From assembly GCA_021812345.1 (NCBI GenBank), contig JAKANP010000005.1:1-56359 (forward strand): a stretch of DNA of 56,359 nt, in the 5' to 3' direction. Below the pieces are notes generated by a model, which saw only the letters and a list, made by a program, of their open reading frames with translations, was not told where the DNA came from and searched no databases. The DNA is from a bacterium (GTDB lineage Bacteria > Patescibacteriota > Minisyncoccia > UBA6257 > JAGOQP01). Numbering within the stretch: position 1 is the first letter of the stretch; each line of letters begins with the position of its first letter. The translations under genes and the position numbers were made by a program. Below are positions 1 through 56,359 of the stretch, piece after piece.

Positions 1-369
1 CCTCTCGTCTCCATTGCAGTGTCCGTGTTTCTGCTCAAGGAAGTGTACGAAATATTGTCCGAGTCGGTCCGTATGCTTCTGGACTCAGTGCCGGACGATC
101 TTGATTTTGAGGAAATCAAAGATGCTCTGAAAAAATTTGACGGCGTGACGAACATCAATGATTTACATATCTGGCAGACAGGATCTCACGACCGCTTTCT
201 AAGCGCTCACATGATCACAGGAGAGATGTCAGCGACGGAAAGAGTAAAAATTTTGGCTAAAGTTATGGTTTTACTCAAAGAAAAATACAACATCCGCCAC
301 CCAACCATCCAGATGGTATCGGCACGGGAAATAAAAGAGATTGGATTGGAATGCGAGCATTGCAATTAA
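1..369 (+). CDS. Cation diffusion facilitator (CDF) transporter, C-terminal part (5'-truncated by window)
   Basis: ILSESVRMLLDSVP...DLHIW...LSAH...HPTIQ is typical of the CzcD/ZitB C-terminal domain; the frame is open from the window edge. Confidence 0.85.
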   Translation, partial: PLVSIAVSVFLLKEVYEILSESVRMLLDSVPDDLDFEEIKDALKKFDGVTNINDLHIWQTGSHDRFLSAHMITGEMSATERVKILAKVMVLLKEKYNIRHPTIQMVSAREIKEIGLECEHCN

Positions 370-384
370 AATAAATTTAAAAAT

Positions 385-1167
385 ATGACACCAATACTTT
401 CATTTTTCATAACTGCTATCATCGTCGGTTTCGTAACCGCCGGACTCAAAATCCAGTTCGACCGTTTCTTTGCCATTATTCTGCTCATTTCATTCATGGG
501 TTTGCCTGTATTCGGGGCAATCAATACGTTCCTGTGGATCATGTTCTTGAGTGCAACGTGGGTACTGCTCCGAAACAGAGAAAAAATAAAAAGTATGCCG
601 ATGGCGAACAAAAAGAATTTTTTGACCATAGTTCCAATGTTGGCTTTTATCGGTGTGTTTTTGGGAACGCTGGTTTTTGCCATAATCCCTGCTCGTGTTT
701 TGATAATAACCATCGGTGTACTGGCACTACTTTACGGCTTACGGCTTATCTTCGTTCATTTCAAACCGCACGAATTCGAGTATAAAAACGAAAAGCCGAT
801 CTACCAAAAAATCTGCGGTCTATTCGGTCCGGTGGTCAGCGGTTTCTTTGTTGGTCTGGTGGGTACTTCACTCAAACCACTCAAAATTCCTTTTGCTGTA
901 AGAACCGGTAAAATGAATTTGAATCAGGTCTATCTTGGCAACACGATCACAGCCTTCTTCGCATCGCTATTTGCCATTATCCTGCATAGTTTCTATCTTG
1001 GGCAGAATGAAATGACGGGTGAATATGCTTTTTTAGGATCAGGCCTGTGGCTTGCTATCCATATCTCCTACGTCATCACCGACAACTTCTTTAAAGATAG
1101 CTGGCGCAAACCGTTCCAGATTGCAATCGGGATAATTTTGGTCATTGTCGCGTTTAAGTTTTTATAG
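385..1167 (+). CDS. Sulfite exporter TauE/SafE-like membrane protein
   Basis: 260 aa, about 8 hydrophobic segments, VSGFFVGLVG motif in the second half. Confidence 0.55.
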   Translation: MTPILSFFITAIIVGFVTAGLKIQFDRFFAIILLISFMGLPVFGAINTFLWIMFLSATWVLLRNREKIKSMPMANKKNFLTIVPMLAFIGVFLGTLVFAIIPARVLIITIGVLALLYGLRLIFVHFKPHEFEYKNEKPIYQKICGLFGPVVSGFFVGLVGTSLKPLKIPFAVRTGKMNLNQVYLGNTITAFFASLFAIILHSFYLGQNEMTGEYAFLGSGLWLAIHISYVITDNFFKDSWRKPFQIAIGIILVIVAFKFL

Positions 1168-1170
1168 ATT

Positions 1171-2373
1171 ATGAAAAGACCTACATTATCAGAGCTTCTT
1201 AAAACCACAGCATACATCGGCCTTGTCGGCTACGGGGGTCCGGCGATTTTGGCTTTGATGAAAAAGACCTTCGTACATAAAAAAGAATGGATTTCGGAAA
1301 AGGAATTCATGAATGCCTTGAGTTTGGCGCAGGTTTTGCCCGGCGCAACCGGCGTCTCGGTCATGGGTTATATTGGGTTTAAACTCAAGAAACTGTGGGG
1401 TGCTATCTTAGCACCACTTTTCTATATTCTACCCGCCACGATTTTTATGATCGTCTTGTCGTGGGCGTATTTTACCTATGGCAATTTATCTTTTGTTAAG
1501 GCATTGTTTGCCGGTTTAGGATCGCTTGTCGTCGCCTTGCTTGTGAATGCGACACTGATTCTGGGAAAGTCCGTGTTCAAGAAAATAGACAGAAAAGATA
1601 TCAAGGGGTTGGCTATAAGTGCGGTAGCGTTTATCGGAATTTATTTTCTTAAAATAAACATTGTTTGTATTATCTTTTCGGCCGGTGCCTTAGGATTTTT
1701 ATTTTATTATTTCACCAGAGAATTTAAAGACGAAAAAGCCGATAAAGGTGATGTTTTACTAGCCGAACCGGAAACGCTCAAGCGCGAACATCTATTTGCC
1801 AAAGATTTCATTCCTGTTATCTTGGTAGCCTTAATATTTTTAGCAGGTTTGTTTCTACCGACCACAAAAAACATCATCACGACTTTTCTGGGGATAGGTG
1901 CGCTGGCTTTTGGCGGAGGATTTACGACGATTCCTCTCATCCAGCATCAAGTGGTTGATATACATGGCTGGCTTTCGGGCAAGCAGTTTGTTGACGGTAT
2001 CGCTCTGGGTCAGATCACGCCGGGGCCGGTGTTCATTACCGCCACATTCATTGGCTATCACGTGACAGCAATCCTCGGGGCACTATTTGCGACTCTTGCA
2101 ATTTTCGCACCGTCCTTGATCGCCATGATCGCACTGGCCGGTATCCACGGACGAGTCCAAAATCTGAAGATAGTCAAAGTCATAGTGAAAGGATTTCTAT
2201 CAGGCTTCATCGGCTTGCTCGTTGCTGTGACTTTACAATTCGCCTTCAAATCGCTCATAAGCTGGCAGGCGTGGTTTATTTTCGCGCTCTCGATTATCTG
2301 GCTTCTGATTTTGAAAAAGGATTCGGTCTGGGCGATATTGGGAACGATTTTATTATCATTAATTTTATTTTAA
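1171..2373 (+). CDS. chrA: Chromate efflux transporter (CHR family, long chain)
   Basis: Two repeats: GYGG...ALSLAQVLPGA and AFGGG...GIALGQITPGPV. Confidence 0.9.
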   Translation: MKRPTLSELLKTTAYIGLVGYGGPAILALMKKTFVHKKEWISEKEFMNALSLAQVLPGATGVSVMGYIGFKLKKLWGAILAPLFYILPATIFMIVLSWAYFTYGNLSFVKALFAGLGSLVVALLVNATLILGKSVFKKIDRKDIKGLAISAVAFIGIYFLKINIVCIIFSAGALGFLFYYFTREFKDEKADKGDVLLAEPETLKREHLFAKDFIPVILVALIFLAGLFLPTTKNIITTFLGIGALAFGGGFTTIPLIQHQVVDIHGWLSGKQFVDGIALGQITPGPVFITATFIGYHVTAILGALFATLAIFAPSLIAMIALAGIHGRVQNLKIVKVIVKGFLSGFIGLLVAVTLQFAFKSLISWQAWFIFALSIIWLLILKKDSVWAILGTILLSLILF

Positions 2374-2378
2374 AGACT

Positions 2379-3344
2379 ATGAGCATATTTTATCCTATTC
2401 AACTGCTCGCAGATTGGCTAACATATTCCGTTTTCGATATTGCCAAGCAGTCTCTTTTGGCCAGTGCAGTAAATTTTTTCATATTCGACACCATCAAAAT
2501 ATTAATTCTCCTTTCGGTTATTATTTTTGCCGTCTCAGTTATTCGTTCGTTCCTGCCTCCGGAGAAGATTCGTTTCATCCTTTCGCACAAAAACAAATAC
2601 ACCGGTAACGTTGTTGCCTCATTGCTTGGCATTATCACACCGTTTTGCTCTTGTTCGGCCATTCCTTTATTTTTGGGCTTCGTGCAGGCTGGTGTACCGT
2701 TAGGAACAACCTTCTCTTTTTTGGTGGCCTCTCCCATGATCAACGAGGTGGCCTTGGTCTTACTCTTAGGAATGTTTGGTTGGAAGATTGCTCTTATTTA
2801 CATCGTGAGCGGTTTGGTCATTGCTATTCTTTCCGGCATTATCATTGGCAAAATGAAAATGGAAAATCTTGTAGAGTCCTTTGTTTACGAAAGTTCCATC
2901 AACGCCAAAACCGACCTGCCTAGTATGACTTGGTCGGACCGGTTTGCATACGCCCGGGATTATACCTGGGATATCATCAAGAAGGTTTGGATATACGTCA
3001 TTATCGGCATTGGTGTCGGTGCGTGGATACACGGTTATGTACCGGCTGATTTTCTTGCCCAATATGCTGGATCGGGAAAATGGTATGCCGTACCCTTGGC
3101 AGTGCTTATCGGCATTCCGTTGTATTCCAATGCCGCCGGCATCATTCCTTTGGTCGGGGCTTTAACCGAGAAAGGCGTGGCTATGGGCACAACGCTTGCC
3201 TTTATGATGGCCGTCACCGCTCTGTCTTTGCCGGAGTTTATGATCCTGAAGCGAGTCATGAAGACGAGGCTTATCCTGATTTTTGCTGGGATTGTTGGGG
3301 TTGGGATTATGTTTACGGGATATCTATTCAACTGGATTCTCTAA
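2379..3344 (+). CDS. ArsP/DUF318 permease
   Basis: ITPFCSCSAIPLF, FSFLVASPMINE, GIPLYSNAAG and ALSLPEF motifs; ATG at 2379 preferred over the overlapping GTG at 2271. Confidence 0.85.
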   Translation: MSIFYPIQLLADWLTYSVFDIAKQSLLASAVNFFIFDTIKILILLSVIIFAVSVIRSFLPPEKIRFILSHKNKYTGNVVASLLGIITPFCSCSAIPLFLGFVQAGVPLGTTFSFLVASPMINEVALVLLLGMFGWKIALIYIVSGLVIAILSGIIIGKMKMENLVESFVYESSINAKTDLPSMTWSDRFAYARDYTWDIIKKVWIYVIIGIGVGAWIHGYVPADFLAQYAGSGKWYAVPLAVLIGIPLYSNAAGIIPLVGALTEKGVAMGTTLAFMMAVTALSLPEFMILKRVMKTRLILIFAGIVGVGIMFTGYLFNWIL

Positions 3345-3348
3345 TTTT

Positions 3349-3660
3349 TCAGTCAATTATTTTAAATCGACGTATTTCCTTATGCGCCGTCTCCATGTCA
3401 TCCAGCACTTTTTGGTAGATCGTTTTGGTCTTTTCTGATTTCGGGTTCTCCTCGGCAAATATGATATCGTCATCGTCTACAAAACCGGCTAGTGAGATAT
3501 AAGCACCAGCCAGAAGTCGAATACGTTCCTTGATCGCCTGTTTGATTTTGGTTTTAGGTTCCGGAAGCGAGGATAGCGGATTCATTGATCCGCGCTGATG
3601 TGGCAATCGTACATTTTTTGCGTCCCGGAGGACGGCTTCAATGTCCTCGTCCATAGGCAA
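3349..3660 (-). CDS. Hypothetical protein
   Basis: 103-aa ORF with natural composition, convergent with the permease. Confidence 0.6.
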   Translation of the reverse strand: MPMDEDIEAVLRDAKNVRLPHQRGSMNPLSSLPEPKTKIKQAIKERIRLLAGAYISLAGFVDDDDIIFAEENPKSEKTKTIYQKVLDDMETAHKEIRRFKIID

Positions 3661-4132
3661 GCAAGAACATACGCTTGCCCTCGGGACAAGTCCAGCGGTC
3701 AGTTTTATTTTCTTACCGGGTTGATAATAAAATCGGAAGCCCTTTGTTTATAAGGCATTTCGGCAGTTTATTTTCTTGGGAGTCATATTTGCTTAACTTA
3801 AGCAAATCGTTTTACGCTCTCAATTTTGGTCAACGTGCTGGGTCGGGGTCGCAAATGGTTCAACGGTCGGCTTCAGGTACAAAGATTGCCCCAAGGGCAA
3901 ACACGTGACAGAAATTGGGGCGTTTATTTGGGAGCCGATCAGGTCTGGAATAATCCGGATTTTTCTGATAAAATTCCAGTTGTAAAAGGTGGGTTCCATG
4001 TCTTTAGGCTAAAACGGTTGAAAAGTCTGGAATTATGCCCGCCTCCGGGAGGACGAGTTGTAAAAGGTCTTTAATCTCTCGGATATTTCGGAGAATTGAG
4101 TTCCAATTCAATTCTCCGTAGGGCACGGTTGG

Positions 4133-4438
4133 ATGATTATGAGTATGGAAAAAATCAAAGATTTAAAAGATAAATTTTCCGAAGAGTTGTGCCATGAAGG
4201 AAAATATTCTAATTGGTTGGAAATAAACGACGCCAAAGAATTGAAAGATAAAATTGAAAGTAAATTTCAAGGCGTTGAGGTTGATGTTGATTTGGAAATG
4301 CTTACCATAAAAACCGTCGACGGAAGAATGTTAAAAATTCATCGTTGGAAAAAAATTCCTTATGCTCCGGACGGTCAACGTGTTGTTTCTTATCATAGCA
4401 TTGAAGACGAGATAGAAAGATTTATAAAAGAAGAATAA
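4133..4438 (+). CDS. Hypothetical protein
   Basis: 101-aa charged ORF, non-overlapping. Confidence 0.65.
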   Translation: MIMSMEKIKDLKDKFSEELCHEGKYSNWLEINDAKELKDKIESKFQGVEVDVDLEMLTIKTVDGRMLKIHRWKKIPYAPDGQRVVSYHSIEDEIERFIKEE

Positions 4439-4477
4439 AATATATTATAATTTTATTAGTCAATTTGAGTAAATAAT

Positions 4478-4564
4478 GGAGAGGTGACTGAGTGGTCAAA
4501 GGTGCCTGACTCGAAATCAGGTGTGCGGGAAACTGCACCGTGGGTTCGAATCCCACCCTCTCCG
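4478..4564 (+). tRNA. tRNA-Ser(CGA)
   Basis: GGAGAGG/CCTCTCC acceptor, anticodon arm CCTGA-CT-CGA-AA-TCAGG, long variable arm, GGTTCGAATCC T-arm, G73. Confidence 0.95.
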
Positions 4565-4609
4565 CAATAAAACAAAAACTTCCGAAATGGAAGTTTTGTT
4601 TTATTGCGG
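4562..4609 (+). terminator. Long hairpin directly after tRNA-Ser
   Basis: CCGCAATAAAACAAAAACTTCC-GAAAT-GGAAGTTTTGTTTTATTGCGG. Confidence 0.6.
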
Positions 4610-4690
4610 TGTCTGTTTGAAAATATACGAACGGAACTGATGGGGGCTAACGATAACGGGCGTAACTCGCTTTGAATCGGGACGGAAAGG
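4606..4690 (+). repeat. Left arm of a perfect 85-bp inverted repeat
   Basis: GCGGTGTCTG...GACGGAAAGG is the exact reverse complement of 6036-6120. Confidence 0.95.
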
Positions 4691-4771
4691 CAAACTGCCA
4701 AAGAACCCGTCAAAAATGTCGGCTCGGACTTTATGGCTAAAAGCGGATTTTTATTGAAAAAGATAAATAAT

Positions 4772-4821
4772 TTTGATATCATAGAATTGAAGTTAATCTC
4801 TATACAAATAATGATATCAAA
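4772..4821. promoter_or_regulatory. Putative operator for the downstream HTH protein
   Basis: TTTGATATCAT (4772-4782) and ATGATATCAAA (4811-4821) form an inverted pair just upstream of the ATG at 4833. Confidence 0.45.
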
Positions 4822-4832
4822 GTATTGAAACT

Positions 4833-5030
4833 ATGGCAACAGTTGGCGAGAACATAAAAAGGGTACGCAATAAGCTCGGCTTGACCCAAGACGATTTAGT
4901 GAGAAAGTCTGGCGTAAAGCACACTACGCTCACCAAGATTGAGAGTGATGTTGTAATTAAGCCAAGTGTGCAAACGGTTGCAAATATCGCCAAGGCATTA
5001 GGCGTGCCAATGGAAGATTTATTAAAATAA
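4833..5030 (+). CDS. XRE/Cro-C1 helix-turn-helix regulator
   Basis: GENIKRVRNKLGLTQDDL...TLTKIE...PSVQTVANIAKALGVPMEDLL. Confidence 0.92.
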   Translation: MATVGENIKRVRNKLGLTQDDLVRKSGVKHTTLTKIESDVVIKPSVQTVANIAKALGVPMEDLLK

Positions 5031-5042
5031 TTTTAATAAAAT

Positions 5043-5492
5043 ATGGATAGTAAAAATTGGATTGGTGTTGGTATTGTAGTTGTCGTTTTAGTCGTAGGTG
5101 CCTATCTTGTTGGTCAAAGCTCAAACAATAAGTCACCAGTCGTTACTACTCCCACACCGATAAATAATACAACTACAGAGTCTGCGACAAATCCATATCC
5201 GACAGTTCAAACTCCAACACCTCAACCGTCATATACCGCTCCTAGTTATTATACGCCTATGACTTTTTCGACTGCTGTTGAAGCTCAGAGAAGTAGTTAT
5301 GTTAATGGTTGCACATCTTCGGGTGGAATGTGGGGTAAATGCAACTGCGCCTTTGACTATTTAATAAGTAATTATGGTCTTGTTTGGTTAATAAACGAAA
5401 ATGCTTACGTTAATGTTAATGGTGTAGCTTCTACCGAACTCCGTTCGGCGTCGTTAGATGCATATAAATACTGTTCGGTTTATAGCAATTAA
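5043..5492 (+). CDS. Membrane-anchored protein with a Pro/Thr linker and a Cys-containing C-terminal domain
   Basis: N-terminal TM helix, PT-rich stalk, YVNGC...CNCAFDY...C. Confidence 0.75.
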   Translation: MDSKNWIGVGIVVVVLVVGAYLVGQSSNNKSPVVTTPTPINNTTTESATNPYPTVQTPTPQPSYTAPSYYTPMTFSTAVEAQRSSYVNGCTSSGGMWGKCNCAFDYLISNYGLVWLINENAYVNVNGVASTELRSASLDAYKYCSVYSN

Positions 5493-5507
5493 CTCAAACA
5501 AACGTAC

Positions 5508-6029
5508 ATGAATAAAGAGGAACTCTCGGAGCTCATATTGTCCAATCCAAATGAAGCGTGGAGAAAAGTTCAAACTGGGGAAATTGATATTTCTCATGTG
5601 AATTTTAACGCTTTAAGGGCAAGGGCGAAGAATCAATTTCATATGACGGATCAACAAATCGAAGCAGTCGAATCTACTTACTGGGGTTCTTATTTAGTAG
5701 AGAGAAACATATCGGAAATGGTTTCTTCTATGGAAAAGGCACTTGGCAACACAGATATAGTTGACGATATGTTAGGTCGTTTAACTTTCGGAGATAAAAT
5801 CTCACTAATGAACGATAGATATAACAAAGGAGGACAACTTAAACCATTCATAAGTATGGCTTGGAAAGTTAATCAGTTAAGAAATGATATGGCACATGGT
5901 CGGTTTGGTAATCTCAAATACAACGGCATTGATTTATCCGATAGAAAAGGTCAATTTAAGTTCTTGATTGATTTAGTAACCGCCTTTATGGAATCGGCTA
6001 ACAACATTAAAACCCAAAATAAAAAATGA
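5508..6029 (+). CDS. Putative HEPN-domain protein (MtlR-like)
   Basis: LTFGDKI followed by the RxxxxH motif RNDMAH in a predicted helical protein. Confidence 0.6.
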   Translation: MNKEELSELILSNPNEAWRKVQTGEIDISHVNFNALRARAKNQFHMTDQQIEAVESTYWGSYLVERNISEMVSSMEKALGNTDIVDDMLGRLTFGDKISLMNDRYNKGGQLKPFISMAWKVNQLRNDMAHGRFGNLKYNGIDLSDRKGQFKFLIDLVTAFMESANNIKTQNKK

Positions 6030-6035
6030 AATCGT

Positions 6036-6120
6036 CCTTTCCGTCCCGATTCAAAGCGAGTTACGCCCGTTATCGTTAGCCCCCATCAGTTCCGTTCGTA
6101 TATTTTCAAACAGACACCGC
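6036..6120 (-). repeat. Right arm of the perfect 85-bp inverted repeat
   Basis: CCTTTCCGTC...CAGACACCGC. Confidence 0.95.
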
Positions 6121-6148
6121 CTTCGCTCGCCGAAGCGAGCTACGGCGG
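6117..6148. repeat. REP-like palindrome
   Basis: CCGCCTTCGCTCGCCGAAGCGAGCTACGGCGG; related to 48945-48973 and 52130-52160. Confidence 0.7.
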
Positions 6149-6186
6149 ACGCAGTCCGCAAGTAGTTCGCGAAGGAGAGAATAATT

Positions 6187-6423
6187 ATGTATACAGTTTA
6201 TATTTTAAAGTGTGATGATGGCGATCTATATACTGGTTGTACTGAAGACATTGATAATAGGTTAAACCGGCATAGTAGTGGACATGTTCCGGCTACTGCC
6301 GGGAGATTACCAGTTAAACTTATTGCTTATACAGTTTTTGAAAATAAATACAAAGCATTTGAATTTGAAAGATATTTAAAATCTGGTTCTGGTCGAGCAT
6401 TTATTAAAAAACATTTTTTATAG
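6187..6423 (+). CDS. Small stand-alone GIY-YIG nuclease
   Basis: VYILKC...YTGCT...RLNRH...FERYLKSGSGR. Confidence 0.92.
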   Translation: MYTVYILKCDDGDLYTGCTEDIDNRLNRHSSGHVPATAGRLPVKLIAYTVFENKYKAFEFERYLKSGSGRAFIKKHFL

Positions 6424-6481
6424 TGAGCGACGTGAGATTTTTACCCTCTCCGCAATAAAATAGAACCACAGCAAAAATTTT

Positions 6482-6841
6482 ATGAATTCAAAACAATCAA
6501 TCATCAAATCCAAGAAAAATATATCCACAACAAAGAAAAAAATCTCCGGAGGAGTGGCGCATGATTTACCCTCCGATTTAAAAAAATCTTTAGCTTCGGA
6601 TGCAAAAGCATTATCTGCGTGGGAAAATATCACGCCGCTTGCAAGAAATGAATGGATTTGCTGGACTATCTCTGTCCAAAAAATTGAAACAAGAAACGAA
6701 CATATCAAAAGAGTAATAAAAGAACTCAAAGAAGGCATGCGCCGGCCTTGTTGCTGGCCCGGATGTCCTCATCGCAGACCGAAAGCGGCAAAGTGGTTTA
6801 AATATTTGCCTGACGAATCCAATCGTAAAATAAAAAAATAA
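6482..6841 (+). CDS. YdeI/OmpD-associated family protein
   Basis: LPSDLKKSL...WENITPLARNEWICW...RPCCWPGC. Confidence 0.8.
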   Translation: MNSKQSIIKSKKNISTTKKKISGGVAHDLPSDLKKSLASDAKALSAWENITPLARNEWICWTISVQKIETRNEHIKRVIKELKEGMRRPCCWPGCPHRRPKAAKWFKYLPDESNRKIKK

Positions 6842-6911
6842 AGAACATCGCAATAAAAAATATTATCTGCGGTGTTTTTTTATCATTAATTTTATCTTAT
6901 AATCATAATAT

Positions 6912-8117
6912 ATGATTCAAAACAGCAATCAGCCCAAAAATCATGATGTTTTTTATGTGGGCTTATTAAGTTTTTTTGGAGGAATCGGACAGGATATTTT
7001 TGTACCGGTCTTGCCTCTCTATCTAACTCTGGTTTTGGGATTTGATAAAACTTTTGTTGGAACTACAGAAGGGCTCGTTTCCGCAAGTGCCGCCATATTT
7101 GCGGTTGTCGGAGGTTATTTTTCGGATAAGTGGAAAAAACAAAAATCTCTTATTTTTTCCGGATATTTACTTTCCATGATTTCCAGGTCATTGTTGGCTG
7201 TAATTACTTCAGGGTTGGGGGTAGTCGGTCTGCGCTTGGGGGATGGAATCGGTAAGGGAGTGAAAGATCCGCCCAAAGATGTTTTGGTTGCGGGAGATTC
7301 TAAAAAAACAAGAGGAAGAAGTTTTGGCATTGTCCGTATGTTGGACACGCTTGGTTCTGTTGTTGGGCCGTTAATTCTTTTTTTACTACTCTATTTTTTT
7401 AAAGACAACCCCCATGTTTATCATTATGTTTTGATTTTTTCTGCCGTTCCGCTGATTGCGACTTTGTACATTACTGCAGCCAAACTTAAAGATTATTCCT
7501 ATGTTCGGCCGAATCAGGAATTGGAGCACTCAAATAACAAGCTTTCCGGTAAACTTCCAAAATCTTTCTTTTTGTTTTTGGTGATATCTTTAGTTTTTAC
7601 TTTAGGGAACTCATCGGACGCTTTTTTGATTTTGAGAGCTCAAGGAGTTGGATTTTCCATAATATTGATTCCTATAGTTATAGCTTTGTTTAATTTGGTA
7701 TATGCCGGAGTATCGGTTCCGTTTGGAATTCTTTCGGATAAAATCGGAAGGGCTCCAACTCTTCTTATCGGTTGGGCGGTCTATGTCTTGACTTATTTTG
7801 GATTCGCTTATGTGCCTCATCCGGCGATGATTTGGGTTCTGTATGCTTTATACGGAGTATATTTTGGAGCAACGTGGGGAGTGGCGAAGGCATTTTTAGC
7901 TGATATTGTCGGTCAAGAATTTAGAGGGAGGGCATTCGGGATTTATGGAACCACCATCGGCGTGGCGACGTTTTTTGCCAGTTTAATTGCCGGTTTTTTG
8001 TGGGATAAGTTCGGAGCTCAAGCGCCATTTTATTTTGGCGCCGGGATGGCGGCTTTGGCGGCGCTACTTTTGGTTTCTTTTTCAAAAAAATTAAAATCGG
8101 TTCAACAGGAAATATAA
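6912..8117 (+). CDS. MFS transporter
   Basis: About 12 TM segments, GYFSDKW and GILSDKIGR motif-A copies. Confidence 0.9.
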   Translation: MIQNSNQPKNHDVFYVGLLSFFGGIGQDIFVPVLPLYLTLVLGFDKTFVGTTEGLVSASAAIFAVVGGYFSDKWKKQKSLIFSGYLLSMISRSLLAVITSGLGVVGLRLGDGIGKGVKDPPKDVLVAGDSKKTRGRSFGIVRMLDTLGSVVGPLILFLLLYFFKDNPHVYHYVLIFSAVPLIATLYITAAKLKDYSYVRPNQELEHSNNKLSGKLPKSFFLFLVISLVFTLGNSSDAFLILRAQGVGFSIILIPIVIALFNLVYAGVSVPFGILSDKIGRAPTLLIGWAVYVLTYFGFAYVPHPAMIWVLYALYGVYFGATWGVAKAFLADIVGQEFRGRAFGIYGTTIGVATFFASLIAGFLWDKFGAQAPFYFGAGMAALAALLLVSFSKKLKSVQQEI

Positions 8118-8120
8118 AAA

Positions 8121-8816
8121 ATGACTTTATTTTTACTTATTATTTGGGCGATTGTGATTTCTTTGATAACGTTAAGCGGAAGCTGGTATGTAAAAAAATA
8201 TCAAAAACCGGACCTTCTAATCGCCTTGTATGTGACATTTGTTGTCGTTGCTCAAATTTTAGCGGCAAAAATATCGGAATTTAATCTTGGATTTGCGGTA
8301 TTTTATGTTCCTTCGGGAGTGATTGTTTTTTCCGTAACTTATTTATTGACCGATATTATTAACGAAAGATTCGGACAAAAAGAAACCCACATGGCGATTT
8401 TCATCGCTTTTATCTCGCAGGTGGCGATGGTTATATTTTTGTGGATTGGAAATAAAATGACGCCCGCTCCATTTTGGAATTTACAGCAAACCTGGTCTTA
8501 TGTTTTTGATTTAATACCCAGAATAACTCTTGCCAGTTGGACAGCGTTTTTGATTTCGGAAAATTTTGACGCCATAGTTTATGCTTGGTTTAAAAAAATA
8601 ACCAAAGGAAAACATTTGTGGATGAGAAACTCTTTAAGTTCTTTGCCAGCTTTGTTTTTGGACAGCGTTATTTTTATATCAATAGCGTTTTGGGGAGTTG
8701 CGCCCGTACTGCCTCTTATTGTCGGACAAATTGTGATAAAATGGATTATCGGACTGATCGACATTCCGTTCATGTATGCCAACAGAAAAATTATGTCGAT
8801 TCAAAATGGAAAATAA
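8121..8816 (+). CDS. Queuosine precursor transporter (YhhQ/VUT family)
   Basis: QILAAKI, YLLTDIINERFG, RITLAS, HLWMRN, DSVIF motifs. Confidence 0.85.
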   Translation: MTLFLLIIWAIVISLITLSGSWYVKKYQKPDLLIALYVTFVVVAQILAAKISEFNLGFAVFYVPSGVIVFSVTYLLTDIINERFGQKETHMAIFIAFISQVAMVIFLWIGNKMTPAPFWNLQQTWSYVFDLIPRITLASWTAFLISENFDAIVYAWFKKITKGKHLWMRNSLSSLPALFLDSVIFISIAFWGVAPVLPLIVGQIVIKWIIGLIDIPFMYANRKIMSIQNGK

Positions 8817-8822
8817 AATTTT

Positions 8823-9638
8823 ATGAAAATCAAAAGAAAAAAAATAGGACTTGCGCTTGGCGGGGGAGGATCAAAAGGCTTTGCTCACATCGGAGTGATT
8901 AAGGTTTTGAAAAAAAATAATATCCCGATTGATTTTATCACCGGAACCAGCATAGGCGCTTTGGTTGGAGGATTTTATGCGGCAAGTGAAGATCCGGAAT
9001 ATCTTGAAAGTGTGGCCTCAGGGTCAAGCTCGGGTAAGTTTATATCTTTGATGACGGAATTTACCGGCGGCAGAGGCGGGATTGTCGGCGGAGAAAAGGT
9101 TCTTAATTTTTTGAGTGAAGGGCTTGATGGAATTGATTTTAAAGATTTAAAAATTCCTCTTGCCGTGACAGCAACGGAATTAAATTCCGGAGAAACTGAA
9201 TATTTTGAAAAAAGCGGAGATGTCGCCCAGGCGATTCGCGCCAGCATTTCTTATCCTCCGATATTTTCTCCGTATAAAATAAAAAATAAATTATATGTTG
9301 ACGGAGGACTTTCCTGCCAAGTTCCGGCGCAAAAAGCGCGCTTGATGGGCGCCGATCTGGTAATTGCCGTTAATTTGGAAGATGAATATGTGTTAAATAA
9401 AAAAGTATTTGAAAAAGAATCAATTATGACAAGTACTTATAGCGTATTTAATGCCTCCATTAAAATACTTGTTAAAAAAGTTGCCGAATATGATATCAAA
9501 GAAGCCGACATTGCTTTAAATTTGCCGGTTGGAAGATTTAAAACCTGGAGTGATTTTGGGAGAGCCAAAGATTTGATAAAAATAGGAGAAGAATTTACCA
9601 AAAAGAATATAAAAAACATTAAAAAAGCGCTGTTATAA
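8823..9638 (+). CDS. Patatin-like phospholipase
   Basis: GGGGSKG, GTSIG and DGG motifs. Confidence 0.92.
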   Translation: MKIKRKKIGLALGGGGSKGFAHIGVIKVLKKNNIPIDFITGTSIGALVGGFYAASEDPEYLESVASGSSSGKFISLMTEFTGGRGGIVGGEKVLNFLSEGLDGIDFKDLKIPLAVTATELNSGETEYFEKSGDVAQAIRASISYPPIFSPYKIKNKLYVDGGLSCQVPAQKARLMGADLVIAVNLEDEYVLNKKVFEKESIMTSTYSVFNASIKILVKKVAEYDIKEADIALNLPVGRFKTWSDFGRAKDLIKIGEEFTKKNIKNIKKALL

Positions 9639-9653
9639 TCAGCGCTTTGTTTT
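9624..9653 (+). terminator. Intrinsic terminator
   Basis: AAAGCGCTG/CAGCGCTTT stem followed by a T-rich tail. Confidence 0.55.
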
Positions 9654-9766
9654 AGTGTTTTTATAGTGAGATTTCCACAGGTTGTCTTATGTTCTGTGGT
9701 ATAATTTAATCAGTTTAATATTTAGTTTGAGTATATTTTTGTATAAAAATTAATATATAAAAAAAG

Positions 9767-12700
9767 ATGAAAAATATTTTTTATTTGTTTTTCAAAAGAT
9801 TTGTAATGGTCGCGTTTTTTTCGTTATTTCTAATCGGTTTTTTATTTTCCGCTCAACATATTTATGCTGTTGACGGATCGGGATCCGCTGTTGTGGCGCC
9901 CGGTTCTGCCAATGCCGGTTCAACAGGGGGGACTTATGTTTTTACTTTTACCGCTGCCGAAGCAATGAACAGTGGCGAAGTATCGATTTCTACCGCTCCG
10001 GGGTGGAGCGCGATGCAGGGAGTTTCGGGAACTGCCGGCTACACGACTGTTGCTTCCACCGGATTGACGGCTAACGTAGAAGACAACGCCGATTCTTTGA
10101 GCGGATGGTCAGCCGGGACGGCTTGCTTGAATGGATTATCTTCCGATACTTTAAATTATCATGAGGGTTTGGGCTCAATTTTATGTTCAACCGGAGACCA
10201 AAATACGGGTCAAGTTTTTTATAAAAATATTTCTTCTCAAAATTGGTCGTCTTACACTAAAGTTGGATTTTGGATAAAAGTCGGGAAAAATATAAGTTCA
10301 GGCAATTTAAGATTTCTTTACGACGATAATAATAATTTGGCCAGTCCGATTGCAAGGATAAACCTTCCGGCAATAACCGCAAATACTTGGACGTTTGTAA
10401 ATTTAAGTCTTTCCGGTACAAGAACTTCTGTTTTAAGTTACGGTTTTGAAATAAATAATAATACTAATTTAGACAATACTACAATAAATATTGACGATAT
10501 TTTACTTGGCCCAGGAAGCCCGGTTTTTGTAAATGGCATCGCTCATGTAAGACTGTTAACTCTTTCTTCCGGACAAACAGTGACATTTAATTATGGTTTT
10601 GGAGGAGGAACCAGCGGAGCATCGGCTCCTTTGGTTGGTCAAGTGTCAACCTTTTCAACTCAAACAAGAACTTCCGATTCCGGTGTTTTAACTAATATAT
10701 CAACTTCTCCGAAAATAACCGTTAATAATCCCGTTCCCGCCATTTTGTCTGTTTCTCCAACTTCAACGATAGCCGGTGGAACGCAATTCACGCTTACGGT
10801 GAATGGGTCAAATTTCAATGCTTCATCTTCCGTTAATTGGAATAGCTCTCCCAGAGTTACAAATTATATTTCATCAAATCAATTATCGGCTACAATTTTG
10901 TCTTCCGATATTGCGAATGAAGGGACTTCAACGGTGACGGTAGTCAATCCTACGCCCGGAGGAGGAACGTCAAATGGAGCAACTGTGACTTCGATTGCGA
11001 TTGCGGTTAAATTTGTCATATTGCCTCCGGGGAATGGAACGGTTGACGCTTCTGTTCCGGTAACTGTTCAAGCTCAAAAAAATGACGGATCAGTTGATCC
11101 TAATTTCAATAAAGGTGTTACATTGAATGTTAATGGTTCCGCTACCGGAGGAGGACTCTTGAGTTTTGCGAGTGGAGTGGCAACTACATCAATTTCCGAT
11201 CATGTAGCGCAAACAGTTCTATTGTCTTTGACGGATTCACAATCAACGGGACTTATTTCCACTTCAACACAAGAAATAATTTTTTCTCCGGGAGCAATAA
11301 CTCAATTTTCTTTGAATAATCCGGGTAATATGTATGCAAATACAAGACTTGGATATACGGTTACCAGAAAAGATCAATATTCAAATCCCGTTTCTGCTTC
11401 AACGTCGACGGTTTATCTTTACACTTCATCTACCAGCACCAATCATGGATTTTATAATGACCCATTGATTGGAAGTTATTTGAATTTTATTTCTATTCCC
11501 GACGGTTCCGCTAATGCTTCTTTTTGGTATTACGAAACTGTTCCGGGAAATTATTTAATTACGGCTTCCGATAATTCTTCCGCTCCCGATGGCGCGGCCG
11601 GCATCGCAGATGCGACTTCTTCAGTTGAAGTTATGCCGGTAGCGACTAAGTTTGTCATAATGCCTACTACTTCTACCACCGTGGATAATCCTATTACCGT
11701 TACGATACAAGCTCAAAAACCGGATGGGACCGTTGATGTTAATTATCAAAAAGGAGTTACTCTTGTTGTAAACGGTTCGGCTACCGGAGGGGGATTGGTA
11801 ACTATAGTTAATGGAGTGGGGACGATGAAAATTTCCGATACTGTTCCGGAAACCGTTCATTTGTCTCTTTCGGACACTCAATCAACCGGTCTTGATGTTT
11901 CTTCTTATCAGGATGTTTATTTTGGAGTCGGGGCCACGGCTCAATTTGTTTTGAGTCATCCGGTATCGATGGGCGCGGGCACCAGAGCGGCCTATACAAT
12001 AACCAGAAAAGATCAATTTGGAAATTTAACGACAAACGGAACCGGCACGGCCTATCTTTACAGCTCTTCTCCAAGTTTAAATAAAAAGTTTTATGATTCA
12101 GCTACCGCGGGAAATGTTATAACTTCAATTCAATTTCCCAATGGGCAATCGTCCGCTAATTTTTGGTATTACGACGATACTTTGGGAACTTGGACCATAA
12201 CCGGGTCGGATAACGCTTCATCGCCTGACGGTTCGGTTGGCATTCAAGATGCCGTTGATTCAATTATTGTAAATCCCGGTCCGGTCGCTTCTTTTTCTTT
12301 GAATAATCCGGGTGGAATGAGTGTTGGCACTTATCTTGAGTATTCGGTAACAAGAAAAGACCAATTCGGAAATCTTGTTACTTCTGGAATAACTCCCGTT
12401 TATCTTTACAGTAGCGCGAATGATACGAGCACCGGATTTTATCTTTCTTCCGGCGGGGGAACTCCAATAAAATCGGTATCAATTTCAGATTCCAGTTCCA
12501 CCGCTAATTTTTGGTATTATGAAAATGTTCCGGGTAATTATACTTTAACCGCTTCCGATAATTCTTCCGCTCCCGATGGAGCCACCGGCATAGCGGATGC
12601 GACTGTTTCTGTAAATGTCATGGCGGCTCCGATTGTTGCCACAAAATTTGTTATTTTACCGACAGCTACGGGAACGGTTGATTCTCCGATTACCGTTACC

Positions 12701-14701
12701 ATAGAAGCTCAAGATAATAGCGGCAATATAGATACTTCCGCCACTTCCAGTGTCACTTTGGTTGTGGGCGGTTCGGCTACCGGAGGGGGACTGGTTACTA
12801 TGGTTAATGGAATCGGAACCGCATCCGTTTCCGATCATAAAGCCGAAACAGTAACTTTGTCTTTATCCGATACTCAGGGAACGGGATTGAATGTTTCTTC
12901 CGTTCAAAATGCGATTTTTAATCCGGGAGCGGTTTATCAATTTACTTTGGATAATCCCGGCGCAATGGCGGCTGGAGTAAGACAACAATTTACCGCAACC
13001 AGAAAAGATAAATATGGTAATCTTGTCACCTCCGGTTCAAATTCTGTTTATCTTTATTCCGCATCAATTGGAACATATCATTTTTATAATGCTTCCAGTG
13101 GAGGCAGCTCAATCAATTCTTTGGTCATAACCGACGGATATTCGTCCGCGCCTTTCTGGTATTACGACGAAAAAGCGGCGACAACCACAATAACCATTTC
13201 CGATAATTCATCTTCTCCGGATGGACCGATTGGAATTGTTGATGCCTCTCAAACTATTATTGTCCAACCGGGTCCGGTTTATAAATTTATTTTGGATAAT
13301 CCGGGAAATATGACTGCCGGAACCAGATTGGGATATTCATTGACGCGTCAAGATCAATTTAATAATCCGGTTATTTCCGGAGTTCTAACTGCCTATCTTT
13401 ACACTTCATCTGTTGGAGCGACAACTACCGCATTTTATGACGCCGCGTCAGGAGGAGGAAGTGAAACTTTCGTTGTCTTTAATAACAATGTTTCATCCGT
13501 TCAATTTTGGTATTTTGATGAAAGTCCCGGAACTTGGGTAATAACCGCATCCGATGGAACTCCTACTCCCAATGGAACTTCCGGAATTCAAGATGCCGCT
13601 GTTTCTGTCACGGTTACTTTGGCGCCAATCGTCGCAACTCGCGTCAACATAATGCCTGTTGGAGATACGCTTGTCGGACAAAACGCGCTTGTCACAGTCA
13701 AAGCTCAAGATGACAGCGGCAATACGGATACTCTTTATAATGGAAATGTTTTACTTTCTGTTTCCGGTTCAGCGTCCGGAGGGGGACAAATTAATATTGT
13801 TAATGGCATTGGAACCATATCAATTCATGATTCTGTTGCCGAAATAGTAAATCTTTCCTTGTCCAGCTCTTCCAGCGGATTGATAACGTCTTCTGCTCAA
13901 ACTATAAGATTTTATACATCTTCCGGTCCGGCATTTTATGGAGGGGGGTCGGTTGCTATGCCGATAATTCCGGTTATAACCGGAGTCCAATTTTCGGGTA
14001 CGGCATTTACCGGAGCTAAGCTTAATATTATATCCATTGGCAATGCGGGCGATGTTCCGGTAAAACAACAAACTGTCGCTTCAGCCAGCGGTTCGTTTAA
14101 TATTCTTTTTAGCAATATACAATCTGGAGCCCGTTCTTACGGAATTGTCGCTTATGATTCTTCAAATCGTCCCACTCAAACAAAAATATTTGACGCTAAT
14201 TTAGCCAATTCAAATCAACTTCTTAAAATTTCCAACGTTCTTCTTTCTCCAACCCTGGGCTTAATCAGAACATCAATAACAAGAGGGGACAATCTTGGAT
14301 TGATTGGTTCGGCTACGGCAGGTAATAAAATTGAAGTGGAAATTGACGGAAATATTTCAACCAGTTCTTCCGCTACCGCAGATTCAAAAGGCAACTATAA
14401 AATTCTCATTAATACCGCTTCGTTGGATTTTGGAAGCCATACAGTTAGAGTGAGGCAAGTGACGTCAGGAGGAACCAAAAGCGACTTTTCTCCCCAACAG
14501 GTTTTTTCAATTACGAAAGTATTTACGCCCAATATGGATTTTAACAATGACGGAGTGATTGATATAAAAGATTGGAGCATATTTATTTCCCGATGGACAT
14601 CAACCGATCCTAAAGTAAGGGCTTTAGACGATCTTAATGGAGACGGCAAAGTTGATGTCCAAGATTTCAGTATTTTTGTGAGAACCCTAAAACAGCAATA
14701 A
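9767..14701 (+). CDS. Large secreted Ig-repeat surface protein with a C-terminal dockerin-like domain
   Basis: Signal peptide; IPT/TIG-like unit; two repeated beta-rich modules; C-terminal DFNNDGVIDIKD and DLNGDGKVDVQD Ca-binding loops. Confidence 0.85.
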   Translation: MKNIFYLFFKRFVMVAFFSLFLIGFLFSAQHIYAVDGSGSAVVAPGSANAGSTGGTYVFTFTAAEAMNSGEVSISTAPGWSAMQGVSGTAGYTTVASTGLTANVEDNADSLSGWSAGTACLNGLSSDTLNYHEGLGSILCSTGDQNTGQVFYKNISSQNWSSYTKVGFWIKVGKNISSGNLRFLYDDNNNLASPIARINLPAITANTWTFVNLSLSGTRTSVLSYGFEINNNTNLDNTTINIDDILLGPGSPVFVNGIAHVRLLTLSSGQTVTFNYGFGGGTSGASAPLVGQVSTFSTQTRTSDSGVLTNISTSPKITVNNPVPAILSVSPTSTIAGGTQFTLTVNGSNFNASSSVNWNSSPRVTNYISSNQLSATILSSDIANEGTSTVTVVNPTPGGGTSNGATVTSIAIAVKFVILPPGNGTVDASVPVTVQAQKNDGSVDPNFNKGVTLNVNGSATGGGLLSFASGVATTSISDHVAQTVLLSLTDSQSTGLISTSTQEIIFSPGAITQFSLNNPGNMYANTRLGYTVTRKDQYSNPVSASTSTVYLYTSSTSTNHGFYNDPLIGSYLNFISIPDGSANASFWYYETVPGNYLITASDNSSAPDGAAGIADATSSVEVMPVATKFVIMPTTSTTVDNPITVTIQAQKPDGTVDVNYQKGVTLVVNGSATGGGLVTIVNGVGTMKISDTVPETVHLSLSDTQSTGLDVSSYQDVYFGVGATAQFVLSHPVSMGAGTRAAYTITRKDQFGNLTTNGTGTAYLYSSSPSLNKKFYDSATAGNVITSIQFPNGQSSANFWYYDDTLGTWTITGSDNASSPDGSVGIQDAVDSIIVNPGPVASFSLNNPGGMSVGTYLEYSVTRKDQFGNLVTSGITPVYLYSSANDTSTGFYLSSGGGTPIKSVSISDSSSTANFWYYENVPGNYTLTASDNSSAPDGATGIADATVSVNVMAAPIVATKFVILPTATGTVDSPITVTIEAQDNSGNIDTSATSSVTLVVGGSATGGGLVTMVNGIGTASVSDHKAETVTLSLSDTQGTGLNVSSVQNAIFNPGAVYQFTLDNPGAMAAGVRQQFTATRKDKYGNLVTSGSNSVYLYSASIGTYHFYNASSGGSSINSLVITDGYSSAPFWYYDEKAATTTITISDNSSSPDGPIGIVDASQTIIVQPGPVYKFILDNPGNMTAGTRLGYSLTRQDQFNNPVISGVLTAYLYTSSVGATTTAFYDAASGGGSETFVVFNNNVSSVQFWYFDESPGTWVITASDGTPTPNGTSGIQDAAVSVTVTLAPIVATRVNIMPVGDTLVGQNALVTVKAQDDSGNTDTLYNGNVLLSVSGSASGGGQINIVNGIGTISIHDSVAEIVNLSLSSSSSGLITSSAQTIRFYTSSGPAFYGGGSVAMPIIPVITGVQFSGTAFTGAKLNIISIGNAGDVPVKQQTVASASGSFNILFSNIQSGARSYGIVAYDSSNRPTQTKIFDANLANSNQLLKISNVLLSPTLGLIRTSITRGDNLGLIGSATAGNKIEVEIDGNISTSSSATADSKGNYKILINTASLDFGSHTVRVRQVTSGGTKSDFSPQQVFSITKVFTPNMDFNNDGVIDIKDWSIFISRWTSTDPKVRALDDLNGDGKVDVQDFSIFVRTLKQQ

Positions 14702-14746
14702 TTAAAGGTGGAAATAATTTATTAAAAATTCTATAATTATTGATAT

Positions 14747-16171
14747 ATGAGATTTACAAAAAATAAAATCGTATTCTTGTTGGCCGTTTTATTTATGATT
14801 GTTCCGTTTTTTGCCAAAGCGGCCACGTTAAATTTTGTGGCTTCTCAAAATCAATTTGTTATCGGTGATCAATTCAGTGTTGACGTTAAAGTTGACAGCG
14901 AAAGCGCCGGAATTAACGCCGTTCAAGCGACGATTCAATTTCCTCCGGATATTTTAATAGCTACCAGCACCGATAAAACCGATTCCGCTTTTAATTTTTG
15001 GCTTCAAGATCCGACAATAGACAATAATGCCGGGAAAATAACTTTTATTGCCGGCGCAACTTCCGGATTTTCGGGAAAATCTCTTCAAGTATTAAAAATA
15101 AATTTTATAGTCAAGGGAGCAGGACAGGCTAATATAAATTTTACGGACGGAGCGGTTACTGCCAGTGATGGAAGCGGAACCAATGTTTTGAGTTCGATGC
15201 AGAATCTGCAGATAACCAGCATTACAAAACAAGACGCCAAACTTATTCCGGCTCCAAAAATAGTTAAACCCGCCGTGCCGACAGGAGTTCTTCCTTCAAA
15301 ACCCGTGATTCAAGTTCCTTTATATCCTGACCAAAATGCTTGGTATAATTCGGTTTCAAGTTTTATTGTTCAATGGAATTTGCCTAAAGATGTCACGAGT
15401 GTTGCGGCGGTTATAAACAAAGAGCCGCTTACTAATCCGACTCAGTCAAATGGCGTTTTTGATAATGAAACTTTCCCCGGACTTTCGGATGGAATTTGGT
15501 ATTTGCACGTAAGATTTAAAAATGATATCGGATGGGGACCGACTCTTCATTACAAAATTTCAATAGACACCATTCCTCCTATGCCGTTTACCGCGACAGT
15601 TAAAGAGGGAAATACTACTGACGTTATCAATCCAACTATACAATTTAGCACAACCGATCAGCCTTCCGGGATAGATTTTTATCAAGTCGTTGTCGATAAT
15701 AGCGCTCCGATAAAAACATCTTCAACTTCTTTAACTCTTCCCCCTCAAAATGCCGGCGCTCATAGAATAACCGTTTCCGCTTTTGATTTTGCGGGAAATA
15801 GTTCGGAATCAAGATTGACCGTAAATATTCAAGAAAAACCGTTTTTTGTTATCGGTGGTTTTTCGGTTACGCAATCAATGTTTTTTATAAGCATTATAAT
15901 TTTGATTTTCTTGGGAATTGTTGCCGGTTGGCACATAAGTTATCTTGCAAAAAAGAGAGTTCAGGGAAGGGTAATTATCGCTCAACGTGATGTAGTTAAT
16001 TCCTTTAATTTAATTTCAAAAGAAATAGATGCTCTTTTATTAAAATATAATGATGGCCAGATAGACGAAAGAGAAATCCAAGAAATTAAGTTTTCTCTTG
16101 AACGTCTTAAAACAACGACCGATAAAATAAAAAAATATGTTGCCGACAATATTGAAGAAATTGAGGATTAA
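14747..16171 (+). CDS. Cohesin-domain protein with a C-terminal membrane anchor
   Basis: Signal peptide; GDQFSVDV...INAVQATIQF...GAVTASDGSGTNV cohesin-like unit; Ig-like domains; TM helix then helical tail. Confidence 0.8.
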   Translation: MRFTKNKIVFLLAVLFMIVPFFAKAATLNFVASQNQFVIGDQFSVDVKVDSESAGINAVQATIQFPPDILIATSTDKTDSAFNFWLQDPTIDNNAGKITFIAGATSGFSGKSLQVLKINFIVKGAGQANINFTDGAVTASDGSGTNVLSSMQNLQITSITKQDAKLIPAPKIVKPAVPTGVLPSKPVIQVPLYPDQNAWYNSVSSFIVQWNLPKDVTSVAAVINKEPLTNPTQSNGVFDNETFPGLSDGIWYLHVRFKNDIGWGPTLHYKISIDTIPPMPFTATVKEGNTTDVINPTIQFSTTDQPSGIDFYQVVVDNSAPIKTSSTSLTLPPQNAGAHRITVSAFDFAGNSSESRLTVNIQEKPFFVIGGFSVTQSMFFISIIILIFLGIVAGWHISYLAKKRVQGRVIIAQRDVVNSFNLISKEIDALLLKYNDGQIDEREIQEIKFSLERLKTTTDKIKKYVADNIEEIED

Positions 16172-16210
16172 TATATAATTATAAGGTCAATAATTTTTTA
16201 ATTTAAATTT

Positions 16211-16582
16211 ATGAAGATATTAATCGTTGAAGACGAACAGGTTTTGGCAAAAGTATTCCAGGAAAAATTCGAAAAGTTGCATTATGACGTAAAAGTGGCG
16301 ACTGATGGGGAAGTGGCTTTGGGTATGGCAAAGAGTTTTAATCCCGACGCTATTGTGCTTGATTTGGTTCTTCCCAAAAAAGGCGGTTTTGAAGTTCTTG
16401 AAGAAATCAAAAATGTTGATTCTCTAAAAATGGTTCCGGTGGTGGTTGTTTCCAATTTGGGAGAAGACGAAGATATAAAAAAGGCAATTTCTTTAGGAGC
16501 GGTGGATTATTTTGTCAAAGCTCAGCACCCTATAAACGAGATAGTTGATAAAATAAAAAGCGTGATTATTAAAGCGAAATAA
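16211..16582 (+). CDS. Single-domain response regulator
   Basis: KILIVEDE...LDLVLP...K receiver fold, no output domain. Confidence 0.92.
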   Translation: MKILIVEDEQVLAKVFQEKFEKLHYDVKVATDGEVALGMAKSFNPDAIVLDLVLPKKGGFEVLEEIKNVDSLKMVPVVVVSNLGEDEDIKKAISLGAVDYFVKAQHPINEIVDKIKSVIIKAK

Positions 16583-16614
16583 TCGCCCAAAGCCGGACAT
16601 ATTAATTGTTTTCT

Positions 16615-19600
16615 ATGAGCGATAATTGGTTCGGACTTTATAAAAAAATTAAAGGATTAAATATAAAAACGGTTATTTTGCCTGCCGTAATTTTTATTGT
16701 TCTTCTTTTATCAACTTATTTTGTTTGGACAAAAATAACAGAACAAATCTCATATGACAAACAAAATCTTTTTAATCAGGAGGCTCAACGGGCGATAAAA
16801 TCATTTCAAGACAGAATCGTTCTTGGAAATTCGGTTCTTAGCGGAATGAAAGGATATTATGAATCTATGCAACGGTCGATTACTCCGCAAGAGTGGCTAA
16901 ATTATATAAAACAATTGGAGCCTCAAGCTAAAAATTCCTGTATAGATGCCATAGGATATATTAAAAAAGTTTCCCAAAATAATTTATCCGAAGAAATAAA
17001 AAATGCCAATGATTACGTCGCTTTATTTAATGGAAATTTTGGGCCGGTAGTTTTTCATCCTCAAGGGAACAAAGAAAATTATTACATAATAAAATATTTT
17101 TTTCCGTTAGATGAAAAATCGTTTGACCTTTTGGGTTTTGATTATTCTTCTCAAGAACAATTAAATCAAACAATACAATCGTCAGGCAGTTTATCGACTA
17201 TTCAAATTACTCCCATTCAAAAAATGTGGGACAATAATCATCCTAGAGTGGACGCATTAATACCTATTTATTATAAACAAAATTATGCATTTGAATCGTC
17301 ATCAACTTTGAGAGGTTTTGGTTTGGCGATAACCGACATAGATAATTGCGCCAGATCAATTATCGGCGGTTCCGTTGTTAATGGAATAAATTACAAAGCG
17401 GTTGATATAACTGGCGGCAGTCAGAATGATTTTTTTCAAAGCGACAACTGGGGGGAATATCCGCATCAATTTTTTGAACAACAAAAGATAAATTTTTATA
17501 ATCGTCAATGGCTAATTGAATTTGAATCCGCTCCGGATTTTGGAAATACGGCATCAAACACCGCCTTGGTATTTTTGATCCCGATTTTTGGCATACTGCT
17601 TAGCTTTTTTGTTTCTTCTTTGGTGCTGATGTATTCGACCTCAAGAGCCAGAGCTTATGGCTTGGTGGATAAAGTAACCGGACTTCTTCAGGAAAGCGAG
17701 GCAAAATTAAAAGAACTTTTTTATAAATCTCCGGACCCGATTTTCATATTGGATAATAGCGGAAGGTTTGTTGATATGAATGTTGCCGGAGAAAAAATGC
17801 ACGGAATACCCAAAGAAGAATTGATTAGAAATCATAAGATTTTTGATTTTATCTCTCCTTCAAGCAGCGGAATTGACGAATCTTTATGGGAAAAATTTAT
17901 TAAACAGGGAAATATCAGATTTGATTTTGTATTCAAGCACCCGCAGAGTGGAGAAGAAAGACACATGGAAGTATCTGCGGCGGCAAATTATATTCCGGGG
18001 ATGAATATAGCTATCATAAGAGATGTCACTAAAAATAGAGAATTAGAAAATGCTTTAAAAAAAGCCGAACAATTGTGGAAAACTATTTTTTCCGCCGCCA
18101 ATGACGCCATTTTAATTTTGGATGATAATCAGGAAATAATAAGTTGCAACTTGGCCGCAGAAAGAATTTATAAAGAATCAAAAGAAAAAATAATCGGCAA
18201 AAGAATAATCGATATCCGTTATGACAAGGATCAAAATAAAATTAATGAACAATTTGGCAATGTTATAAAAAACAATGGATTGATTTTTGAAACCAAACAA
18301 GTTCGCGGGAACGGCGACATTTTTGATGCCGAAGTGAGCGTTAAGCCATTTAAAATTTTTGATAAAGATTATATTGTCGATATTGTTCGTGATATTTCCG
18401 AAAGAAAAAAAATAGAAGCAAAAGAGAAAAAAATCAGCAAGGATTTGAAGATTTTAAGCGAAAGCAATCAGGCGATGATTAAATCGCAAAATGAACAGGA
18501 ATTTTTGGACAAGTTATGCAGGATAATTGTTGAAACCGGGGAGTATAAATTTGTTTGGATAGGGGAGGCATTTGATGATGGTGAAAAGTCCGTAAAGCCG
18601 GTAGCTCAATGCGGATTTAATGACGATTATTTGAAAAATATCAAAGTATCTTGGGGAGAAAATGAATATGGGATGGGTCCGACCGGATCGGCAATAAGAA
18701 ATAAAACCGTTTCTGTGGTCAGAAATATTGAAAATGATCCCAATTATTCTGTTTGGCGTTCGGAAGCGGAAAAGAGGGGATATTTATCTTCCGTTGCTTT
18801 GCCTATAATTGTCGGTATAAAAATTTTTGGAGCTTTAAATATTTATTCTTCCGAAGCGGATGCTTTTAATCAGGAAGAGGTGGAGTTGCTTGATAAATTA
18901 TCGGGTGATATCGGTTTTGGCATAAACAGCATTCGCTTAAAAAACGAAATAAAATCAAGCGAGGAAAAATATAGAAAAATGATCGAACTTTCTCCGGATG
19001 CGGTAGTAATACATTCCGGAGAAAAAATAGTTTTTGTTAATAATGCGGCCATTAAAATTTTTGGCGCCAAATCATCGGAAGAAATTGTGGGCAAGCCGAC
19101 AATGAGCTTTGTCCATCCCGATAGCATTAATGTGGTCAAGGAAAGAATTTCGGAGATGATTAATAAAAAAGAGCCCGTGCCCGTAGTGGATGAAAAATTT
19201 TTAAAAATTGACGGCTCTCCGATAGATGTTTCAGTTGTAGCGGCGCCGATTATTTATGATGGCCGTCCGGCTATCCAAGTTATAGTCCACGACATTACCG
19301 AGAGAAAACGTTCGGAAGTAAAAATGAAAGAATTAAATTCCGAATTGGAAAAATTCAAACTGGCCGTTGAAAACGCTTCCGACCACATAATAATAACCGA
19401 TATTGATGGGAATATAATTTTTGCCAATAAGGCAGCCTCTCAAACAACCGGATATCCTATAAACGAAATGATCGGCAAAACCCCTCGTCTATGGGGAGGA
19501 CAAATGCCTTTGGATTTTTATAAAGGAATGTGGAACACCATAAAATACGAGAAAAGGCCATTTTTTGGAGAAATTAAAAACAAAAGAAAGTCCGGAGAAT

Positions 19601-20424
19601 TTTATCAAGCTGTCGCAAGCGTTTCTCCGGTTCTAAACGAAAAAGGAGATGTGATGTTTTTTGTCGGCATAGAACGGGACGTTACTAAAGAGAGGGCAAT
19701 AGACAAATCAAAATCGGAATTCGTATCTTTGGCCTCCCATCAATTAAGAACTCCGCTTTCTGCCATAAATTGGTATACCGAAATGCTTATGGATGAAGAT
19801 GTCGGAAAACTTAACACCAAGCAGAGAGATTATTTGAAAGAGATTTATAATTCGAGCAAAAGAATGACCGATTTGGTCGGGTCGCTTTTGAATGTATCGA
19901 GAATAGATTTGGGAACTTTTGCCATAGAACCAAAGCCGACTGATATCGTCGAAATTGTAAAGTCAGTGATTAAGGAATTATCCCATCAAATAAAAAAGAA
20001 AAAACAAAAAATAAAAGAAGAATACGATACGAAAATCGGGCTTTTGAATGTTGACCCCAATTTAATGAGAATTGTCTTTCAAAATCTGATATCAAATTCG
20101 GTAAAGTATACTCCGCCATCGGGAGAAGTTGATGTTAAGATAAAAAAAGAAGGCGATGATATTATTGTTTCGGTTTCCGATACCGGATATGGAATTCCCA
20201 AGAGTCAGCAGTCAAGAATTTTTGAAAAGTTTTTCAGAGCTGATAATGTAAGAGAGATTGAAACCGATGGCAACGGATTGGGACTTTATATGGTTAAGGA
20301 AATTGTTGAAAAATCCGGCGGGTCAATCAGGTTTGAATCCGAAGAGAATAAAGGGACCAAATTTTTTGTTTCAATACCGATATCCGGGATGGTAAAGAAA
20401 GAAGGAGAAAAGAAGTTGTCTTAA
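16615..20424 (+). CDS. Sensor histidine kinase (CHASE-PAS-PAS-GAF-PAS-PAS-HisKA-HATPase)
   Basis: Two TM helices around an extracellular domain; PAS ends RDVT/RDIS/HDIT/RDVT; GAF with GPTG; SHQLRTPL H-box; N, G1, F and G2 boxes. Confidence 0.92.
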   Translation: MSDNWFGLYKKIKGLNIKTVILPAVIFIVLLLSTYFVWTKITEQISYDKQNLFNQEAQRAIKSFQDRIVLGNSVLSGMKGYYESMQRSITPQEWLNYIKQLEPQAKNSCIDAIGYIKKVSQNNLSEEIKNANDYVALFNGNFGPVVFHPQGNKENYYIIKYFFPLDEKSFDLLGFDYSSQEQLNQTIQSSGSLSTIQITPIQKMWDNNHPRVDALIPIYYKQNYAFESSSTLRGFGLAITDIDNCARSIIGGSVVNGINYKAVDITGGSQNDFFQSDNWGEYPHQFFEQQKINFYNRQWLIEFESAPDFGNTASNTALVFLIPIFGILLSFFVSSLVLMYSTSRARAYGLVDKVTGLLQESEAKLKELFYKSPDPIFILDNSGRFVDMNVAGEKMHGIPKEELIRNHKIFDFISPSSSGIDESLWEKFIKQGNIRFDFVFKHPQSGEERHMEVSAAANYIPGMNIAIIRDVTKNRELENALKKAEQLWKTIFSAANDAILILDDNQEIISCNLAAERIYKESKEKIIGKRIIDIRYDKDQNKINEQFGNVIKNNGLIFETKQVRGNGDIFDAEVSVKPFKIFDKDYIVDIVRDISERKKIEAKEKKISKDLKILSESNQAMIKSQNEQEFLDKLCRIIVETGEYKFVWIGEAFDDGEKSVKPVAQCGFNDDYLKNIKVSWGENEYGMGPTGSAIRNKTVSVVRNIENDPNYSVWRSEAEKRGYLSSVALPIIVGIKIFGALNIYSSEADAFNQEEVELLDKLSGDIGFGINSIRLKNEIKSSEEKYRKMIELSPDAVVIHSGEKIVFVNNAAIKIFGAKSSEEIVGKPTMSFVHPDSINVVKERISEMINKKEPVPVVDEKFLKIDGSPIDVSVVAAPIIYDGRPAIQVIVHDITERKRSEVKMKELNSELEKFKLAVENASDHIIITDIDGNIIFANKAASQTTGYPINEMIGKTPRLWGGQMPLDFYKGMWNTIKYEKRPFFGEIKNKRKSGEFYQAVASVSPVLNEKGDVMFFVGIERDVTKERAIDKSKSEFVSLASHQLRTPLSAINWYTEMLMDEDVGKLNTKQRDYLKEIYNSSKRMTDLVGSLLNVSRIDLGTFAIEPKPTDIVEIVKSVIKELSHQIKKKKQKIKEEYDTKIGLLNVDPNLMRIVFQNLISNSVKYTPPSGEVDVKIKKEGDDIIVSVSDTGYGIPKSQQSRIFEKFFRADNVREIETDGNGLGLYMVKEIVEKSGGSIRFESEENKGTKFFVSIPISGMVKKEGEKKLS

Positions 20425-20473
20425 TTTTAAAAATTTTGTGTTATAATTAAAATAATTAAATTAATTTTATAAT

Positions 20474-20863
20474 ATGGAACAAAAACAAAAATCCATTTTA
20501 GTTGTTGAAGACGAGATGCCGGTTTTAAACGCATTGGCCGATAAATTTGAAAGAGAGGACTTTATTGTTTTTAAAGCCAAAAATGGGGAAGAGGGATTAA
20601 AATCTGCCTTAGAAAACAGACCGGATATGATATTGCTTGATTTGATGATGCCAAAAATGGACGGAATAGAAATGATGAGACGCTTGAGAGAGGAAAATGT
20701 TTATGGACGCAAAGTGCCGATAATAATATTAACCAACTTATCGGCTGATGATAAAATCACTTGGGCAGTGGCAAAAGATGAGCCGGCATATTATTTGATT
20801 AAATCCGATTGGAAAATAGACGACGTAGTCGATAAAGTCCGCGATACTTTAGGGATGAAATAA
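20474..20863 (+). CDS. Single-domain response regulator
   Basis: ILVVEDE...LLDLMMPKMDG receiver fold. Confidence 0.92.
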   Translation: MEQKQKSILVVEDEMPVLNALADKFEREDFIVFKAKNGEEGLKSALENRPDMILLDLMMPKMDGIEMMRRLREENVYGRKVPIIILTNLSADDKITWAVAKDEPAYYLIKSDWKIDDVVDKVRDTLGMK

Positions 20864-20944
20864 ATTAAATTCTTTTTAATTTCATTTTATTTTTTGTTTT
20901 TGATTTTTTTTGTGTTATTCTTTAGATAAAGTAAATAAAATTTC

Positions 20945-22081
20945 ATGTCTGATATTCAAGGAAGCACAAAACAAGAGTTGCAAAAAATTTCTTCAAAAAA
21001 AATAGAAATTTTAAACATACCCGATTCATCGTCGGGCTCTTTGGGCAATTCGGAATCAAAAAAAAATATTACCGGAAGATTGGAAACAAAAATCCTTATT
21101 CTTTTTTACCAGGAATATCCCAATCAACAGCCAACTCACGACATTGTCGTTGATCAGGTTAAAGAAGTTTTGTCGGATTTGGGTTATTCCGTTTCTTTAC
21201 TCCCGATAAATCAAAGTATTGACAGAATAACTAACGGCATCAAACAAGAAAAACCCGATCTGGTTTTTAATTTATGTGAAACATTCAGAAATAACGATCG
21301 ATTTGAAACAAACATCACCGCTCTTTTGGAAATGTTTAAAGTTCCTTTTACCGGATCTGCTCCAAGCGGATTATTTTTAAGCAACGATAAGCATATAAGT
21401 AAGAAAATTTTTGATTTTCACAGAATTCCTTATGCTGATTTTTTTGTCGTTAGAGTCGGACAAGATGTTTCTGTCCCGAGGGGTTTTGTCTATCCGCTTT
21501 TTGTAAAACCGGTGAGAGAAGATGCGTCAATCGGTATTGACGATAATTCCGTAGTTTATGATTATCAATCGCTTTCTAAAAAAGTTAAAGAACTTCACGA
21601 AACATTAGGAGGGGACGTTATGGTTGAAGAATTTATAGATGGCAGGGAATTTTATGTTTCAGTTGTCGGCGATGACGGAAATATACGCGCTTTGCCGATA
21701 GTCGAGCTTGATTTTTCAAAATGGCCCGAAGGAAAACCAAAAATTTATTCAAACAAAGCGAAAATAGACGAAACATCCGAAGAATTCAAAAAAATAGATT
21801 TTGATTATGGAGAGACATTAAAACTCCCCGATGATATTCAAAAGAAAATGAAAGAATTGGCGGTCAAAACGGCAAAGGCGCTGGATGTAAGAGATTACGC
21901 CAGAGTAGATATGAGAATGGACAAAGACGGCAAGATTTATGTTTTGGAAGCGAATTTGAATCCTTACCTGAACAAAGAAGATATTCTTTCGATGTCTGCC
22001 GGAGTTGATGGAATCTCATATCCGCAACTCGTTGAAGAAATAGTTTCGAGCGCTCTTGCCAGAGGAAGAGCAATGGTTTAA
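20945..22081 (+). CDS. D-Ala-D-Ala ligase-like ATP-grasp enzyme
   Basis: PFTGS, YPLFVKP, SIGI, VEEFIDGRE, YARVDMR, LEAN motifs. Confidence 0.85.
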   Translation: MSDIQGSTKQELQKISSKKIEILNIPDSSSGSLGNSESKKNITGRLETKILILFYQEYPNQQPTHDIVVDQVKEVLSDLGYSVSLLPINQSIDRITNGIKQEKPDLVFNLCETFRNNDRFETNITALLEMFKVPFTGSAPSGLFLSNDKHISKKIFDFHRIPYADFFVVRVGQDVSVPRGFVYPLFVKPVREDASIGIDDNSVVYDYQSLSKKVKELHETLGGDVMVEEFIDGREFYVSVVGDDGNIRALPIVELDFSKWPEGKPKIYSNKAKIDETSEEFKKIDFDYGETLKLPDDIQKKMKELAVKTAKALDVRDYARVDMRMDKDGKIYVLEANLNPYLNKEDILSMSAGVDGISYPQLVEEIVSSALARGRAMV

Positions 22082-22133
22082 TCGTTGTTGATTTTTTTAG
22101 ATAATGATTTATCTTTAATTTTTAGTTTATTTT

Positions 22134-22204
22134 CGGGCCGTAGTATAGCGGTAGTATTCATGCTTTGGGAGCATGCGGTCCGGGTCCAACTCCCGGCGGC
22201 CCGA
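22134..22204 (+). tRNA. tRNA-Pro(TGG)
   Basis: CGGGCCG/CGGCCCG acceptor; CATGC-TT-TGG-GA-GCATG. Confidence 0.92.
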
Positions 22205-22207
22205 CAT

Positions 22208-22240
22208 AAAAAAATACACTTGATTTGAGTGTATTTTTTT
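22208..22240. terminator. Bidirectional terminator between tRNA-Pro and tRNA-Phe
   Basis: AAAAAAATACACT...AGTGTATTTTTTT. Confidence 0.55.
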
Positions 22241-22313
22241 ATAAACGGATTTGTTTTTCAATTCCTCACATGAGCAAATAAATTTGCTCATTCCTTGCAC
22301 TGCGTTTCACTTG

Positions 22314-22660
22314 TGCCGCGGGAGGGAATTGAACCCCCGACGCCATCCTCTTCCGAGAATATTTGGACTATATCATTCCCCACTTTTTTGTTAAAAGGTG
22401 GGGATTGGGCGCTTCCTTTGGCGCATGCGTCAAAGTAAATGTTAGTCTCTACACCTGCCTACATTAAAAATCATAACAAATAAGTTTTTCCTAAATTAAA
22501 GAATTTAAGTATAGCTAACTTGCGATTAAAAATTCTAATGAAGGATTGGCTCGGTATTATCTTATTAGACTTCACCGATTTCACCCAATTTTTCAATTCC
22601 GATTGCTCGGAAAAGCCCCAAAGAGTTTAGGGATGCGCTCTACCACTGAGCTACCGCGGC
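22314..22660 (-). tRNA. tRNA-Phe(GAA) interrupted by a group I intron (exons 22660-22629 and 22353-22314)
   Basis: The joined exons give GCCGCGG/CCGCGGC acceptor, CATCC-CT^GAA-GA-GGATG anticodon arm and a normal T-arm. Confidence 0.9.
22354..22628 (-). ncRNA. Group I intron, 275 nt, inserted after U33 of tRNA-Phe
   Basis: 5' exon ends in U, intron ends in G; P1 CCCT/GGGG; core GTAGAGACTA and GATATAGTCC (P7) on the minus strand. Confidence 0.88.
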
Positions 22661-22736
22661 ATATTTTTATTACAATGTACTTAGTCAAAATAACAAAAAA
22701 AATAAAATAAATCAATTTTTATTTTATATAAAATCG

Positions 22737-22808
22737 TACCCCCACCAGGAATCGGACCTAGATCTACTCCTTAGAAGGGAGTCATTCTATCCATTGAACT
22801 ATGGGGGC
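22737..22808 (-). tRNA. tRNA-Arg(TCT)
   Basis: ACTCC-CT-TCT-AA-GGAGT; complete cloverleaf. Confidence 0.92.
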
Positions 22809-22914
22809 TTTTAAAAAAACTTACTAATTCATTTTATTGATAACTGGGAATAAAATCAAGAAAAATGATATTGAAATACGTCAATAAATAATTTATAGTA
22901 TTTATGTTATTTAT

Positions 22915-22989
22915 GGTGGCCTTGGTGTAGTAGTAACACTGCAGTTTGTGGCACTGCCATCACGGGTGCAAATCCCGTAGGCCACCCCA
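22915..22989 (+). tRNA. tRNA-His(GTG)
   Basis: G-1, GCAGT-TT-GTG-GC-ACTGC, C73 and encoded CCA. Confidence 0.92.
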
Positions 22990-23011
22990 TAATATTTTTA
23001 TAAAAAACCCG

Positions 23012-23680
23012 CTATTTAGCGGGTTGAGTCTTTTTTGTCGGGCAAGAATTGTTTTCTTCGAATATATTTTTAAAATCGGAAACGGGAATAATAGCTCCCA
23101 TCGAACTGTTTTCTCCAACATCTAACGATACCAGTCCGATAACTTCTCCGTCCTTATTATAAACTGCCGCTCCCGATGACCCCTCGTCCAATCTCGGACT
23201 TACAAAAATAGTTCTTTCGGTGATTTTGCCAACCGTGTATTCCTGATAAACTCCATCAAGTCCTTGAGCATTTGAATAACAATAAACTTTATCTCCTTGT
23301 TGAACATTGCCGGCTTTGAGTTGTGGCATGTTTGAAAATATTGGTTTGGCAAATTTCAAAAGTGTCAAATCCTGATAAGGTCTTGAGAAAATTACTTCTG
23401 GTCTTGTTCCGTCAACCAATTTTGTATCTCCGTACGGTTTTAACAAATGAAATACTGTCAAAATAATATCATTGGAGATAATCAATCCGCTTCCTTTGAA
23501 TCTTTGATTTCCCTGATCGGTTATCAATGGCACGTAATGTGAACTCATTTGGAAAACTATTTTTTGATAATCTGACGGCTCTTTGAAGATATTTTTTAGA
23601 TATGGTTTTTGGCAAAAAGAATTTTCTGCCGATAAGATTGTAAAAATGGAAGCGGCTATTAAAAGAACCTTTGTCCTCAT
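23012..23680 (-). CDS. Secreted trypsin-like serine protease
   Basis: Signal peptide; GSG...LTVFH, DLTLL, GSSG triad motifs; AGGAGG SD. Confidence 0.85.
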   Translation of the reverse strand: MRTKVLLIAASIFTILSAENSFCQKPYLKNIFKEPSDYQKIVFQMSSHYVPLITDQGNQRFKGSGLIISNDIILTVFHLLKPYGDTKLVDGTRPEVIFSRPYQDLTLLKFAKPIFSNMPQLKAGNVQQGDKVYCYSNAQGLDGVYQEYTVGKITERTIFVSPRLDEGSSGAAVYNKDGEVIGLVSLDVGENSSMGAIIPVSDFKNIFEENNSCPTKKTQPAK

Positions 23681-23826
23681 TTTCGCCTCCTATTTGCTGA
23701 TAAAATATTAATCTATTTTTCACAAAAATCAATAAAAAAGCATTTGTTTTTTGGTTAAAAATTTGATATAATTAATTTATAAAAGGGTGATTTTTTAAGC
23801 CCATTTTTATTGATTTCAAAACGTTT

Positions 23827-25857
23827 ATGCCAAAAAAAGAAGAAAAAAATCAGCAAAATAGCGGAGCTTCTTACAGTGCCAAGGATATCTATGTTTTAGA
23901 GGGTCTTGAGCCTGTACGAAAAAGACCGGGAATGTATATCGGCTCAACCGGAATTGATGGCTTGCATCATCTGGTTTGGGAAATTGTGGATAACTCTATT
24001 GATGAAGCGATGGCCGGATTTGCCAAAAATATAAGAGTGGAACTTTTGAAGGATAATGTTGTTTCGGTAACCGATGATGGACGAGGTATCCCGGTTGATA
24101 TTCATCCTCAAACAAAAAAATCCGCTCTTGAAACCGCTTTGTGCACCTTGCACGCCGGAGGAAAATTTGGCGGAGAATCTTACAAGGTTTCCGGCGGTCT
24201 TCACGGAGTGGGAGCGGCGGTAGTCAACGCTCTTTCCAAATGGATGAAAGCCGAGGTAAATAAAGACGGCGGACTTTATGTTCAGGAATATAAAAAAGGC
24301 ATTCCTCAATACAAGGTTAAAAAAATAAGCGCTTCAAAAATTACCGGAACAAAAATAACTTTCAGGCCCGATGAAGAAATATTTTCAAAAATAGAATTTG
24401 ACAGGAAAAAAATTATTGATCATTTGCGTCAGCAGGCGTTTTTGGTTAAGGGAATTAAAATAGAAATTATAGATGAAAGAGAGGATATTCCTTTTTATCA
24501 CGCTTTTTATTTTGAAGGGGGACTTCTTTCGTTTTTGCATTATTTGAATGAATTCGGAGAAACCGAACAAGACACTCCTTTTTATGTGAATAAAGAATAT
24601 GAAGACATTCAAGTTGAAGCAACTTTTGTTTACAACAAAGATCCCGAAACTCAGGAGCTTAGTTTTGCCAACAATATTTATACTCCCGACGGAGGAATGC
24701 ATTTAACCGGATTTCGTTCGGCTCTGACCAGAGTTTTAAACGACTATGCCAGGGAGAACGGATATATTAAAGATAAAGAGGAAAATCTGACCGGAGACGA
24801 TGTTCGTGAAGGATTGGTGGCAATCGTTTCTATCAAAATCAGAGAGCCGCAATTTGAAGGCCAGACAAAAGCTCGTTTAGGAAATCCTCCCGCAAGGACA
24901 GCGGTTGAAGCGGTTACCTCGGAAGCTTTAAAAGAGTTTTTGCAAAAACACTCTAATGAATCAAAAATTATTATAGGAAAATGTTTATTGGCCGCTAAAG
25001 CCAGAAAAGCCGCGAAAGCCGCCAAAGAGACCGTTTTAAGAAAAGGACCGCTTGAGGGGCTGGCTTTGCCGGGTAAACTTGCCGATTGCACGTCAAGAGA
25101 GCCGTCCGAATCGGAGCTTTTTATTGTTGAGGGAGATTCCGCAGGCGGTTCGGGAAAACAAGGCAGAGACAGGAGGTTTCAGGCAATATTGCCGTTGAGA
25201 GGAAAAATATTGAATGTTGAAAAATCCCGTCTTGATAAAATGCTTTCCAATAATGAAATAAAATCTTTAGTCATTGCTTTGGGTACGGCAATTGGAACAG
25301 ATTTTGATGCCGATAAAATAAGGTATCATAAAATTGTTATTATGACCGATGCCGATGTTGACGGCGCTCACATAAGAACTTTGCTTTTAACTTTGTTTTT
25401 CAGATATTTTAGAGAAATTATAGAAAGAGGTTATCTTTATATTGCTCAGCCGCCATTATTCAGAGTCCAATCAGGAAGAGAATTTTCTTACGCTTTTTCC
25501 GACAAAGAAAAAGACGATTTGGTTGAAAAAATGCAATTGGCAAAAAGTTTAAAGAAAAAATCAAAAGAAAAAGAAGAAGTAAAATCGGAATTGGAAAATC
25601 AAACCGAATCGGAAGGTTCCGAAGAAGAAAAAATAAAAGGTGTAATGGTTCAAAGATATAAAGGATTGGGAGAAATGAATCCGGGACAACTTTGGGAAAC
25701 AACTATGGATCCGGCGACGAGAATTATGAAGCAAGTATCCATAGAAGACGCTCAAGAGGCGGACAGGCTGTTTGATATATTGATGGGGGAAAAGGTAGAA
25801 CCAAGAAAACATTTTATCCAAAGTCGTGCGGCAATGGTGAAAAATTTAGATATCTAA
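23827..25857 (+). CDS. gyrB: DNA gyrase subunit B
   Basis: RKRPGMYIG, GGLHGVG, EGDSAGG, PLRGKILN, DADVDG, QRYKGLGEM. Confidence 0.97.
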   Translation: MPKKEEKNQQNSGASYSAKDIYVLEGLEPVRKRPGMYIGSTGIDGLHHLVWEIVDNSIDEAMAGFAKNIRVELLKDNVVSVTDDGRGIPVDIHPQTKKSALETALCTLHAGGKFGGESYKVSGGLHGVGAAVVNALSKWMKAEVNKDGGLYVQEYKKGIPQYKVKKISASKITGTKITFRPDEEIFSKIEFDRKKIIDHLRQQAFLVKGIKIEIIDEREDIPFYHAFYFEGGLLSFLHYLNEFGETEQDTPFYVNKEYEDIQVEATFVYNKDPETQELSFANNIYTPDGGMHLTGFRSALTRVLNDYARENGYIKDKEENLTGDDVREGLVAIVSIKIREPQFEGQTKARLGNPPARTAVEAVTSEALKEFLQKHSNESKIIIGKCLLAAKARKAAKAAKETVLRKGPLEGLALPGKLADCTSREPSESELFIVEGDSAGGSGKQGRDRRFQAILPLRGKILNVEKSRLDKMLSNNEIKSLVIALGTAIGTDFDADKIRYHKIVIMTDADVDGAHIRTLLLTLFFRYFREIIERGYLYIAQPPLFRVQSGREFSYAFSDKEKDDLVEKMQLAKSLKKKSKEKEEVKSELENQTESEGSEEEKIKGVMVQRYKGLGEMNPGQLWETTMDPATRIMKQVSIEDAQEADRLFDILMGEKVEPRKHFIQSRAAMVKNLDI

Positions 25858-25977
25858 TCTTCGTAAAATTATAGAATTAAAGGTAGATTTTTAATTTGAC
25901 ATTTTTATTAGAAAATTATACAATGGCAGGAAGTTAATATTTTCCGCCTGTGGGCGGTTTTAAGTATATAAACGCAT

Positions 25978-26160
25978 ATGTCAAAAATTAATGATTATTT
26001 TAAAGAATCATACAGCGAATTAAAAAAGGTCAACTGGCCGACGAGAAATCAAACCATCAATTTGACGTTGATAGTCATCGGATTTTCTTTAGGATTATCG
26101 CTGTTTTTGGGAGCTTTGGATATTTTGTTTTCTTACATATTAAAGCAAATTATTTTGTAA
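25978..26160 (+). CDS. secE: Preprotein translocase subunit SecE
   Basis: ELKKVNWP plus one TM helix, upstream of nusG. Confidence 0.95.
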   Translation: MSKINDYFKESYSELKKVNWPTRNQTINLTLIVIGFSLGLSLFLGALDILFSYILKQIIL

Positions 26161-26163
26161 TTT

Positions 26164-26745
26164 ATGGATAAAGAAGAAAAAAAACCCGCTTTGCAAATAG
26201 ACGACTCCGATAAAGGAGCCAGACGATGGTATGCGGTTCATACTTATTCCGGTTATGAAGATGCGGTGGCGCGTTATTTAAAACAACGCGTTGAATCCCT
26301 TGAAATGAACGACAAGATTTTTGAAGTTGTCGTCCCTAAGGAGAAAAAAATCAAGATAAAAAACGGAAAAAGAAAAACTATAGAAGAAAAGATTTATCCG
26401 GGATATGTTTTGGTAGATATGATAATGTCAGAAGATTCATGGTATGTTGTCAGAAACACTCCCAGAGTAATGGGTTTTGTCGGTCCTGATTCGACCAAGC
26501 CAACCCCGCTTTCAAGAGATGAAATTGATTATTTAATGTCAAAAATGGAAAGCGATAAAGAAACGAGATTTACTGTTGACTATTCGGTAGGAGATTTGGT
26601 AAAAATTATTGACGGTCCATTTAAGGATTATGAAGGAAAAATAACGGAAGTGGACGAAGAACACGGAAGAATAAAAGCCACCGTTCCGGTATTCGGAAGA
26701 GAAACCACCGTCGAAATAGATTCCATGCAGGTTCAAAAAATTTAA
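26164..26745 (+). CDS. nusG: Transcription factor NusG
   Basis: [21 protein letters not shown] motif, FGRET. Confidence 0.97.
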
Positions 26746-26768
26746 TTATTAAACTTTTATTTAGAAAT

Positions 26769-27194
26769 ATGGCAAAACCAATAAAAACAACTTTAAAACT
26801 TCAACTTGAAGCCGGAAAAGCAACCCCGGCCCCTCCGGTTGGAACCGCTTTAGGTCCTCATGGAATTAATCTGGGACAATTTTGTTCTCAATTTAATGAA
26901 GCTACCAAAGATATGGCAGGAAGTGTTGTGCCTGCAGTTATAACGATTTACGAAGATCGATCCTTTGATTTTGTTTTGAAAACTTCTCCCGCTTCGGATT
27001 TGCTTAAAAAAGCCGCCGGAATTGCCAAGGGCGCAGGAGATCCTTTAAGAAATAAAGTTGGTAGCGTTACCAAAGCTCAAGTCAGAGAAATAGCCGAAAA
27101 AAAATTAAAAGACCTTAATGCCAGAAATATAAATGCCGCAATAAAAATTATAGAAGGCACGGCTCGTTCGATGGGAATAGAAGTAAAAGGATAA
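26769..27194 (+). CDS. rplK: 50S ribosomal protein L11
   Basis: [15 protein letters not shown]...GTARSMG. Confidence 0.97.
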
Positions 27195-27204
27195 AATTGA
27201 TATT

Positions 27205-27232
27205 AAAAAACTCCGCCAAAAGCGGAGTTTTT
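27205..27232. terminator. Bidirectional intrinsic terminator after rplK
   Basis: AAAAAACTCCGC-CAAAA-GCGGAGTTTTT. Confidence 0.75.
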
Positions 27233-27234
27233 GT

Positions 27235-27453
27235 CTATTTTACATTTTTTTGAAAGATGGCCATAAAAAATAAAACAAAAAAAATAAATATCGAAATTGG
27301 AAGGATAAGAATACTGGCAAAAATTTTTTCACCGAAACTTTTGAATGCCGGGCTGTTTTTGTCATTTACCGTTGATTCTGTTAATTTTATGGCAATGATG
27401 CCGATTAAAACATCAAATACAAATAACCCCATGAAAATTATAAAAATTTTCAT
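27235..27453 (-). CDS. Small two-TM membrane protein
   Basis: 72 aa with two hydrophobic helices; ATGA overlap with the upstream ORF. Confidence 0.55.
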   Translation of the reverse strand: MKIFIIFMGLFVFDVLIGIIAIKLTESTVNDKNSPAFKSFGEKIFASILILPISIFIFFVLFFMAIFQKNVK

Positions 27454-27638
27454 GGATTATTTCTTTTTAAGAACGATAAAGCTATCATAACGATGATAAT
27501 CGGAAACCAAAAAACAAAAACAAAGAATAAATCCAAAATGTTTTTAGGCAAATGACGCTTGACCGAGTTGAATATAAAATATGTTCCAAACGGAGACAAC
27601 ATTATGTAAACAGCTAAAACTATTCCGATGATGATCAT
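27450..27638 (-). CDS. Small two-TM membrane protein
   Basis: 62 aa hydrophobic; GGAGG upstream. Confidence 0.55.
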   Translation of the reverse strand: MIIIGIVLAVYIMLSPFGTYFIFNSVKRHLPKNILDLFFVFVFWFPIIIVMIALSFLKRNNP

Positions 27639-27752
27639 TGTTTGATTGTCCGTATTTCCTCCCTTGTAAAATGCTTCTTGTTTTATATCACTTTATTTTA
27701 TCCGTGTAAAGATTATTGCCTTATTTTGTGAATGCGGTTAAAATTAATTTAT

Positions 27753-28397
27753 ATGGCTGGACTTTTAAACGAAAAAATAAATAAAAATTTTATTGTTTTT
27801 GAGGGAATAGATGGGTCAGGCAAGGGGACCCAAGTGGAGCTTCTTAAGGATTATTTTTTAAAAAAAGGAAGGAAAGATGTGGTTTTTACTTTTGAACACA
27901 CAAGAGACGGACAATGGTCTCAAAATATAGAAGATATTGTAAGCGGAAAAATAAAAAATATATCTTCTGAAAAAGTCCAATTGCTTTATATTTTGGACAG
28001 AAAAGATCATATTCATAATTTTATTTTGCCTAATTTGAAAAAAGAAAGGAAAGTTTTTTGCGACAGATATTTTTTATCTACTTTGGCATATGGAAGTCTG
28101 GACGGAAAAACTCATTGGAAAACATTATGGAATTATCACAAAGAAATAATCGGCGATGAAATGATAATGCCTAATAAAATTTTTTTCTTCGATGTGGAGC
28201 CCGATTTGGCAATATCTAGGATTGTCCAAAGAGATATTAAAAAAACTATTTTTGAAAATAGAGAAAGTTTAAAAAAAATAAGGGAAGCATATCTTTCAAT
28301 CGGTCCCCATTTTGACGGCTTTGAGGTTATTGATGCGAGTGGTACTCCGGAAAACGTTTTTAATTCGTTAAAATCAAGATTGGCCGATTATTTGTGA
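27753..28397 (+). CDS. tmk: Thymidylate kinase
   Basis: FEGIDGSGKGTQ P-loop, DRYFLSTLAYG. Confidence 0.93.
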   Translation: MAGLLNEKINKNFIVFEGIDGSGKGTQVELLKDYFLKKGRKDVVFTFEHTRDGQWSQNIEDIVSGKIKNISSEKVQLLYILDRKDHIHNFILPNLKKERKVFCDRYFLSTLAYGSLDGKTHWKTLWNYHKEIIGDEMIMPNKIFFFDVEPDLAISRIVQRDIKKTIFENRESLKKIREAYLSIGPHFDGFEVIDASGTPENVFNSLKSRLADYL

Positions 28398-28427
28398 AAG
28401 AATTTTTTTTAAGTTATATTAATAATA

Positions 28428-29870
28428 ATGTCATACAAACCAACCATCGGACTGGAAATTCATTCGGAATTACTGACGCGAACAAAAATGTTTTGTGATT
28501 GTGATAATGACCCATCCGAAATAAAACCGAATATAAATGTTTGTCCTATTTGCTTGGGGCATCCCGGGACATTGCCTAAAATTAATAAAGAAGCGGTTGA
28601 TTTGGTTATTAAAACCGGATTGGCTCTAAATTGCACAATAAACAAATTCTCAAAATTTGACAGAAAAAATTATTTTTATCCGGATTTGCCCAAAGCTTAT
28701 CAGATAAGCCAGTATGATAAGCCGATTTGTCTTAATGGATATCTAACTCTTCCTTCAAGCGGTAAAAAAATAAGAATTACAAGAATCCATTTGGAAGAAG
28801 ATACCGGACGACTTGCTCATTCGGCCGATGGGAATCATAGTTTGGTTGATTTTAATCGCGCCGGAGTGCCATTGATGGAATTAGTTACCGAACCCGATAT
28901 TGCCAATGCCGACGAAGCTGTTGAATTTGCCAGAGAATTTCAACTGATTTTAAGATATCTGGAAGTTTCGGATGCCGATATGGAAAAAGGTCATATGAGA
29001 GTAGAGGTTAATATTTCTATTGCCAAAGAAGGGGAGCCTCTTGGAACAAAAGTGGAAATAAAAAACTTAAATTCTTTTAGAGCAGTTTTTGGTTCGATTG
29101 AATGCGAAGTTCAAAGACAGGAAGAGGAGTTGGAAAACGGAAAAAAAATTCCTCAGGAAACAAGAGGATGGGACGACATAAAACAAAAAACCATTTCCCA
29201 GAGATTAAAAGAGGAAGCTCATGATTACAGATATTTTCCGGAACCCGATTTGCCGCCAATGATTTTCAGCGACGAATACATAAATAAAATTAAAAATTCA
29301 ATTTCCGAACTTCCGGAACAAAAAAGAATCAGATTTTCTTCGGATTATAATTTATCGAATATTCAAATAGAATTGTTAATTTCCGATAAAAATTTTTCCG
29401 ATTTTTTTGAAAAATCGGTTTCCGAATTAAGAGAATTGGATATTAACGGCAATCCCGAAATTATTTATAACTATCTGACCTCGGACGTAAAGGGAATAGA
29501 ATCGGATAAAAAAATAAATTTAAATCAGTCAAAGCTTGAGCCTAAGTATCTGGCGCAAGTGATTTATTTATTATCATCGGATAAAATATCAAGCAGAGTG
29601 GCAAAAGATGTTTTGGCAAAATCATTTGATACCGGAAAAAGTCCTGAGGATATAATTAAAGACGAGGGTCTTTTGCAGGTTTCAAGCGAAAATGAGCTTG
29701 AAACGGCCGTTAATGAGGTTATTGAAAAAAATGAAAAAGTGTGTTATGATTATAAAAATGGAAAAGATAACGCTTTGCAATTTCTTGTCGGCCAAATAAT
29801 GGCAAAAACAAAAGGCAAAGCCAATCCAAAAGTCGTCAGAGAATTATTAATAAAATTAATTAATAAATAA
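28428..29870 (+). CDS. gatB: Asp/Glu-tRNA amidotransferase subunit B
   Basis: IGLEIH, RKNYFYPDLPK, NRAGVPLME, YRYFPEPDL. Confidence 0.97.
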   Translation: MSYKPTIGLEIHSELLTRTKMFCDCDNDPSEIKPNINVCPICLGHPGTLPKINKEAVDLVIKTGLALNCTINKFSKFDRKNYFYPDLPKAYQISQYDKPICLNGYLTLPSSGKKIRITRIHLEEDTGRLAHSADGNHSLVDFNRAGVPLMELVTEPDIANADEAVEFAREFQLILRYLEVSDADMEKGHMRVEVNISIAKEGEPLGTKVEIKNLNSFRAVFGSIECEVQRQEEELENGKKIPQETRGWDDIKQKTISQRLKEEAHDYRYFPEPDLPPMIFSDEYINKIKNSISELPEQKRIRFSSDYNLSNIQIELLISDKNFSDFFEKSVSELRELDINGNPEIIYNYLTSDVKGIESDKKINLNQSKLEPKYLAQVIYLLSSDKISSRVAKDVLAKSFDTGKSPEDIIKDEGLLQVSSENELETAVNEVIEKNEKVCYDYKNGKDNALQFLVGQIMAKTKGKANPKVVRELLIKLINK

Positions 29871-29871
29871 T

Positions 29872-30300
29872 ATGGGCGAAATTAACGAAAATAAGCTAAC
29901 AAGCTACGCGAGGGCGATGTATGGAATAAGCGGAGACATAGCCAATACTATTTTTGTTCAAAGAGAACAATCCAAGGATCTTAATTTTAAATCTTTTATC
30001 AGTTCATTGGCTGATGCTCTTGGATATAAGCCGAGTATCACTTCCTTTAATGAAAAAGATTTAATTAGGGCTGATTTTATTAAAGGGTTGAAAGAATTGC
30101 CTGAAGCGGTAAGAAATAATTTATCCATGATTATAATAAGGACTAAAAGTAATCGCGCTCAAATAAAAGGTTTTCAAGAGGCGATTAATGCTTTGACCGA
30201 TGCGGTAACGGAAAGATTAGCTGTCGAAGGCGCTCAAGATGCGTCGTTGGTTGCGCCATTGTTAGCTGAGATGGGGGACGACAATGTTGAAAATAATTAA
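29872..30300 (+). CDS. Hypothetical protein
   Basis: 142-aa ORF tightly coupled to gatB. Confidence 0.7.
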   Translation: MGEINENKLTSYARAMYGISGDIANTIFVQREQSKDLNFKSFISSLADALGYKPSITSFNEKDLIRADFIKGLKELPEAVRNNLSMIIIRTKSNRAQIKGFQEAINALTDAVTERLAVEGAQDASLVAPLLAEMGDDNVENN

Positions 30301-30315
30301 ATTATAATTAATAAA

Positions 30316-30768
30316 ATGAATGACCCAAAACAAAACGATATGAAAGAATCAATGCCAAACTATAATCCAAACGAGATGATTTACAATGATTTTACCAACT
30401 GGCTTGAAACCTTATTAAACGCAAGTTCGGGAGATAACAAGGGGCTGATTATTGAAGCCAGAGGAAGCGATTTTGACCCAAATTCTTTGGAAAATCAGAG
30501 AATAGCTTCTCAATGGGCGGATTCTTTGTTGGCAATAGCCAAATCAAGAAATGCGGCAACGGTTTTTTGGTATAGAGACTTTTTAAAACTTTTTTTGAAT
30601 TGGTTTAGGCCCAACTTGGAAAGATATAATTTTGGTTCCGGAATGGATGAAAATGCCATAAGAAACAGAATCGGCGCAGTTATAAAAAACATTTACAATC
30701 AACTGGTGACCAAGATGGCGAAAGATTTAAATGTTTCTTCCGAATCAATTTCCGTTATCCAAAATTAA
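30316..30768 (+). CDS. Hypothetical protein
   Basis: 150-aa ORF in the same run. Confidence 0.7.
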   Translation: MNDPKQNDMKESMPNYNPNEMIYNDFTNWLETLLNASSGDNKGLIIEARGSDFDPNSLENQRIASQWADSLLAIAKSRNAATVFWYRDFLKLFLNWFRPNLERYNFGSGMDENAIRNRIGAVIKNIYNQLVTKMAKDLNVSSESISVIQN

Positions 30769-31697
30769 TTTAAGAACTTATTTGTAAGGTTTAAAATTTC
30801 CTTTTTTGAATTAGTCCAGTTAATTGATGAATTTCTTTTAAACCAAGTCATTTGACGCTTGGCGTATTTGACACTCTCTGAAATTATGGATTCCTTCATT
30901 TCTTCTTTTGTTATTTTGTTTTCAAGAAATTGAGCGGTAAATTTATATTCCAATCCGAAAGATTCTAACTTTGCCCATGATAGTCCGTATTTTTGATGCA
31001 ATTTTTTTACTTCTTCAACCAATCCGTTTTTTAATCTTTTTTCAAGACGTTTTGAAATTCTTTCTTTTAGTAAAACACTGTTTTTAACCGACAAACCAAG
31101 CCAAAGAGTTTTGAATTTTGATTCTTTTTTTAAATTATCAATCGGTTTTCCCGTTAAAATATTTATTTCAACGGCCCTAATCAGTCGTCTTTTGTTTTTT
31201 GAATCTATGTTTTTGGCTCTTTTGGGGTCTTTGTTTTTTAAAATTTTAAAGAGTTCTTCCGTATCCATTTTCTCAAGTTGTTCTCTTAATTTTAAATTCG
31301 GTTTTACTTTCGGAAATTGAGTTTCATATATTAAAGCATCAATATAAAATCCGGTTCCGCCACATATTATTGGAATCTTTTTTTCTTTAATTATATGTTC
31401 TATGGCTTTTTTGGAAAATTTTTGATATTGAGAAACGGAAAATCTTTTTCTTGGAGAGGCAACATCAAGAAGCCAATGTTTTACTCCGCGCATTTCTTTT
31501 TTGGTTATCTTATTGGCCCCAATATCAAAATTTTTATAAATTTGTCTTGAATCGGCGGATATTATTTCGGCTCCATTAGTGTTGAATTTTTTAAGATTTT
31601 TTTTAATAAAGAGGGCGATATCCACTGCAATATCCGATTTTCCGGAAGCGGTTTGTCCGACGATGGCGATAATCTTTGGTTTTTGTTCTATTGACAT
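30765..31697 (-). CDS. miaA: tRNA dimethylallyltransferase
   Basis: GQTASGKS, IISADSRQIY, GGTGFY, YAKRQMTWF. Confidence 0.95.
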   Translation of the reverse strand: MSIEQKPKIIAIVGQTASGKSDIAVDIALFIKKNLKKFNTNGAEIISADSRQIYKNFDIGANKITKKEMRGVKHWLLDVASPRKRFSVSQYQKFSKKAIEHIIKEKKIPIICGGTGFYIDALIYETQFPKVKPNLKLREQLEKMDTEELFKILKNKDPKRAKNIDSKNKRRLIRAVEINILTGKPIDNLKKESKFKTLWLGLSVKNSVLLKERISKRLEKRLKNGLVEEVKKLHQKYGLSWAKLESFGLEYKFTAQFLENKITKEEMKESIISESVKYAKRQMTWFKRNSSINWTNSKKEILNLTNKFLN

Positions 31698-31744
31698 ATT
31701 TTAAATATAATATATTTTTTATTTAGCTCTCACAAGGAGGAACA

Positions 31745-32065
31745 GTGAAAATAATTACCGCAAGACGCGCAAGACGAATTTCTAAAATTATTGAACGAGC
31801 TTTGAAGGAGAAGTCGAGATTTTCAAAAAATGGTCCGCCTCATAATTACAATTATGTTATAGAAAAAGCCGTAAGAGAAGCTGCTTTTTCCGGACAATAT
31901 CAAGTTGAAATCAATTGGATTAAAATTGATATTGATAAAGAATTTGACTCATCCGTCAAAAAGATGATGCGTCCGTGGACCAGAGCCGGATTTTCCGTTA
32001 GGTGGGATCTGTTTTATGAAGGAAGGGGAGTTTATTCCAAAATTCTTGTTTTGTCCTGGAAATGA
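31745..32065 (+). CDS. Hypothetical protein
   Basis: AAGGAGG SD followed by a GTG start; 106 aa. Confidence 0.65.
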   Translation: MKIITARRARRISKIIERALKEKSRFSKNGPPHNYNYVIEKAVREAAFSGQYQVEINWIKIDIDKEFDSSVKKMMRPWTRAGFSVRWDLFYEGRGVYSKILVLSWK

Positions 32066-32101
32066 AATAACCAAAACATCTTCTTTTTTGAAGATGTTTT
32101 T

Positions 32102-33904
32102 TTATTCTCTATTTTTTATTTCTTTTGATAAATCACGAATCAATTTTTCCAAAGAAGTTTCCCCAATTTGTCCTTTGCGACGGCTTCTGACACTTACCGA
32201 ATTATTTTGTTTTTCTTTGTCGCCGACAATTAAGATGTAAGGAACTTTTTCGATTTCAGCTTGTCTGATTCTTTTTCCCAACGTCTCTTCGGCTTTTGAG
32301 ATTTCCGAACGAATGCCTTCTTTTTTTATTTTATCGTTCACTTCCTTGGCGTATTCCGATTGATTTTCCGAAACTGGAATAATTCTTACTTGTGTTGGAG
32401 AAAGCCATGTTGGAAATTCTCCTCCATAATGTTCAATCAAAAATCCTATTAATCTCTCATGAGTAGAAAGGGGAGCGCGATGAATACAAAGCGGAGTCGC
32501 TTCCTTTCCGTTTTTATCCGTATATTTCAATCCGAATCTTTCCGGAACGGCAAAATCAACCTGGTTTGTTGCTAAAGTAAATTCTTTTCCGATAACGCTC
32601 CAAACTTCAACGTCTATTTTTGGTCCGTAGAAAGCGGCTTCGTCGGCTACTTCTTCAAACGGAATTTTTTCTTTTTTGAGTATATCCCTGACCATCTTTT
32701 CGGTTTTTATCCAAAGTTTTTCGTTATCGATGTATTTTTTCCCCAGTCCTTCTTTACTGTGCGTGCTGAATCTCATTATGTATTTTTGAATATTAAATAT
32801 TTTAAAATATTCAAGATACATTTTTATTACAGCTAAAAATTCTTCGGAGAATTGTTCTTCGGAACAATAAAGATGGGCATCGTTCATTTGCATTGAACGG
32901 ACGCGCATGAGTCCAAAAAGTTCCCCGCTTTTTTCGTAGCGATAACAAGTTCCGTATTCGGCTAAACGAATCGGCAAATCCCGATAACTTCTTGGTTCCG
33001 AAGCATAAATCTGATGATGGTGAGGACAGTTCATTGCTTTAAGATAGTAAACTGTTTTTTGTCCGTTTTCTTCCAATATCATCGGCGGATACATAGAGTC
33101 GGCATAATATGGAAGATGACCCGAAGTTTTATACATTATTTCTTTGGCAATGTGCGGAGTTTTCACTCTTAAATATCCGGCCTCCCATTCTTTTTCTTTG
33201 GCCAGTTTTTCAAGCTCTTCTATCATAATTGCTCCGTTTGGCAACCAAAGCGGCAGTCCCGGTCCGGTATAGTCGTTAAACATAAAGATTTTCAGCTCTT
33301 TCCCTAGTTTTCTGTGATCTCTTTTGACGGCTTCCGCCATTATTTTCAAATATTCGTCCAGTTTTTGTTTTGACTCAAAAGCAACGCCGTAAATTCTGGT
33401 AAGCATTTTATTTTTTTCGCTTCCTTTCCAATAAGCGCCGGCAAGCGATTCCAATTTAAATCCATCGGCGGGAATTTCTTTTGTATTTTTTATATGAGGC
33501 CCCGAGCAAAGATCAAAAAACAAAACTTTTTTATTTTTTTTATCGTTAAGCGATGTTTTATAAATACTCAAAGGGGACTTTTTTTTGTGGAGTTCTTCTA
33601 TTAGTTCCAACTTATAAGGAGCTTTGGCAAACATTTTTTTGGCCTGAGCATAAGTGATTATTTCCTTTTTGAATTCAAGATTTTGTCTTATCAATTCTTT
33701 GATTGTTTTTTCCAGTTCAATTAAATCATTTTCTAAAATCGGTTTTTTAAAATCAAAGTCGTAATAAAATCCGTTTTCTATCACCGGTCCGATCCCAAGT
33801 TTTGTATCCGGCCATTTATTCAAAACGGCTATCGCCAGAAGGTGAGAGAGTGAATGTCTTATTTTATGAAGTTGATCTGATTTTTTATCTGATTCTTTTT
33901 TCAT
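32102..33904 (-). CDS. thrS: Threonine--tRNA ligase (lacks the N-terminal TGS domain)
   Basis: RHSLSH, DLCSGPH, RDHRKLG, MNCPHH, AAFYGPK, IHRA. Confidence 0.96.
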   Translation of the reverse strand: MKKESDKKSDQLHKIRHSLSHLLAIAVLNKWPDTKLGIGPVIENGFYYDFDFKKPILENDLIELEKTIKELIRQNLEFKKEIITYAQAKKMFAKAPYKLELIEELHKKKSPLSIYKTSLNDKKNKKVLFFDLCSGPHIKNTKEIPADGFKLESLAGAYWKGSEKNKMLTRIYGVAFESKQKLDEYLKIMAEAVKRDHRKLGKELKIFMFNDYTGPGLPLWLPNGAIMIEELEKLAKEKEWEAGYLRVKTPHIAKEIMYKTSGHLPYYADSMYPPMILEENGQKTVYYLKAMNCPHHHQIYASEPRSYRDLPIRLAEYGTCYRYEKSGELFGLMRVRSMQMNDAHLYCSEEQFSEEFLAVIKMYLEYFKIFNIQKYIMRFSTHSKEGLGKKYIDNEKLWIKTEKMVRDILKKEKIPFEEVADEAAFYGPKIDVEVWSVIGKEFTLATNQVDFAVPERFGLKYTDKNGKEATPLCIHRAPLSTHERLIGFLIEHYGGEFPTWLSPTQVRIIPVSENQSEYAKEVNDKIKKEGIRSEISKAEETLGKRIRQAEIEKVPYILIVGDKEKQNNSVSVRSRRKGQIGETSLEKLIRDLSKEIKNRE

Positions 33905-33913
33905 ATCTTAAAA

Positions 33914-36900
33914 TTAATTTATTTTAATTGCCTGATCGACGATGATTTTTGATTCGTTGTCTCTTAAGGAAAGTTTTCCCTGAATAATAACTATATTTTG
34001 ATTTTCCCAAATTTCAGATTTTCTATCCAAAACTTCGGAAAAAACAACCACTTCCAAAGTATCGCTTAAATCTTCGATTCTTGCAAACGCCATAATTTTT
34101 TTGTTTTTAGTGGTTATTTTTTTTACTGAAGTGATTATTCCGGCAATTCTGTAAGAGCCGGCAATTCCCGATTTTGCCGACCGGTCAATAATGCTTTTTA
34201 TGGGATTAACTTTTTTTTCTTTGAAAAATTTTTCGTATTTTTTTAAGGGATGTTCCGAAACGTAAAATCCAAGAAGCTCTTTTTCCCAAGCCAATTTTTC
34301 TTCTTCTTTGGCCGGAGCCGATTGATTTAACGATATTTTATATTCCGAAGTTTTGTTTCCAAAAAGTCCGTTTTGTGAAATGGTTGAATGTTTTTTTGCT
34401 TGTTGAGAAAAGCTTAATATTTTTTCAAGATTGGATAAAATAACATTTCTTTCGATTCCCAGTCCGTCAAAAACTCCGGCCTTACTTAAGCTTTCTAAAG
34501 ATTTTTTATTCAAATCTTTATGAGTAACTCTTGCCAGAAAATCGGATATGGAAATAAACGGACCATTTTTTTGCCTTTCTGCAATTATGGCGCTAACTAT
34601 ATTGGAGCCGACATTTTTAATTGCCGAAAGTCCAAATCGTATGTGGTTGCCTTCGGGTGAAAATTTTGCATAGCTTTGATTAATATCCGGCGGTAAAACC
34701 ATAATGCCCATTTTTTTTGATTCCGAAACCAAAAAAGAAATTCTGTCCACATCTCCGGAATCGTTATTAAGCAGGGAAGTGGTAAGCTCAATGGGAAAGT
34801 GTGTTTTTAGATAAGCTGTTTGATAAGCAATTATGGCATAACAGGCGGCATGACTTCTGTTAAATCCGTATCGGGAAAATGGTGGAAACATTTCCCAAAT
34901 CGCTTCGGCTGTTTTTTTATCTATTCCTTTTGCGGCCATTCCGGACATTATTTTTTCCTGTTGCTTGTCTAAAAGTTCTTTGATTTTTTTTCCGATTGCT
35001 TTTCTTAATATATCCGCCTCGCTTAGCGTAAATCCTCCCAAGTCGCGGGCAATCTGCATCATTTGTTCCTGATAAATTCCTATTCCATGAGTATTTTTTA
35101 ATATTGGTTCAAGAAGGGGATGTAAATATGTTTCCTTTTCCTTTCCTTGTTTTCTGGCAATGTATTGAGGAATAAGATCCATCGGCCCCGGTCGATATAA
35201 AGCAACCATAGCAATAATATCCTCCAATTCGGTCGGTTTTAATTCTTTCAAATAGCGTCTCATTCCACTTGATTCAAATTGAAAAACTCCGGTTGTATTA
35301 GCCGATTGGATAAGAGAAAAAGTTTTTTTATCGTCCAAAGGTATTTTTCCGATGTCGATTTCAACCTCTTGAGTGTCTTTTATCAACCTGATTGTTTCTT
35401 CAATAATGGTCAGATTTTTTAATCCGAGCAAATCCATTTTTAGAAGACCCAAAGAATTAACCGCCCCCATCTCAAATTGAGTGATGATAGTGTTTGGATC
35501 TTGAGGAGCATATTGCAATGGCATGTATTCTGTAAGAGGTTTTGCGCCGATAACCGTTCCGCAAGCGTGCACGGAAGCGTGTCTGGCAACTCCTTCAAGA
35601 TGCATGGCTGTGTCTATCAATCGTCGGACTTCCGGATTGCTGTCATATTGGCTCTTTAATTCCGGAACCTGTTCAAGAGCGTCTTTTAAATCGGCGTTAA
35701 ACGGAATCATTTTTGAAATTTCATCACAGAATCCGTAAGAAAAACCAAGAGCTCTTCCGGAATCGCGTATGGCGGCTCTTGAAGCCATTGTCCCGAAGGT
35801 TATGATGTGAGCAACGCTATTTTCTCCATATTTTTCTCTAAGATATCCCATAACTTCATCGCGTCTGATATCGGTGAAATCTATATCTATATCAGGCATT
35901 TCTATTCTTTCCGGGTTTAAAAATCTCTCAAAGAGAAGATTATATTTTATAGGGTCGACTTCGGTGATTTTTAATATATAAGAAATAATGCTTCCGGCAG
36001 CCGAACCTCTTCCGGGTCCAACAACTATCTTTCTTTCTTTTGCCCAATTGACAAAATCTTGAACTATCAAAAAATAATCGGCAAACCCGGTTTTTTTTAT
36101 GACATCAAGTTCGTATTTTAAACGATCTTTTATTTCATCGGTCATTTCCGGATATCTTTGAGAAATTCTTTGATTGACCAATTTTTCCAAGAAAGAAAAA
36201 GCCGTTTCGTTTTCCGGAACGTTAAATTTTGGAATAAGAGTTTGTCCCAGTGATATTTCAACATTGCATTTTTCGGCGATTTTTCCGGTATTTTCTATGG
36301 CTTCGGGAGTATTTTGAAATATTTTTTCCATTTCTTCTTTGGGGCGCAAATAAAACTCTCCCGCTTTTAAAGTAAATCTGTCGTCGTCGGTAATTTTGTT
36401 TCCTGTCTGTACCGCCAACAAGACATCATGATAAAAGGCGTCTTCTTTTTTTATATAATGAGTATCTTGTGTGGCGACTAACGGAATATTTTTTTCTTTT
36501 GCCAAATCAATCAAATAAGGGAGAGCTTTGTGGACTTCTTTTATTTTCGGTTGATGCCAAATTTCAATATAAAAATCTTCTCCAAAAATATCTTTATATT
36601 CATCGGCTGTTTTATAAGCTTCATCGATCTGGTTTTTTAATATCATTTTGGGAATTTCTCCCGAAGGACATCCGGACAAGACAATTAATCCTTCTTTGTG
36701 TTCTTTTAAAAGTTCCTTGTCTATTCTCGGCTTGTAATAAAAACCTTCAAGGTTGGCTTTGGTTACCAATTGAATCAAATTTTTCCAGCCGGCATTGTTT
36801 TTTGCCAAAAGAGTTATGTGAAAATATCTGTCGGCATCGTTTGAGTTTTTTATAAATCTGCTTTTGGGAGCAAGATACGCCTCAACTCCCATAATCGGTT

Positions 36901-37081
36901 TTATTCCCTGTTTTTTGGCTTCTTTGTAAAACTCTATTGCCCCGTAAAGATTTCCGTGGTCTGTAAGCGCTATTGCATTCATCCCCATTTTTTTTGTTTG
37001 GGCGACAAGTTCGTCGATTTTTGCGAGACCATCCAATAAAGAATAATGACTGTGATTGTGAAGATGAACGAAGTCGGACAT
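33914..37081 (-). CDS. dnaE: DNA polymerase III alpha subunit
   Basis: PHP HSHYSLLDG, GRGSAAGS, PDIDID, YGFNRSH, C-terminal OB fold. Confidence 0.97.
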   Translation of the reverse strand: MSDFVHLHNHSHYSLLDGLAKIDELVAQTKKMGMNAIALTDHGNLYGAIEFYKEAKKQGIKPIMGVEAYLAPKSRFIKNSNDADRYFHITLLAKNNAGWKNLIQLVTKANLEGFYYKPRIDKELLKEHKEGLIVLSGCPSGEIPKMILKNQIDEAYKTADEYKDIFGEDFYIEIWHQPKIKEVHKALPYLIDLAKEKNIPLVATQDTHYIKKEDAFYHDVLLAVQTGNKITDDDRFTLKAGEFYLRPKEEMEKIFQNTPEAIENTGKIAEKCNVEISLGQTLIPKFNVPENETAFSFLEKLVNQRISQRYPEMTDEIKDRLKYELDVIKKTGFADYFLIVQDFVNWAKERKIVVGPGRGSAAGSIISYILKITEVDPIKYNLLFERFLNPERIEMPDIDIDFTDIRRDEVMGYLREKYGENSVAHIITFGTMASRAAIRDSGRALGFSYGFCDEISKMIPFNADLKDALEQVPELKSQYDSNPEVRRLIDTAMHLEGVARHASVHACGTVIGAKPLTEYMPLQYAPQDPNTIITQFEMGAVNSLGLLKMDLLGLKNLTIIEETIRLIKDTQEVEIDIGKIPLDDKKTFSLIQSANTTGVFQFESSGMRRYLKELKPTELEDIIAMVALYRPGPMDLIPQYIARKQGKEKETYLHPLLEPILKNTHGIGIYQEQMMQIARDLGGFTLSEADILRKAIGKKIKELLDKQQEKIMSGMAAKGIDKKTAEAIWEMFPPFSRYGFNRSHAACYAIIAYQTAYLKTHFPIELTTSLLNNDSGDVDRISFLVSESKKMGIMVLPPDINQSYAKFSPEGNHIRFGLSAIKNVGSNIVSAIIAERQKNGPFISISDFLARVTHKDLNKKSLESLSKAGVFDGLGIERNVILSNLEKILSFSQQAKKHSTISQNGLFGNKTSEYKISLNQSAPAKEEEKLAWEKELLGFYVSEHPLKKYEKFFKEKKVNPIKSIIDRSAKSGIAGSYRIAGIITSVKKITTKNKKIMAFARIEDLSDTLEVVVFSEVLDRKSEIWENQNIVIIQGKLSLRDNESKIIVDQAIKIN

Positions 37082-37213
37082 GTTTTAAAAAACGTTAAAT
37101 TATTTTTTTGATTTTAAAAATTTATTTCATTATAGACGAAACTTTTTCAATGGCAACTGGACTCGAATTAATAAAAGTGATTTACTATAACCAGCTTTCA
37201 AAAAGGAGGTTTT

Positions 37214-37534
37214 ATGGAAGAAAAAGACCGTCAGTATTTGTTTAATCTCGCCAAAGAATATCTGGAAAAAGCAATTTATATTGATTTGAAACTCAGAATC
37301 ATTGATGGGAAGACCATTGCGGGCGCTCATGCCAAATTGATAAAAATTGCAAGAAGTTATTTTCTTCAAGAGGCGATAAGAATGGGTTTGGTGAATTCGT
37401 ATTCCGATAAAAATATTTTAGACATTTTTTATTTGGCGGTTGATGATTATATTTTTAACAAGATAGCGGATGCTGTTGCTCAAATTGAAAATCAGCCCGT
37501 GGAGCCTCCGATGAAAATGATTTTTGAAAAATAG
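37214..37534 (+). CDS. Hypothetical protein
   Basis: AAGGAGG SD, 106 aa, followed by a terminator hairpin at about 37541-37570. Confidence 0.7.
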   Translation: MEEKDRQYLFNLAKEYLEKAIYIDLKLRIIDGKTIAGAHAKLIKIARSYFLQEAIRMGLVNSYSDKNILDIFYLAVDDYIFNKIADAVAQIENQPVEPPMKMIFEK

Positions 37535-37599
37535 TTTTTTAACTCTCCTTATCTTTTGGAGAGTTTTTTATTTTTTTAAATAACGGGTACAATTTATTT

Positions 37600-38289
37600 A
37601 TGAAAGAAAATATGATTATCGGAGTTGATGAAGTGGGGAGAGGGCCTCTTGCGGGCAGGGTTTTTGTCGGAGCGGTTTTGTTGTCGGTTGCTCAAAATAA
37701 TTCGTTAAAAAAATATTTTAGACTTAAGAGTAAAAAATCATCTTCATACAAAATACCTTGCCTACCGGCAGGCAGGCAAAATACAAAATACAAAATACTA
37801 ACCAGACTTTCTGATTCAAAAAAACTTTCTTCAAAACAAAGAATTATTTGGTTTGATTGGATTAAAAAAAATAACATTTCTTTTGCCGTTGCCGCGTCGT
37901 CATCTTTCGTTGTTGATAAAATAAATATCTCCAATGCCTGTAATCTTGCCGCTCAAAAAGCTGTAAAAAAAATAATCAAAAAAAATAAATTAAAAAGAAT
38001 TTCTGTTGTTGCCGATGCCGGAATAAAAATCAACAACATTTCACAGATAAAATCATTTAAAAGTTTTCCCAAAGCGGACGAAAAAGTTCCTGCGGTTTCC
38101 TTGGCGTCAATTGTTGCCAAAATTTTAAGGGATAAAGAAATGGAAAAAATGCACAAAAAATATCCAAAATACGGCTTTGACAGGCATAAGGGCTACGGGA
38201 CAAAAGACCATATTAAAGCGATAAAGAAATACGGTTCCAGCCCAATTCACAGATTGACATTCATTAGCGAGTATCATAATATTAAATAA
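37600..38289 (+). CDS. rnhB: Ribonuclease HII with an in-frame repeat-derived insertion
   Basis: GVDEVGRGPLAG, DSKKL, KAD...ASIVAK, HKGYGT, IHR. Confidence 0.95.
   Translation: MKENMIIGVDEVGRGPLAGRVFVGAVLLSVAQNNSLKKYFRLKSKKSSSYKIPCLPAGRQNTKYKILTRLSDSKKLSSKQRIIWFDWIKKNNISFAVAASSSFVVDKINISNACNLAAQKAVKKIIKKNKLKRISVVADAGIKINNISQIKSFKSFPKADEKVPAVSLASIVAKILRDKEMEKMHKKYPKYGFDRHKGYGTKDHIKAIKKYGSSPIHRLTFISEYHNIK
37756..37776. repeat. REP-like palindrome inside rnhB
   Basis: CCTTGCCTACCGGCAGGCAGG flanked by CAAAATA heptamers. Confidence 0.75.
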
Positions 38290-38406
38290 GGAATCAAAAA
38301 TTAAATGTCAAAATGATAATGTGAAATACAAAAAAGATGAACAGCTCTTTTTATATTTTGGATTTTCATTTTGCTTTTTGATTTTTTATATTTAATTTAT
38401 TAAACC

Positions 38407-38574
38407 ATGGGCGGAGTACCTACAAAACATCACACTCGTTCCAAAACAGGCAGAAGGCGCTCTCATCACGCTTTGAAGCCTCAGAATATATCCGTTTGTC
38501 CGGAATGCAAGCATCCTATGATATCCCATAGAACTTGTCCCAATTGCGGATACAGACCGAACAAAAAGGCCTAA
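38407..38574 (+). CDS. rpmF: 50S ribosomal protein L32 (not in the ORF track)
   Basis: MGGVPTKHHTRSKTGRRRSH...CPEC...HRTCPNCGY, 55 aa. Confidence 0.93.
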   Translation: MGGVPTKHHTRSKTGRRRSHHALKPQNISVCPECKHPMISHRTCPNCGYRPNKKA

Positions 38575-38609
38575 AAGACCTTTGTTTTAGTGTTTATTTT
38601 TTATAAATT

Positions 38610-39059
38610 ATGGCTACCAGACATTTGGCTCGTTCCATAGTTCTGCAATCTCTTTATGAGTGGGATTTTTCCGGCAGAAAAAAAAATTTAGTCGAGGTTG
38701 TTCAAAGAAATATGGACGAATTCGGACCGGGAATTAACGAGCCGGAATTTGTTTGGAAAATGGTTAAGGGTGTGGTGGATCATATAAATGAAATAGATCA
38801 AATAATTTCAAAATCGGCCATTGAATGGCCATTTGAACAAATTGCCATTGTTGACAGGAACGTTTTAAGAATCGGCGTTTATGAGCTTTTATATGTTGAC
38901 CATAATGAAGTTCCTTACAAGGTGGCTATAAATGAAGCGATAGAACTAGGAAAAAATTACGGAGGAATTAATTCTGGAAAATTTATAAACGGAGTTTTGG
39001 GAACGGTTTATAAACAATTGGAACAAGTTGAAAGCGCTCAAATCGATTTGAAACAATAA
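38610..39059 (+). CDS. nusB: Antitermination factor NusB
   Basis: RHLAR...[31 protein letters not shown]. Confidence 0.95.
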
Positions 39060-39062
39060 AAC

Positions 39063-39755
39063 ATGTCAGATTTATCTCAATTACAAAAAAAACTTGGGGT
39101 TGATTTTAAAAATGAAGATTTATTAAAAGAATCTTTAACTCATCGGTCCTATCTTAATGAAAATCCTTCGTGGAATTTGCCTCATAACGAAAGGTTGGAA
39201 TTTTTAGGTGATGCGGTTTTGGAATTAATAACCACCGACTATCTTTATAGAAATTATCCTTCTTATGATGAAGGGCGTCTTACCAGTATTCGGGCAGCTC
39301 TGGTTAATTATCAATCTCTTTCAAAGCTGGCAAAAGTGCTTGACGTTGAAGATCATCTTTTAATGTCAAAGGGAGAATCCAAAGACACTGGCAAGGCGCG
39401 TGAAGTTATTTTGGCCAATGCTTTTGAATCAATTTTGGGAGCTATTTATTTGGATGGAGGATATAAAATTGCCGAAAAATTTGTCAGTCAAAATGTTCTT
39501 TCGGAAGTTGAAAGCATAGTAAAGATGAACTTGGATAAAGACGCAAAAAGTTTATTTCAGGAAATGTCTCAGGAAAAATTCAAAATAACTCCTTTATACA
39601 AAGTTATCGATGAATACGGTCCGGATCACCACAAAACTTTTGTTGTCGGAGTTTATCTGGGGGATAATATGATTGCTCAAGGGTCGGGGCTTTCAAAGCA
39701 AGAAGCGGAATTGGACGCCGCCAGAAAAGGACTTCATGTTTTTAAAACGTCTTGA
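39063..39755 (+). CDS. rnc: Ribonuclease III
   Basis: NERLEFLGDAVL signature plus dsRBD. Confidence 0.97.
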   Translation: MSDLSQLQKKLGVDFKNEDLLKESLTHRSYLNENPSWNLPHNERLEFLGDAVLELITTDYLYRNYPSYDEGRLTSIRAALVNYQSLSKLAKVLDVEDHLLMSKGESKDTGKAREVILANAFESILGAIYLDGGYKIAEKFVSQNVLSEVESIVKMNLDKDAKSLFQEMSQEKFKITPLYKVIDEYGPDHHKTFVVGVYLGDNMIAQGSGLSKQEAELDAARKGLHVFKTS

Positions 39756-41937
39756 AATAAACGGATTTAAATCGTTTGCTCAAAAAACCGTTTTTGAATT
39801 TCCGACGGGTATTGTGGCAATTGTCGGACCAAACGGTTCCGGTAAATCAAATATCATTGATGCGGTTAGGTGGCTTTTAGGGGAACGCGAGGCCAAAAAT
39901 TTGCGTGGAGATAAGATTGAAGATTTGATTTTTGCCGGAACGGCAAAGAAGCCCAAGATGTCTATGGCTCAGGTGAGTCTGGTTTTTGATAACTCGTCCG
40001 GCAAGTTGCCGGTTGACTTTAAAGAAGTTTCGGTTTCCAGAAAAATCAGCAGAAATGGAAACTCTCAATATTTTATAAATGACACCGAAGTGAGATTAAA
40101 AGATGTTATAGATTTTTTTGCTAAAATAAAATTAGGTTCAAAAGGTTTGACTATTATAGGCCAAGGCTCAAGCGACTTGTTTGTAAGGGCTCTTCCGGCA
40201 GACAGAGTGATGATGGTTGAAGAAATACTGGGATTAAGAGAGTTCCAACTAAAAAAATCGGAAGCTCAAAGAAAACTTAAAAATACAAAAATAAATTTGG
40301 AAAAAGTCGAAGCAATGGTTCAAGAAGTGGCGCCTCGGCTCAAGATGTTAAAAAGACAAACCGCTAAATGGGAAAAAAGATTTGAAATAGAAAATGAATT
40401 GAAAAATTTGGAAACAGATTTTTACGCGTTCAAGATAAAAAATCTTTACGAAGCGAAAAATAAAACTGCCGGTCCGATTTCCGGTATAGAATCACAACTA
40501 AAGGAAGCGGTTAAAAAATCTTTGGAAATTGAAAAAAATCTGAAAAATCTCGAAGAAAAATCCCTTCTTTCGGGAAAAACCGAAGCTCTTCAAAAAGAAA
40601 AAAAGGATTTATTTATAAAAAAATCTTCTTTGGAAAAAGAAATTTATAAGATAGAAATTCAAATTGAACAACTTAATAAATCCGTTGAAATTCAGGAAAT
40701 TTCCTCGTCTAAATTATTGGAGGCATTAAAAGAAGTTCATGTTCAACTCTCGGAATTTTTATCAGTTGCTTTGCTGGAAGAATTAAAGGAAAAAATAAAA
40801 AGCGTTATCGCTCAAGTGTCTTTAGTTATTAATCCTAAAAAATCTCAACCTCACGAAGAAGATAAAAATCTTTCTTCAAGAAAGAACGAAATTGAAAAAT
40901 TATTAAAAGGAATCGAGAGCGATATAGAAAAAATCGAGCAGTCGGAAATGGAAATTTCAAAAAATGTGGAAGAGTTTAATAAAAACTTCAAAGAAACATT
41001 TACCGAATTGGAATCTCTCAGAAATAAAATCAAAAATTTTGAAGAACAAAAAAACAAAATTATTTTTGAAGGCGAAAAAATAGATTATAAAATAGATGAA
41101 TTAAAAAATTACATCCGTTCTTTTGGGGGAGACTTTTTGCAATATGAAAAATCGGCTTTAAGTCCTTCTTTTGTTATTGATTTTTCTGCGGAGCAATTAA
41201 TTGATTCGGAAAAGAAAATATTCAGATTAAGAGCCGAGCTTTCCAGTATTGGCGAAATAGACGAAGCATTAATAAAAGAAGCCAAAGAAGTCGAGGTTCA
41301 CCATTCTTTCCTGGTAAAAGAATCGGAGGATTTAAAAAATGCTTCCAAAGATTTGGAATTGTTGATAAACGAACTTTCGGTAAGAATTTCGAAAGATTTT
41401 CATTCTTCTTTTAAAAAAGTTAACGAAGCATTCAATAATTTCTTCAGAATTATGTTTGGAGGCGGTTCGGCCAAAATGAAAATAATTCAAAAAGAATCTG
41501 TCTTATCAGATATTAAAAACGAGAGTGAGGAAATTGAAATAACCCAGAAGACGGACGAAACTCAAGAATCTTTGGCTGGATTGGACCTGGAAGTTTCAAT
41601 TCCTCAGAAAAAAATCACCAGTTTGGAAATGCTCTCGGGAGGAGAAAAGAGTTTAGTTTCCATTGCCGCTCTTTTTGCATTAATTTCTGTAAGCCCACCG
41701 CCATTTCTGGTTTTGGATGAAGCTGATTCCGCTTTGGATGAAAAAAATTCAAAGAGATTTTCAGATTTAGTTAAAAATTTTTCCGGGGATACCCAATTTA
41801 TTATGGTTACTCATAATCGTGTTTCAATGGAAGCGGCTCAAATTCTTTATGGGATAACTATGGATGAAGGTGGAAGCTCAAAATTACTTTCGCTTAAATT
41901 GGAAGATGCCCAGCCGATTGCGCCGGCAATTAAATAA
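39736..41937 (+). CDS. smc: SMC-family chromosome segregation ATPase, shortened
   Basis: GFKSF, GPNGSGKSN, LSGGEK, LDEADSALD; ATG at 39736; follows rnc. Confidence 0.88.
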   Translation: MFLKRLEINGFKSFAQKTVFEFPTGIVAIVGPNGSGKSNIIDAVRWLLGEREAKNLRGDKIEDLIFAGTAKKPKMSMAQVSLVFDNSSGKLPVDFKEVSVSRKISRNGNSQYFINDTEVRLKDVIDFFAKIKLGSKGLTIIGQGSSDLFVRALPADRVMMVEEILGLREFQLKKSEAQRKLKNTKINLEKVEAMVQEVAPRLKMLKRQTAKWEKRFEIENELKNLETDFYAFKIKNLYEAKNKTAGPISGIESQLKEAVKKSLEIEKNLKNLEEKSLLSGKTEALQKEKKDLFIKKSSLEKEIYKIEIQIEQLNKSVEIQEISSSKLLEALKEVHVQLSEFLSVALLEELKEKIKSVIAQVSLVINPKKSQPHEEDKNLSSRKNEIEKLLKGIESDIEKIEQSEMEISKNVEEFNKNFKETFTELESLRNKIKNFEEQKNKIIFEGEKIDYKIDELKNYIRSFGGDFLQYEKSALSPSFVIDFSAEQLIDSEKKIFRLRAELSSIGEIDEALIKEAKEVEVHHSFLVKESEDLKNASKDLELLINELSVRISKDFHSSFKKVNEAFNNFFRIMFGGGSAKMKIIQKESVLSDIKNESEEIEITQKTDETQESLAGLDLEVSIPQKKITSLEMLSGGEKSLVSIAALFALISVSPPPFLVLDEADSALDEKNSKRFSDLVKNFSGDTQFIMVTHNRVSMEAAQILYGITMDEGGSSKLLSLKLEDAQPIAPAIK

Positions 41938-41999
41938 ATAAGTTGACTTTTTTAAATTTTGTCGTTAGAATCTTATAACTTAAATTATAAATTAATCAT

Positions 42000-42353
42000 A
42001 TGATTTCAATAAAACTCAGACCGGTGGGAAAAAGAAAGCAGATTTCTTACAGAATCGTAATTCTGCCTAAAAAATCAAAACTTGTCGGAAAATACATTGA
42101 TGATTTGGGATGGTATAATCCTCACACCGATAAATTTTCCATAAGTTCCGAGAAGGCAAAAAAATGGATTGCCAATGGAGCTCAGCCTACGGATACGGTG
42201 CATAATATTTTAGTTGACGCTAAAATAATATCCGGACCTAAAATACAACTTCATAAAAAATCAAAACAGGAACCATCCGCTTCGGGTGAAATAAAAAATT
42301 CCGGAGAAAATGCAAGCAGTAATTCTTTGCCTGAAACCGAACCTGCCAAATAA
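42000..42353 (+). CDS. rpsP: 30S ribosomal protein S16
   Basis: YRIV...LGWYNP...W...GAQPTDTV. Confidence 0.95.
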   Translation: MISIKLRPVGKRKQISYRIVILPKKSKLVGKYIDDLGWYNPHTDKFSISSEKAKKWIANGAQPTDTVHNILVDAKIISGPKIQLHKKSKQEPSASGEIKNSGENASSNSLPETEPAK

Positions 42354-42418
42354 TTTTTACAACTGGAAAACATTAAAAGAAAAAGGTCGAAAGTTTTGAA
42401 AGTAAAATCAGAAATCTC

Positions 42419-42733
42419 ATGGATTCCTCAAAGGACATAAACTTTCTTGAATTCTTGGTAAAATCAATTGTTGACCATCCGGAAGATGTTAAGGTTGAAA
42501 GAAAAATAGACGAGATGGGTGTTTTATTAAATCTTAAAGTTCACAAAGACGATATGGGACAAGTGGTTGGTCGAAAAGGAGCAACCGCTAAAGCTATCAG
42601 ATCGCTTTTGAGAATTGTCGGTCTTAAAAATAACGCTCGTGTTAATCTTAAAATCTTGGAACCGGAAGGAGGCTCTCAGGAAGGATATTCTTCCAGAGTT
42701 GATCAAGCCATGGAAGATCTCAAGAGTTTGTAA
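42419..42733 (+). CDS. khpA: KH-domain RNA-binding protein KhpA
   Basis: VDHPEDV...DDMGQVVGRKGATAKAIR; follows rpsP. Confidence 0.88.
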   Translation: MDSSKDINFLEFLVKSIVDHPEDVKVERKIDEMGVLLNLKVHKDDMGQVVGRKGATAKAIRSLLRIVGLKNNARVNLKILEPEGGSQEGYSSRVDQAMEDLKSL

Positions 42734-42818
42734 TTTATATCTAAAAATCGCCTGATAAAAAAGGCGGTTTTTAATTGCCAAATTTTGATTTTAATTGTTA
42801 AAAAGATATACTTTAAAC

Positions 42819-43523
42819 ATGAGTGGGCCATTTAAAAATCCATTGGAAAAAGGCGACCTTTTCAAAGAATCGCCATCTTTGTATGAAACTAAAGGGATGG
42901 AGGGAAAGGTAGTAAGAAAAATAGATGCCGATTTGTTTAAAAAAACACTTCCCGAAATAAACAATCCGGCCGAAAAAGCTTTAATTATAAAAAAATTATT
43001 TCAGGAACTTGAAAACTACGGAATAGAAGCGCCTGTTAAGTGGGTGGTGGCGGAAGCTCCAATAGAAGATAAATATCAAGGGCCGGCTCTTTATGCCTTA
43101 ACCGACAAAATAAACGGAACCGAATTTGGCAATATTTCTTTAAATGAAGAAGAAAAAGCATTTGTTAAAATTAAAGATACCATCAATAGTTGGATAGATT
43201 ATATTTCATCAAAACTCGATCAAGACGGATATTTCCTGACCGATATTACCAGGGGCAGACAATATGTTTACGGAAAAAAAGAAGGCGACTTGGAAAATAA
43301 GGTGTATCTGGTTGATACCGATCCTTTTATCAGTAAAGACAAGGATGAATTATTTTTTAATTTTATAATGATTCCCAATGAGATAGATTTTTTGGAAGAA
43401 ACATTTAAAAGAAGATTTGACGAATCCAGGGGGAAATTAAATACCCTTCTGGAAAAAATACAAAACATCCCCAAATTTAAAGGAAAAGATTTTGCCGATA
43501 TTAAAAAAATATTAAACATATGA
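42819..43523 (+). CDS. Hypothetical protein
   Basis: About 234-aa ORF with an ATGA overlap into trmD. Confidence 0.75.
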   Translation: MSGPFKNPLEKGDLFKESPSLYETKGMEGKVVRKIDADLFKKTLPEINNPAEKALIIKKLFQELENYGIEAPVKWVVAEAPIEDKYQGPALYALTDKINGTEFGNISLNEEEKAFVKIKDTINSWIDYISSKLDQDGYFLTDITRGRQYVYGKKEGDLENKVYLVDTDPFISKDKDELFFNFIMIPNEIDFLEETFKRRFDESRGKLNTLLEKIQNIPKFKGKDFADIKKILNI

Positions 43524-44176
43524 AATTTGACATTCTTTCTTCCATACCGAAAGGATTTGGAGAATATTTTAATCAATCGATTATCGGACGTGCTCAAAAG
43601 CAGGGGATTATTGATATTAGAATTCATGACATCAGAGACTGGACAAGCGACAAACATTTTAAAATAGACGATTCTCCGTTTGGCGGAGGACCCGGAATGG
43701 TAATGAAGATTCAGCCGATATATGACGCTGTCGAGTTTTTAAAATCAAAGATTAAAAATAAAAAATCAAAGTTTAACGCCAGAGTTGTTTTATTCAGCAC
43801 CCGCGGAAAAAAATTTACGCAAAAAGAAGCGAAACGTCTTTCCAAATATAAAAATTTGATATTAATTTGCGGACGCTACGAGGGGGTGGATGAAAGAGTC
43901 GCCGAATACATTGCCGATGAAGAAATTTCTGTTGGAGATTTTGTTCTCTCGGGAGGCGAAATTCCGGCGATGATCGTCGTTGACGCCGTTTCCCGTTTTA
44001 TTCCGGGTGTTTTAGGAAAACAGGAATCGCTTGAAGAAATAAAAGGCAGTTATCCGACCTATACCCGTCCGGAAGTTTTTTATCCGAATAAAAAATCAAA
44101 AGGATGGAAAACTCCAAAAATATTAATGTCCGGAAATCATAAAGAAATAGAAAAATGGAGAATAAAAAACAGTTAA
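43520..44176 (+). CDS. trmD: tRNA (guanine-37-N1)-methyltransferase
   Basis: DDSPFGGGPGMV, CGRYEGVDER, SVGDFVLSGGE, SGNH. Confidence 0.97.
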   Translation: MKFDILSSIPKGFGEYFNQSIIGRAQKQGIIDIRIHDIRDWTSDKHFKIDDSPFGGGPGMVMKIQPIYDAVEFLKSKIKNKKSKFNARVVLFSTRGKKFTQKEAKRLSKYKNLILICGRYEGVDERVAEYIADEEISVGDFVLSGGEIPAMIVVDAVSRFIPGVLGKQESLEEIKGSYPTYTRPEVFYPNKKSKGWKTPKILMSGNHKEIEKWRIKNS

Positions 44177-44392
44177 GAGTCGTGAGGTTTTATTATTTGT
44201 TCGGAGCTTGATTTTTGCGATGAGTTTGGATATTATTAATCTAAAGCTGGAGGCTGTCATGAAGATGGTCTTCTAAATATAATTAAAACTTTCGCTATTA
44301 AGCGAAACAGTCAAATTCTGTCTTTTGGAATGGCTTGCCAAATTGAAACGGAATTGGCTGCGTCAAAAACGCAGCGTTGTTTTATAAAGAAT

Positions 44393-45139
44393 ATGGAAAA
44401 AGATACAAATAAAAATGATTCGTCAATTTTGGATATTAAATCCATTGCCGAAAACGAGAATGTCGATGAAGCGACACTTTTAGAGATGGCAAAGGCCGGA
44501 GTTTTTTATGGGCACAAAAATTCAAGAAAAAACCCGAAATTTGACGAATATATTTTTGGGTCCAAGAATGGTGTTGCGATTATTGATTTGGTGAAAACTT
44601 TGAAAGCGATAGATATCGTTGCCGGATTCATAAAGAAAAATGTTTTTGAAAAGAAAACTTTTATGGTTGTCGGCGCTCAACCGGCCGCCAAAGAATCGGT
44701 TTTAAAACTTTCTTCCGCATTGGGAAACTGCCCTTATGTTATCAATCGCTGGATCGGGGGACTAATCACTAATTTTGCCGTAGTGGGTAAAAGAATAGAT
44801 TATTTCAAAAAAAGAAAATTGGATTTGGAGCAGGGAAAATTTGACGGATATACCAAAAAAGAAAAGCTTTTAATTTCAAGAGAAATTGAGAAAATGAAAA
44901 TCATGTTTGAGGGTTTGGAAAACTTTTCCAAGATTCCTGATATTATGTTTGTTGTTGACCCGTCTTTGAAAGGGCATTCAACTGCAGTTCATGAAGCAAT
45001 GATTCAAAAAATGCAGGTTGTAGGAATAATTGATAACGATGATTCTCCCGAAGAAATAAATTACTTCATTCCTGCCAATGATCACGCCAAAGCTTCAATC
45101 GATTGGGTCGTTGATGCTTTAATAAATAAAATAAAATAA
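44393..45139 (+). CDS. rpsB: 30S ribosomal protein S2
   Basis: AGVFYGH, IIDL, RWIGGLITN, IPANDH; ATG at 44393 preferred. Confidence 0.95.
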   Translation: MEKDTNKNDSSILDIKSIAENENVDEATLLEMAKAGVFYGHKNSRKNPKFDEYIFGSKNGVAIIDLVKTLKAIDIVAGFIKKNVFEKKTFMVVGAQPAAKESVLKLSSALGNCPYVINRWIGGLITNFAVVGKRIDYFKKRKLDLEQGKFDGYTKKEKLLISREIEKMKIMFEGLENFSKIPDIMFVVDPSLKGHSTAVHEAMIQKMQVVGIIDNDDSPEEINYFIPANDHAKASIDWVVDALINKIK

Positions 45140-45144
45140 TAAAA

Positions 45145-45585
45145 ATGGATAACTTTATTTTGAAATTAAGAGAAGAAACGGGCGCCGGAGTGATGGATTG
45201 CAAAAGAGCGTTGGATGACGCCGAAGGCGATTATGAAAGAGCCAAGCAGATTATTTTTGAAAGAGGAGTAATTAAGGCGGAAAAAAAATCCGAACGAAAA
45301 ACCGGTTCGGGAGTTCTTGAAACCTATGTCCATAACGGAAGAATCGGAGTTATTTTGGAGTTGCGTTGTGAAACCGATTTTGTCGCCAAGACCGATGTTT
45401 TTAAAGAATTAGCGCATGATCTGGCGATGCACATTGCTTCAATGAATCCGGAAAATGTCGATCAATTAGTCAGTCAGCCGTTTGTTAAAGACGAATCCAA
45501 AACAATCAAGGATTTAGTCACTCAGACCATTGCAAAAACCGGAGAGAATATAAAAATCGAAAGATTTTGCCGATACGAATTATAA
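45145..45585 (+). CDS. tsf: Elongation factor Ts, short form
   Basis: LREETGAGVMDCKRAL, CETDFVA, GENIKIERF. Confidence 0.95.
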   Translation: MDNFILKLREETGAGVMDCKRALDDAEGDYERAKQIIFERGVIKAEKKSERKTGSGVLETYVHNGRIGVILELRCETDFVAKTDVFKELAHDLAMHIASMNPENVDQLVSQPFVKDESKTIKDLVTQTIAKTGENIKIERFCRYEL

Positions 45586-45664
45586 ATTAAAGAATAATCA
45601 AGGGTGACAATTTGAAAGCGTGCATGTATAATAATAATTGAAATTTTTTGATTTAAAATAAAAT

Positions 45665-46030
45665 ATGTCTTTCTTTATATTGGAAATATTTTTTTTCTTG
45701 AGTCTCGGGGCAATCGTGTTTTTGTTTGTCAAAAAATTGCCTTATGTGAGCGATATTCCCCAAAAGGAATTGAATGCCGGCAAATTAAGAAACAGCATAT
45801 TGAATTCGCAGTGGGTGGACAAATTAGACAGCAGGTTTGTTGATTTTTTATCCAAATGGCTCAGAAAAATGAAATTAGCGGTAATGCGTTTGGATAATTA
45901 TGTTTCCAGACATATTGAAAATATAAAACACCGAACTTCCAGAGAAAAAACAACTCAGAATATATTGAAAGAAATAGAAAGCGACGAAAAAATAGAAAAA
46001 AGGGAAGAAGGTGTTGAAAATAAAGATTAG
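45665..46030 (+). CDS. Hypothetical membrane-anchored protein
   Basis: N-terminal TM helix, charged tail. Confidence 0.7.
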   Translation: MSFFILEIFFFLSLGAIVFLFVKKLPYVSDIPQKELNAGKLRNSILNSQWVDKLDSRFVDFLSKWLRKMKLAVMRLDNYVSRHIENIKHRTSREKTTQNILKEIESDEKIEKREEGVENKD

Positions 46031-46036
46031 TTTTTT

Positions 46037-46107
46037 GCCAATGTAGCTCAGCTGGTAGAGCAACGCTAAAGTGTAGGTCACCGGTTCAAATCCGGTAGGT
46101 GGCCTCA
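46037..46107 (+). pseudogene. Chimeric pseudo-tRNA-Thr lacking the anticodon
   Basis: First 28 nt identical to tRNA-Thr(GGT) at 46789; 3' half resembles tRNA-Thr(TGT); anticodon loop deleted; acceptor mispaired. Confidence 0.8.
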
Positions 46108-46165
46108 GAAGCAATTAGATGACCACATTATTAACAGATAATGTGGTTTTTGGTATAATAAAAAT

Positions 46166-46753
46166 ATGAAAATATCAAAAAAATTATTAGAGCAACTTTA
46201 TTTAAAAGAAAAATTATCCGTATCTCAAATAGCTAAGAAACTTAATCGTTCCATAAGCGGAATTAATTATTGGATTGAGATATATAAGATTAAGAAAAGA
46301 ACCATAAGTGAAGCGATTTATTCAAGACATAATCCTAAAGGAGATCCGTTTGTTTTTGTAAAGCCAAAAAATCAAAAAGAATCTGAATTATTTGGGTTAG
46401 GAATCGGCTTATATTGGGGAGAGGGAACAAAAGCTAATAAAAATACAGTAAGAATAGGAAATTCGGATGTTAATATCATTAAAGTGTTTATAAAATTTCT
46501 TAAAATCTTCTTTGGGGTTTCTAAAGAAAAACTAAAGTTCCAATTGCATTTATTTGATGATTTGAATATAAGTGATGCCGAAAAATATTGGCTGGAGAAT
46601 CTTTTTATTAATAAAAATCAATTATACAAAACAATCGTCACAAAAAGTGGTTCTCTAGGAACATATAAGCATAAAAATAAATATGGTGTGATAACATTAT
46701 ATTACGGCAATACTAAATTAAGAAATATTTTAGTAAATATGTTGCCAAAGTGA
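46166..46753 (+). CDS. HTH plus single LAGLIDADG-like endonuclease-family protein
   Basis: N-terminal HTH (LSVSQIAKKLNRSISGINYW); LGIGLYWGEGTK followed by IGNSD...IKVFIKFL. Confidence 0.65.
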   Translation: MKISKKLLEQLYLKEKLSVSQIAKKLNRSISGINYWIEIYKIKKRTISEAIYSRHNPKGDPFVFVKPKNQKESELFGLGIGLYWGEGTKANKNTVRIGNSDVNIIKVFIKFLKIFFGVSKEKLKFQLHLFDDLNISDAEKYWLENLFINKNQLYKTIVTKSGSLGTYKHKNKYGVITLYYGNTKLRNILVNMLPK

Positions 46754-46788
46754 AAAAGTGATGATATTATTTATCTTGTAGAACTATT

Positions 46789-47050
46789 GCCAATGTAGCT
46801 CAGCTGGTAGAGCAACTCCATGGTGAATTTTTGCCCATTTCGACGGAAACGCCGAGACGAATCTCGAATTACGGTTAAAGGCCTTTCTCGGGTTAAGACC
46901 GTAGCGCTTTTGCGCTCGAACGACTGACAAGAGGAGCTAAACTTTTTTTAAAAGCATGCTCAATATACAGTCTAATCCTCTAATAGAGATTTTTTGAAAT
47001 AGAGGTATGAATGAAGGAGTAGGTCGTCGGTTCAATTCCGACCATTGGCT
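46789..47050 (+). tRNA. tRNA-Thr(GGT) interrupted by a group I intron (exons 46789-46824 and 47014-47050)
   Basis: The joined exons give GCCAATG/CATTGGC acceptor, ACTCC-AT-GGT^AA-GGAGT and GTCGG-TTCAATT-CCGAC. Confidence 0.9.
46825..47013 (+). ncRNA. Compact group I intron, 189 nt, after position 36 of tRNA-Thr
   Basis: Exon ends in U, intron ends in G; P7 GACTG/CAGTC in AACGACTGAC...AATATACAGTCT; ACGGTT/GACCGT stem. Confidence 0.82.
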
Positions 47051-47062
47051 CTGATAAATTTT

Positions 47063-47108
47063 AAAAATAAAAAAACGCGGAGTATGTATAGTACCGCGTT
47101 TTTTATTT
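47063..47108. terminator. Bidirectional terminator between the convergent tRNA-Thr genes
   Basis: AAATAAAAAAACGCGG...CCGCGTTTTTTATTT. Confidence 0.65.
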
Positions 47109-47109
47109 G

Positions 47110-47182
47110 AGCCACCTCCCGGACTTGAACCGGGGACCTTCACTTTACAAAAGTGTTGCTCTACCAGCTGAGCTAAGGTGGC
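47110..47182 (-). tRNA. tRNA-Thr(TGT)
   Basis: GCCACCT/AGGTGGC acceptor; CACT-TT-TGT-AA-AGTG. Confidence 0.92.
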
Positions 47183-47460
47183 TTTCTCTTTTCAAACATC
47201 AATAATAAGACTTAAGATTTTATTATTCTGAAGTTTTATTATGTGGGTAGGGTGAGAGTCGGCCTCGCCTCTGTCGCTCGCCGTCGCTCGCGCCAGGGAC
47301 TGACCACCGCCTCGCGCGCTCGTCTTATGACTCGCGCATGCTCCGAGCGTTCGCCTCTCACTTGAAAGCCAAGCAGTTGGCTTTCTCTTTTCAAACATCA
47401 ATAATAAGACTTAAGATTTTATTATTCTGAAGTTTTATTATGTGGGTAGGGTGAGAGTCG
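47179..47460. repeat. 83-bp direct repeat (47179-47261 and 47378-47460) around a 116-bp GC-rich insert
   Basis: TGGCTTTCTC...GGTGAGAGTCG occurs twice and includes the tRNA-Tyr 3' end. Confidence 0.92.
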
Positions 47461-47527
47461 AACTCACGCGGGCACATTGGCCAACGGTTTTACAGACCGC
47501 CCTCGGCCCCTACGAGACTACCTACCC
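47443..47527 (-). tRNA. tRNA-Tyr(GTA) with an atypical D-arm
   Basis: GGGTAGG/CCTACCC plus A73; GCGGT-CT-GTA-AA-ACCGT; long variable arm; GTGAG-TTCGACT-CTCAC. Confidence 0.85.
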
Positions 47528-47652
47528 ATAAAGTATTTATTGCCGTATTTTTAGAATACCAAAATTTATCAATAAATCAAATATCTTGATTTTTATTTTG
47601 AGCTAATGTATTCTTTAAACATTAATTTCAGAAAGTATTTAAATTATAGATT

Positions 47653-47823
47653 ATGGCAAAATCAAAATTTAGCGAAAATTTAACAAAATTAAGATGTTCC
47701 GTTTGCAAGCGGATTAATTATAATACCCGAAAAAACAAAAAAACTTTTGAAGGAAAACTTGAACTTAAAAAATATTGCAGATGGTGTCGCGCTTCCACTA
47801 AACACGTTGAAGCAAAAAGATAA
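47653..47823 (+). CDS. rpmG: 50S ribosomal protein L33 (not in the ORF track)
   Basis: LRCSVCKRINYNTRKNKK...LELKKYCRWCRASTKHVE, 56 aa. Confidence 0.93.
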   Translation: MAKSKFSENLTKLRCSVCKRINYNTRKNKKTFEGKLELKKYCRWCRASTKHVEAKR

Positions 47824-47855
47824 TAAAATCCCGCTCAGAAAGAGCGGGATTTTTT
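47824..47855. terminator. Bidirectional terminator between rpmG and tRNA-Trp
   Basis: AAAATCCCGCTC-AGAAA-GAGCGGGATTTTTT. Confidence 0.75.
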
Positions 47856-47856
47856 G

Positions 47857-47927
47857 CGGGGACGCCAGGATTCGAACCTGGATACCTGGTTTTGGAGACC
47901 AGAGTCTTACCGTTGGACGACATCCCC
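47857..47927 (-). tRNA. tRNA-Trp(CCA)
   Basis: CTGGT-CT-CCA-AA-ACCAG; G73. Confidence 0.93.
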
Positions 47928-48012
47928 GTGGTTTGAATGTTCTTATTTTTATAGAATATATTAAAATACTAATTCTTTCAACACCATCTCATATTTGTTA
48001 TAATCAAAAGAT

Positions 48013-48672
48013 ATGAACTATTCAAATTCGGAATTGGTTGAAGAATTAACTGAGCTTGGATATTTAAAGTCGCAGTCTTTAATAGATTCTTTTTTGGCTA
48101 TTGATAGAAAAGATTTTGTGCCCGAATCTCTTTTGGAATTTGCTTATTACAACGAACCGCTTCCCATAGGCAATGATCAAACAATTTCTCAACCTTTAAC
48201 TGTTGCTTTTATGTTGGAACTTTTAGACTTGAAAGCGGGGGATAAGGTTTTGGAAATCGGTTCCGGTTCCGGATGGCAAACATCTCTTATAGCTAAAATG
48301 GTTGAATATAGCGGGGGAATTGCCGAAGATAAAGACGGACGTTACGGAGTAATATCTCTTGAGAGAATAGATTCTTTGGCTCAAATGGCGATAAACAATG
48401 TTTCCAAATACGGATTTGTAGAAAGGGGCGTAGTTAAAATTATAAATTTTGACGGAACAAAAGGATACGAAACAGAAGCGCCATTTGATAAAATAATCGC
48501 GTCTGCGTCGGGAAAAGAAATACCCCAGGCATGGAAAGATCAATTGGTTATTGGCGGAAAAATAGTCACTCCGGTAGAAGAAAGCATTGTTGTTTTGGAC
48601 AAAACTGGAAAAAATGAATTTCAAAAGAGAGAGTTTCACGGATTTGCATTCGTGCCGTTGATTTCCGGATAA
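48013..48672 (+). CDS. pcm: Protein-L-isoaspartate O-methyltransferase
   Basis: QTISQP, VLEIGSGSGWQ, APFDKI, FVPL. Confidence 0.92.
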   Translation: MNYSNSELVEELTELGYLKSQSLIDSFLAIDRKDFVPESLLEFAYYNEPLPIGNDQTISQPLTVAFMLELLDLKAGDKVLEIGSGSGWQTSLIAKMVEYSGGIAEDKDGRYGVISLERIDSLAQMAINNVSKYGFVERGVVKIINFDGTKGYETEAPFDKIIASASGKEIPQAWKDQLVIGGKIVTPVEESIVVLDKTGKNEFQKREFHGFAFVPLISG

Positions 48673-48944
48673 TTTATGATATTTTTTTGATATTTTTTAT
48701 TTGATTTTTATTTGTCAAGCATCTCACGATCGTAAGATACTTGACAATATTTTTAAGGCGTCACTTTTTGGTTGTTTTAGGTGTGTCAGTTTATATAATA
48801 ATTTGTTATTGACAGAATATTATTTTTATGCTATTATTTAGCAGGCTATAAAGCTGTTTTAGTACTTTGATACTAGATAATCAATCTCGATTGAATCGGG
48901 ATTGTGGGTGAATTGTGCAACTAACGACGTTGTTGGGACAACGA

Positions 48945-48973
48945 ACCCTCCTTCGCATAAAGCTACGGAGGGT
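48945..48973. repeat. REP-like palindrome
   Basis: ACCCTCCTTCGCATAAAGCTACGGAGGGT. Confidence 0.7.
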
Positions 48974-48987
48974 AAAAGGAGGATGAG

Positions 48988-49767
48988 ATGAAAAAGCACT
49001 TTGTTATGTTTATCGTCTTGTGCTTCGTCGTGCTCACGCTGAGCACGACCGGGGCGTTCGCTGAGAGCAACAGCGTGCCGATGTGCCGGCTGGGGGTCAA
49101 CCCGGTCGACACACACCGTCAGGTGGACTGGTCTACCCAGTGCACTCTGACGCTAACCTCGCCGCAAGTGGTGAGGATGGAGTCCGCGAGCGGCGACATC
49201 AGCACCTGTCGATTGGCTACGGGAACCTCCGTGGTCATCGACAAGGAGACGAGCAGGGCGGAGTACGTTCGTTTCTGCTCCAATCCTCTGCCGGATCATC
49301 CGTTTCTGTCAGGGCAACGGGATTGTGCCCCTCCAGCCACGGAGAGGGTGGTGGTGCAGACCGAACGGCCTGCGGCAGTCATCCACCAACCAACTGCTAC
49401 CGTCAGGATCTTCCACAACGGTCTGGACATTACCAATACGAAGGTGAAGCCCGGCACCGAGGTGGTGGTCGTGTGGGAGTCAACCCACGCGGATCAGTGT
49501 GTGGCACTGTCCGGTTTTGGGTTCATGACCAAGGGAGAACCCTTCGGTTCAGAGAGAGTCTCTCTGAATCAGAAGGGCCTCTACACGTACAGCGTACAAT
49601 GTCATGGCCCGGCTGGGTACGTCGTGAGCGAGGACGCCAACATCGCAGTCAAATCCAATCCCTGGGGTTGGATCGTTGGTGGCATCTTGCTGGCTATCGT
49701 CGCAGCCGCCGCCGGTGGTGGTGGAGGCCATCACTCGTCGGTTCGCCAAGGGCCGACCATTCCTTAG
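48988..49767 (+). CDS. GC-rich Cys-containing surface protein (signal peptide, Ig-like unit, C-terminal TM)
   Basis: AGGAGG SD; AFA signal cleavage site; WESTHADQC...YTYSVQCHGP unit; hydrophobic C-terminal helix. Confidence 0.75.
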   Translation: MKKHFVMFIVLCFVVLTLSTTGAFAESNSVPMCRLGVNPVDTHRQVDWSTQCTLTLTSPQVVRMESASGDISTCRLATGTSVVIDKETSRAEYVRFCSNPLPDHPFLSGQRDCAPPATERVVVQTERPAAVIHQPTATVRIFHNGLDITNTKVKPGTEVVVVWESTHADQCVALSGFGFMTKGEPFGSERVSLNQKGLYTYSVQCHGPAGYVVSEDANIAVKSNPWGWIVGGILLAIVAAAAGGGGGHHSSVRQGPTIP

Positions 49768-49967
49768 TTCTCTTGGGGATTGCGCGATGACATAAACGCA
49801 GGTTTTTAAATCCCGTTTATGCCGTCCGCAATCCCCGCCATCTTTTAGTGTTTAAAAAATATTTTTTGAAAATTAAAAGATAGCGATTCATATTTAAAAC
49901 ATCCGTTAACAAAGCGGGTGTTTTTTTATAAAAAATCGCCCAAGTAAATGGCGATTTTAAATTTTAA

Positions 49968-50351
49968 CTAAATCTTTTCCCAATAATATCCCGAATCGTC
50001 TTTTTTCCCAAAGTTGTTTTCTTTTTTAGCGCAATCATCACAGAAAAAATGATCTCCAGAAAATTGTGTGTGTCTTACCCAGATAGCCGGTTTGTCGCAC
50101 ATATCACATTTGATGCGTGTTTGGTGGGATTGATTAATGGTATTTTCAAGAGTTTCAAGAGTGTCTTTGATGTCTTCTATTCTATTTTTAATCTTCACTT
50201 CTATTGCATCGATTTCAATATCCGATGGGGGATTATATTTGTCAAAAAGGCGCAACACCATAGCCAATTCCTCTATCGTAAAGGCGGCAGCTTTTTGATT
50301 TTTAAATTCTCTTATCAATCGTTTGATTCTGACGCTCGTTATGTTATTCAT
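49968..50351 (-). CDS. Hypothetical protein with a coiled coil and a C-terminal zinc-finger-like motif
   Basis: AAGGAGG SD; CDMC...CDDC. Confidence 0.7.
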   Translation of the reverse strand: MNNITSVRIKRLIREFKNQKAAAFTIEELAMVLRLFDKYNPPSDIEIDAIEVKIKNRIEDIKDTLETLENTINQSHQTRIKCDMCDKPAIWVRHTQFSGDHFFCDDCAKKENNFGKKDDSGYYWEKI

Positions 50352-50573
50352 TTGAAACCTCCTTATGTGCTGATAAAATTATAATCTTGCATATTATCAA
50401 AAACAAGTTTTATTAGTTATGGTAATTGTTTGATATTGTGGATGTTAAAATTTTATTACTTATTAATTTGTAGCAGTCAATCAAGCGGGATTGTGAATAT
50501 CATTTTATTAGATTCATCTAAAATTTATTGTGTTAAATCATAATTTTAATCATAAAAGTAATATTTATTGCAT

Positions 50574-51779
50574 TTAATAAATTATATTAAATTCTTTTTT
50601 TAGATTCAAAATTCGGTCAAAAGACTCAATAATCCTTTGTTCTCTAATATTTCCATTTTTTACAGCATTAAAAATTATATCCCTTATTTTTAATGCCAGA
50701 TCTTTATCATATCCACTCGGACTGTCATTTGAAATCATTATCATGTCAATCCCCGCGTTTATGGATTTTATTACCGCATCGTCTAAATTATAATTTTTGC
50801 TTATGGCGCCCATTTGCATGTCATCGGAAATGATAACGCCGTCGAATCCGATTTGTTTTCTTAAAATGTTTTGTAAAAAAATCTTAGATAAAGTTGCTGG
50901 ATAATTTTCATCAACGTTTTTATTTATTACATGAGCAACCATAACTGCTTTAAGCAAGCCGTCATTATTTAAACCTTGATAGGGAAGCAGTTCTTCATCT
51001 TTGTAGGTATTTGTTATATCAACTTGTTCTTTGTGGCTATCTTCTGTCGCGCTTCCTTGGCCGGGAAAATGTTTTGCTACGGCAATAATATTATTTTTTT
51101 GCAAGTTTTTTATAAATAATTTTGAATTATAAAGAACTTCGCTTGCATCTGAAGAAAAAGAACGCCCCAAAGCGCCGATGATTGGATTTTGAGGGTTTAT
51201 GTTTATATCAACTACAGGCGCAAAATCCATGTTAAATCCCAAATTCTTTAATTCCGTTGCCAAAATCATTGATTCTTTATAAGTAGTTTGCAAAGTTTTA
51301 TCCTGCCCCATTTTTTCTTCGGAAATGATGGGTAAAAATCCATATTTTGGTTTTAAGCGATTTACATTTCCACCTTCGGCGTCAACCGCAATAAATAATG
51401 GCGTAGTAGAGTAATTTTGAATGTCTGAAATGAGTTTTTTTGTTTGATCATAATTTATAATATTTCTTGGAAAACTATTTGATGGAAAGTCATAATCAAA
51501 TAAAATAACACCACCAGGTTTAACATCTTTTATCATTTTGTATGTGTCGGAATTCTTTAAAACTCTAGTCTCTCGAAATCCAATCATTATCATTTGCCCT
51601 ATTTTATCTTTAAGTTCATTGTCTGATAATACGACTTGTCTTTTAAAAATATTTTTTGTTTCTGAGGCATCTCCGATTCCATTATTGTTTGGTTTAAATA
51701 TATTTAAATACATAAAAATTCCGCCAATTGTAATGGCGCAGAAAACACAAATTTTTAACAACAATTTAACCAATTTCAT
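50574..51779 (-). CDS. nagZ: GH3 beta-N-acetylhexosaminidase
   Basis: DAEGGNVNRL, APVVD, KHFPGQG...DSH, ISDDMQMGAI; N-terminal TM. Confidence 0.85.
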   Translation of the reverse strand: MKLVKLLLKICVFCAITIGGIFMYLNIFKPNNNGIGDASETKNIFKRQVVLSDNELKDKIGQMIMIGFRETRVLKNSDTYKMIKDVKPGGVILFDYDFPSNSFPRNIINYDQTKKLISDIQNYSTTPLFIAVDAEGGNVNRLKPKYGFLPIISEEKMGQDKTLQTTYKESMILATELKNLGFNMDFAPVVDININPQNPIIGALGRSFSSDASEVLYNSKLFIKNLQKNNIIAVAKHFPGQGSATEDSHKEQVDITNTYKDEELLPYQGLNNDGLLKAVMVAHVINKNVDENYPATLSKIFLQNILRKQIGFDGVIISDDMQMGAISKNYNLDDAVIKSINAGIDMIMISNDSPSGYDKDLALKIRDIIFNAVKNGNIREQRIIESFDRILNLKKEFNIIY

Positions 51780-51901
51780 AATTTGTTTATTTTAACAAAA
51801 TAAGACATATTTTAAAAAATTTTATTAATCGGAAAATTATTTATCTAAGAATAATGATAATTGTTGTGGATGTTAAAATTTTATTGCGTTATAATTAAAT
51901 T

Positions 51902-52063
51902 ATGACAAAATCGGTTGCAATCATAATTTATTTTTTAACCATGGTAGCGGTGATTGTCGGTGCTGATTTGTTGTTTTTTAAAAATCGTTTTTGGGAACGG
52001 CTTATTGCGAATATTGGCATCGTATTATTATTTATTGCTTTTTATTTCGGGTTTATAAAATAA
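51902..52063 (+). CDS. Small two-TM protein (not in the ORF track)
   Basis: MTKSVAIIIYFLTMVAVIVGADLLFFKNRFWERLIANIGIVLLFIAFYFGFIK, 53 aa. Confidence 0.6.
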   Translation: MTKSVAIIIYFLTMVAVIVGADLLFFKNRFWERLIANIGIVLLFIAFYFGFIK

Positions 52064-52099
52064 AAACCACATACATTTATCTTAACATGTACGTTTTAG

Positions 52100-52377
52100 C
52101 TTGCACTGAGCTTGCCGAAGTGCTCCGGTGGTTATCCTTCGCTAAAGCTTCGGATAACGCGGTAGGAATCTCACGTTGTCGCTTGGTTCGACTTCGCTCA
52201 CCACAAGCCGCTCTTCTCAACACGCCCTGTCTACTGGTAGGCAGAGCTCGGTTTCTTGACGCTCCTTTAGAGCTTTTTCCTACACGGGAAACTACAAGTT
52301 TCCCGACCCCTTCCGAAGGTTCTCGCACTCCACACAAAGCAAAAAGAAAAAACGCCACAAGGACGTTTTTCTTTTTG
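52100..52377 (-). repeat. GC-rich element downstream of tRNA-Asn with nested REP-like palindromes and an interrupted tRNA 3'-end copy
   Basis: TGCTCCGGTGGT (52121-52132) and GGTAGGA (52161-52167) match the tRNA-Asn end; four palindromic units. Confidence 0.75.
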
Positions 52378-52449
52378 CTCCGGTGGTAGGACTCGAACCT
52401 ACAACCATCGCCTTAACAGGGCGCCGCTCTACCATTGAGCTACACCGGA
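52378..52449 (-). tRNA. tRNA-Asn(GTT)
   Basis: TCCGGTG/CACCGGA acceptor, CGCC-CT-GTT-AA-GGCG, G73. Confidence 0.93.
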
Positions 52450-52595
52450 ATATTTTTTACTGGAGCAGATTTATACTACCAAAGACAATAAAATATTTCA
52501 AGAATTATTTTGTATAGAATAAAAAACAAAATATTTTTATAAAATAAATAAAACAATGAGTCAATCATTTTTTGGGGCAATTATGCTATAATAAT

Positions 52596-52952
52596 ATGGT
52601 AATGGAAAATCATAAAATTATTTTAAGGCCTTGGGGAAAGGAGGTTATTTATTTAAGAGAAAAAAATATCTGGGTTAAAAAAATAAATATCAAAAACGGA
52701 CATCGCGCCAGTTTACAAAGCCACAAAGGGAGGGATGAAACCTGGATTGGATTAAGTGGCGCAACCAAAGCCATTGTCGGAAATAAAACAAAAATATTAA
52801 AAGCCGGCGATATAATAAAAGTAAAAAAAGGACAAAAACATCGCTGGGCGGGAGTAAAAAATGCCTGCGTTCTGGAGGTGGCGTTCGGAAAATTAAACGA
52901 AAACGACATATTCAGATACCAAGACGATTACGGAAGAGCGGATAAAAAATGA
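52596..52952 (+). CDS. Cupin protein, mannose-6-phosphate isomerase type II C-terminal-like
   Basis: RPWG...SLQSH...ETW...HR...LEV...DIFRYQDDYGR. Confidence 0.85.
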   Translation: MVMENHKIILRPWGKEVIYLREKNIWVKKINIKNGHRASLQSHKGRDETWIGLSGATKAIVGNKTKILKAGDIIKVKKGQKHRWAGVKNACVLEVAFGKLNENDIFRYQDDYGRADKK

Positions 52953-52992
52953 TTTGCTCTAAATTTTTTAGATGATATAATATATAAAATAA

Positions 52993-54198
52993 ATGCCTAA
53001 AAAGAATATAACAACAAAAAAAACATCTAAAAAAAATCTTTCCAAAAAGATTGTTAAAAAAAGCGTTGCTAAAAAATCTTCAGTTAAGAAAACGAAAGCA
53101 GTTTTAAAATCCAAAAAATCGCCTAAGAAACCAAAATCGGTTTTAAAACCTAAAAAACTTTTAAAAAAACCAAAGTCCGAATTTGAATTAAAAAAGCATC
53201 CCGAGAATCCCATCATAAGACCAAAAAGAGAAAATGAGTGGGAATCATATCAGACTTTTAATCCGGCGGCCATTTTTGAAAATGGAAGAGTTCATATTCT
53301 TTATCGAGCTTTAGGGAGCGACGGAGTTTCCCGTTTAGGATATGCTTCAAGCGCAGACGGCATTCATTTTGACGAAAGATTAAACGAGCCGGTTTTTGTT
53401 CATTATACAAAACCGTTTAACGCTTCTTTGCAAATGCCAAAAGATTTTTTTGCTTATGCTTCGGGCGGAAGTTGGGCCGGATGCGAAGACCCGAGAATAA
53501 CCAAAATCGACGATAAGATTTATATGCTTTTTGTCGCGTTTGACGGATGGAATATTCCAAGACTAGCAATCACCTCAATCAAGCTTAAGGACTTTTTAAA
53601 TAAAAAATGGAAATGGTCCGGCTCAAAAATTGTTTCTCCCGAAGGAATCATAGATAAAAGCGGAGTTATTTTTCCGGAAAAAATCGACGGCAAGTACGTA
53701 ATAATGCACAGAATTTTTCCCAATATTCAAATAGATTATTTGGATAATCTTGATTTTGAAAATGGAAAATATCTTGAAGAAAAAGACACGATAAAAATCA
53801 GAAAAAATAAATGGGATAGCAGAAAAATAGGGGCCGGTGCTCCGCCGATAAAAACAAAATACGGATGGCTTTTGATTTATTATGGAGTGGACGATAAAAG
53901 AGCTAGTCAGTATAAAATCGGAGCAATGCTTTTGGATTTGAATAATCCGGCTAAAGTTTTAAAAAGAACAGATAAGCCGATATTGGAGCCGATTGAATGG
54001 TATGAGAATGAAGGCCACAAAGCCGGAATCGCTTACCCGTGCGGAGCGGTTGTTATTAAAAACAACCTTTTTGTTTTTTATGGAGGAGCGGATACGGTTG
54101 TTTGCGTTGCAACGGCAAATTTGGATGATTTTATGAAAGAATTAATTTCCGGGAAAGAGCCAAAATTGGAAAAAATTTCGGAAACGCCAAAGAAATAA
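52993..54198 (+). CDS. GH130-family glycosidase/phosphorylase with a Lys-rich N-terminal extension
   Basis: TFNPAA, LYRA, GCEDPRIT, GAGAPPI, YPCGAV, YGGAD. Confidence 0.88.
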   Translation: MPKKNITTKKTSKKNLSKKIVKKSVAKKSSVKKTKAVLKSKKSPKKPKSVLKPKKLLKKPKSEFELKKHPENPIIRPKRENEWESYQTFNPAAIFENGRVHILYRALGSDGVSRLGYASSADGIHFDERLNEPVFVHYTKPFNASLQMPKDFFAYASGGSWAGCEDPRITKIDDKIYMLFVAFDGWNIPRLAITSIKLKDFLNKKWKWSGSKIVSPEGIIDKSGVIFPEKIDGKYVIMHRIFPNIQIDYLDNLDFENGKYLEEKDTIKIRKNKWDSRKIGAGAPPIKTKYGWLLIYYGVDDKRASQYKIGAMLLDLNNPAKVLKRTDKPILEPIEWYENEGHKAGIAYPCGAVVIKNNLFVFYGGADTVVCVATANLDDFMKELISGKEPKLEKISETPKK

Positions 54199-54201
54199 TT
54201 T

Positions 54202-56118
54202 ATGTTTGTAATCAAAAGATATTCTTCAAATCCGATTTTAAAACCGGACCCAAAAAGCTCCTGGCAGGCGCAAGGAGTTTTTAACGGTTGTCCGGTGAAA
54301 AAAGGGAAAAAATATCATTTATTTTTTAGAGCCGTCTCGGAAAAACATTTTCATTCCGAAGCGGGATTTGAAATGGAAGTTTCCGATATTGGGCAGTCAA
54401 TTAGCGGAGATGGAATTCATTTTAACAGTGGTCAAAGATTTATTATTCCCGAAGAAGAATGGGAAAAGTATGGATGTGAAGACCCAAGAGCTACTAAAAT
54501 CGGGAAAAATTATTATATTTTTTACACCGCTATTTCAAAATATCCTTTTGTACCGGATGGAATAAAAGTTGGTTTGGCAATTAGCAGTGATTTGAAAAAG
54601 ATAAAAGAAAAGCATTTGATTACTCCGTTTAACGCCAAAGCGATGGCGCTTTTTCCTGAAAAAATTAACGGAAAATATTGCGTGATTTTAACAGCCCATA
54701 CCGATATGCCGCCGGCAAAAATATCAATCGCTTATTTTGATAAAATCAGTCAAATGTGGTCGCCTGAATTTTGGGATAATTGGCATCAGGAGATAGACGA
54801 CTGGACAATAAATCTTCAGAGAAGGCCTCAAGATCAGATTGAAGTCGGTGCTCCGCCGATAAAAACAAAATACGGATGGCTTTTAATTTATTCTTACATA
54901 AGAAATTATTTTTCTTCTTCGGATAGAATTTTTGGAATTGAAGCGGCAATATTGGATTTAGAAGATCCAAGAAAAATATTGGCGCGAACGGGAATGCCGA
55001 TAATGACTCCGGAAGAGCCGTATGAATTAAATGGGAGAATACCGGATATAATTTTTCCAAGCGGAGCATTAACCACAAAAAATAGATTAAGAATTTATTA
55101 CGGAGCATCGGATGCTTTTTGTTGTCTTGCGGAAGTCGGAATCAAAGAATTATTAGATCACATCTGGTCTTATTCCGGATTAAAGCAGATGCAGTTAAAA
55201 AGAGCCAAAGAAAATCCGATAATTGTTCCTAATATATATCATCCTTGGGAGTCGAAAGCAGTTTTTAATCCGGGAGCTTTTTATTATGGAGGTAAAATGC
55301 ACATAATTTATAGAGCTATGTCTGCCGACAATACTTCGGTTTTTGGTTATGCCACGAGCAGTAACGGAATTCATATTGATTACAGAAGTCCCGAGCCAAT
55401 TTATGTTCCAAGAGAATCATTTGAAAGTAAATTAAATCCGGGCGGAAATTCCGGATGTGAAGATCCAAGAGTGACGGTTATCGGAAAAAATCTTTATATG
55501 TTCTACACCGCTTATGATGGAAAAAATTTACCAAGGATAGCTTTTACTTCCATAACTTTAAAAGATTTTTTAAATAAAAAATGGAATTGGAAAAAACCGA
55601 TTTTAATATCTCCGCCTGATTTTGATAATAAAGATGCCTGTTTGTTTCCGGGAAAAGTCGGAGGAAAATATCTTATTTTTCACAGAATGGGTATGGATAT
55701 TGATATCGCGTTAATTCCTGATCTTGATTTTAAAAAAAATAAATGGCTTGAAGAGCAAATTTGGCTAAAACCGCGAAGAGGATTTTGGGACAGCAAGAAA
55801 GTCGGTGTTGCCGGACCGCCCATTAAAACAAAAAAAGGATGGATTCTTTTGTATCACGGCGTTTCCGATGAAGGAATTTACAGAGTCGGCGCCGTTTTAA
55901 TGAGTTTAAAGGACCCGACTAAAATAATTTCCAGAACAGACAAACCGATTCTTGAACCGGAAATGCCTTATGAAAAAAACGGACAAGTTTCAAATGTTGT
56001 TTTCCCTTGCGGATATGCGGTTATAAAAAATAAAGTTTTTATTTATTATGGAGGCGGGGATAGTGTGGTGGCGGCGGCAACTATCGGTATTAACGAACTA
56101 CTTGATGTTTTTAAATAA
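54202..56118 (+). CDS. Tandem double-domain GH130-family protein
   Basis: Two complete FN...CEDPR...PPI...FP...YYG..D units. Confidence 0.88.
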   Translation: MFVIKRYSSNPILKPDPKSSWQAQGVFNGCPVKKGKKYHLFFRAVSEKHFHSEAGFEMEVSDIGQSISGDGIHFNSGQRFIIPEEEWEKYGCEDPRATKIGKNYYIFYTAISKYPFVPDGIKVGLAISSDLKKIKEKHLITPFNAKAMALFPEKINGKYCVILTAHTDMPPAKISIAYFDKISQMWSPEFWDNWHQEIDDWTINLQRRPQDQIEVGAPPIKTKYGWLLIYSYIRNYFSSSDRIFGIEAAILDLEDPRKILARTGMPIMTPEEPYELNGRIPDIIFPSGALTTKNRLRIYYGASDAFCCLAEVGIKELLDHIWSYSGLKQMQLKRAKENPIIVPNIYHPWESKAVFNPGAFYYGGKMHIIYRAMSADNTSVFGYATSSNGIHIDYRSPEPIYVPRESFESKLNPGGNSGCEDPRVTVIGKNLYMFYTAYDGKNLPRIAFTSITLKDFLNKKWNWKKPILISPPDFDNKDACLFPGKVGGKYLIFHRMGMDIDIALIPDLDFKKNKWLEEQIWLKPRRGFWDSKKVGVAGPPIKTKKGWILLYHGVSDEGIYRVGAVLMSLKDPTKIISRTDKPILEPEMPYEKNGQVSNVVFPCGYAVIKNKVFIYYGGGDSVVAAATIGINELLDVFK

Positions 56119-56141
56119 TTATAATTAATAAGAAAAATAAT

Positions 56142-56359
56142 ATGACAGCAAGTGAATTAAAAGATAAGTTGGCAAAGGGCGAAAAAATTCGTTTGATTGA
56201 CGTAAGAGAAGGAGACGAATTTGAACAGGGGGAGAAGATAGAGGGCGCTGAAAATATTCCGATGGGAAAAGTTTTTGTTAAAGTTCAAAAAAACGAACTT
56301 CCCAAAGAAGGTAAAATTGTCACTATTTGTAAAACCGGAGGAAGATGTGAAATTGTTGC
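56142..56359 (+). CDS. Rhodanese-like domain protein (3'-truncated by window)
   Basis: LIDVREGDEF...IEGAENIP...ICKTGGRC. Confidence 0.85.
   Translation, partial: MTASELKDKLAKGEKIRLIDVREGDEFEQGEKIEGAENIPMGKVFVKVQKNELPKEGKIVTICKTGGRCEIV

Follow-up and report, generated by a model that had tools for sequence, protein, structure and literature searches.

Behind three different tRNA genes of one small genome, an insert is followed by a copy of the tRNA's own 3' end, which raises the question of whether these inserts are one kind of element and how they might have come to lie there. The window, i.e., the whole stretch of 56,359 nucleotides that was analysed (contig JAKANP010000005.1, from a member of the Patescibacteriota), contains the Ser, Tyr and Asn duplications, all three of which were found where the original prediction had placed them (Table 1).

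Three tRNA-end duplications in the window

The inserts are related to non-coding, hairpin-rich units of about 100-200 nt that lie directly downstream of tRNA or tmRNA genes, usually past the terminator and always on the strand of the tRNA. Between a left arm and a right arm, such units have a conserved multi-hairpin core, of which type A is the commonest, next to type B and a rearranged type C.

Table 1. Features at the Ser, Tyr and Asn loci, in order of position in the window.
Feature	Position	Strand	Basis or remark
tRNA-Ser(cga), intact; last 11 nt open direct-repeat copy 1 (4555-4572)	4478-4565	+	ARAGORN; Rfam tRNA 58.7 bits; repeat D1
Ser 18-nt direct repeat ACCCTCTCCGCAATAAAA	4555-4572 and 6443-6460	+	repeat search
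Terminator-like hairpin, 16-nt arms, beginning within the tRNA-Ser 3' end	4562-4609	+	inverted repeat I2; sequence
Nested 1515-bp element, perfect 85-nt terminal inverted repeats (4606-4690, 6036-6120)	4606-6120	+	inverted repeat I1, 100% complementary
XRE-type HTH ORF in nested element	4833-5030	+	Pfam HTH_3, E 1.9e-14
GC-rich module 'CTTCGCTC...GAGCTACGG...' 5' of GIY-YIG ORF	6121-6163	+	sequence
GIY-YIG ORF, 78 aa, catalytic domain alone	6187-6423	+	Pfam GIY-YIG, E 5.6e-14; PF01541 genome search
Type A right-arm remnant TGAGCGACGTGAGATTTTT; T-stem part decayed, TTT for CCC	6424-6442	+	sequence; motif scan; comparison with type A consensus
Direct-repeat copy 2: tRNA-Ser 3' end and 7 nt of trailer	6443-6460	+	repeat search
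tRNA-Thr	47109-47182	-	Tyr repeat copy 2 reaches its first 4 nt
Tyr direct-repeat copy 2 (83 nt): T-loop 3' part, T-stem and acceptor 3' strands, spacer, first 4 nt of tRNA-Thr	47179-47261	-	
Tyr type B unit	47262-47385	-	type B pattern found at 47307-47344; 47232-47407 bridged by contigs from runs X1 and X4, 0 mismatches
Tyr 83-nt direct repeat	47378-47460 and 47179-47261	-	from T-loop through spacer to first 4 nt of tRNA-Thr
tRNA-Tyr(gta), intact; direct-repeat copy 1 (47378-47460) begins in its T-loop	47442-47527	-	ARAGORN
Asn copy of acceptor 3' strand, discriminator and CA (CACCGGAGCA)	52121-52130	-	
30-nt GC hairpin separating T-stem copy from acceptor copy (Asn)	52131-52160	-	such hairpins also in other units
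Asn type A unit, expanded variant	52162-52328	-	model R1 match, 27.5 bits, E 1.6e-4 (genome search)
Terminator-like hairpin and T run between tRNA-Asn and unit	52339-52376	-	sequence
tRNA-Asn(gtt), intact	52377-52449	-	ARAGORN; Rfam 71.3 bits

At the Asn locus, the type A unit runs in the order GGGGTCGGG, hairpin 1, CCCGTGTAGGAAA, more hairpins and ...AGCGACAACGTGAGATTCCTAC, and the tail copy is split into GATTCCTACC (52161-52170) and CACCGGAGCA by the 30-nt hairpin. At the Tyr locus, 116 nt separate the repeat copies, and the direct repeat, expected to measure about 18 nt, amounts to 83 nt. The three inserts do not share one core, that of the Tyr insert being of type B. Its unit starts with a 5' hairpin with the loop AACTGCTT, its left arm GTGAGAGGCGAAC equals the inverted T-arm at 12 of 13 positions, and its core has the form GGAGCATG-hairpin-CGCGAGGCGG, followed by a GC-rich 3' part that closes with ...GAGGCGAGGC.

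Of a unit, the Ser locus retains only the type A tail, next to which lie a GIY-YIG cassette and, nested, a 1.5-kb element. This 1515-bp element is a secondary insertion outside the unit family; for its ORFs at 5043-5492 and 5508-6029 no Pfam matches were obtained. A decayed type A unit has been joined here by the cassette and the inverted-repeat-ended element. GC-rich modules like the one upstream of the GIY-YIG ORF flank other GIY-YIG ORFs and tRNA ends of the same genome. The suggestion that the elements act as landing pads for cargo fits the Ser locus, where further inserts have collected.

Distribution behind tRNA genes

The prediction of a family of small elements downstream of tRNA genes of many isotypes, with the 3' end of the tRNA duplicated and no integrase gene, is borne out; 19 isotypes plus tmRNA are represented. 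In the 725-kb genome, a perfect 8-nt copy of the acceptor 3' strand and discriminator was found within 450 nt downstream of 10 of the 42 tRNA/tmRNA genes, upstream of none (0/42) and as a reverse complement downstream of none (0/42), and a control with 8-mers of other tRNAs gave 9 hits in 1716. Clearly, downstream tail copies far exceed chance. Judged by eye, about 17 tRNA/tmRNA genes of this genome are followed by some form of insert. When the 60 nt preceding 12 tail copies were scanned for motifs, GTGA[GA]A was encountered before seven (expected about 0.017 per site) and CGAYG..GTGARA before five (expected about 0.001). AGCGAC, the proposed family motif, precedes only three of the 12 copies, precisely those at the three window loci, and is not the mark of the family.

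A covariance model of the type A core has matches in 44 of 101 genomes of the order, with 0 to 18 units per genome. Among relatives, a tRNA or tmRNA gene lies on the same strand within 450 nt upstream of 33 out of 41 type A matches, and the acceptor 8-mer is repeated perfectly in 25 and at seven or more of eight positions in 30 of these 33, compared to 0 perfect repeats in 1040 controls. A pattern search places type A across Patescibacteria: in an independent, pattern-defined set of 81 matches, a same-strand tRNA lies 0-150 nt upstream in 62 and an opposite-strand tRNA in none, and 51 of the 62 tRNA-linked matches, covering 19 isotypes, possess a perfect copy of the acceptor end. The same kind of insert thus occurs behind tRNA genes throughout this group of tiny genomes.

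An assembly artefact or a chance similarity would be conceivable, as the units are repeats where contigs break and the end of contig C14 overlaps the start of contig C24. However, the same architecture is present in 106 stretches from independently assembled genomes, chance is excluded by both controls mentioned above, and the Tyr unit with both repeat copies is bridged with 0 mismatches by contigs of four DNA runs from one study, which also cover most of the Asn unit; these contigs are not independent support, since the four runs may include the source sample. We consider this explanation to have a negligible chance of being correct.

The GIY-YIG protein might be the nuclease of the family, in which case the family would be a homing-endonuclease element that cuts conserved T-loop DNA and is copied in during repair, the short units being leftovers without an ORF. 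At the Ser locus the GIY-YIG ORF directly precedes the type A tail and the tRNA-end copy, further small GIY-YIG ORFs occur near structural RNA genes of the window genome (following tRNA-Gly(ccc), following the tmRNA with its unit, and within the 23S gene), a same-strand tRNA lies 52-129 nt upstream of 6 of 29 GIY-YIG loci in relatives, and the altered T-loop of the copy could act as an immunity change. However, the intact upstream tRNA still holds the presumed target, so that insertion would not protect it. Furthermore, no GIY-like ORF was found within 420 nt upstream of any of 64 other distinct type A tails, nor a type A tail within 400 nt downstream of any of the 29 GIY-YIG loci of relatives, and GIY-YIG genes occur in 99 of the 101 genomes, including 57 without type A matches (Spearman 0.25, kinship uncorrected), and hence with and without units. 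Homing by GIY-YIG is therefore an improbable origin of the family.

Arms, core and fold of the units

The T-arm is the basis on which the elements are built, as predicted, with the left arm inverted and the right arm direct, and it may conceivably be recognised by its structure rather than its sequence. The left arm is the reverse complement of the T-loop and the T-stem 3' strand; at least 9 of 10 positions match in 15 of 33 units, versus 1.8% in the control, and the arm tracks rare T-loops such as TGCAATT or TTCAATC. The right arm begins with the common motif GTGAGATT, which is the T-loop itself with positions 55-56 altered to GA (in 68 of 79 units) and with positions 57-60 following the local tRNA, and continues with the T-stem and acceptor 3' strands. 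The direct tRNA copy extends from T-loop position 57 through the 3' strand of the acceptor stem with the discriminator, and at times takes in the terminator as well; it is preceded by GTGA, which replaces G53-C56. When folded as a single strand, both arms pair in a closing helix that corresponds to the T-arm duplex of the tRNA gene and carries a 2-nt G.A/A.G mismatch at positions 55-56.

Compensatory changes were found in all helices, with 86-89% of cells paired versus 71-75% in shuffles and 36-67% with slid partners, in alignments that had been fitted to the model, and the column pairs with the highest mutual information are the modelled Watson-Crick pairs. Minimum free energy z-scores range from -2.9 to -4.5, and the unpaired motifs GGGGTC, GTGTAGGAAA, AAACCGA and GACGTGAGATT are conserved. 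Type C has the blocks of type A in a different, naturally occurring order with the same pairing, including the GGGG/CCCC stem with the covariation GCCCCCG/CGGGGGC versus ACCCCCG/CGGGGGT.

These features would suit a structured non-coding RNA with a function linked to its own tRNA, which the units would encode or form part of. A transcript reading through the tRNA terminator would form a multi-helix junction in which the closing helix imitates the T-arm, the acceptor 3' strand is a free 3' tail and the left arm is able to base-pair with the T-loop of the actual tRNA. Such an RNA might be a small ribozyme of a new kind, or might mimic a tRNA half and act in tRNA processing, repair or sensing. 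Tandem G.A pairs, as made by the recurrent change at positions 55-56, are a common RNA motif, and small ribozymes rearrange blocks while keeping pairing. The strict orientation (62 same-strand, 0 opposite) and the conservation of the family throughout the phylum also agree with an RNA. However, in 41 of 62 cases a terminator-like hairpin with a T run lies between tRNA and unit, and this speaks against obligatory co-transcription; there is also no space for a promoter. G-T and T-G (59 together) are not in excess over A-C and C-A (66), unlike in a typical RNA family, many units contain extra hairpins within the tail copy, and no Rfam family matches the units. Finally, presence, copy number and core type vary between sister species at the same tRNA, indicating that no particular tRNA requires its unit. 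We regard a structured RNA as possible but doubtful, and as less likely than a non-autonomous repeat element.

Turnover, known systems and possible means of spread

Most cores are closest to that of a unit at another tRNA of the same genome (93-99% identity), as in G012 with near-identical cores at six tRNAs; between units that share the tRNA but not the genome, the mean identity is 0.635. Tandem units exist at Pro-cgg (two) and, in G002, at Ala-tgc (two). Behind Ser-cga, the sister species G002 has two type B units versus the GIY-YIG ORF and type A tail of the window genome, and between Tyr and Thr there is only a relic in G002 and a gap of 2-3 nt in G012. The site behind Trp holds an insert in G001 and G002 but none in the window genome. 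A clean pair of empty and filled alleles with otherwise identical flanks was not obtained among the relatives compared. Units occur at the same tRNAs (Pro-cgg, Glu-ctc, Ala-tgc, Lys-ctt, Asn) in several genera, and core motifs are kept across classes of Patescibacteria. In units with 'young' cores, the tail can differ from the resident tRNA, as at Lys-ctt of G012 (CCTTTCGGGCGGAC versus CCTGGTGGGCGGAC) or in the Ser-cga copies of G002 (CCCAC versus CCCTC), and core identity may therefore reflect gene conversion between units of long standing instead of fresh insertion.

By Pfam, the window inserts encode only the HTH protein, the GIY-YIG protein and ORFs without match, and no integrase. The genome has a single tyrosine recombinase, which is Xer-like, and neither a Y1 transposase nor TnpB; a reverse transcriptase match is lacking in 19 of 44 unit-bearing genomes, and neither an excision or insertion intermediate nor a mobility enzyme was found for the units.

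MITEs and REP/REPIN repeats are also short, non-coding, multi-copy and hairpin-forming with inverted-repeat-like ends, and like them the units are near-identical within a genome and patchy among relatives. MITEs make a fixed short target duplication and have a transposase-bearing parent, and REPINs depend on RAYT (Y1) transposases; the units, in contrast, duplicate 18 to 83 nt with one end fixed in the T-loop, their arms are target-specific, and no parent element was found. In integron attC sites and the attP(+) hairpin of CTX phage, two inverted segments rebuild a recombination site as a duplex with central mismatches, and the CTX hairpin mimics the chromosomal target while host Xer performs recombination. 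The unit arms similarly rebuild a duplex with central mismatches, the mimicked site being the T-arm of a tRNA gene, but this helix has only about 12 bp, less than a full recombinase core site, and a role of Xer or any other recombinase would be hypothetical. Insertion sequences in rRNA genes of CPR bacteria, often bracketed by stems, include some with GIY-YIG ORFs (PMC11270868, the main text of which has 0 occurrences of tRNA). A group I intron is known in a tmRNA T-loop. These are selfish inserts tied to structural RNA genes of the same bacteria; they interrupt the RNA gene and leave the transcript, whereas the units sit after a complete tRNA and terminator.

Direct repeats from the T-loop region to or past the tRNA end are a classical integration signature (PMC9897764, citing Williams, 2002), and the repeats might accordingly be ordinary attL/attR scars of integrase-borne islands or prophages deleted to a few hundred bases; there, too, the tRNA remains intact and tmRNA genes are used. 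Known cases have kb size (9-23 kb in PMC9897764) and encode a tyrosine or serine integrase, whereas the units have 100-200 bp, encode nothing and lie behind many different tRNAs within one small genome. No integrase lies in or beside the inserts, att sites have no counterpart of the inverted left arm, and inserts at unrelated tRNAs in hundreds of genomes have in common a conserved core of about 100 nt whose hairpins covary, which would not be the case for random deletion remnants. Att scars are thus a very remote prospect.

The reading that we prefer, with about even confidence, places the three inserts in a superfamily of short non-coding repeats that occur across Patescibacteria and are integrase-free, non-autonomous and selfish. 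Such elements would multiply or become homogenised within a genome, with quick gain and loss, and leave the tRNA intact, as its 3' end is duplicated and not interrupted. Host recombination may drive their spread, with the tRNA gene as left and the tail copy as right homology arm, possibly involving a folded-hairpin, target-mimic step, and unequal crossing-over between repeats could yield tandem arrays as well as deletions. Against this reading stand the lack of an enzyme, an intermediate or a clean allele pair, the tails that differ from the resident tRNA and the recurrence of units at the same tRNAs in several genera. The conservation of core motifs across classes, the covariation of helices and the pairing kept in type C show selection on the folded strand itself, which would also be expected of a functional RNA, and junk DNA would not be expected to persist, as the units do, in genomes of about 0.7 Mb.

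Copies of tRNA 3' ends and the three window loci

The genome to which the window belongs (G000, with the window as its contig C23) comprises 725,195 bases in 27 contigs with a G+C content of about 36%. ARAGORN identified 41 tRNAs in the genome, 8 of them in the window and no tRNA-Phe among them, and a tmRNA gene 3' of smpB was recognised, like smpB itself, from reading the sequence of contig C3. Rfam alone reported a further tRNA-like sequence in the window (39.3 bits), which is Thr-like with a short anticodon arm and was missed by ARAGORN; the related genome G002 has a normal tRNA-Thr(ggt) at the corresponding site. The original prediction had called for repeats of tRNA ends to be sought downstream of every tRNA gene, and this search bore it out: a perfect copy of the 8-mer formed by the acceptor 3' strand and the discriminator was present within 450 nt downstream of 10 of the 42 tRNA/tmRNA genes, compared with 9/1716 in a control with the 8-mers of other tRNAs, while the 8-mer was found upstream, or as its reverse complement, in 0/42. 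In addition, copies exist for Ser-cga, at +1877, and for Ala-tgc, which a contig end interrupts, and several further tRNA genes have tail copies with mismatches or hairpin interruptions. Counted by eye, about 17 of the 42 genes carry a unit, that is, a non-coding, hairpin-rich insert of 100-200 nt composed of a left arm, a core of type A, B or C and a right arm that copies the tRNA tail. The end of contig C14 overlaps the start of C24 inside a type A unit 3' of tRNA-Ala(tgc); the repeat units break the assembly.

At tRNA-Ser(cga), an 18-nt direct repeat flanks an insert whose five ORFs gave Pfam matches to HTH_3, GIY-YIG and OmdA and, in two cases, no match. The nested 1515-bp element within it has three ORFs, one of the XRE-type HTH kind and two without Pfam match; a recognisable transposase was not found in this element, of which related pieces occur in other genera (genomes G013 and G005). 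At tRNA-Tyr, 116 nt separate the copies of an 83-nt repeat that holds 8 nt of the unit because the 5' hairpin of type B belongs to the unit, and this repeat may be the remnant of a tandem array. At Asn, a terminator precedes a type A unit of some 170 nt, and the tail copy after it is split, a 30-nt hairpin separating GATTCCTACC from CACCGGAGCA. Contigs of four DNA runs from one study, which may include the source sample, span the Tyr unit together with both copies of its repeat, as well as most of the Asn unit. Contig joints skipping 257 or 169 nt were set aside, as their sides are only about 30 nt long and probably derive from tRNAs of other organisms. In several genomes, GC-rich modules of the kind CTTCGCTC...GAGCTACGGAG or ACTTCGGCAAGCTCAGTGCAAGC stand beside the ends of tRNAs as well as beside units and GIY-YIG ORFs, and on contig C3 one such module is duplicated together with a terminator, flanking a GIY-YIG ORF on both sides.

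Locations of features in the window (plain positions) and in other contigs (C) or extracted loci (L) of G000 and its relatives
Feature	Location	Remarks
tRNA-Ser(cga)	4478-4565	last 11 nt and 7-nt trailer repeated at 6443-6460
Ser insert, order of elements		terminator hairpin, 1515-bp element, GC-rich module, GIY-YIG ORF, string TGAGCGACGTGAGATTTTT
Nested 1515-bp element of the Ser insert	4606-6120	perfect 85-nt terminal inverted repeats
GIY-YIG ORF of the Ser insert	6187-6423	78 aa
Tyr direct repeat, 83 nt	47378-47460 and 47179-47261	from T-loop to first 4 nt of tRNA-Thr
tRNA-like sequence	46037-46104 (+)	Rfam only
GC-rich modules	6121-6163, 52098-52120; G000 C3, C9, C11, C19; L041, L110
GC hairpins in tail copies	52131-52160; G000 C5, C6, C13, C19, C21, C24
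Type A units in G000		Pro-cgg (two, tandem), Ala-tgc, Leu-taa, Lys-ttt, Glu-ctc, Asn
Weaker or rearranged units in G000		Pro-ggg, Glu-ttc, Lys-ctt; second unit at Lys-ttt
Type B units in G000		Gln-ttg, Ser-tga, Leu-gag, Leu-tag, Leu-caa, Tyr, tmRNA
Tail remnant only in G000		Ser-cga
Glu-ctc unit	G000 C6:13221-13367 (L004)	Pro-type tail
GIY-YIG ORF in 23S rRNA gene	G000 C4:30418-30633 (L017)	20-nt inverted repeat
Reverse transcriptase loci	G000 C13:100-1800; C11:1-2500

Anatomy and distribution of the units

Aligned type A units share a core made up of GGGGTCGGG, hairpin 1, CCCGTGTAGGAAA, hairpin 2 (AAACCGAGGGTTT), hairpin 3 and GACGTGAGATTCC. The right arm GTGAGATT reproduces G53-N60 of its tRNA except that positions 55-56 read GA, and its positions 57-60 track the local T-loop (GTTCGAGT becomes GTGAGAGT, GTTCAATC becomes GTGAAATC and GTGCAATT becomes GTAAAATT). 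Among 79 model-defined units, 68 have the GA form, 5 an intact T-loop and 6 another sequence. The T-loop of the right arm is followed by the 3' strand of the T-stem, the acceptor 3' strand, the discriminator and usually CA, and sometimes the copy spans the whole terminator (Lys-ttt here; Trp in G002, about 50 nt), so that the start of the repeat is fixed in the T-loop, its end is variable and its length ranges from about 17 to 83 nt. Many tail copies contain, at or close to the point where T-stem and acceptor meet, a GC hairpin of 20-30 nt of one of two recurring kinds (CCTGCCTRCCGGTAGGCAGG and GCCCGYCCG...GAAGGMGGG), which shortens the direct repeat with the tRNA. The left arm is the reverse complement of the T-loop and the T-stem 3' strand, as in GAAGGAATCGAA (Lys) or GGAATTGCA (a Met tRNA with TGCAATT). 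The two arms pair as a closing helix, which equals the T-arm duplex save for positions 55-56, where, by our own reading, the change yields two G.A/A.G mismatches.

Type B units, such as that of Tyr, have the same arms and a different core, with a 5' hairpin with loop AACTGCTT followed by the left arm, GGAGCATG, a hairpin and CGCGAGNCGG. A strict type B pattern was found in 13 of 101 relatives, with one match for the reversed control pattern, and 19 of its 21 matches are real units, of which 15 have a same-strand tRNA at most 111 nt upstream and 2 follow tmRNA ends. For CTGATGAG/CTGACGAG in two type B2 units a hammerhead ribozyme was considered and rejected, as by eye no order of GAAA and stems fits and Rfam gave no match. 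In type C units, CCCCGTGTTGGAAA...hairpin 2 precedes GGGGGTCGGGGG, and in six examples the stem of type A is retained with covariation.

A covariance model of the type A unit, R1, was built from 4 units with a manually supplied structure, because hairpins out of register in the 4-unit MAFFT alignment made RNAalifold perform poorly; later alignments were fitted to R1. The model detects 7 units in this genome at E < 1e-3, 1-18 matches each in 44 of 101 genomes of the same order (15/19 in the same family), and units in 10 of 150 genomes sampled from the rest of the phylum, where all five loci checked have a tRNA upstream and a copied tail. Public contigs with the element are almost all labelled Patescibacteria/CPR, and many of them bear the label Saccharibacteria. 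In the set of relatives, 33 of 41 units are linked to a tRNA; their tails are perfect in 25/33 and match in at least 7 of 8 positions in 30/33 (controls, 0/1040 perfect), and left arms match in at least 9 of 10 positions in 15/33 versus 1.8% in the control. Similarly, the tRNA-independent pattern GGGGTCGGG...AAACCG...GTGAGATTCC occurs in 106 stretches of species-representative genomes. The 80 loci listed contain 81 matches. A tRNA/tmRNA on the same strand precedes 62 of them by 0-150 nt, and one on the opposite strand precedes none; of the 19 that remain, 8 are no more than 200 nt away from the edge of their locus. Perfect acceptor 8-mer repeats accompany 51 of the 62 tRNA-linked matches, and at least 19 isotypes are represented among the matches listed, in line with the earlier claim, drawn from Ser, Tyr and Asn, of tRNA-end-copying inserts that act across isotypes.

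Fold, covariation and turnover

Folding of individual units gave z-scores between -2.9 and -4.5. In two alignments fitted to R1 (41 and 86 sequences), 86% and 89% of cells are paired, a fitting that favours the model structure, compared with 71% and 74.5% in shuffles and 36-67% with slid partners. Double changes occur in 24/29 and 23/29 pairs of these R1-fitted alignments, and the column pairs with the highest mutual information, again after fitting, are modelled pairs, among them the outer ones of the closing helix, which are specific to the tRNA. G-T pairs are not in excess over A-C pairs (35 vs 49 and 59 vs 66), and the folding molecule may be either strand, as RNA or as single-stranded DNA. 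An Rfam 15 scan of the window at gathering thresholds returned tRNAs only, and E-value scans of the Asn unit and seven loci with types A, B and C gave nothing above noise, small ribozymes and group I introns included.

Covarying helices, junctions that are conserved, a GA change that recurs and the rearrangement between types A and C all speak for a functional structured RNA matched to its tRNA. This main rival to a mobile element, which need not exclude one, is possible and in our judgement rather doubtful: the wobble bias is absent, terminators intervene between tRNA and unit (among the matches listed, a terminator-like hairpin lies in the interval in 41/62 and 3' of the tail in 26/62), and the units turn over rapidly. 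With the arms excluded, mean core identity is 0.679 between different tRNAs of one genome (253 pairs), 0.635 for the same tRNA in different genomes (28 pairs) and 0.609 where both differ (927 pairs), and nearest core neighbours are mostly at another tRNA of the same genome, with 93-99% identity. Six tRNAs of genome G012 have units whose sequences are nearly the same from TCGAATAGAG to GTGAGATTCC, with differences in the arms. In some units with such young cores, the tail does not match the resident tRNA (Lys-ctt in G012; the Ser-cga copies in G002, which retain the T-stem of the G000 tRNA), so gene conversion among resident units accounts for part of the identity. Also, the Glu-ctc unit is a mosaic ending in a Pro-type tail (GGCGGTCCGAC), which suggests recombination between units of different tRNAs.

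A comparison of filled and empty alleles, as originally envisaged, succeeded in part: sister species do differ at the same tRNAs, Trp being filled in G001 and G002 and empty in G000, but the comparisons with G002 and G012 are informative rather than clean. In G002, a compact type A unit follows Asn, Ser-cga is followed by two type B units with no GIY-YIG, and a relic is all that the Tyr-Thr spacer contains; in G012, this spacer measures 2-3 nt.

Candidate enzymes and interpretation

The claim that the elements lack an integrase is upheld: Pfam detects none among the five Ser-insert ORFs, the inserts encode none, and the single tyrosine recombinase of the genome (PF00589, on C16) is Xer-like. 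In G000, which is 100% complete by marker genes, neither a Y1 transposase (PF01797, E <= 0.01) nor TnpB gave a match, and an origin from IS200/IS605 or TnpB guide RNAs was rejected on these grounds. An autonomous parent with the same ends and a transposase was not seen among the extracted loci; the genome-wide search covered Y1_Tnp and TnpB. Reverse transcriptase (RT) genes are present in 45 of 101 relatives, and retro-mobility driven by them is judged unlikely since 19 of 44 unit-bearing genomes have no RT match. Two RT loci in G000, which we take to resemble diversity-generating retroelements, each combine a small ORF next to the RT gene with a large neighbouring protein whose C-terminal segment is repeated; one lies directly downstream of tRNA-Pro(cgg) and its two units.

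The original prediction had further proposed to test whether units co-occur with small GIY-YIG genes, and this co-occurrence is not supported; its idea of landing pads for cargo fits the Ser locus, which has gathered further inserts. GIY-YIG ORFs occur in 99/101 relatives and their numbers correlate weakly with unit counts (Spearman 0.25, kinship not controlled); 6 of 29 GIY-YIG loci lie 3' of a tRNA, none of the 29 has a type A tail, and none of 64 other type A tails has a GIY-like ORF upstream, the window Ser locus being the only one that does. As no association is seen elsewhere, we regard the Ser-locus GIY-YIG as a selfish cassette in its own right, inserted into or next to a type A unit. 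A homing element of this kind would have an ORF in or beside its members and destroy its site, whereas the units show neither except for the Ser-locus ORF; upstream of every unit stands an intact tRNA with unchanged T-loop, so that insertion leaves the presumed recognition site. Elsewhere in G000, a GIY-YIG ORF bracketed by a 20-nt inverted repeat lies inside the 23S rRNA gene (Rfam LSU, 443 bits), and similar inserts in rRNA genes are reported in a survey of CPR rRNA insertions (PMC11270868).

With integrase att scars the units share the direct repeat of the 3' part of the tRNA, but an integrase is absent in and beside them, and the partial tRNA duplications described in PMC9897764 are scars of kb-sized, integrase-borne elements. 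A MITE should have a short target-site duplication of fixed length, unlike the variable repeats of the units, and REP/REPIN or IS200/IS605-derived palindromes need a Y1 (HUH) transposase/RAYT. We found no Rfam 15 family and, in full-text searches of the literature, no published description of such units, although supplementary tables of PMC11270868 and PMC9897764 might list tRNA-flanking fragments. The best fit, on which we are about evenly balanced, is a family of repeat elements that are non-autonomous, lack an integrase and are linked to the T-arm of tRNA genes. Copying may proceed by homologous recombination once DNA has been taken up, the tRNA gene serving as left and the tail copy as right arm, which would place a unit 3' of a naive copy of the same tRNA and leave that tRNA unharmed; unequal crossing-over between repeats could give tandem arrays and losses. 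The closing hairpin, whose arms pair, covary and restore the T-arm duplex except at 55-56, would rebuild the target duplex with a central mismatch, reminiscent of folded attC or CTX attP; a role in recombination is putative.

The genomes of Patescibacteria rank among the smallest and most streamlined of all bacteria, and nevertheless units sit on up to a third or more of a genome's tRNA genes, with a core conserved across classes of the phylum. We tentatively propose that they are either a protein-less mobile element targeting tRNA genes or a new class of tRNA-matched structured RNA or ribozyme, and there is a real, if minor, chance of a mechanism or an RNA of a new kind. In the former case, a closing hairpin that rebuilds its own target, the T-arm duplex of the tRNA gene, with a fixed 2-nt mismatch would let host enzymes copy the element 3' of any tRNA and duplicate the tRNA tail, a mode of tRNA-gene targeting by DNA that would be new. 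Such selfish units would colonise tRNA genes with neither an integrase nor harm to the tRNA, and would also account for the breaking of contigs and for false calls of a "partial tRNA" in such genomes. In the latter case, arms that mirror the T-arm and acceptor strand would match each unit to its tRNA, and a class of small RNAs or ribozymes with natural rearranged forms (A and C) would be widespread throughout Patescibacteria, in an uncultured bacterial majority. Either way, a covariance model, a clear anatomy and hundreds of examples make the question testable in cultivable Saccharibacteria.

Follow-up and report, generated by a model that had tools for sequence, protein, structure and literature searches.

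What moved a three-gene cassette that lies between perfect inverted repeats beside a tRNA gene and carries no enzyme for moving itself? The question is raised by one locus in a stretch of 56,359 nt (the window, by which we mean the whole of the DNA analysed here). Overall, the results indicate that the segment is very probably a recombinase-less cargo module of an element family which works with a large serine recombinase (LSR), targets the 3' ends of tRNA genes and is widespread in Patescibacteria. The features of the locus are collected in Table 1.

Table 1. Features of the tRNA-Ser locus, in window coordinates
Feature	Position	Strand	Basis or remark
tRNA-Ser(CGA), integration target	4478..4565	+	ARAGORN; Rfam tRNA, 58.7 bits
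Palindromic hairpin, 40 nt (A-tract, stem, T-tract)	4566..4605	.	inverted pairs I6, I15
Left arm	4606..4690	+	predicted P-type LSR half-site in outer ~25 nt, then LSR tail codons
'L-type' inner flank, conserved	4691..4832	+	contains predicted cassette promoter and two boxes
XRE-type HTH regulator, 65 aa	4833..5030	+	Pfam HTH_3, E 1.9e-14
149-aa protein	5043..5492	+	N-terminal hydrophobic segment, Thr/Pro-rich linker, Cys-containing C-terminal part
173-aa HEPN-like protein	5508..6029	+	all-helical, R125-x4-H130; variable cargo
Right arm	6036..6120	-	exact reverse complement of left arm; conserved 'R-type' inner flank on inside
Native tRNA-Ser downstream sequence (GC-rich hairpins), B' side of right junction	6117..6180	+	fold z -4.3
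GIY-YIG protein, single-domain, 78 aa	6187..6423	+	Pfam GIY-YIG, 5.6e-14
Direct copy of tRNA-Ser 3' end and downstream bases, 21/23	6443..6465	+	closes GIY-YIG module; direct repeat D3

Gene content between the arms

The exact inverted repeat noticed in the first-pass annotation is real: its arms of 85 nt each are 100% complementary at a spacing of 1345 nt, and the runner-up inverted pair within positions 3500-7500 reaches 25 nt at 76%. In the whole genome (27 contigs, 725,195 bases) the 85-mer is present at these two sites and no more. The sole further match in the genome is a 14-nt chance match. The same annotation had found neither a transposase or recombinase gene inside the cassette nor a target-site duplication around it, and both statements are borne out, the former by searches of ORFs and domains, the latter since nothing longer than the 4-nt CCGC recurs (positions 4562-4565 and 6117-6120). 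Its reading of the gene content is also confirmed, with an HTH_3 match for the regulator, a hydrophobic segment for the membrane protein and an R-x4-H motif for the HEPN-motif protein. An integron cassette was considered as well and rejected, as the genes are not each accompanied by a single imperfect palindrome of attC type and a tyrosine integrase is absent.

The HTH gene is a backbone gene of this cassette type and not variable cargo. Its homologues adjoin arms in 24 loci among the best 80 of 488 LSR relatives, with up to 94% identity, and they are also located beside arms in the genomes G009 and G013. The region from the end of the left arm through the HTH gene (4666-5031) is 75% identical to G009, while the R-type inner flank is common to arms of G009, G013 and G002 and to 25 metagenome arms. 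A promoter scan predicts the cassette promoter, with a TG-extended -10 element, at 4754-4782 in the L-type flank, where two TGATATCA boxes (4775-4782 and 4813-4820) make up the putative operator of the HTH protein.

The 149-aa protein is variable cargo, having no family match in Pfam, NCBIfam and PADLOC and no homologue among the 80 metagenome loci (best 80 of 488 LSR relatives). PADLOC likewise gives no match for the 173-aa and the GIY-YIG proteins. For the 173-aa protein, R125 and H130 are invariant in all 10 homologues, consistent with the R-x4-6-H pattern of the HEPN superfamily, and its structural model is all-helical with a pLDDT of 89.6. In the VIA comparison of this model, a candidate for the four-helix up-down HEPN fold, the 15 top rows have Z of 5.9-7.2 and ten of them are HEPN-type, namely rows 2-5, 7 and 10-14 with Z of 6.1-7.2, which is under the level safe for helical bundles; rows were counted as such when the title named HEPN, HEPN toxin or Csm6, or when the protein is otherwise known as HEPN. 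Foldseek against the PDB gives no match at E<=0.001 (best HEPN match, E 0.9), and Pfam HEPN_RiboL-PSP reaches E 0.05, under the cut-off. Across 401 genomes of the class the protein is found in two, one being the source genome; the second copy, in G316, has 32% identity, with neither inverted repeat nor tRNA nearby, and the small membrane protein encoded upstream of it does not resemble the 149-aa protein (E 0.99). Placed under an HTH regulator, the HEPN-like cargo may have a defence or toxin role.

Arms and junctions at the tRNA-Ser gene

The 3' end of tRNA-Ser(CGA) is the source of the B-type half-site and of the CCGC core. Rfam in E-value mode over 3500-7500 reports the tRNA only and leaves the arms without match. 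On the other side of the cassette, the sequence after the right arm is 98% identical to the 45 nt directly behind tRNA-Ser(GGA) in G010, and in the congener G002 the syntenic locus keeps the tRNA and the flanking genes and lacks the cassette, being thus an empty site.

The arms themselves resemble the end of a recombinase gene. In the left arm a tail frame, RCLFENIRTEL..., is open for 22 codons followed by a stop, which stands at the place homologous to the stops of LSR ORFs of relatives, and the arm ends 15 nt after it. The outer 25-37 nt have 94-96% identity to arms on two contigs of G013 (C23 and C1), and the inner end is conserved too. The outer 25-nt pattern is matched exactly in more than 120 metagenome stretches, and because these include arms outside any ORF, it is conserved at the DNA level; in viral contigs it has 0 matches. 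Intact LSR ORFs of 614 aa (G013:C1) and 554 aa (G009), both with Resolvase, Recombinase and Zn_ribbon_recom domains, enter such arms at a W|RC junction, and of the metagenome arms that could be typed, 40 of 69 have a Trp codon before them. Taken alone, the protein-level match between the arm and the LSR tail of G009 is weak (E 0.3); the case for the identity of the arms comes from the DNA identity to the G013 arms and from the shared junction, and not from protein similarity.

The spacing within the sites agrees with this. From the T-arm motif to the core there are 10 nt in the antisense tRNA and 15 nt in the arm, and the best motif offset between arm and tRNA is +5 in the window as in 11 of 17 family loci (automatic count). 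According to PMC3783163, half-sites in solved LSR complexes are 25 bp long, and in attB the zinc-ribbon motif is closer to the centre by 5 bp than it is in attP, a geometry with which the +5 offset in the window and in the 11 loci agrees. Judged by these sequence features, the arms are inverted copies of an LSR attachment arm, composed of a P half-site, the CCGC core and the LSR tail with its stop, the binding itself being predicted. The first-pass annotation had proposed to compare the 85-mer with other genomes, and that comparison proved informative: the same arm type brackets different cargo and adjoins a recombinase elsewhere.

The identity of the arms also bears on the reading of them as terminal inverted repeats of an insertion sequence, whereby a MITE-like cassette would be moved by a DDE transposase encoded elsewhere. 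Mobile insertion cassettes classically have terminal inverted repeats round passenger genes and no transposase; like MITEs, they are non-autonomous, with inverted ends and the enzyme supplied in trans. The segment does have inverted repeats enclosing transposase-free passenger genes, and shares with these elements the dependence in trans. However, its ends are homologous to LSR gene 3' ends and not to IS ends, it is present in single copy, the target-site duplication is missing, and the arms of the family, at 85-334 nt, far exceed IS ends in length. In addition, the arms adjoin the 3' end of a tRNA gene and have the core in common with it, and what follows on the right is the native downstream sequence of that tRNA. 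We therefore consider an IS origin very improbable.

Between the tRNA and the left arm, where complete elements have their recombinase module, the window has no repeat-bracketed LSR module and only the 40-nt hairpin. This hairpin is terminator-like on both the + and the - strand (4575-4597) and folds at -27.9 kcal/mol with a z of -9.0. Comparable hairpins adjoin arms in five metagenome loci (L113, L120, L145, L151 and L158), and a near-identical one is present in G002, where no arm adjoins it. The hairpin of the window may be what is left of a collapsed recombinase module, may belong to the element, or may be the terminator of the tRNA gene itself.

The element family and the missing recombinase

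The architecture of the family was surveyed in 80 metagenome loci, which are the best 80 of 488 relatives of one LSR and so not a random sample. Within this set, 62 of 80 LSR genes are bracketed by inverted repeats of 40-159 nt, perfect in 35 of the 62, although repeat collapse in short-read assemblies may partly inflate such perfect identity. Where at least 3 kb are available upstream, cargo of 0.7-8.5 kb, itself bracketed by inverted repeats, abuts the recombinase module in 27 of 35 loci, and in 34 of 53 the arm of the recombinase module comes to within 12 nt of an antisense tRNA 3' end. Across the family the module arms are near-perfect and 40-334 nt long, in agreement with the 'ongoing homogenisation' that the first-pass annotation had suggested from the perfect identity. 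The window has the same layout, namely cargo in near-perfect inverted repeats, the crossover core at the outer ends and a tRNA 3' end adjoining. In G009 the order is tRNA-Ser, a pseudo-LSR module, the homologous HTH cassette, an intact LSR, and a restriction-modification (R-M) cassette with 292-nt perfect arms. The cargo behind the same arm type varies, including an R-M system (G013:C1), membrane proteins (G009 and G013:C23) and others.

An assembly artefact might be suspected behind the repeat, given that short-read assemblers struggle with inverted repeats above their word size and that many related contigs stop exactly at such arms. All four arm boundaries, however, recur in independent 31-mer contigs from four runs of one study, and the same architecture is found in the single-contig genome G009 and in dozens of independent assemblies, making an artefact extremely unlikely.

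In the source genome we searched for the enzyme. No Resolvase or Recombinase domain is above cut-off in the whole assembly. The only LSR gene fragment is a truncated gene at a contig edge (C16:1-414), which shares 95% identity with a complete LSR of 537 aa. This fragment is a member of another subfamily, in which the reading frame continues straight into an antisense tRNA, and has only 20-24% identity to the LSRs of G009 and G013. Neither a partner arm nor the missing 5' part of this gene is present in the assembly, and no cognate LSR for the window arms is assembled in the source genome.

These results can be brought together as follows. In complete members of the family, crossover would take place inside the LSR gene, right after the conserved Trp codon and about 30 codons before the stop, and a complete element carries a second, inverted copy of the attachment region. 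Because of this inverted copy, integration at the tRNA would leave the LSR gene and the cargo each in near-perfect inverted repeats. The unit 4566-6120, hairpin and cassette together, would have entered by LSR recombination directly behind tRNA-Ser(CGA), separating this gene from the sequence that natively follows it, with its LSR module either lost or never there. As the unit has no LSR module, further excision, flipping or exchange would need a cognate LSR in trans. What the analysis shows is the identity of the arms, the architecture of the family, the right junction and the empty site in G002. We infer both a circular intermediate that bears two attachment sites in inverted orientation and the route by which the recombinase module was lost; the identity of the arms may be kept by gene conversion or template switching. 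The proposal of a 'non-autonomous cargo unit mobilised in trans' is thus upheld in essence, the arms of a recombination site being present and the recombinase absent.

Possible movement of the cassette and relation to known systems

The half-sites at the outer ends of inverted arms have the geometry of an inversion substrate, so that the cassette could be a currently active invertible switch, flipped by an LSR in trans relative to transcription from outside (the tRNA-Ser promoter or flanking genes). Eight metagenome contigs are readable for polarity: six have the HTH end at the recombinase stub (L116, L120, L152, L157, L162 and L177) and two, L165 and L166, show the opposite, with 90.6% identity between the recombinase modules of L166 and L152. 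The polarity of L165 and L166 could equally well result from insertion in either orientation, because their cargo differs. Population data on orientation consist of contigs assembled with 31-mers in four runs of a single study, for which an 85-nt repeat is beyond resolution; as expected for a repeat above word size, they break at 4606, 4690, 6036 and 6120, and are therefore silent on how the interior is oriented. In run X4, one contig (325 nt, depth 6) links the outer right flank via an arm to the HTH side, but this joint spans the 85-nt repeat in a 31-mer graph with 9 mismatches and may be a path artefact or derive from another strain. We give no weight to this opposite-strand joint, seen in one of the four runs, nor to a 76-nt skip in one contig, since 31-mers cannot resolve the repeat.

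Several observations speak against the switch. Between the tRNA and the arm stands an insulating hairpin that is terminator-like on both strands, and the cassette is served by a promoter within it; a recombinase gene is neither adjacent nor inside, and the cognate LSR is absent from the assembly. A tRNA at the upstream arm, which a flipped recombinase module would give, is found in 0 of 62 repeat-bracketed LSR genes (from the best 80 of 488). Moreover, LSRs without a directionality factor recombine attP with attB only, as the abstract of PMC3783163 states. Inversion as such is plausible; a currently active switch is improbable in our judgment.

A more elaborate interpretation takes the mirrored arms as a unit for cassette exchange and inversion, the in-frame crossover as a directionality switch based on the LSR tail, and the cassette of the window as a still-functional exchange unit awaiting a passing LSR. 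As the sites are inverted, the cargo would only be flipped or swapped and never deleted by the recombinase, and as the crossover lies inside the LSR frame, each state of recombination would rewrite the C-terminal tail. With the LSR gene at the tRNA, the tail would be coded by the antisense tRNA sequence; with the gene at the cassette, or in the circular element, it would be the conserved arm-coded RC...IRT... tail. Were this true, directionality would be built in, replacing a separate directionality factor. We regard it as a speculative extension, conceivable but on the unlikely side.

The neighbouring GIY-YIG gene, 66 nt from the right arm, had been suggested to mobilise the cassette through a single-stranded fold-back of both arms. 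According to PMC11893778, the Ssn family comprises small GIY-YIG proteins of a single domain that cleave single-stranded DNA able to form hairpins, which speaks for the idea, and the GIY-YIG domain is common to them and the 78-aa protein. The flanking hairpin motifs related to Ssn are nevertheless absent here: the published degenerate motif is matched nowhere in the window (0 matches) and at 4 sites across the genome, and the GC-rich hairpins at 6121-6180 are of a different kind. A lone arm folds no better than shuffled sequence (z -1.7). The GIY-YIG gene is a separate tRNA-linked module outside the cassette, with a bracket of its own in the copy of the tRNA 3' end; an exact 15-mer is shared at 4558 and 6446, and the observed count is reached in 0 of 100 shuffles. 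Its homologues stand behind tRNA-Ser without arms or cassette in G058 and G052, cassettes are without it in G009 and G013, and only 3 arm-bearing metagenome loci among the best 80 of 488 have a homologue. Since the arms belong to an LSR, which acts on double-stranded sites, the fold-back route is not supported and has scarcely any probability.

The preferred reading, a recombinase-less cargo module of an LSR family, has relatives among known systems. The LSRs of the family share the three domains (Resolvase, Recombinase and zinc ribbon) with the phage-type large serine integrases such as A118/LI, Bxb1 and phiC31, and in neither case is there a target duplication past the short core. Half-sites of ~25 bp are also common to both, as is a recognition motif that is closer to the core by 5 bp in the host site than in the element site (PMC3783163). 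Unlike these integrases, the family has its crossover inside the recombinase frame and an inverted second arm copy, and the window copy is without integrase; in the literature we found no description of such an in-frame crossover or of mirrored arms for A118/LI, Bxb1 and phiC31.

Serine invertase systems, i.e. Hin, Gin, Cin and the C segment of phage P1 with its long inverted repeats, have crossover sites at the outer repeat ends and the recombinase gene adjacent. The Hin/Gin/Cin enzymes are small serine invertases which act with an enhancer and Fis and switch alternative gene ends, whereas our family uses a large serine recombinase for which tRNA genes serve as integration sites as well, and the window has no recombinase. 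The yeast 2-micron plasmid has Flp/FRT within a 599-bp inverted repeat pair, is not known to integrate, and uses its tyrosine recombinase for copy-number amplification. If the element circularises, it would resemble this plasmid in that long perfect inverted repeats with recombinase targets split a recombinase arc from a cargo arc; the recombinase class differs, the plasmid is eukaryotic, and no replication gene is present in the window unit.

A further parallel is provided by the Dehalococcoides ssrA islands with the CcrB-like DsiB, for which PMC3146451 describes a serine recombinase of ~540 aa on the reverse strand at the 3' end of a tRNA-like gene. These islands are tandem with variable cargo, some being without the integration module, and likewise three tandem modules stand at the tRNA-Ser end of the window. 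The islands are far larger than the window unit, with a six-gene integration module, and have the ssrA end repeated directly over 20 bp at their boundaries; the term 'inverted repeat' has 0 occurrences in that paper.

Taken together, the family is apparently undescribed, as a search of the literature, supplementary files aside, found no account of it, and it is widespread in Patescibacteria/CPR. It is unusual for serine integrases in having the attachment site inside the recombinase gene, a mirrored spare copy, and long perfect repeats around every module, which raises the questions of how the repeats stay identical and what purpose the spare site has. The arms also account for the practical nuisance of CPR contigs ending exactly there, and LSRs that are compact, target tRNA genes and have defined sites may attract interest as tools for integration. 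The genomes of CPR bacteria are tiny, and few mobile elements have been recognised in them. For these bacteria the family, with restriction-modification systems, HEPN-like proteins and membrane proteins among its cargo, appears to be a main route for gaining accessory and defence-type genes at tRNA genes, and the copy in the window shows that a cargo module can outlast the absence of its recombinase and perhaps still move.

The inverted repeat and its relation to recombinase genes

Self-comparison shows that the two arms are reverse complements of each other, exact over 85 nt, the runner-up inverted pair in the surrounding 4 kb having 25 nt at 76%. Four runs of a single study yield contigs that show all four arm boundaries again; the repeat is therefore no peculiarity of this assembly, and the perfect inverted repeats reported by the first-pass annotation are borne out. 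A DNA search finds no further copy of the 85-mer in the 725-kb genome (27 contigs). Three ORFs lie between the arms (Table). We class the segment as a recombinase-less member of a tRNA-targeting family of large serine recombinase (LSR) elements.

Relatives of the arm were sought by a DNA search of 61 related genomes and then by BLAST on the fetched regions, and arm-like sequences are found in three of these genomes. G013 has them in two places, with 94-96% identity over the outer 25-37 nt of the arm; the congener G002 matches with 80-88% identity; and in G009 the match takes in the inner arm end and the HTH gene (366 nt, 75%). The alignment has two conserved boundaries, one at the outer ~25-27 nt and one at the inner side just beyond a stop codon, and the inner flanks are conserved in two kinds, called 'R' and 'L', of which the 'L' type leads to the HTH promoter. 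In G013 (contig C1) and G009 the arm is entered by ORFs of 614 and 554 aa respectively, both with Resolvase, Recombinase and zinc-ribbon domains, and it starts directly 3' of a Trp codon and encodes the last ~30 residues. A short N run masks the middle of the arm and the last residues of the 614-aa ORF. In the window arm the LSR frame is open for 22 codons from RCLFENIRTEL, and its stop falls at the homologous position. The 25-nt outer arm pattern has exact matches in more than 120 metagenome stretches. Among 69 typed arms, 40 have the Trp codon directly before them and the remaining ones adjoin other DNA, which shows that a DNA site is conserved as well as a peptide.

The distance from the common core to the T-arm motif is 10 nt in the antisense tRNA and 15 nt in the window arm, with the same spacing in G009; scored automatically, the motif offset is best at +5 in 11 of 17 family loci. 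The Listeria A118 integrase has, according to PMC3783163, a half-site of 25 bp and a zinc-ribbon motif lying 5 bp closer to the centre in attB than in attP. By analogy, the arm end would fit a P-type (element side) half-site and the tRNA end a B-type (host side) half-site, in agreement with the A118 spacing.

No Resolvase or Recombinase domain is found above the cut-off in the whole assembly. However, contig C16 of the same genome starts inside an LSR ORF, whose 120 residues present are 95% identical (E 4e-69) to the C-terminus of a 537-aa three-domain LSR, and this ORF reads into a second tRNA-Ser in antisense. It belongs to another subfamily, having a tRNA-coded tail and 20-24% identity to the G009 and G013 enzymes, and is probably not the cognate enzyme of the window arms. 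Neither its 5' part nor any partner arm is found in the assembly.

Coordinates and properties of the features (window positions unless a region is named)
Feature	Size	Position	Remarks
tRNA-Ser(CGA)		3' end at 4565	
Palindrome	40 nt	4566-4605	
Left arm	85 nt	4606-4690	
Promoter-like site		4754-4782	extended -10
First TGATATCA box		4775-4782	
Second TGATATCA box		4813-4820	
HTH protein, XRE-type	65 aa	between arms	Pfam HTH_3, E 1.9e-14
149-aa protein	149 aa	between arms	N-terminal hydrophobic segment; no family matched
173-aa protein	173 aa	between arms	R-x4-H motif
Right arm	85 nt	6036-6120	
GIY-YIG module		6121-6465	
GIY-YIG gene	78 aa	after right arm	
OmdA/YdeI-family gene		6482-6841 (within 6466-6875)	
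Third tRNA-end copy		6846-6858	
G009 module 1		L017 3977-10001 / L031 1-5800	pseudo-LSR module (fragmented recombinase gene)
G009 module 2		L017 3977-10001 / L031 1-5800	HTH cassette homologous to window cassette
G009 module 3		L017 3977-10001 / L031 1-5800	intact LSR
G009 module 4	4.7 kb	L017 3977-10001 / L031 1-5800	cassette with 292-nt perfect arms
G009 TGATATCA box pair		L017 5807-5867	
G002 GC-rich modules	~170 nt each	L018 5888-6290	
G013:C1 N run		L021 ~2400-2460	
LSR ORF reading into tRNA-Ser, C16		C16:1-459 (L029)	
Region with the G316 copy of the 173-aa gene		L234 1193-2007	

The insertion site and its neighbouring modules

From CCGC, the common core, onward, the 45 nt after the right arm are 98% identical to the DNA directly after tRNA-Ser(GGA) in the related genome G010, and the right junction thus joins the element arm to the native downstream DNA of the tRNA. 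The syntenic locus in G002, with the same upstream gene, tRNA-Ser(CGA), MFS transporter and following genes, lacks the cassette, the GIY-YIG gene and the OmdA gene, and is the empty state of the insertion site. In complete elements the LSR module lies between the tRNA and the left arm, where the window has just the palindrome, which is scored as a terminator on either strand and has a folding energy of -27.9 kcal/mol (z -9). Comparable hairpins of A-tract, stem and T-tract adjoin arms in at least five metagenome contigs, and G002 has a near-identical hairpin without an arm. The window hairpin may be what remains of a collapsed recombinase module, may belong to the element, or may be the terminator of the tRNA.

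The GIY-YIG gene, which had been proposed as mobiliser of the cassette, turns out to sit in a module of its own, made of GC-rich hairpins, the gene and, at the far end, a tRNA-Ser 3'-end copy (21/23). It is found behind tRNA-Ser without arms in other genomes, and a motif search of the window finds no Ssn-related motif as published in PMC11893778. No link between module and cassette is seen except the common hot spot, and the proposal is not upheld. At the corresponding site, G002 has two gene-less GC-rich modules, both terminated by a tRNA 3'-end copy. In the window, the OmdA/YdeI-family gene, missing from the syntenic G002 locus, has behind it another copy, the third and a degenerate one, of the tRNA end with downstream bases; from this copy and the absence in G002, the tRNA-Ser 3' end seems to carry three tandem insertions.

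Regulator and cargo

The promoter-like site of the HTH gene lies in the L-type flank. Its -10 hexamer is overlapped by the first TGATATCA box, the second lying just downstream; the same pair is found upstream of the homologous HTH gene in G009. This suggests that the HTH protein may autoregulate through these putative operator boxes. Since HTH homologues accompany the arms in 24 of 80 metagenome loci, the HTH gene is backbone rather than cargo. In addition, a 1562-nt contig of run X2 (record 10, same study) is ~90% identical over 4661-5031 and then diverges; it represents a related cassette of this community with different cargo, having the inner arm, promoter and HTH gene in common.

The 173-aa protein has nine database relatives, in which R125-x4-H130 is invariant. 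Its predicted model is confident and all-helical, and the best structural neighbours are mostly HEPN proteins (Z 5.9-7.2, a range not safe for helical bundles), so that a HEPN-like nature is suggestive. The protein is rare, being present in 2 of 401 genomes of the class. The sole other copy, in G316, lies behind the gene for a 96-aa small membrane protein, with no detectable similarity to the 149-aa one of the window, and between the gene for a 166-aa protein and what we take to be aspS from reading of the ORF; no inverted repeat and no tRNA are found near this copy. A toxin or defence role for the 173-aa cargo is a reasonable guess only.

Architecture, polarity and arm identity in the family

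Of 600 candidate stretches from species-representative genomes, searched with the G009 LSR, 488 code for relatives. The best 80 of the 488 loci, whose record titles name mostly Patescibacteria lineages, were analysed by self-comparison and tRNA calling, and the following counts refer to them. The LSR gene lies between inverted repeats of 40-159 nt (median 96) in 62 loci, with a spacing of 1370-1673 nt; these repeats are perfect in 35 and at least 97% identical in 51 of the 62, where repeat collapse in assemblies may make perfect pairs seem more frequent than they are. The Trp codon marks the end of the 3' arm, and in 34 of the 53 loci with room an antisense tRNA has its 3' end no more than 12 nt from this point (Gln 10, Ser 10, Asn 7, Leu 3, and Arg, His, Gly and Ala 1 each). 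A second inverted-repeat pair, sharing a few bases with the upstream arm, abuts that arm in 27 of the 35 loci that extend 3 kb or more upstream and encloses 0.7-8.5 kb of cargo. All 29 cargo pairs have arms of 36-334 nt, 25 of them at least 97% identical.

We infer a circular element with two inverted copies of one attachment region, one copy being used to integrate; after integration, the recombinase arc and the cargo arc would each be bracketed by the split copy and the intact spare copy. The observed double bracketing is as expected for such a circle. G009 has two such elements in tandem behind tRNA-Ser(GGA) (Table). The genes of its 4.7-kb cassette encode an HTH protein, a restriction-modification pair, whose methylase is, as we read the ORF, fused to an S24-peptidase-like N-terminus, and a 139-aa protein with the R-x4-H motif. 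The four modules abut, each bracketed by repeats, with another recombinase stub after the last arm.

As for inversion, the HTH end lies beside the recombinase stub in six of the eight arm-bearing metagenome contigs with a readable recombinase-side flank and HTH orientation, and the other two have the reverse polarity, showing that cassette polarity is not fixed. Contig L166 (reverse) has the same 137-nt arm as L152, with a recombinase module 90.6% identical. Both reverse contigs carry other cargo, and insertion in either orientation therefore explains them as well as flipping does. None of the 62 repeat-bracketed LSR loci has a flipped recombinase module. For the window itself, where orientation evidence consists of 31-mer contigs, run X4 gives a single joint consistent with the inverted form, with 9 mismatches and crossing a repeat that such contigs cannot resolve.

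In our literature search, supplements being outside its scope, there is no description of a mirrored spare attachment region, an attachment site lying within the recombinase reading frame or repeat-bracketed modules. The family shares enzyme and site logic with serine integrases. The Dehalococcoides ssrA islands (PMC3146451) are likewise tandem and tRNA-linked, however with direct instead of inverted repeats.

Near-perfect identity within pairs recurs over very diverse lineages while the arms differ between elements. Of the two origins first offered for the identical arms, recent origin or ongoing homogenisation, this comparison of sequences favours the latter, as a continuing process, over a separate recent origin of each pair. 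Homogenisation cannot come about by site-specific crossover at the outer arm ends. Their identity may instead be kept by gene conversion between arms, or by template switching with the arms close together, which would be suited by a circle of the window's unit bringing the arms ~40 nt apart.

Follow-up and report, generated by a model that had tools for sequence, protein, structure and literature searches.

The stretch of DNA analysed here (the window) is contig JAKANP010000005.1 of assembly GCA_021812345.1, 56,359 nt in length, from a member of the Patescibacteria (CPR). Within it, an exact 30-bp direct repeat, present at 46035-46064 and again at 46787-46816 (both + strand), flanks a free-standing open reading frame (ORF) of 195 amino acids at 46166-46753 (+), an arrangement first pointed out in an earlier note on this DNA. 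The repeat continues to 39 nt with 90% identity. Its first copy consists of 2 nt followed by nucleotides 1-28 of tRNA-Thr(GGU) and forms the 5' half of a pseudo-tRNA at 46037-46104 (+), and its second copy lies inside the region of the genuine tRNA-Thr(GGU) 5' exon. This 5' exon (46789-46824, +) comprises tRNA positions 1-36 and ends with the anticodon GGT; it is followed by an ORF-less group I-type intron of 189 nt (46825-47013, +), located between tRNA positions 36 and 37, and by the 3' exon (47014-47051, +). An intact tRNA-Thr(UGU) gene (47109-47182, - strand; called by ARAGORN, Rfam 66.5 bits) is convergent with tRNA-Thr(GGU). Independent per-run contigs from 3-4 DNA runs of one study, which may include the source sample, covered 45600-46062 and 46038-46816 with 0 differences, so the junctions of the locus are not specific to the assembly. 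The per-run DNA contigs left the bin 46878-46948 without cover. Loose ends in the same DNA runs join the 5' exon straight to the 3' exon, and these probably derive from intronless alleles of other organisms. No RNA run was listed as containing the locus. For a GC-rich element of 117 nt, the folding z-scores (-0.53 and -0.89) were unremarkable.

Using ARAGORN with its intron search, tRNA-Thr(GGT) was called at 46789-47051 with the 189-nt insert after position 36, whereas default ARAGORN, which omits this search, misses the gene. The joined exons are identical at 74 of 74 positions to the intronless gene of a genome of the same genus (G402). The earlier note had described this copy as split at the anticodon by a group I intron, and both the position and the architecture of the insert agree with that description. 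Because a search of the window with Rfam RF00028 (Intron_gpI), run at E <= 10, left the Thr intron unmatched, the architecture of this intron was examined by covariation, using a structure drawn by eye on a MAFFT alignment of 48 homologues. In 48/48 homologues the U that precedes the 5' splice site forms a U.G pair in P1, next to two G-C pairs, and the last intron base is a G in an invariant column. The 45 pairs drawn in 9 helices, from P1 to P9 with a P3/P7 pseudoknot, are formed in 94.0% of cells, compared with 77.3% in shuffles and 31-44% when the structure is slid. Double changes occur in 29 of the 45 pairs, including all three pairs of P3, one of which has changed from C-G to U-A in the intron studied here; P4 and P7 are uninformative because they are invariant. 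The assignment to the group I type is supported by these features, and splicing of the intron is predicted. RF00028 also found no match in 25 different related Thr loci, 20 searched at the gathering score and 13 at E <= 10 in overlapping sets. Introns in tRNA genes linked to paralogues of the ORF do match this model, those of tRNA-Phe and tRNA-Ser passing at 60.7-67.2 bits and those of tRNA-Tyr scoring 44.9-47.0 bits. ARAGORN labels of tRNA-Arg or tRNA-His for some of the intron-bearing genes were rejected as misplaced intron boundaries in the Thr(GGT) gene, 49 of 49 reading ...TGGT at the anticodon.

The ORF encodes a protein with a helix-turn-helix (HTH) at residues ~1-45 and a single LAGLIDADG domain at residues ~60-195, and the AF2 model of this protein has a pLDDT of 88.4. 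The motif LFGLGIGLYWGEG contains E86, which closes a helix formed by residues 70-86 in the model. When residues 59-195 were compared with known structures using VIA-align, the best match was the homing-endonuclease domain of the TliVMA intein (Z 9.4, rmsd 2.8, 85 residues aligned), and six further LAGLIDADG entries were among the top 28 matches. The Z scores for individual proteins were 6.5 for I-DmoI, 5.8 for E-DreI, 6.0, 5.4 and 5.2 for WhiA, 5.3 for I-Tsp061I and 5.2 for intein HE II. The order of elements in the model is that of the LAGLIDADG core fold, namely helix, two-stranded sheet, helix, two-stranded sheet, helix; the HTH and LAGLIDADG fold that had been proposed from the sequence is thus borne out by the model and its structural matches. 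The model also has an additional helix between the third and fourth strands. A Foldseek search of the PDB returned nothing at E <= 0.001, sequence and profile searches of the PDB returned no LAGLIDADG chain, and none of the Pfam families LAGLIDADG_1, LAGLIDADG_2 and LAGLIDADG_3 matched this ORF protein at E <= 10. Among 40 family members, 3 matched LAGLIDADG_3 weakly, the best at E 0.004, with none shown to reach the Pfam threshold. All 81 orthologues and all 60 paralogues examined have the motif glutamate, and the glycine after it occurs in 81/81 and 59/60, respectively. The HTH matched phage 'HNH endonuclease' PHROGs (E 7e-5), and NUMOD1 was weakly matched by the HTH of 5 of the 40 members.

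The protein was predicted to form a homodimer with a score of 0.70, the best control scoring 0.00. Among proteins of known structure, 20 of 30 same-chain pairs and 1 of 23 solved as single chains reached this mark, though these counts apply only roughly here because our own alignment was used. The dimer runs agree in at least 97% of contacts, with a partner pLDDT of at least 84. The predicted interface is the motif helix (residues 67-86), with symmetric contacts at residues 70, 73, 74, 77, 78 and 81. As structures of LAGLIDADG dimers have been solved, the predicted dimer may reflect mere likeness to them. The ORF protein probably acts as a homodimeric homing endonuclease.

The ORF ends in TTGCCAAAGTGA (46742-46753, +), and this stretch matches the start of the tRNA, TTGCCAATGTAG (46787-46798), at 9 of 12 positions, as the earlier note had observed of the last codons. 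In 53 of 73 ARAGORN-scored orthologous loci the stop codon of the ORF is the TAG at tRNA positions 8-10, such that the two genes overlap by 10 nt; the likeness of the ORF tail to the tRNA start is therefore a relic of this overlap rather than chance. Two relatives (L085 and L001) possess the same relic and a 35-nt spacer. The best promoter-like site of the region, TTAACA-17-TATAAT with a TG (46131-46159, +; 11/12 consensus matches), is a putative promoter of the ORF. Its end is separated from the ATG by 6 nt, suggesting that the mRNA is leaderless, and TATAAT also precedes the ORF start codon in L085. A second promoter-like site, TTGCCA-17-TATTAT with a TG (46742-46770, +; 10/12 matches), lies on the relic itself, with 18 nt between it and the tRNA; L085 has identical hexamers at identical spacing, and we regard this site as a putative tRNA promoter. 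The 12-nt relic in the ORF tail and the 35-nt spacer would thus appear to provide the tRNA with a separate promoter in this lineage.

The linkage of the ORF to its tRNA, which had been anticipated for homologues, is nearly universal: the ORF abuts tRNA-Thr(GGU) in 79 of 80 homologous loci, and the one remaining locus ends at a contig end. The idea that the cassette regularly duplicates the tRNA 5' half did not survive this survey, since an upstream copy of the first 12 nt of the tRNA is kept in only 2 of 72 other loci, as copies 11-13 nt long. The tRNA is intronless in 27 of the 79 ORF-bearing loci. An ACTCC anticodon stem is found in 32 of 52 intron-bearing alleles and in 2 of 27 intronless alleles (for this count L021, L067, L010, L041 and L046 were reassigned to the intronless class); the two intronless loci, L018 and L028, carry the anticodon arm of most intron-bearing alleles.

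Close orthologues of the ORF were present in 18 of 401 sampled genomes. An HMM search found the orthologue of G411 at 274.7 bits. Two genomes of the same genus, each 99% complete, have intronless tRNA-Thr(GGU) genes; no ORF was found in one (G402), and the other (G401) has only a distant paralogue elsewhere. The intron pattern was detected in 26 of the 401 genomes, 11 of which have an intact ORF adjacent, 4 a remnant and 11 neither. The remnants, in G233, G389, G036 and G349, are frameshifted, stop-ridden or truncated copies that adjoin intron-bearing tRNAs. Ten of the 11 ORF-less intron loci have no remnant at E <= 0.01 within ~1.5 kb; a neighbouring ORF in the other genome (G018) was considered as a divergent orthologue and rejected, as it is a Tyr-linked paralogue. 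Conversely, the ORF accompanies an intronless tRNA in 7 genomes. In agreement with the co-occurrence that had been suspected from this one locus, the ORF or its remnants are present in 15 of 26 intron-bearing genomes and in 7 of 375 without the intron pattern, an association that is probably overstated because the pattern was derived from ORF-linked introns and because related genomes do not count as independent cases. ORF and intron co-occur but are separable.

The ORF belongs to a larger family. At least one family match was found in 88 of the 401 sampled Patescibacteria genomes, with up to 8 matches in one genome. Among 60 full-length frames of distant paralogues, 57 abut other tRNA genes, which are co-oriented and start between -45 and +160 nt from the end of the frame, and 50 of these 57 tRNAs have no intron. 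A quick tree built from 60 rows groups the proteins according to the identity of the linked tRNA: it needs 15 label changes, compared with a shuffled mean of 37.9, and none of 200 shuffles was as low.

We consider it reasonably probable that the locus comprises a free-standing homing endonuclease gene whose neighbouring ORF-less intron is co-mobilised. According to this explanation, two linked selfish elements would reside at the tRNA-Thr(GGU) gene of this genome. One is the gene for a protein with an HTH and a single LAGLIDADG domain, probably a homodimeric homing endonuclease, and it would belong to a phylum-wide superfamily in which each clade occupies the position directly 5' of one particular tRNA gene and in which the frame usually terminates at T8-A9-G10 of that tRNA. 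The enzyme would cut tRNA-Thr(GGU) loci that lack the gene, and repair from an occupied allele would then copy the ORF, with the flanking conserved tRNA genes serving as homology arms. The intron, which lies within tens of bases, would be co-converted with the ORF in a form of trans or "collaborative" homing. One difficulty concerns the target. Because occupied alleles keep an intact tRNA, the host itself would contain any site confined to the tRNA, save where an intron interrupts that site; with 27 of 79 ORF loci intronless, and with L018 and L028 carrying an uninterrupted ACTCC arm, how the host escapes self-cleavage is left unexplained.

In a stricter version of collaborative homing, in line with the earlier note's inference of a target disrupted in both local copies, the enzyme would recognise the place in the anticodon loop where the intron is inserted, and an inserted intron would shield the host allele. 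Such homing is documented in phages (in the sections of PMC3984707 on that subject), and several properties of the locus accord with it. Within the spliced tRNA, no pseudo-palindrome is better than that of the anticodon arm, in which 7 of 10 half-site positions are symmetric and whose centre at position 35 is one base off the insertion site; such symmetry would suit a homodimeric enzyme. The co-occurrence of ORF and intron, the enrichment of the ACTCC stem among intron-bearing alleles and the identical anticodon arm of empty alleles within the genus all fit as well. However, L018 and L028 combine the ORF with an uninterrupted ACTCC arm, the intron is absent from 27/79 ORF loci and from 50/57 paralogue loci, and the ORF is absent from 11 of 26 intron-bearing genomes, ten of them without a remnant at E <= 0.01 within ~1.5 kb and G018 with only the Tyr-linked paralogue nearby. 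We regard this version as rather unlikely.

It is also conceivable, but in our judgement improbable, that this LAGLIDADG protein has been domesticated and serves the host at tRNA genes, being inherited mainly vertically and no longer a mobile nuclease; it would then act either as a maturase that assists the folding of tRNA group I introns or as a WhiA-like DNA-binding regulator of the downstream tRNA. A host function would fit the protein identity of 55-60% across deep CPR lineages (classes) and the retention of the protein without an intron in some clades, intact ORFs lying beside intronless tRNAs at 27 of 79 loci and in 7 sampled genomes. The precise and conserved fusion to the tRNA start implies co-transcription, the LAGLIDADG domains of WhiA are among the fold matches (Z 5.2-6.0), and LAGLIDADG maturases are known, one of them from a Thermotoga 23S intron (as mentioned in PMC3984707). 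Against this, the glutamate at the catalytic position is invariant in 141/141 family members examined, an orthologue occurs in only 18/401 genomes and was not found in the two 99% complete genomes of the same genus, decayed copies exist, and a single genome may hold up to 8 family matches. The absence of an intron from 50 of 57 paralogue-linked tRNAs means that a maturase role cannot hold for the family as a whole.

A homing endonuclease gene that travels with its neighbouring intron, the explanation we prefer, also bears on the pseudo-tRNA upstream of the ORF. This element scores 39.3 bits against the Rfam tRNA model, and it received no tRNA call from ARAGORN. The anticodon had been described as lost from this copy, and indeed its anticodon loop is cut to 2 nt, compared with 7 nt in a functional tRNA; two acceptor-stem pairs are non-standard, so that it has neither the 7-nt loop nor the paired acceptor stem of a functional tRNA. 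The element is not simply a damaged duplicate of Thr(GGU), as its two halves differ in their affinities: the first 28 nt agree with Thr(GGU) at 28/28 positions and with Thr(UGU) at 25/28, whereas the 3' 36 nt, which include the acceptor 3' strand, match Thr(UGU) at 32/36 positions and Thr(GGU) at 26/36. The pseudo-tRNA forms an inverted repeat of 37 nt (89%) with the resident Thr(UGU) gene. In the alignment, the junction of the chimera falls in a 21-nt D-arm stretch common to both Thr tRNAs. The pseudo-tRNA is followed by a terminator-like hairpin (46121-46148, +) with a 12-pair stem and a T run.

In the relatives L085 and L001, a tRNA-Thr(UGU) gene holds the place of the pseudo-tRNA, ~60 nt before the ORF start. 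The segment of L085 between this gene and the ORF contains a homologous hairpin, and the L085 sequence from tRNA-Thr(UGU) to the ORF is homologous to the pseudo-tRNA 3' half, the hairpin and the -10 element up to the ATG. An exact-match search of metagenome contigs for the pseudo-tRNA 3' half returned 0 matches and hence no donor. Since it is chimeric and is placed where a relative has tRNA-Thr(UGU), the pseudo-tRNA looks like a recombination scar. The cassette may have been acquired or rearranged here from a template ordered tRNA-Thr(UGU), ORF, tRNA-Thr(GGU), and one end of the recombination may have used the 21-nt D-arm stretch of both Thr tRNAs, leaving the chimeric pseudo-tRNA and the 30-bp repeat as its scar. 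That the upstream element is merely a decayed tandem Thr(GGU) duplicate, or an assembly artefact borne by the repeat, and irrelevant to the arrival of the cassette seems very improbable. In favour of this view are the full identity of its first 28 nt with Thr(GGU), the potential of such repeats to cause misjoined contigs and the breaks of unitig-style contigs at the repeat. Against it, the 3' part, with the 3' strand of the acceptor stem, is a better fit to Thr(UGU) than to Thr(GGU), the hairpin and promoter segment downstream is homologous to the L085 spacer, and per-run contigs from 3-4 runs cross both intervals without differences.

Group I introns in the anticodon loops of bacterial tRNAs are commonly assigned to subgroup IC3. 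Known examples include those of cyanobacterial tRNA-Leu and tRNA-fMet and of Azoarcus tRNA-Ile, and in the features described for these in PMC3984707 the Thr intron resembles them: all are ~190 nt, ORF-less and located in the anticodon loop, with the U.G pair, the terminal G, and P3/P7, P4-P6, P8 and P9. That CPR tRNAs carry group I introns is the subject of a passing remark in PMC8172020. The Thr intron studied here differs from the cyanobacterial and Azoarcus introns in its site between positions 36 and 37 of tRNA-Thr(GGU), in the absence of an RF00028 match and in its neighbouring LAGLIDADG gene.

With respect to the protein, the LAGLIDADG-derived transcription factor WhiA (DUF199) likewise combines LAGLIDADG and HTH domains and is among the fold matches. 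In WhiA, two degenerate LAGLIDADG domains are followed by a C-terminal HTH, whereas the protein studied here has one LAGLIDADG domain, an N-terminal HTH and an invariant motif glutamate. Insertions in CPR rRNA genes encode single-domain LAGLIDADG homing endonucleases such as I-ShaI (PMC11270868), and these enzymes, as portrayed there, share with the present protein the phylum, a single LAGLIDADG domain, an expected homodimeric state and multiplication in structural-RNA genes. They differ in being encoded inside rRNA introns or insertions and in matching Pfam LAGLIDADG_1/2/3, and the relevant description in PMC11270868 reports no HTH; the protein studied here is free-standing, has an N-terminal HTH, falls below the Pfam thresholds and is encoded directly beside tRNA genes. 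The main text of that paper does not contain the word "tRNA" (0 occurrences).

Collaborative or trans homing in phages pairs a free-standing endonuclease with an ORF-less or defunct group I intron, as in F-CphI/psbA and T4 mobE/I-TevIII (PMC3984707; PMC2790892, PMC6083498). The present ORF and intron likewise co-occur, and their co-conversion over tens of bases is plausible. The known phage cases concern protein-coding genes and enzymes outside the LAGLIDADG family, whereas the locus in the window involves a cellular chromosome, a tRNA gene, a LAGLIDADG enzyme and an ORF that overlaps the tRNA, and here the putative identity of the target with the intron site is partly contradicted by the intronless ORF loci. 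SegB of phage T4 is also a free-standing homing endonuclease among tRNA genes, encoded within a tRNA gene cluster, and it promotes inheritance of the tRNA region (PMC2330249). It differs in belonging to the GIY-YIG family and to a phage, and its abstract describes neither an ORF-tRNA overlap nor tRNA-specific paralogue clades (PMC2330249).

Literature searches found no description of this tRNA-abutting gene family. Combining the observations above, we tentatively propose, as a joint reading that may well fail in one or another of its parts, that these genes constitute a previously undescribed patescibacterial superfamily of free-standing HTH-LAGLIDADG homing endonuclease genes with four properties. 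Each gene would be fused in frame to a tRNA 5' end, with T8-A9-G10 as its stop codon. The family would have split into clades, each dedicated to a single tRNA species out of at least 15. The genes would persist because they are embedded in the tRNA transcription unit, the tRNA depending on the promoter of the endonuclease gene, and RNase P cleavage at the tRNA 5' end would strip the last codons and the stop, limiting expression. Finally, these genes would drive the spread of ORF-less group I introns through CPR tRNA genes.

Free-standing endonucleases that mobilise ORF-less introns are known from few phage cases; the present locus would extend the phenomenon to cellular chromosomes, to tRNA genes and to a whole family. 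If the proteins are active, they would provide a natural panel of small homodimeric LAGLIDADG enzymes, the tRNA-gene target of each being predictable from its neighbour, and their activity would explain why CPR tRNA genes contain group I introns that go undetected by Rfam and by standard tRNA finders, an oversight that is a problem for annotation. The overlap of ORF and tRNA additionally raises the question of a coupling between RNase P processing and endonuclease expression. Active proteins would moreover make it possible to test directly, in one lineage, how mobile introns originate, with an endonuclease first beside the intron and then inside it, as close relatives show all four states: neither element, the ORF only, the intron only, and both.

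The source genome of the window, a low-GC member of the Patescibacteria (CPR), comprises 725 kb in 27 contigs and is 100% complete. An exact direct repeat of 30 bp (46035-46064 and 46787-46816) brackets an open reading frame (ORF) of 195 aa at 46166-46753, and within the downstream copy of the repeat begins the 5' exon of tRNA-Thr(GGU) (46789-46824), which is separated from its 3' exon (47014-47051) by a 189-nt insert (46825-47013) following anticodon position 36. A 68-nt pseudo-tRNA (46037-46104; Rfam tRNA, 39.3 bits) starts in the upstream copy; in the Rfam tRNA alignment its anticodon loop is replaced by 2 nt and its acceptor stem has two mismatches, and it is not called by ARAGORN. The last 12 nt of the ORF, a tRNA-like relic, agree with the start of the tRNA in 9 of the 12 positions. 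An earlier note on this DNA had described the bracketing repeat, the upstream copy without an anticodon, the downstream copy split at the anticodon and the likeness of the last codons to a tRNA start. These observations are confirmed, and the interpretation offered there, a tRNA-targeting homing cassette, is partly supported.

The best promoter-like site of the locus (46131-46166 region) ends 6 nt 5' of the ORF ATG, leaving no fitting Shine-Dalgarno-like stretch in between, so the endonuclease mRNA may be leaderless. The relic itself provides a second promoter-like site, 18 nt upstream of tRNA-Thr(GGU). Per-run contigs from the DNA runs of one metagenome study have 0 differences across 45600-46062 and 46038-46816. 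In runs X1-X4, contigs with loose ends at 46824 and 47014 join the 5' exon directly to the 3' exon, revealing intronless alleles with the same junction sequence in the community; the hosts of these coexisting alleles are probably other organisms.

Sequence comparison yields little on the fold of the ORF protein: Pfam gives HTH matches only, all below threshold, PDB sequence searches return nothing relevant, and LAGLIDADG_3 and NUMOD1 are touched weakly by 3 and 5, respectively, of 40 family members. The N-terminal 50 residues match PHROGs 'HNH endonuclease' families and are a DNA-binding module common to them. Foldseek finds nothing significant with the AF2 model (pLDDT 88.4). In an exhaustive VIA-align comparison of residues 59-195, an intein homing-endonuclease domain ranks first (Z 9.4, rmsd 2.8, 85 residues aligned), further matches being I-DmoI, E-DreI, three WhiA entries, I-Tsp061I and another intein endonuclease, and residues 1-45 match many HTH domains. 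The model therefore supports the HTH and LAGLIDADG fold proposed earlier. The motif LFGLGIGLYWGEG forms the end of helix 70-86, and its Glu is invariant in 81/81 orthologues and in 60/60 paralogues. With residues 58-195 modeled as two copies, the score is 0.70 and that of the best control 0.00; among solved proteins, 20 of 30 same-chain pairs and 1 of 23 single chains reach this mark. The score may reflect only resemblance to solved LAGLIDADG dimers. The modeled interface is symmetric and runs along the motif helix, with at least 97% of contacts agreeing between runs and pLDDT of at least 84. Residues 122-159 (46529-46642), within the LAGLIDADG domain, weakly match Pfam T4_Y03C (E 0.011) and, over the same stretch, phrog_2192 (E 0.0089), a PHROG of unknown function.

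Rfam gives no group I match for the Thr intron, in the window or in the related loci searched. A P1-P9 structure was drawn on an alignment of 48 homologous inserts. In its P1, exon GGU pairs with an invariant GCC and a U.G pair marks the splice site; P2 forms a hairpin capped by GNRA-type loops, and P3 and P7 make a pseudoknot; then come P4-P5-P6, P8 and P9, and the terminal intron base is G. Pairing holds in 94.0% of cells, versus 77.3% when shuffled and 31-44% when slid, and double changes occur in 29 of 45 pairs, the window intron itself having a C-G to U-A change in P3. P4 and P7 are invariant among the aligned introns and so neither support nor contradict the structure. On this comparative evidence the insert is probably a group I intron, as the earlier note had held. 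Anticodon-loop inserts of 190-250 nt are also found in tRNA-Tyr, tRNA-Ser(TGA), tRNA-Trp and tRNA-Phe genes adjoining paralogous HTH-LAGLIDADG ORFs (fetched loci L096 2627-2926, L097 1663-1937, L113 661-954, L118 631-962, L127 647-935, L131 1438-1720 and L138 1447-1766). The Phe inserts of L127 and L138 and the Ser insert of L113 exceed the Rfam Intron_gpI threshold (60.7-67.2 bits). Those of tRNA-Tyr score 44.9-47.0 bits, and Intron_gpI detects neither the Trp insert nor the Phe insert of L131.

The ORF has more than 600 homologues, from Patescibacteria records. Relatives lie at 298 places in a species-representative genome set, and among the best 80 of these tRNA-Thr(GGU) follows the ORF in 79 (76 found by regular expression, with L010, L041 and L046 added by ARAGORN; the sequence of L004 ends 8 nt after the stop). 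The ORF and tRNA overlap by exactly 10 nt in 53 of 73 ARAGORN-scored cases, the TAG of the ORF constituting tRNA positions 8-10, and because of this overlap the proteins end in conserved ...LLP[M/L/R/K] tails. The intron is present in 52 of the 80 loci (48 called by ARAGORN; intron start visible in the sequence of L014, L065, L074 and L080), absent in 27 and undetermined in 1. Among the paralogues, a co-oriented tRNA begins -45 to +160 nt from the end of the frame in 57 of 60 full-length closed frames, and the 10-nt overlap recurs in 19 frames; these were drawn from 16 chosen places, 40 consecutive weaker-match rows and extra paralogues in earlier loci, with three partial frames and one open-ended frame set aside. 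The expectation that homologues abut tRNAs is thus borne out. Among the linked tRNAs are Ile(TAT/GAT), Tyr, Gly(GCC/TCC), Ala(GGC), Ser, Phe, Trp, Val, Leu, Gln, Arg and Met. A quick tree was built by maximum likelihood from 60 rows (every fourth orthologue plus tRNA-bearing paralogues covering at least 120 profile positions); on it the proteins group by the abutted tRNA, with 15 label changes (minimum 14) against a shuffled mean of 37.9 and 0 of 200 shuffles as low; Phe-linked proteins are not monophyletic.

In an evenly drawn sample of 401 Patescibacteria genomes, family matches occur in 88, but only 18 have a close orthologue (220 bits or more). An exact search pattern of two invariant intron blocks, matching 48/48 aligned introns, is found in 26 genomes of this sample. 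Following inspection of the loci, an intact ORF adjoins an intron-bearing tRNA-Thr(GGU) in 11 genomes, a frameshifted, stop-ridden or truncated ORF lies by the intron in 4 (G233, G389, G036 and G349), the intron occurs without a Thr-type ORF in 11, an intact ORF accompanies an intronless tRNA in 7, and 368 have neither. At ten of the 11 intron-only loci no ORF remnant is detected at E <= 0.01 within ~1.5 kb, and in the eleventh genome, G018, the sole family member nearby is a Tyr paralogue. Loci with and without the intron are intermixed in the Thr clade of the tree. The co-occurrence of homologues with introns is strong but biased, since the pattern was derived from introns linked to the ORF and related genomes do not count as independent. 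G337, which belongs to the 11 genomes with both, has a variant arrangement: its ORF, orthologue-grade at 252 bits, follows the intron-bearing tRNA-Thr(GGU) and abuts tRNA-Thr(CGU) across a gap of 11 nt (L151 1377-2396).

Close relatives place the pseudo-tRNA in context. Of two same-genus genomes, each 99% complete, G402 has no family match and G401 only a distant paralogue elsewhere; tRNA-Thr(GGU) is intronless in both, and the G402 gene is identical to the joined exons of the window at 74/74 positions. In the same family, G404 (locus L085) and G411 carry ORF and intron, and G406 and G415 the intron only. L085 has the order Trp-Tyr-Thr(UGU)-ORF-Thr(GGU)::intron, and its stretch from Thr(UGU) to the ATG, comprising hairpin, TATAAT and ATG, has its homologue in the pseudo-tRNA-to-ATG segment of the window, which indicates that the pseudo-tRNA occupies the place of Thr(UGU). 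The ORF tail of L085 has the same relic and 35-nt spacer. The 3' part of the pseudo-tRNA matches Thr(UGU) at 32/36 positions versus 26/36 for Thr(GGU), whereas its 5' 28 nt match Thr(GGU) at 28/28 versus 25/28 for Thr(UGU), the join falling within a 21-nt D-arm stretch common to both. We infer that this scar arose by recombination of a Thr(GGU) 5' half with a Thr(UGU)-ORF-Thr(GGU) template; an exact-match search of metagenome contigs found no donor with the exact 3' half. In L011 (~2343-2355) and L016 (~2391-2401), an 11-13-nt copy of the tRNA-Thr(GGU) start lies ~150 nt upstream of the ORF, so that the tRNA start is present in direct orientation on either side of the cassette. These copies suggest insertion events that duplicate the tRNA 5' end. 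The earlier proposal that the cassette duplicates the tRNA 5' half is not supported as a general rule, for 70 of 72 loci have no upstream copy of this kind.

In the window, the resident genes for Thr(UGU), Tyr and Trp lie downstream in inverted orientation. The two Thr tRNAs, GGU and UGU, point the same way in G401 and converge in G402, G405 and the window (L084, L086 and L090 versus 46789-47182), and this flipping between close relatives suggests repeated small inversions at the cluster. A 91-nt direct repeat (47176-47266/47375-47465, 97% identical), including the last ~24 nt of tRNA-Tyr and downstream spacer, flanks a ~108-nt GC-rich insert in this AT-rich genome. The GC-rich piece recurs elsewhere at 74-81% identity in 7 of 30 relatives, with at most 3 copies per genome, and resembles a small dispersed element that inserted at the 3' end of tRNA-Tyr; its predicted RNA folding does not stand out (z -0.53 and -0.89).

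On the most economical reading, the locus represents a free-standing homing endonuclease lineage specialized on tRNA loci, with the intron co-converted: lying 36 nt inside the tRNA, the intron would be carried along with the endonuclease gene. The promoter-like sites before the ATG and on the relic fit this reading. A strict form of collaborative homing (defined in PMC3984707), in which the enzyme targets the intron insertion site in the anticodon loop and the intron protects the host allele, would suit the anticodon arm: no other part of the tRNA forms a better pseudo-palindrome (7 of 10 half-site positions, centered on position 35), and such a site would suit a homodimer; however, L018 and L028 combine the ORF with an uninterrupted cognate anticodon arm, and paralogue-linked tRNAs are mostly intronless. 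A host function of the protein, as maturase or regulator, is unlikely. Group I introns in some CPR tRNAs are the subject of a passing remark in PMC8172020, and single-domain LAGLIDADG enzymes are reported in CPR rRNA insertions in PMC11270868, a paper whose main text never uses the word tRNA. Full-text literature searches, confined to the articles themselves (supplementary files might list such genes), returned nothing that describes LAGLIDADG genes abutting tRNAs, or a group I intron in tRNA-Thr, in CPR. The association of these putative homing endonuclease genes with tRNA loci extends beyond the window and is a family-level phenomenon.
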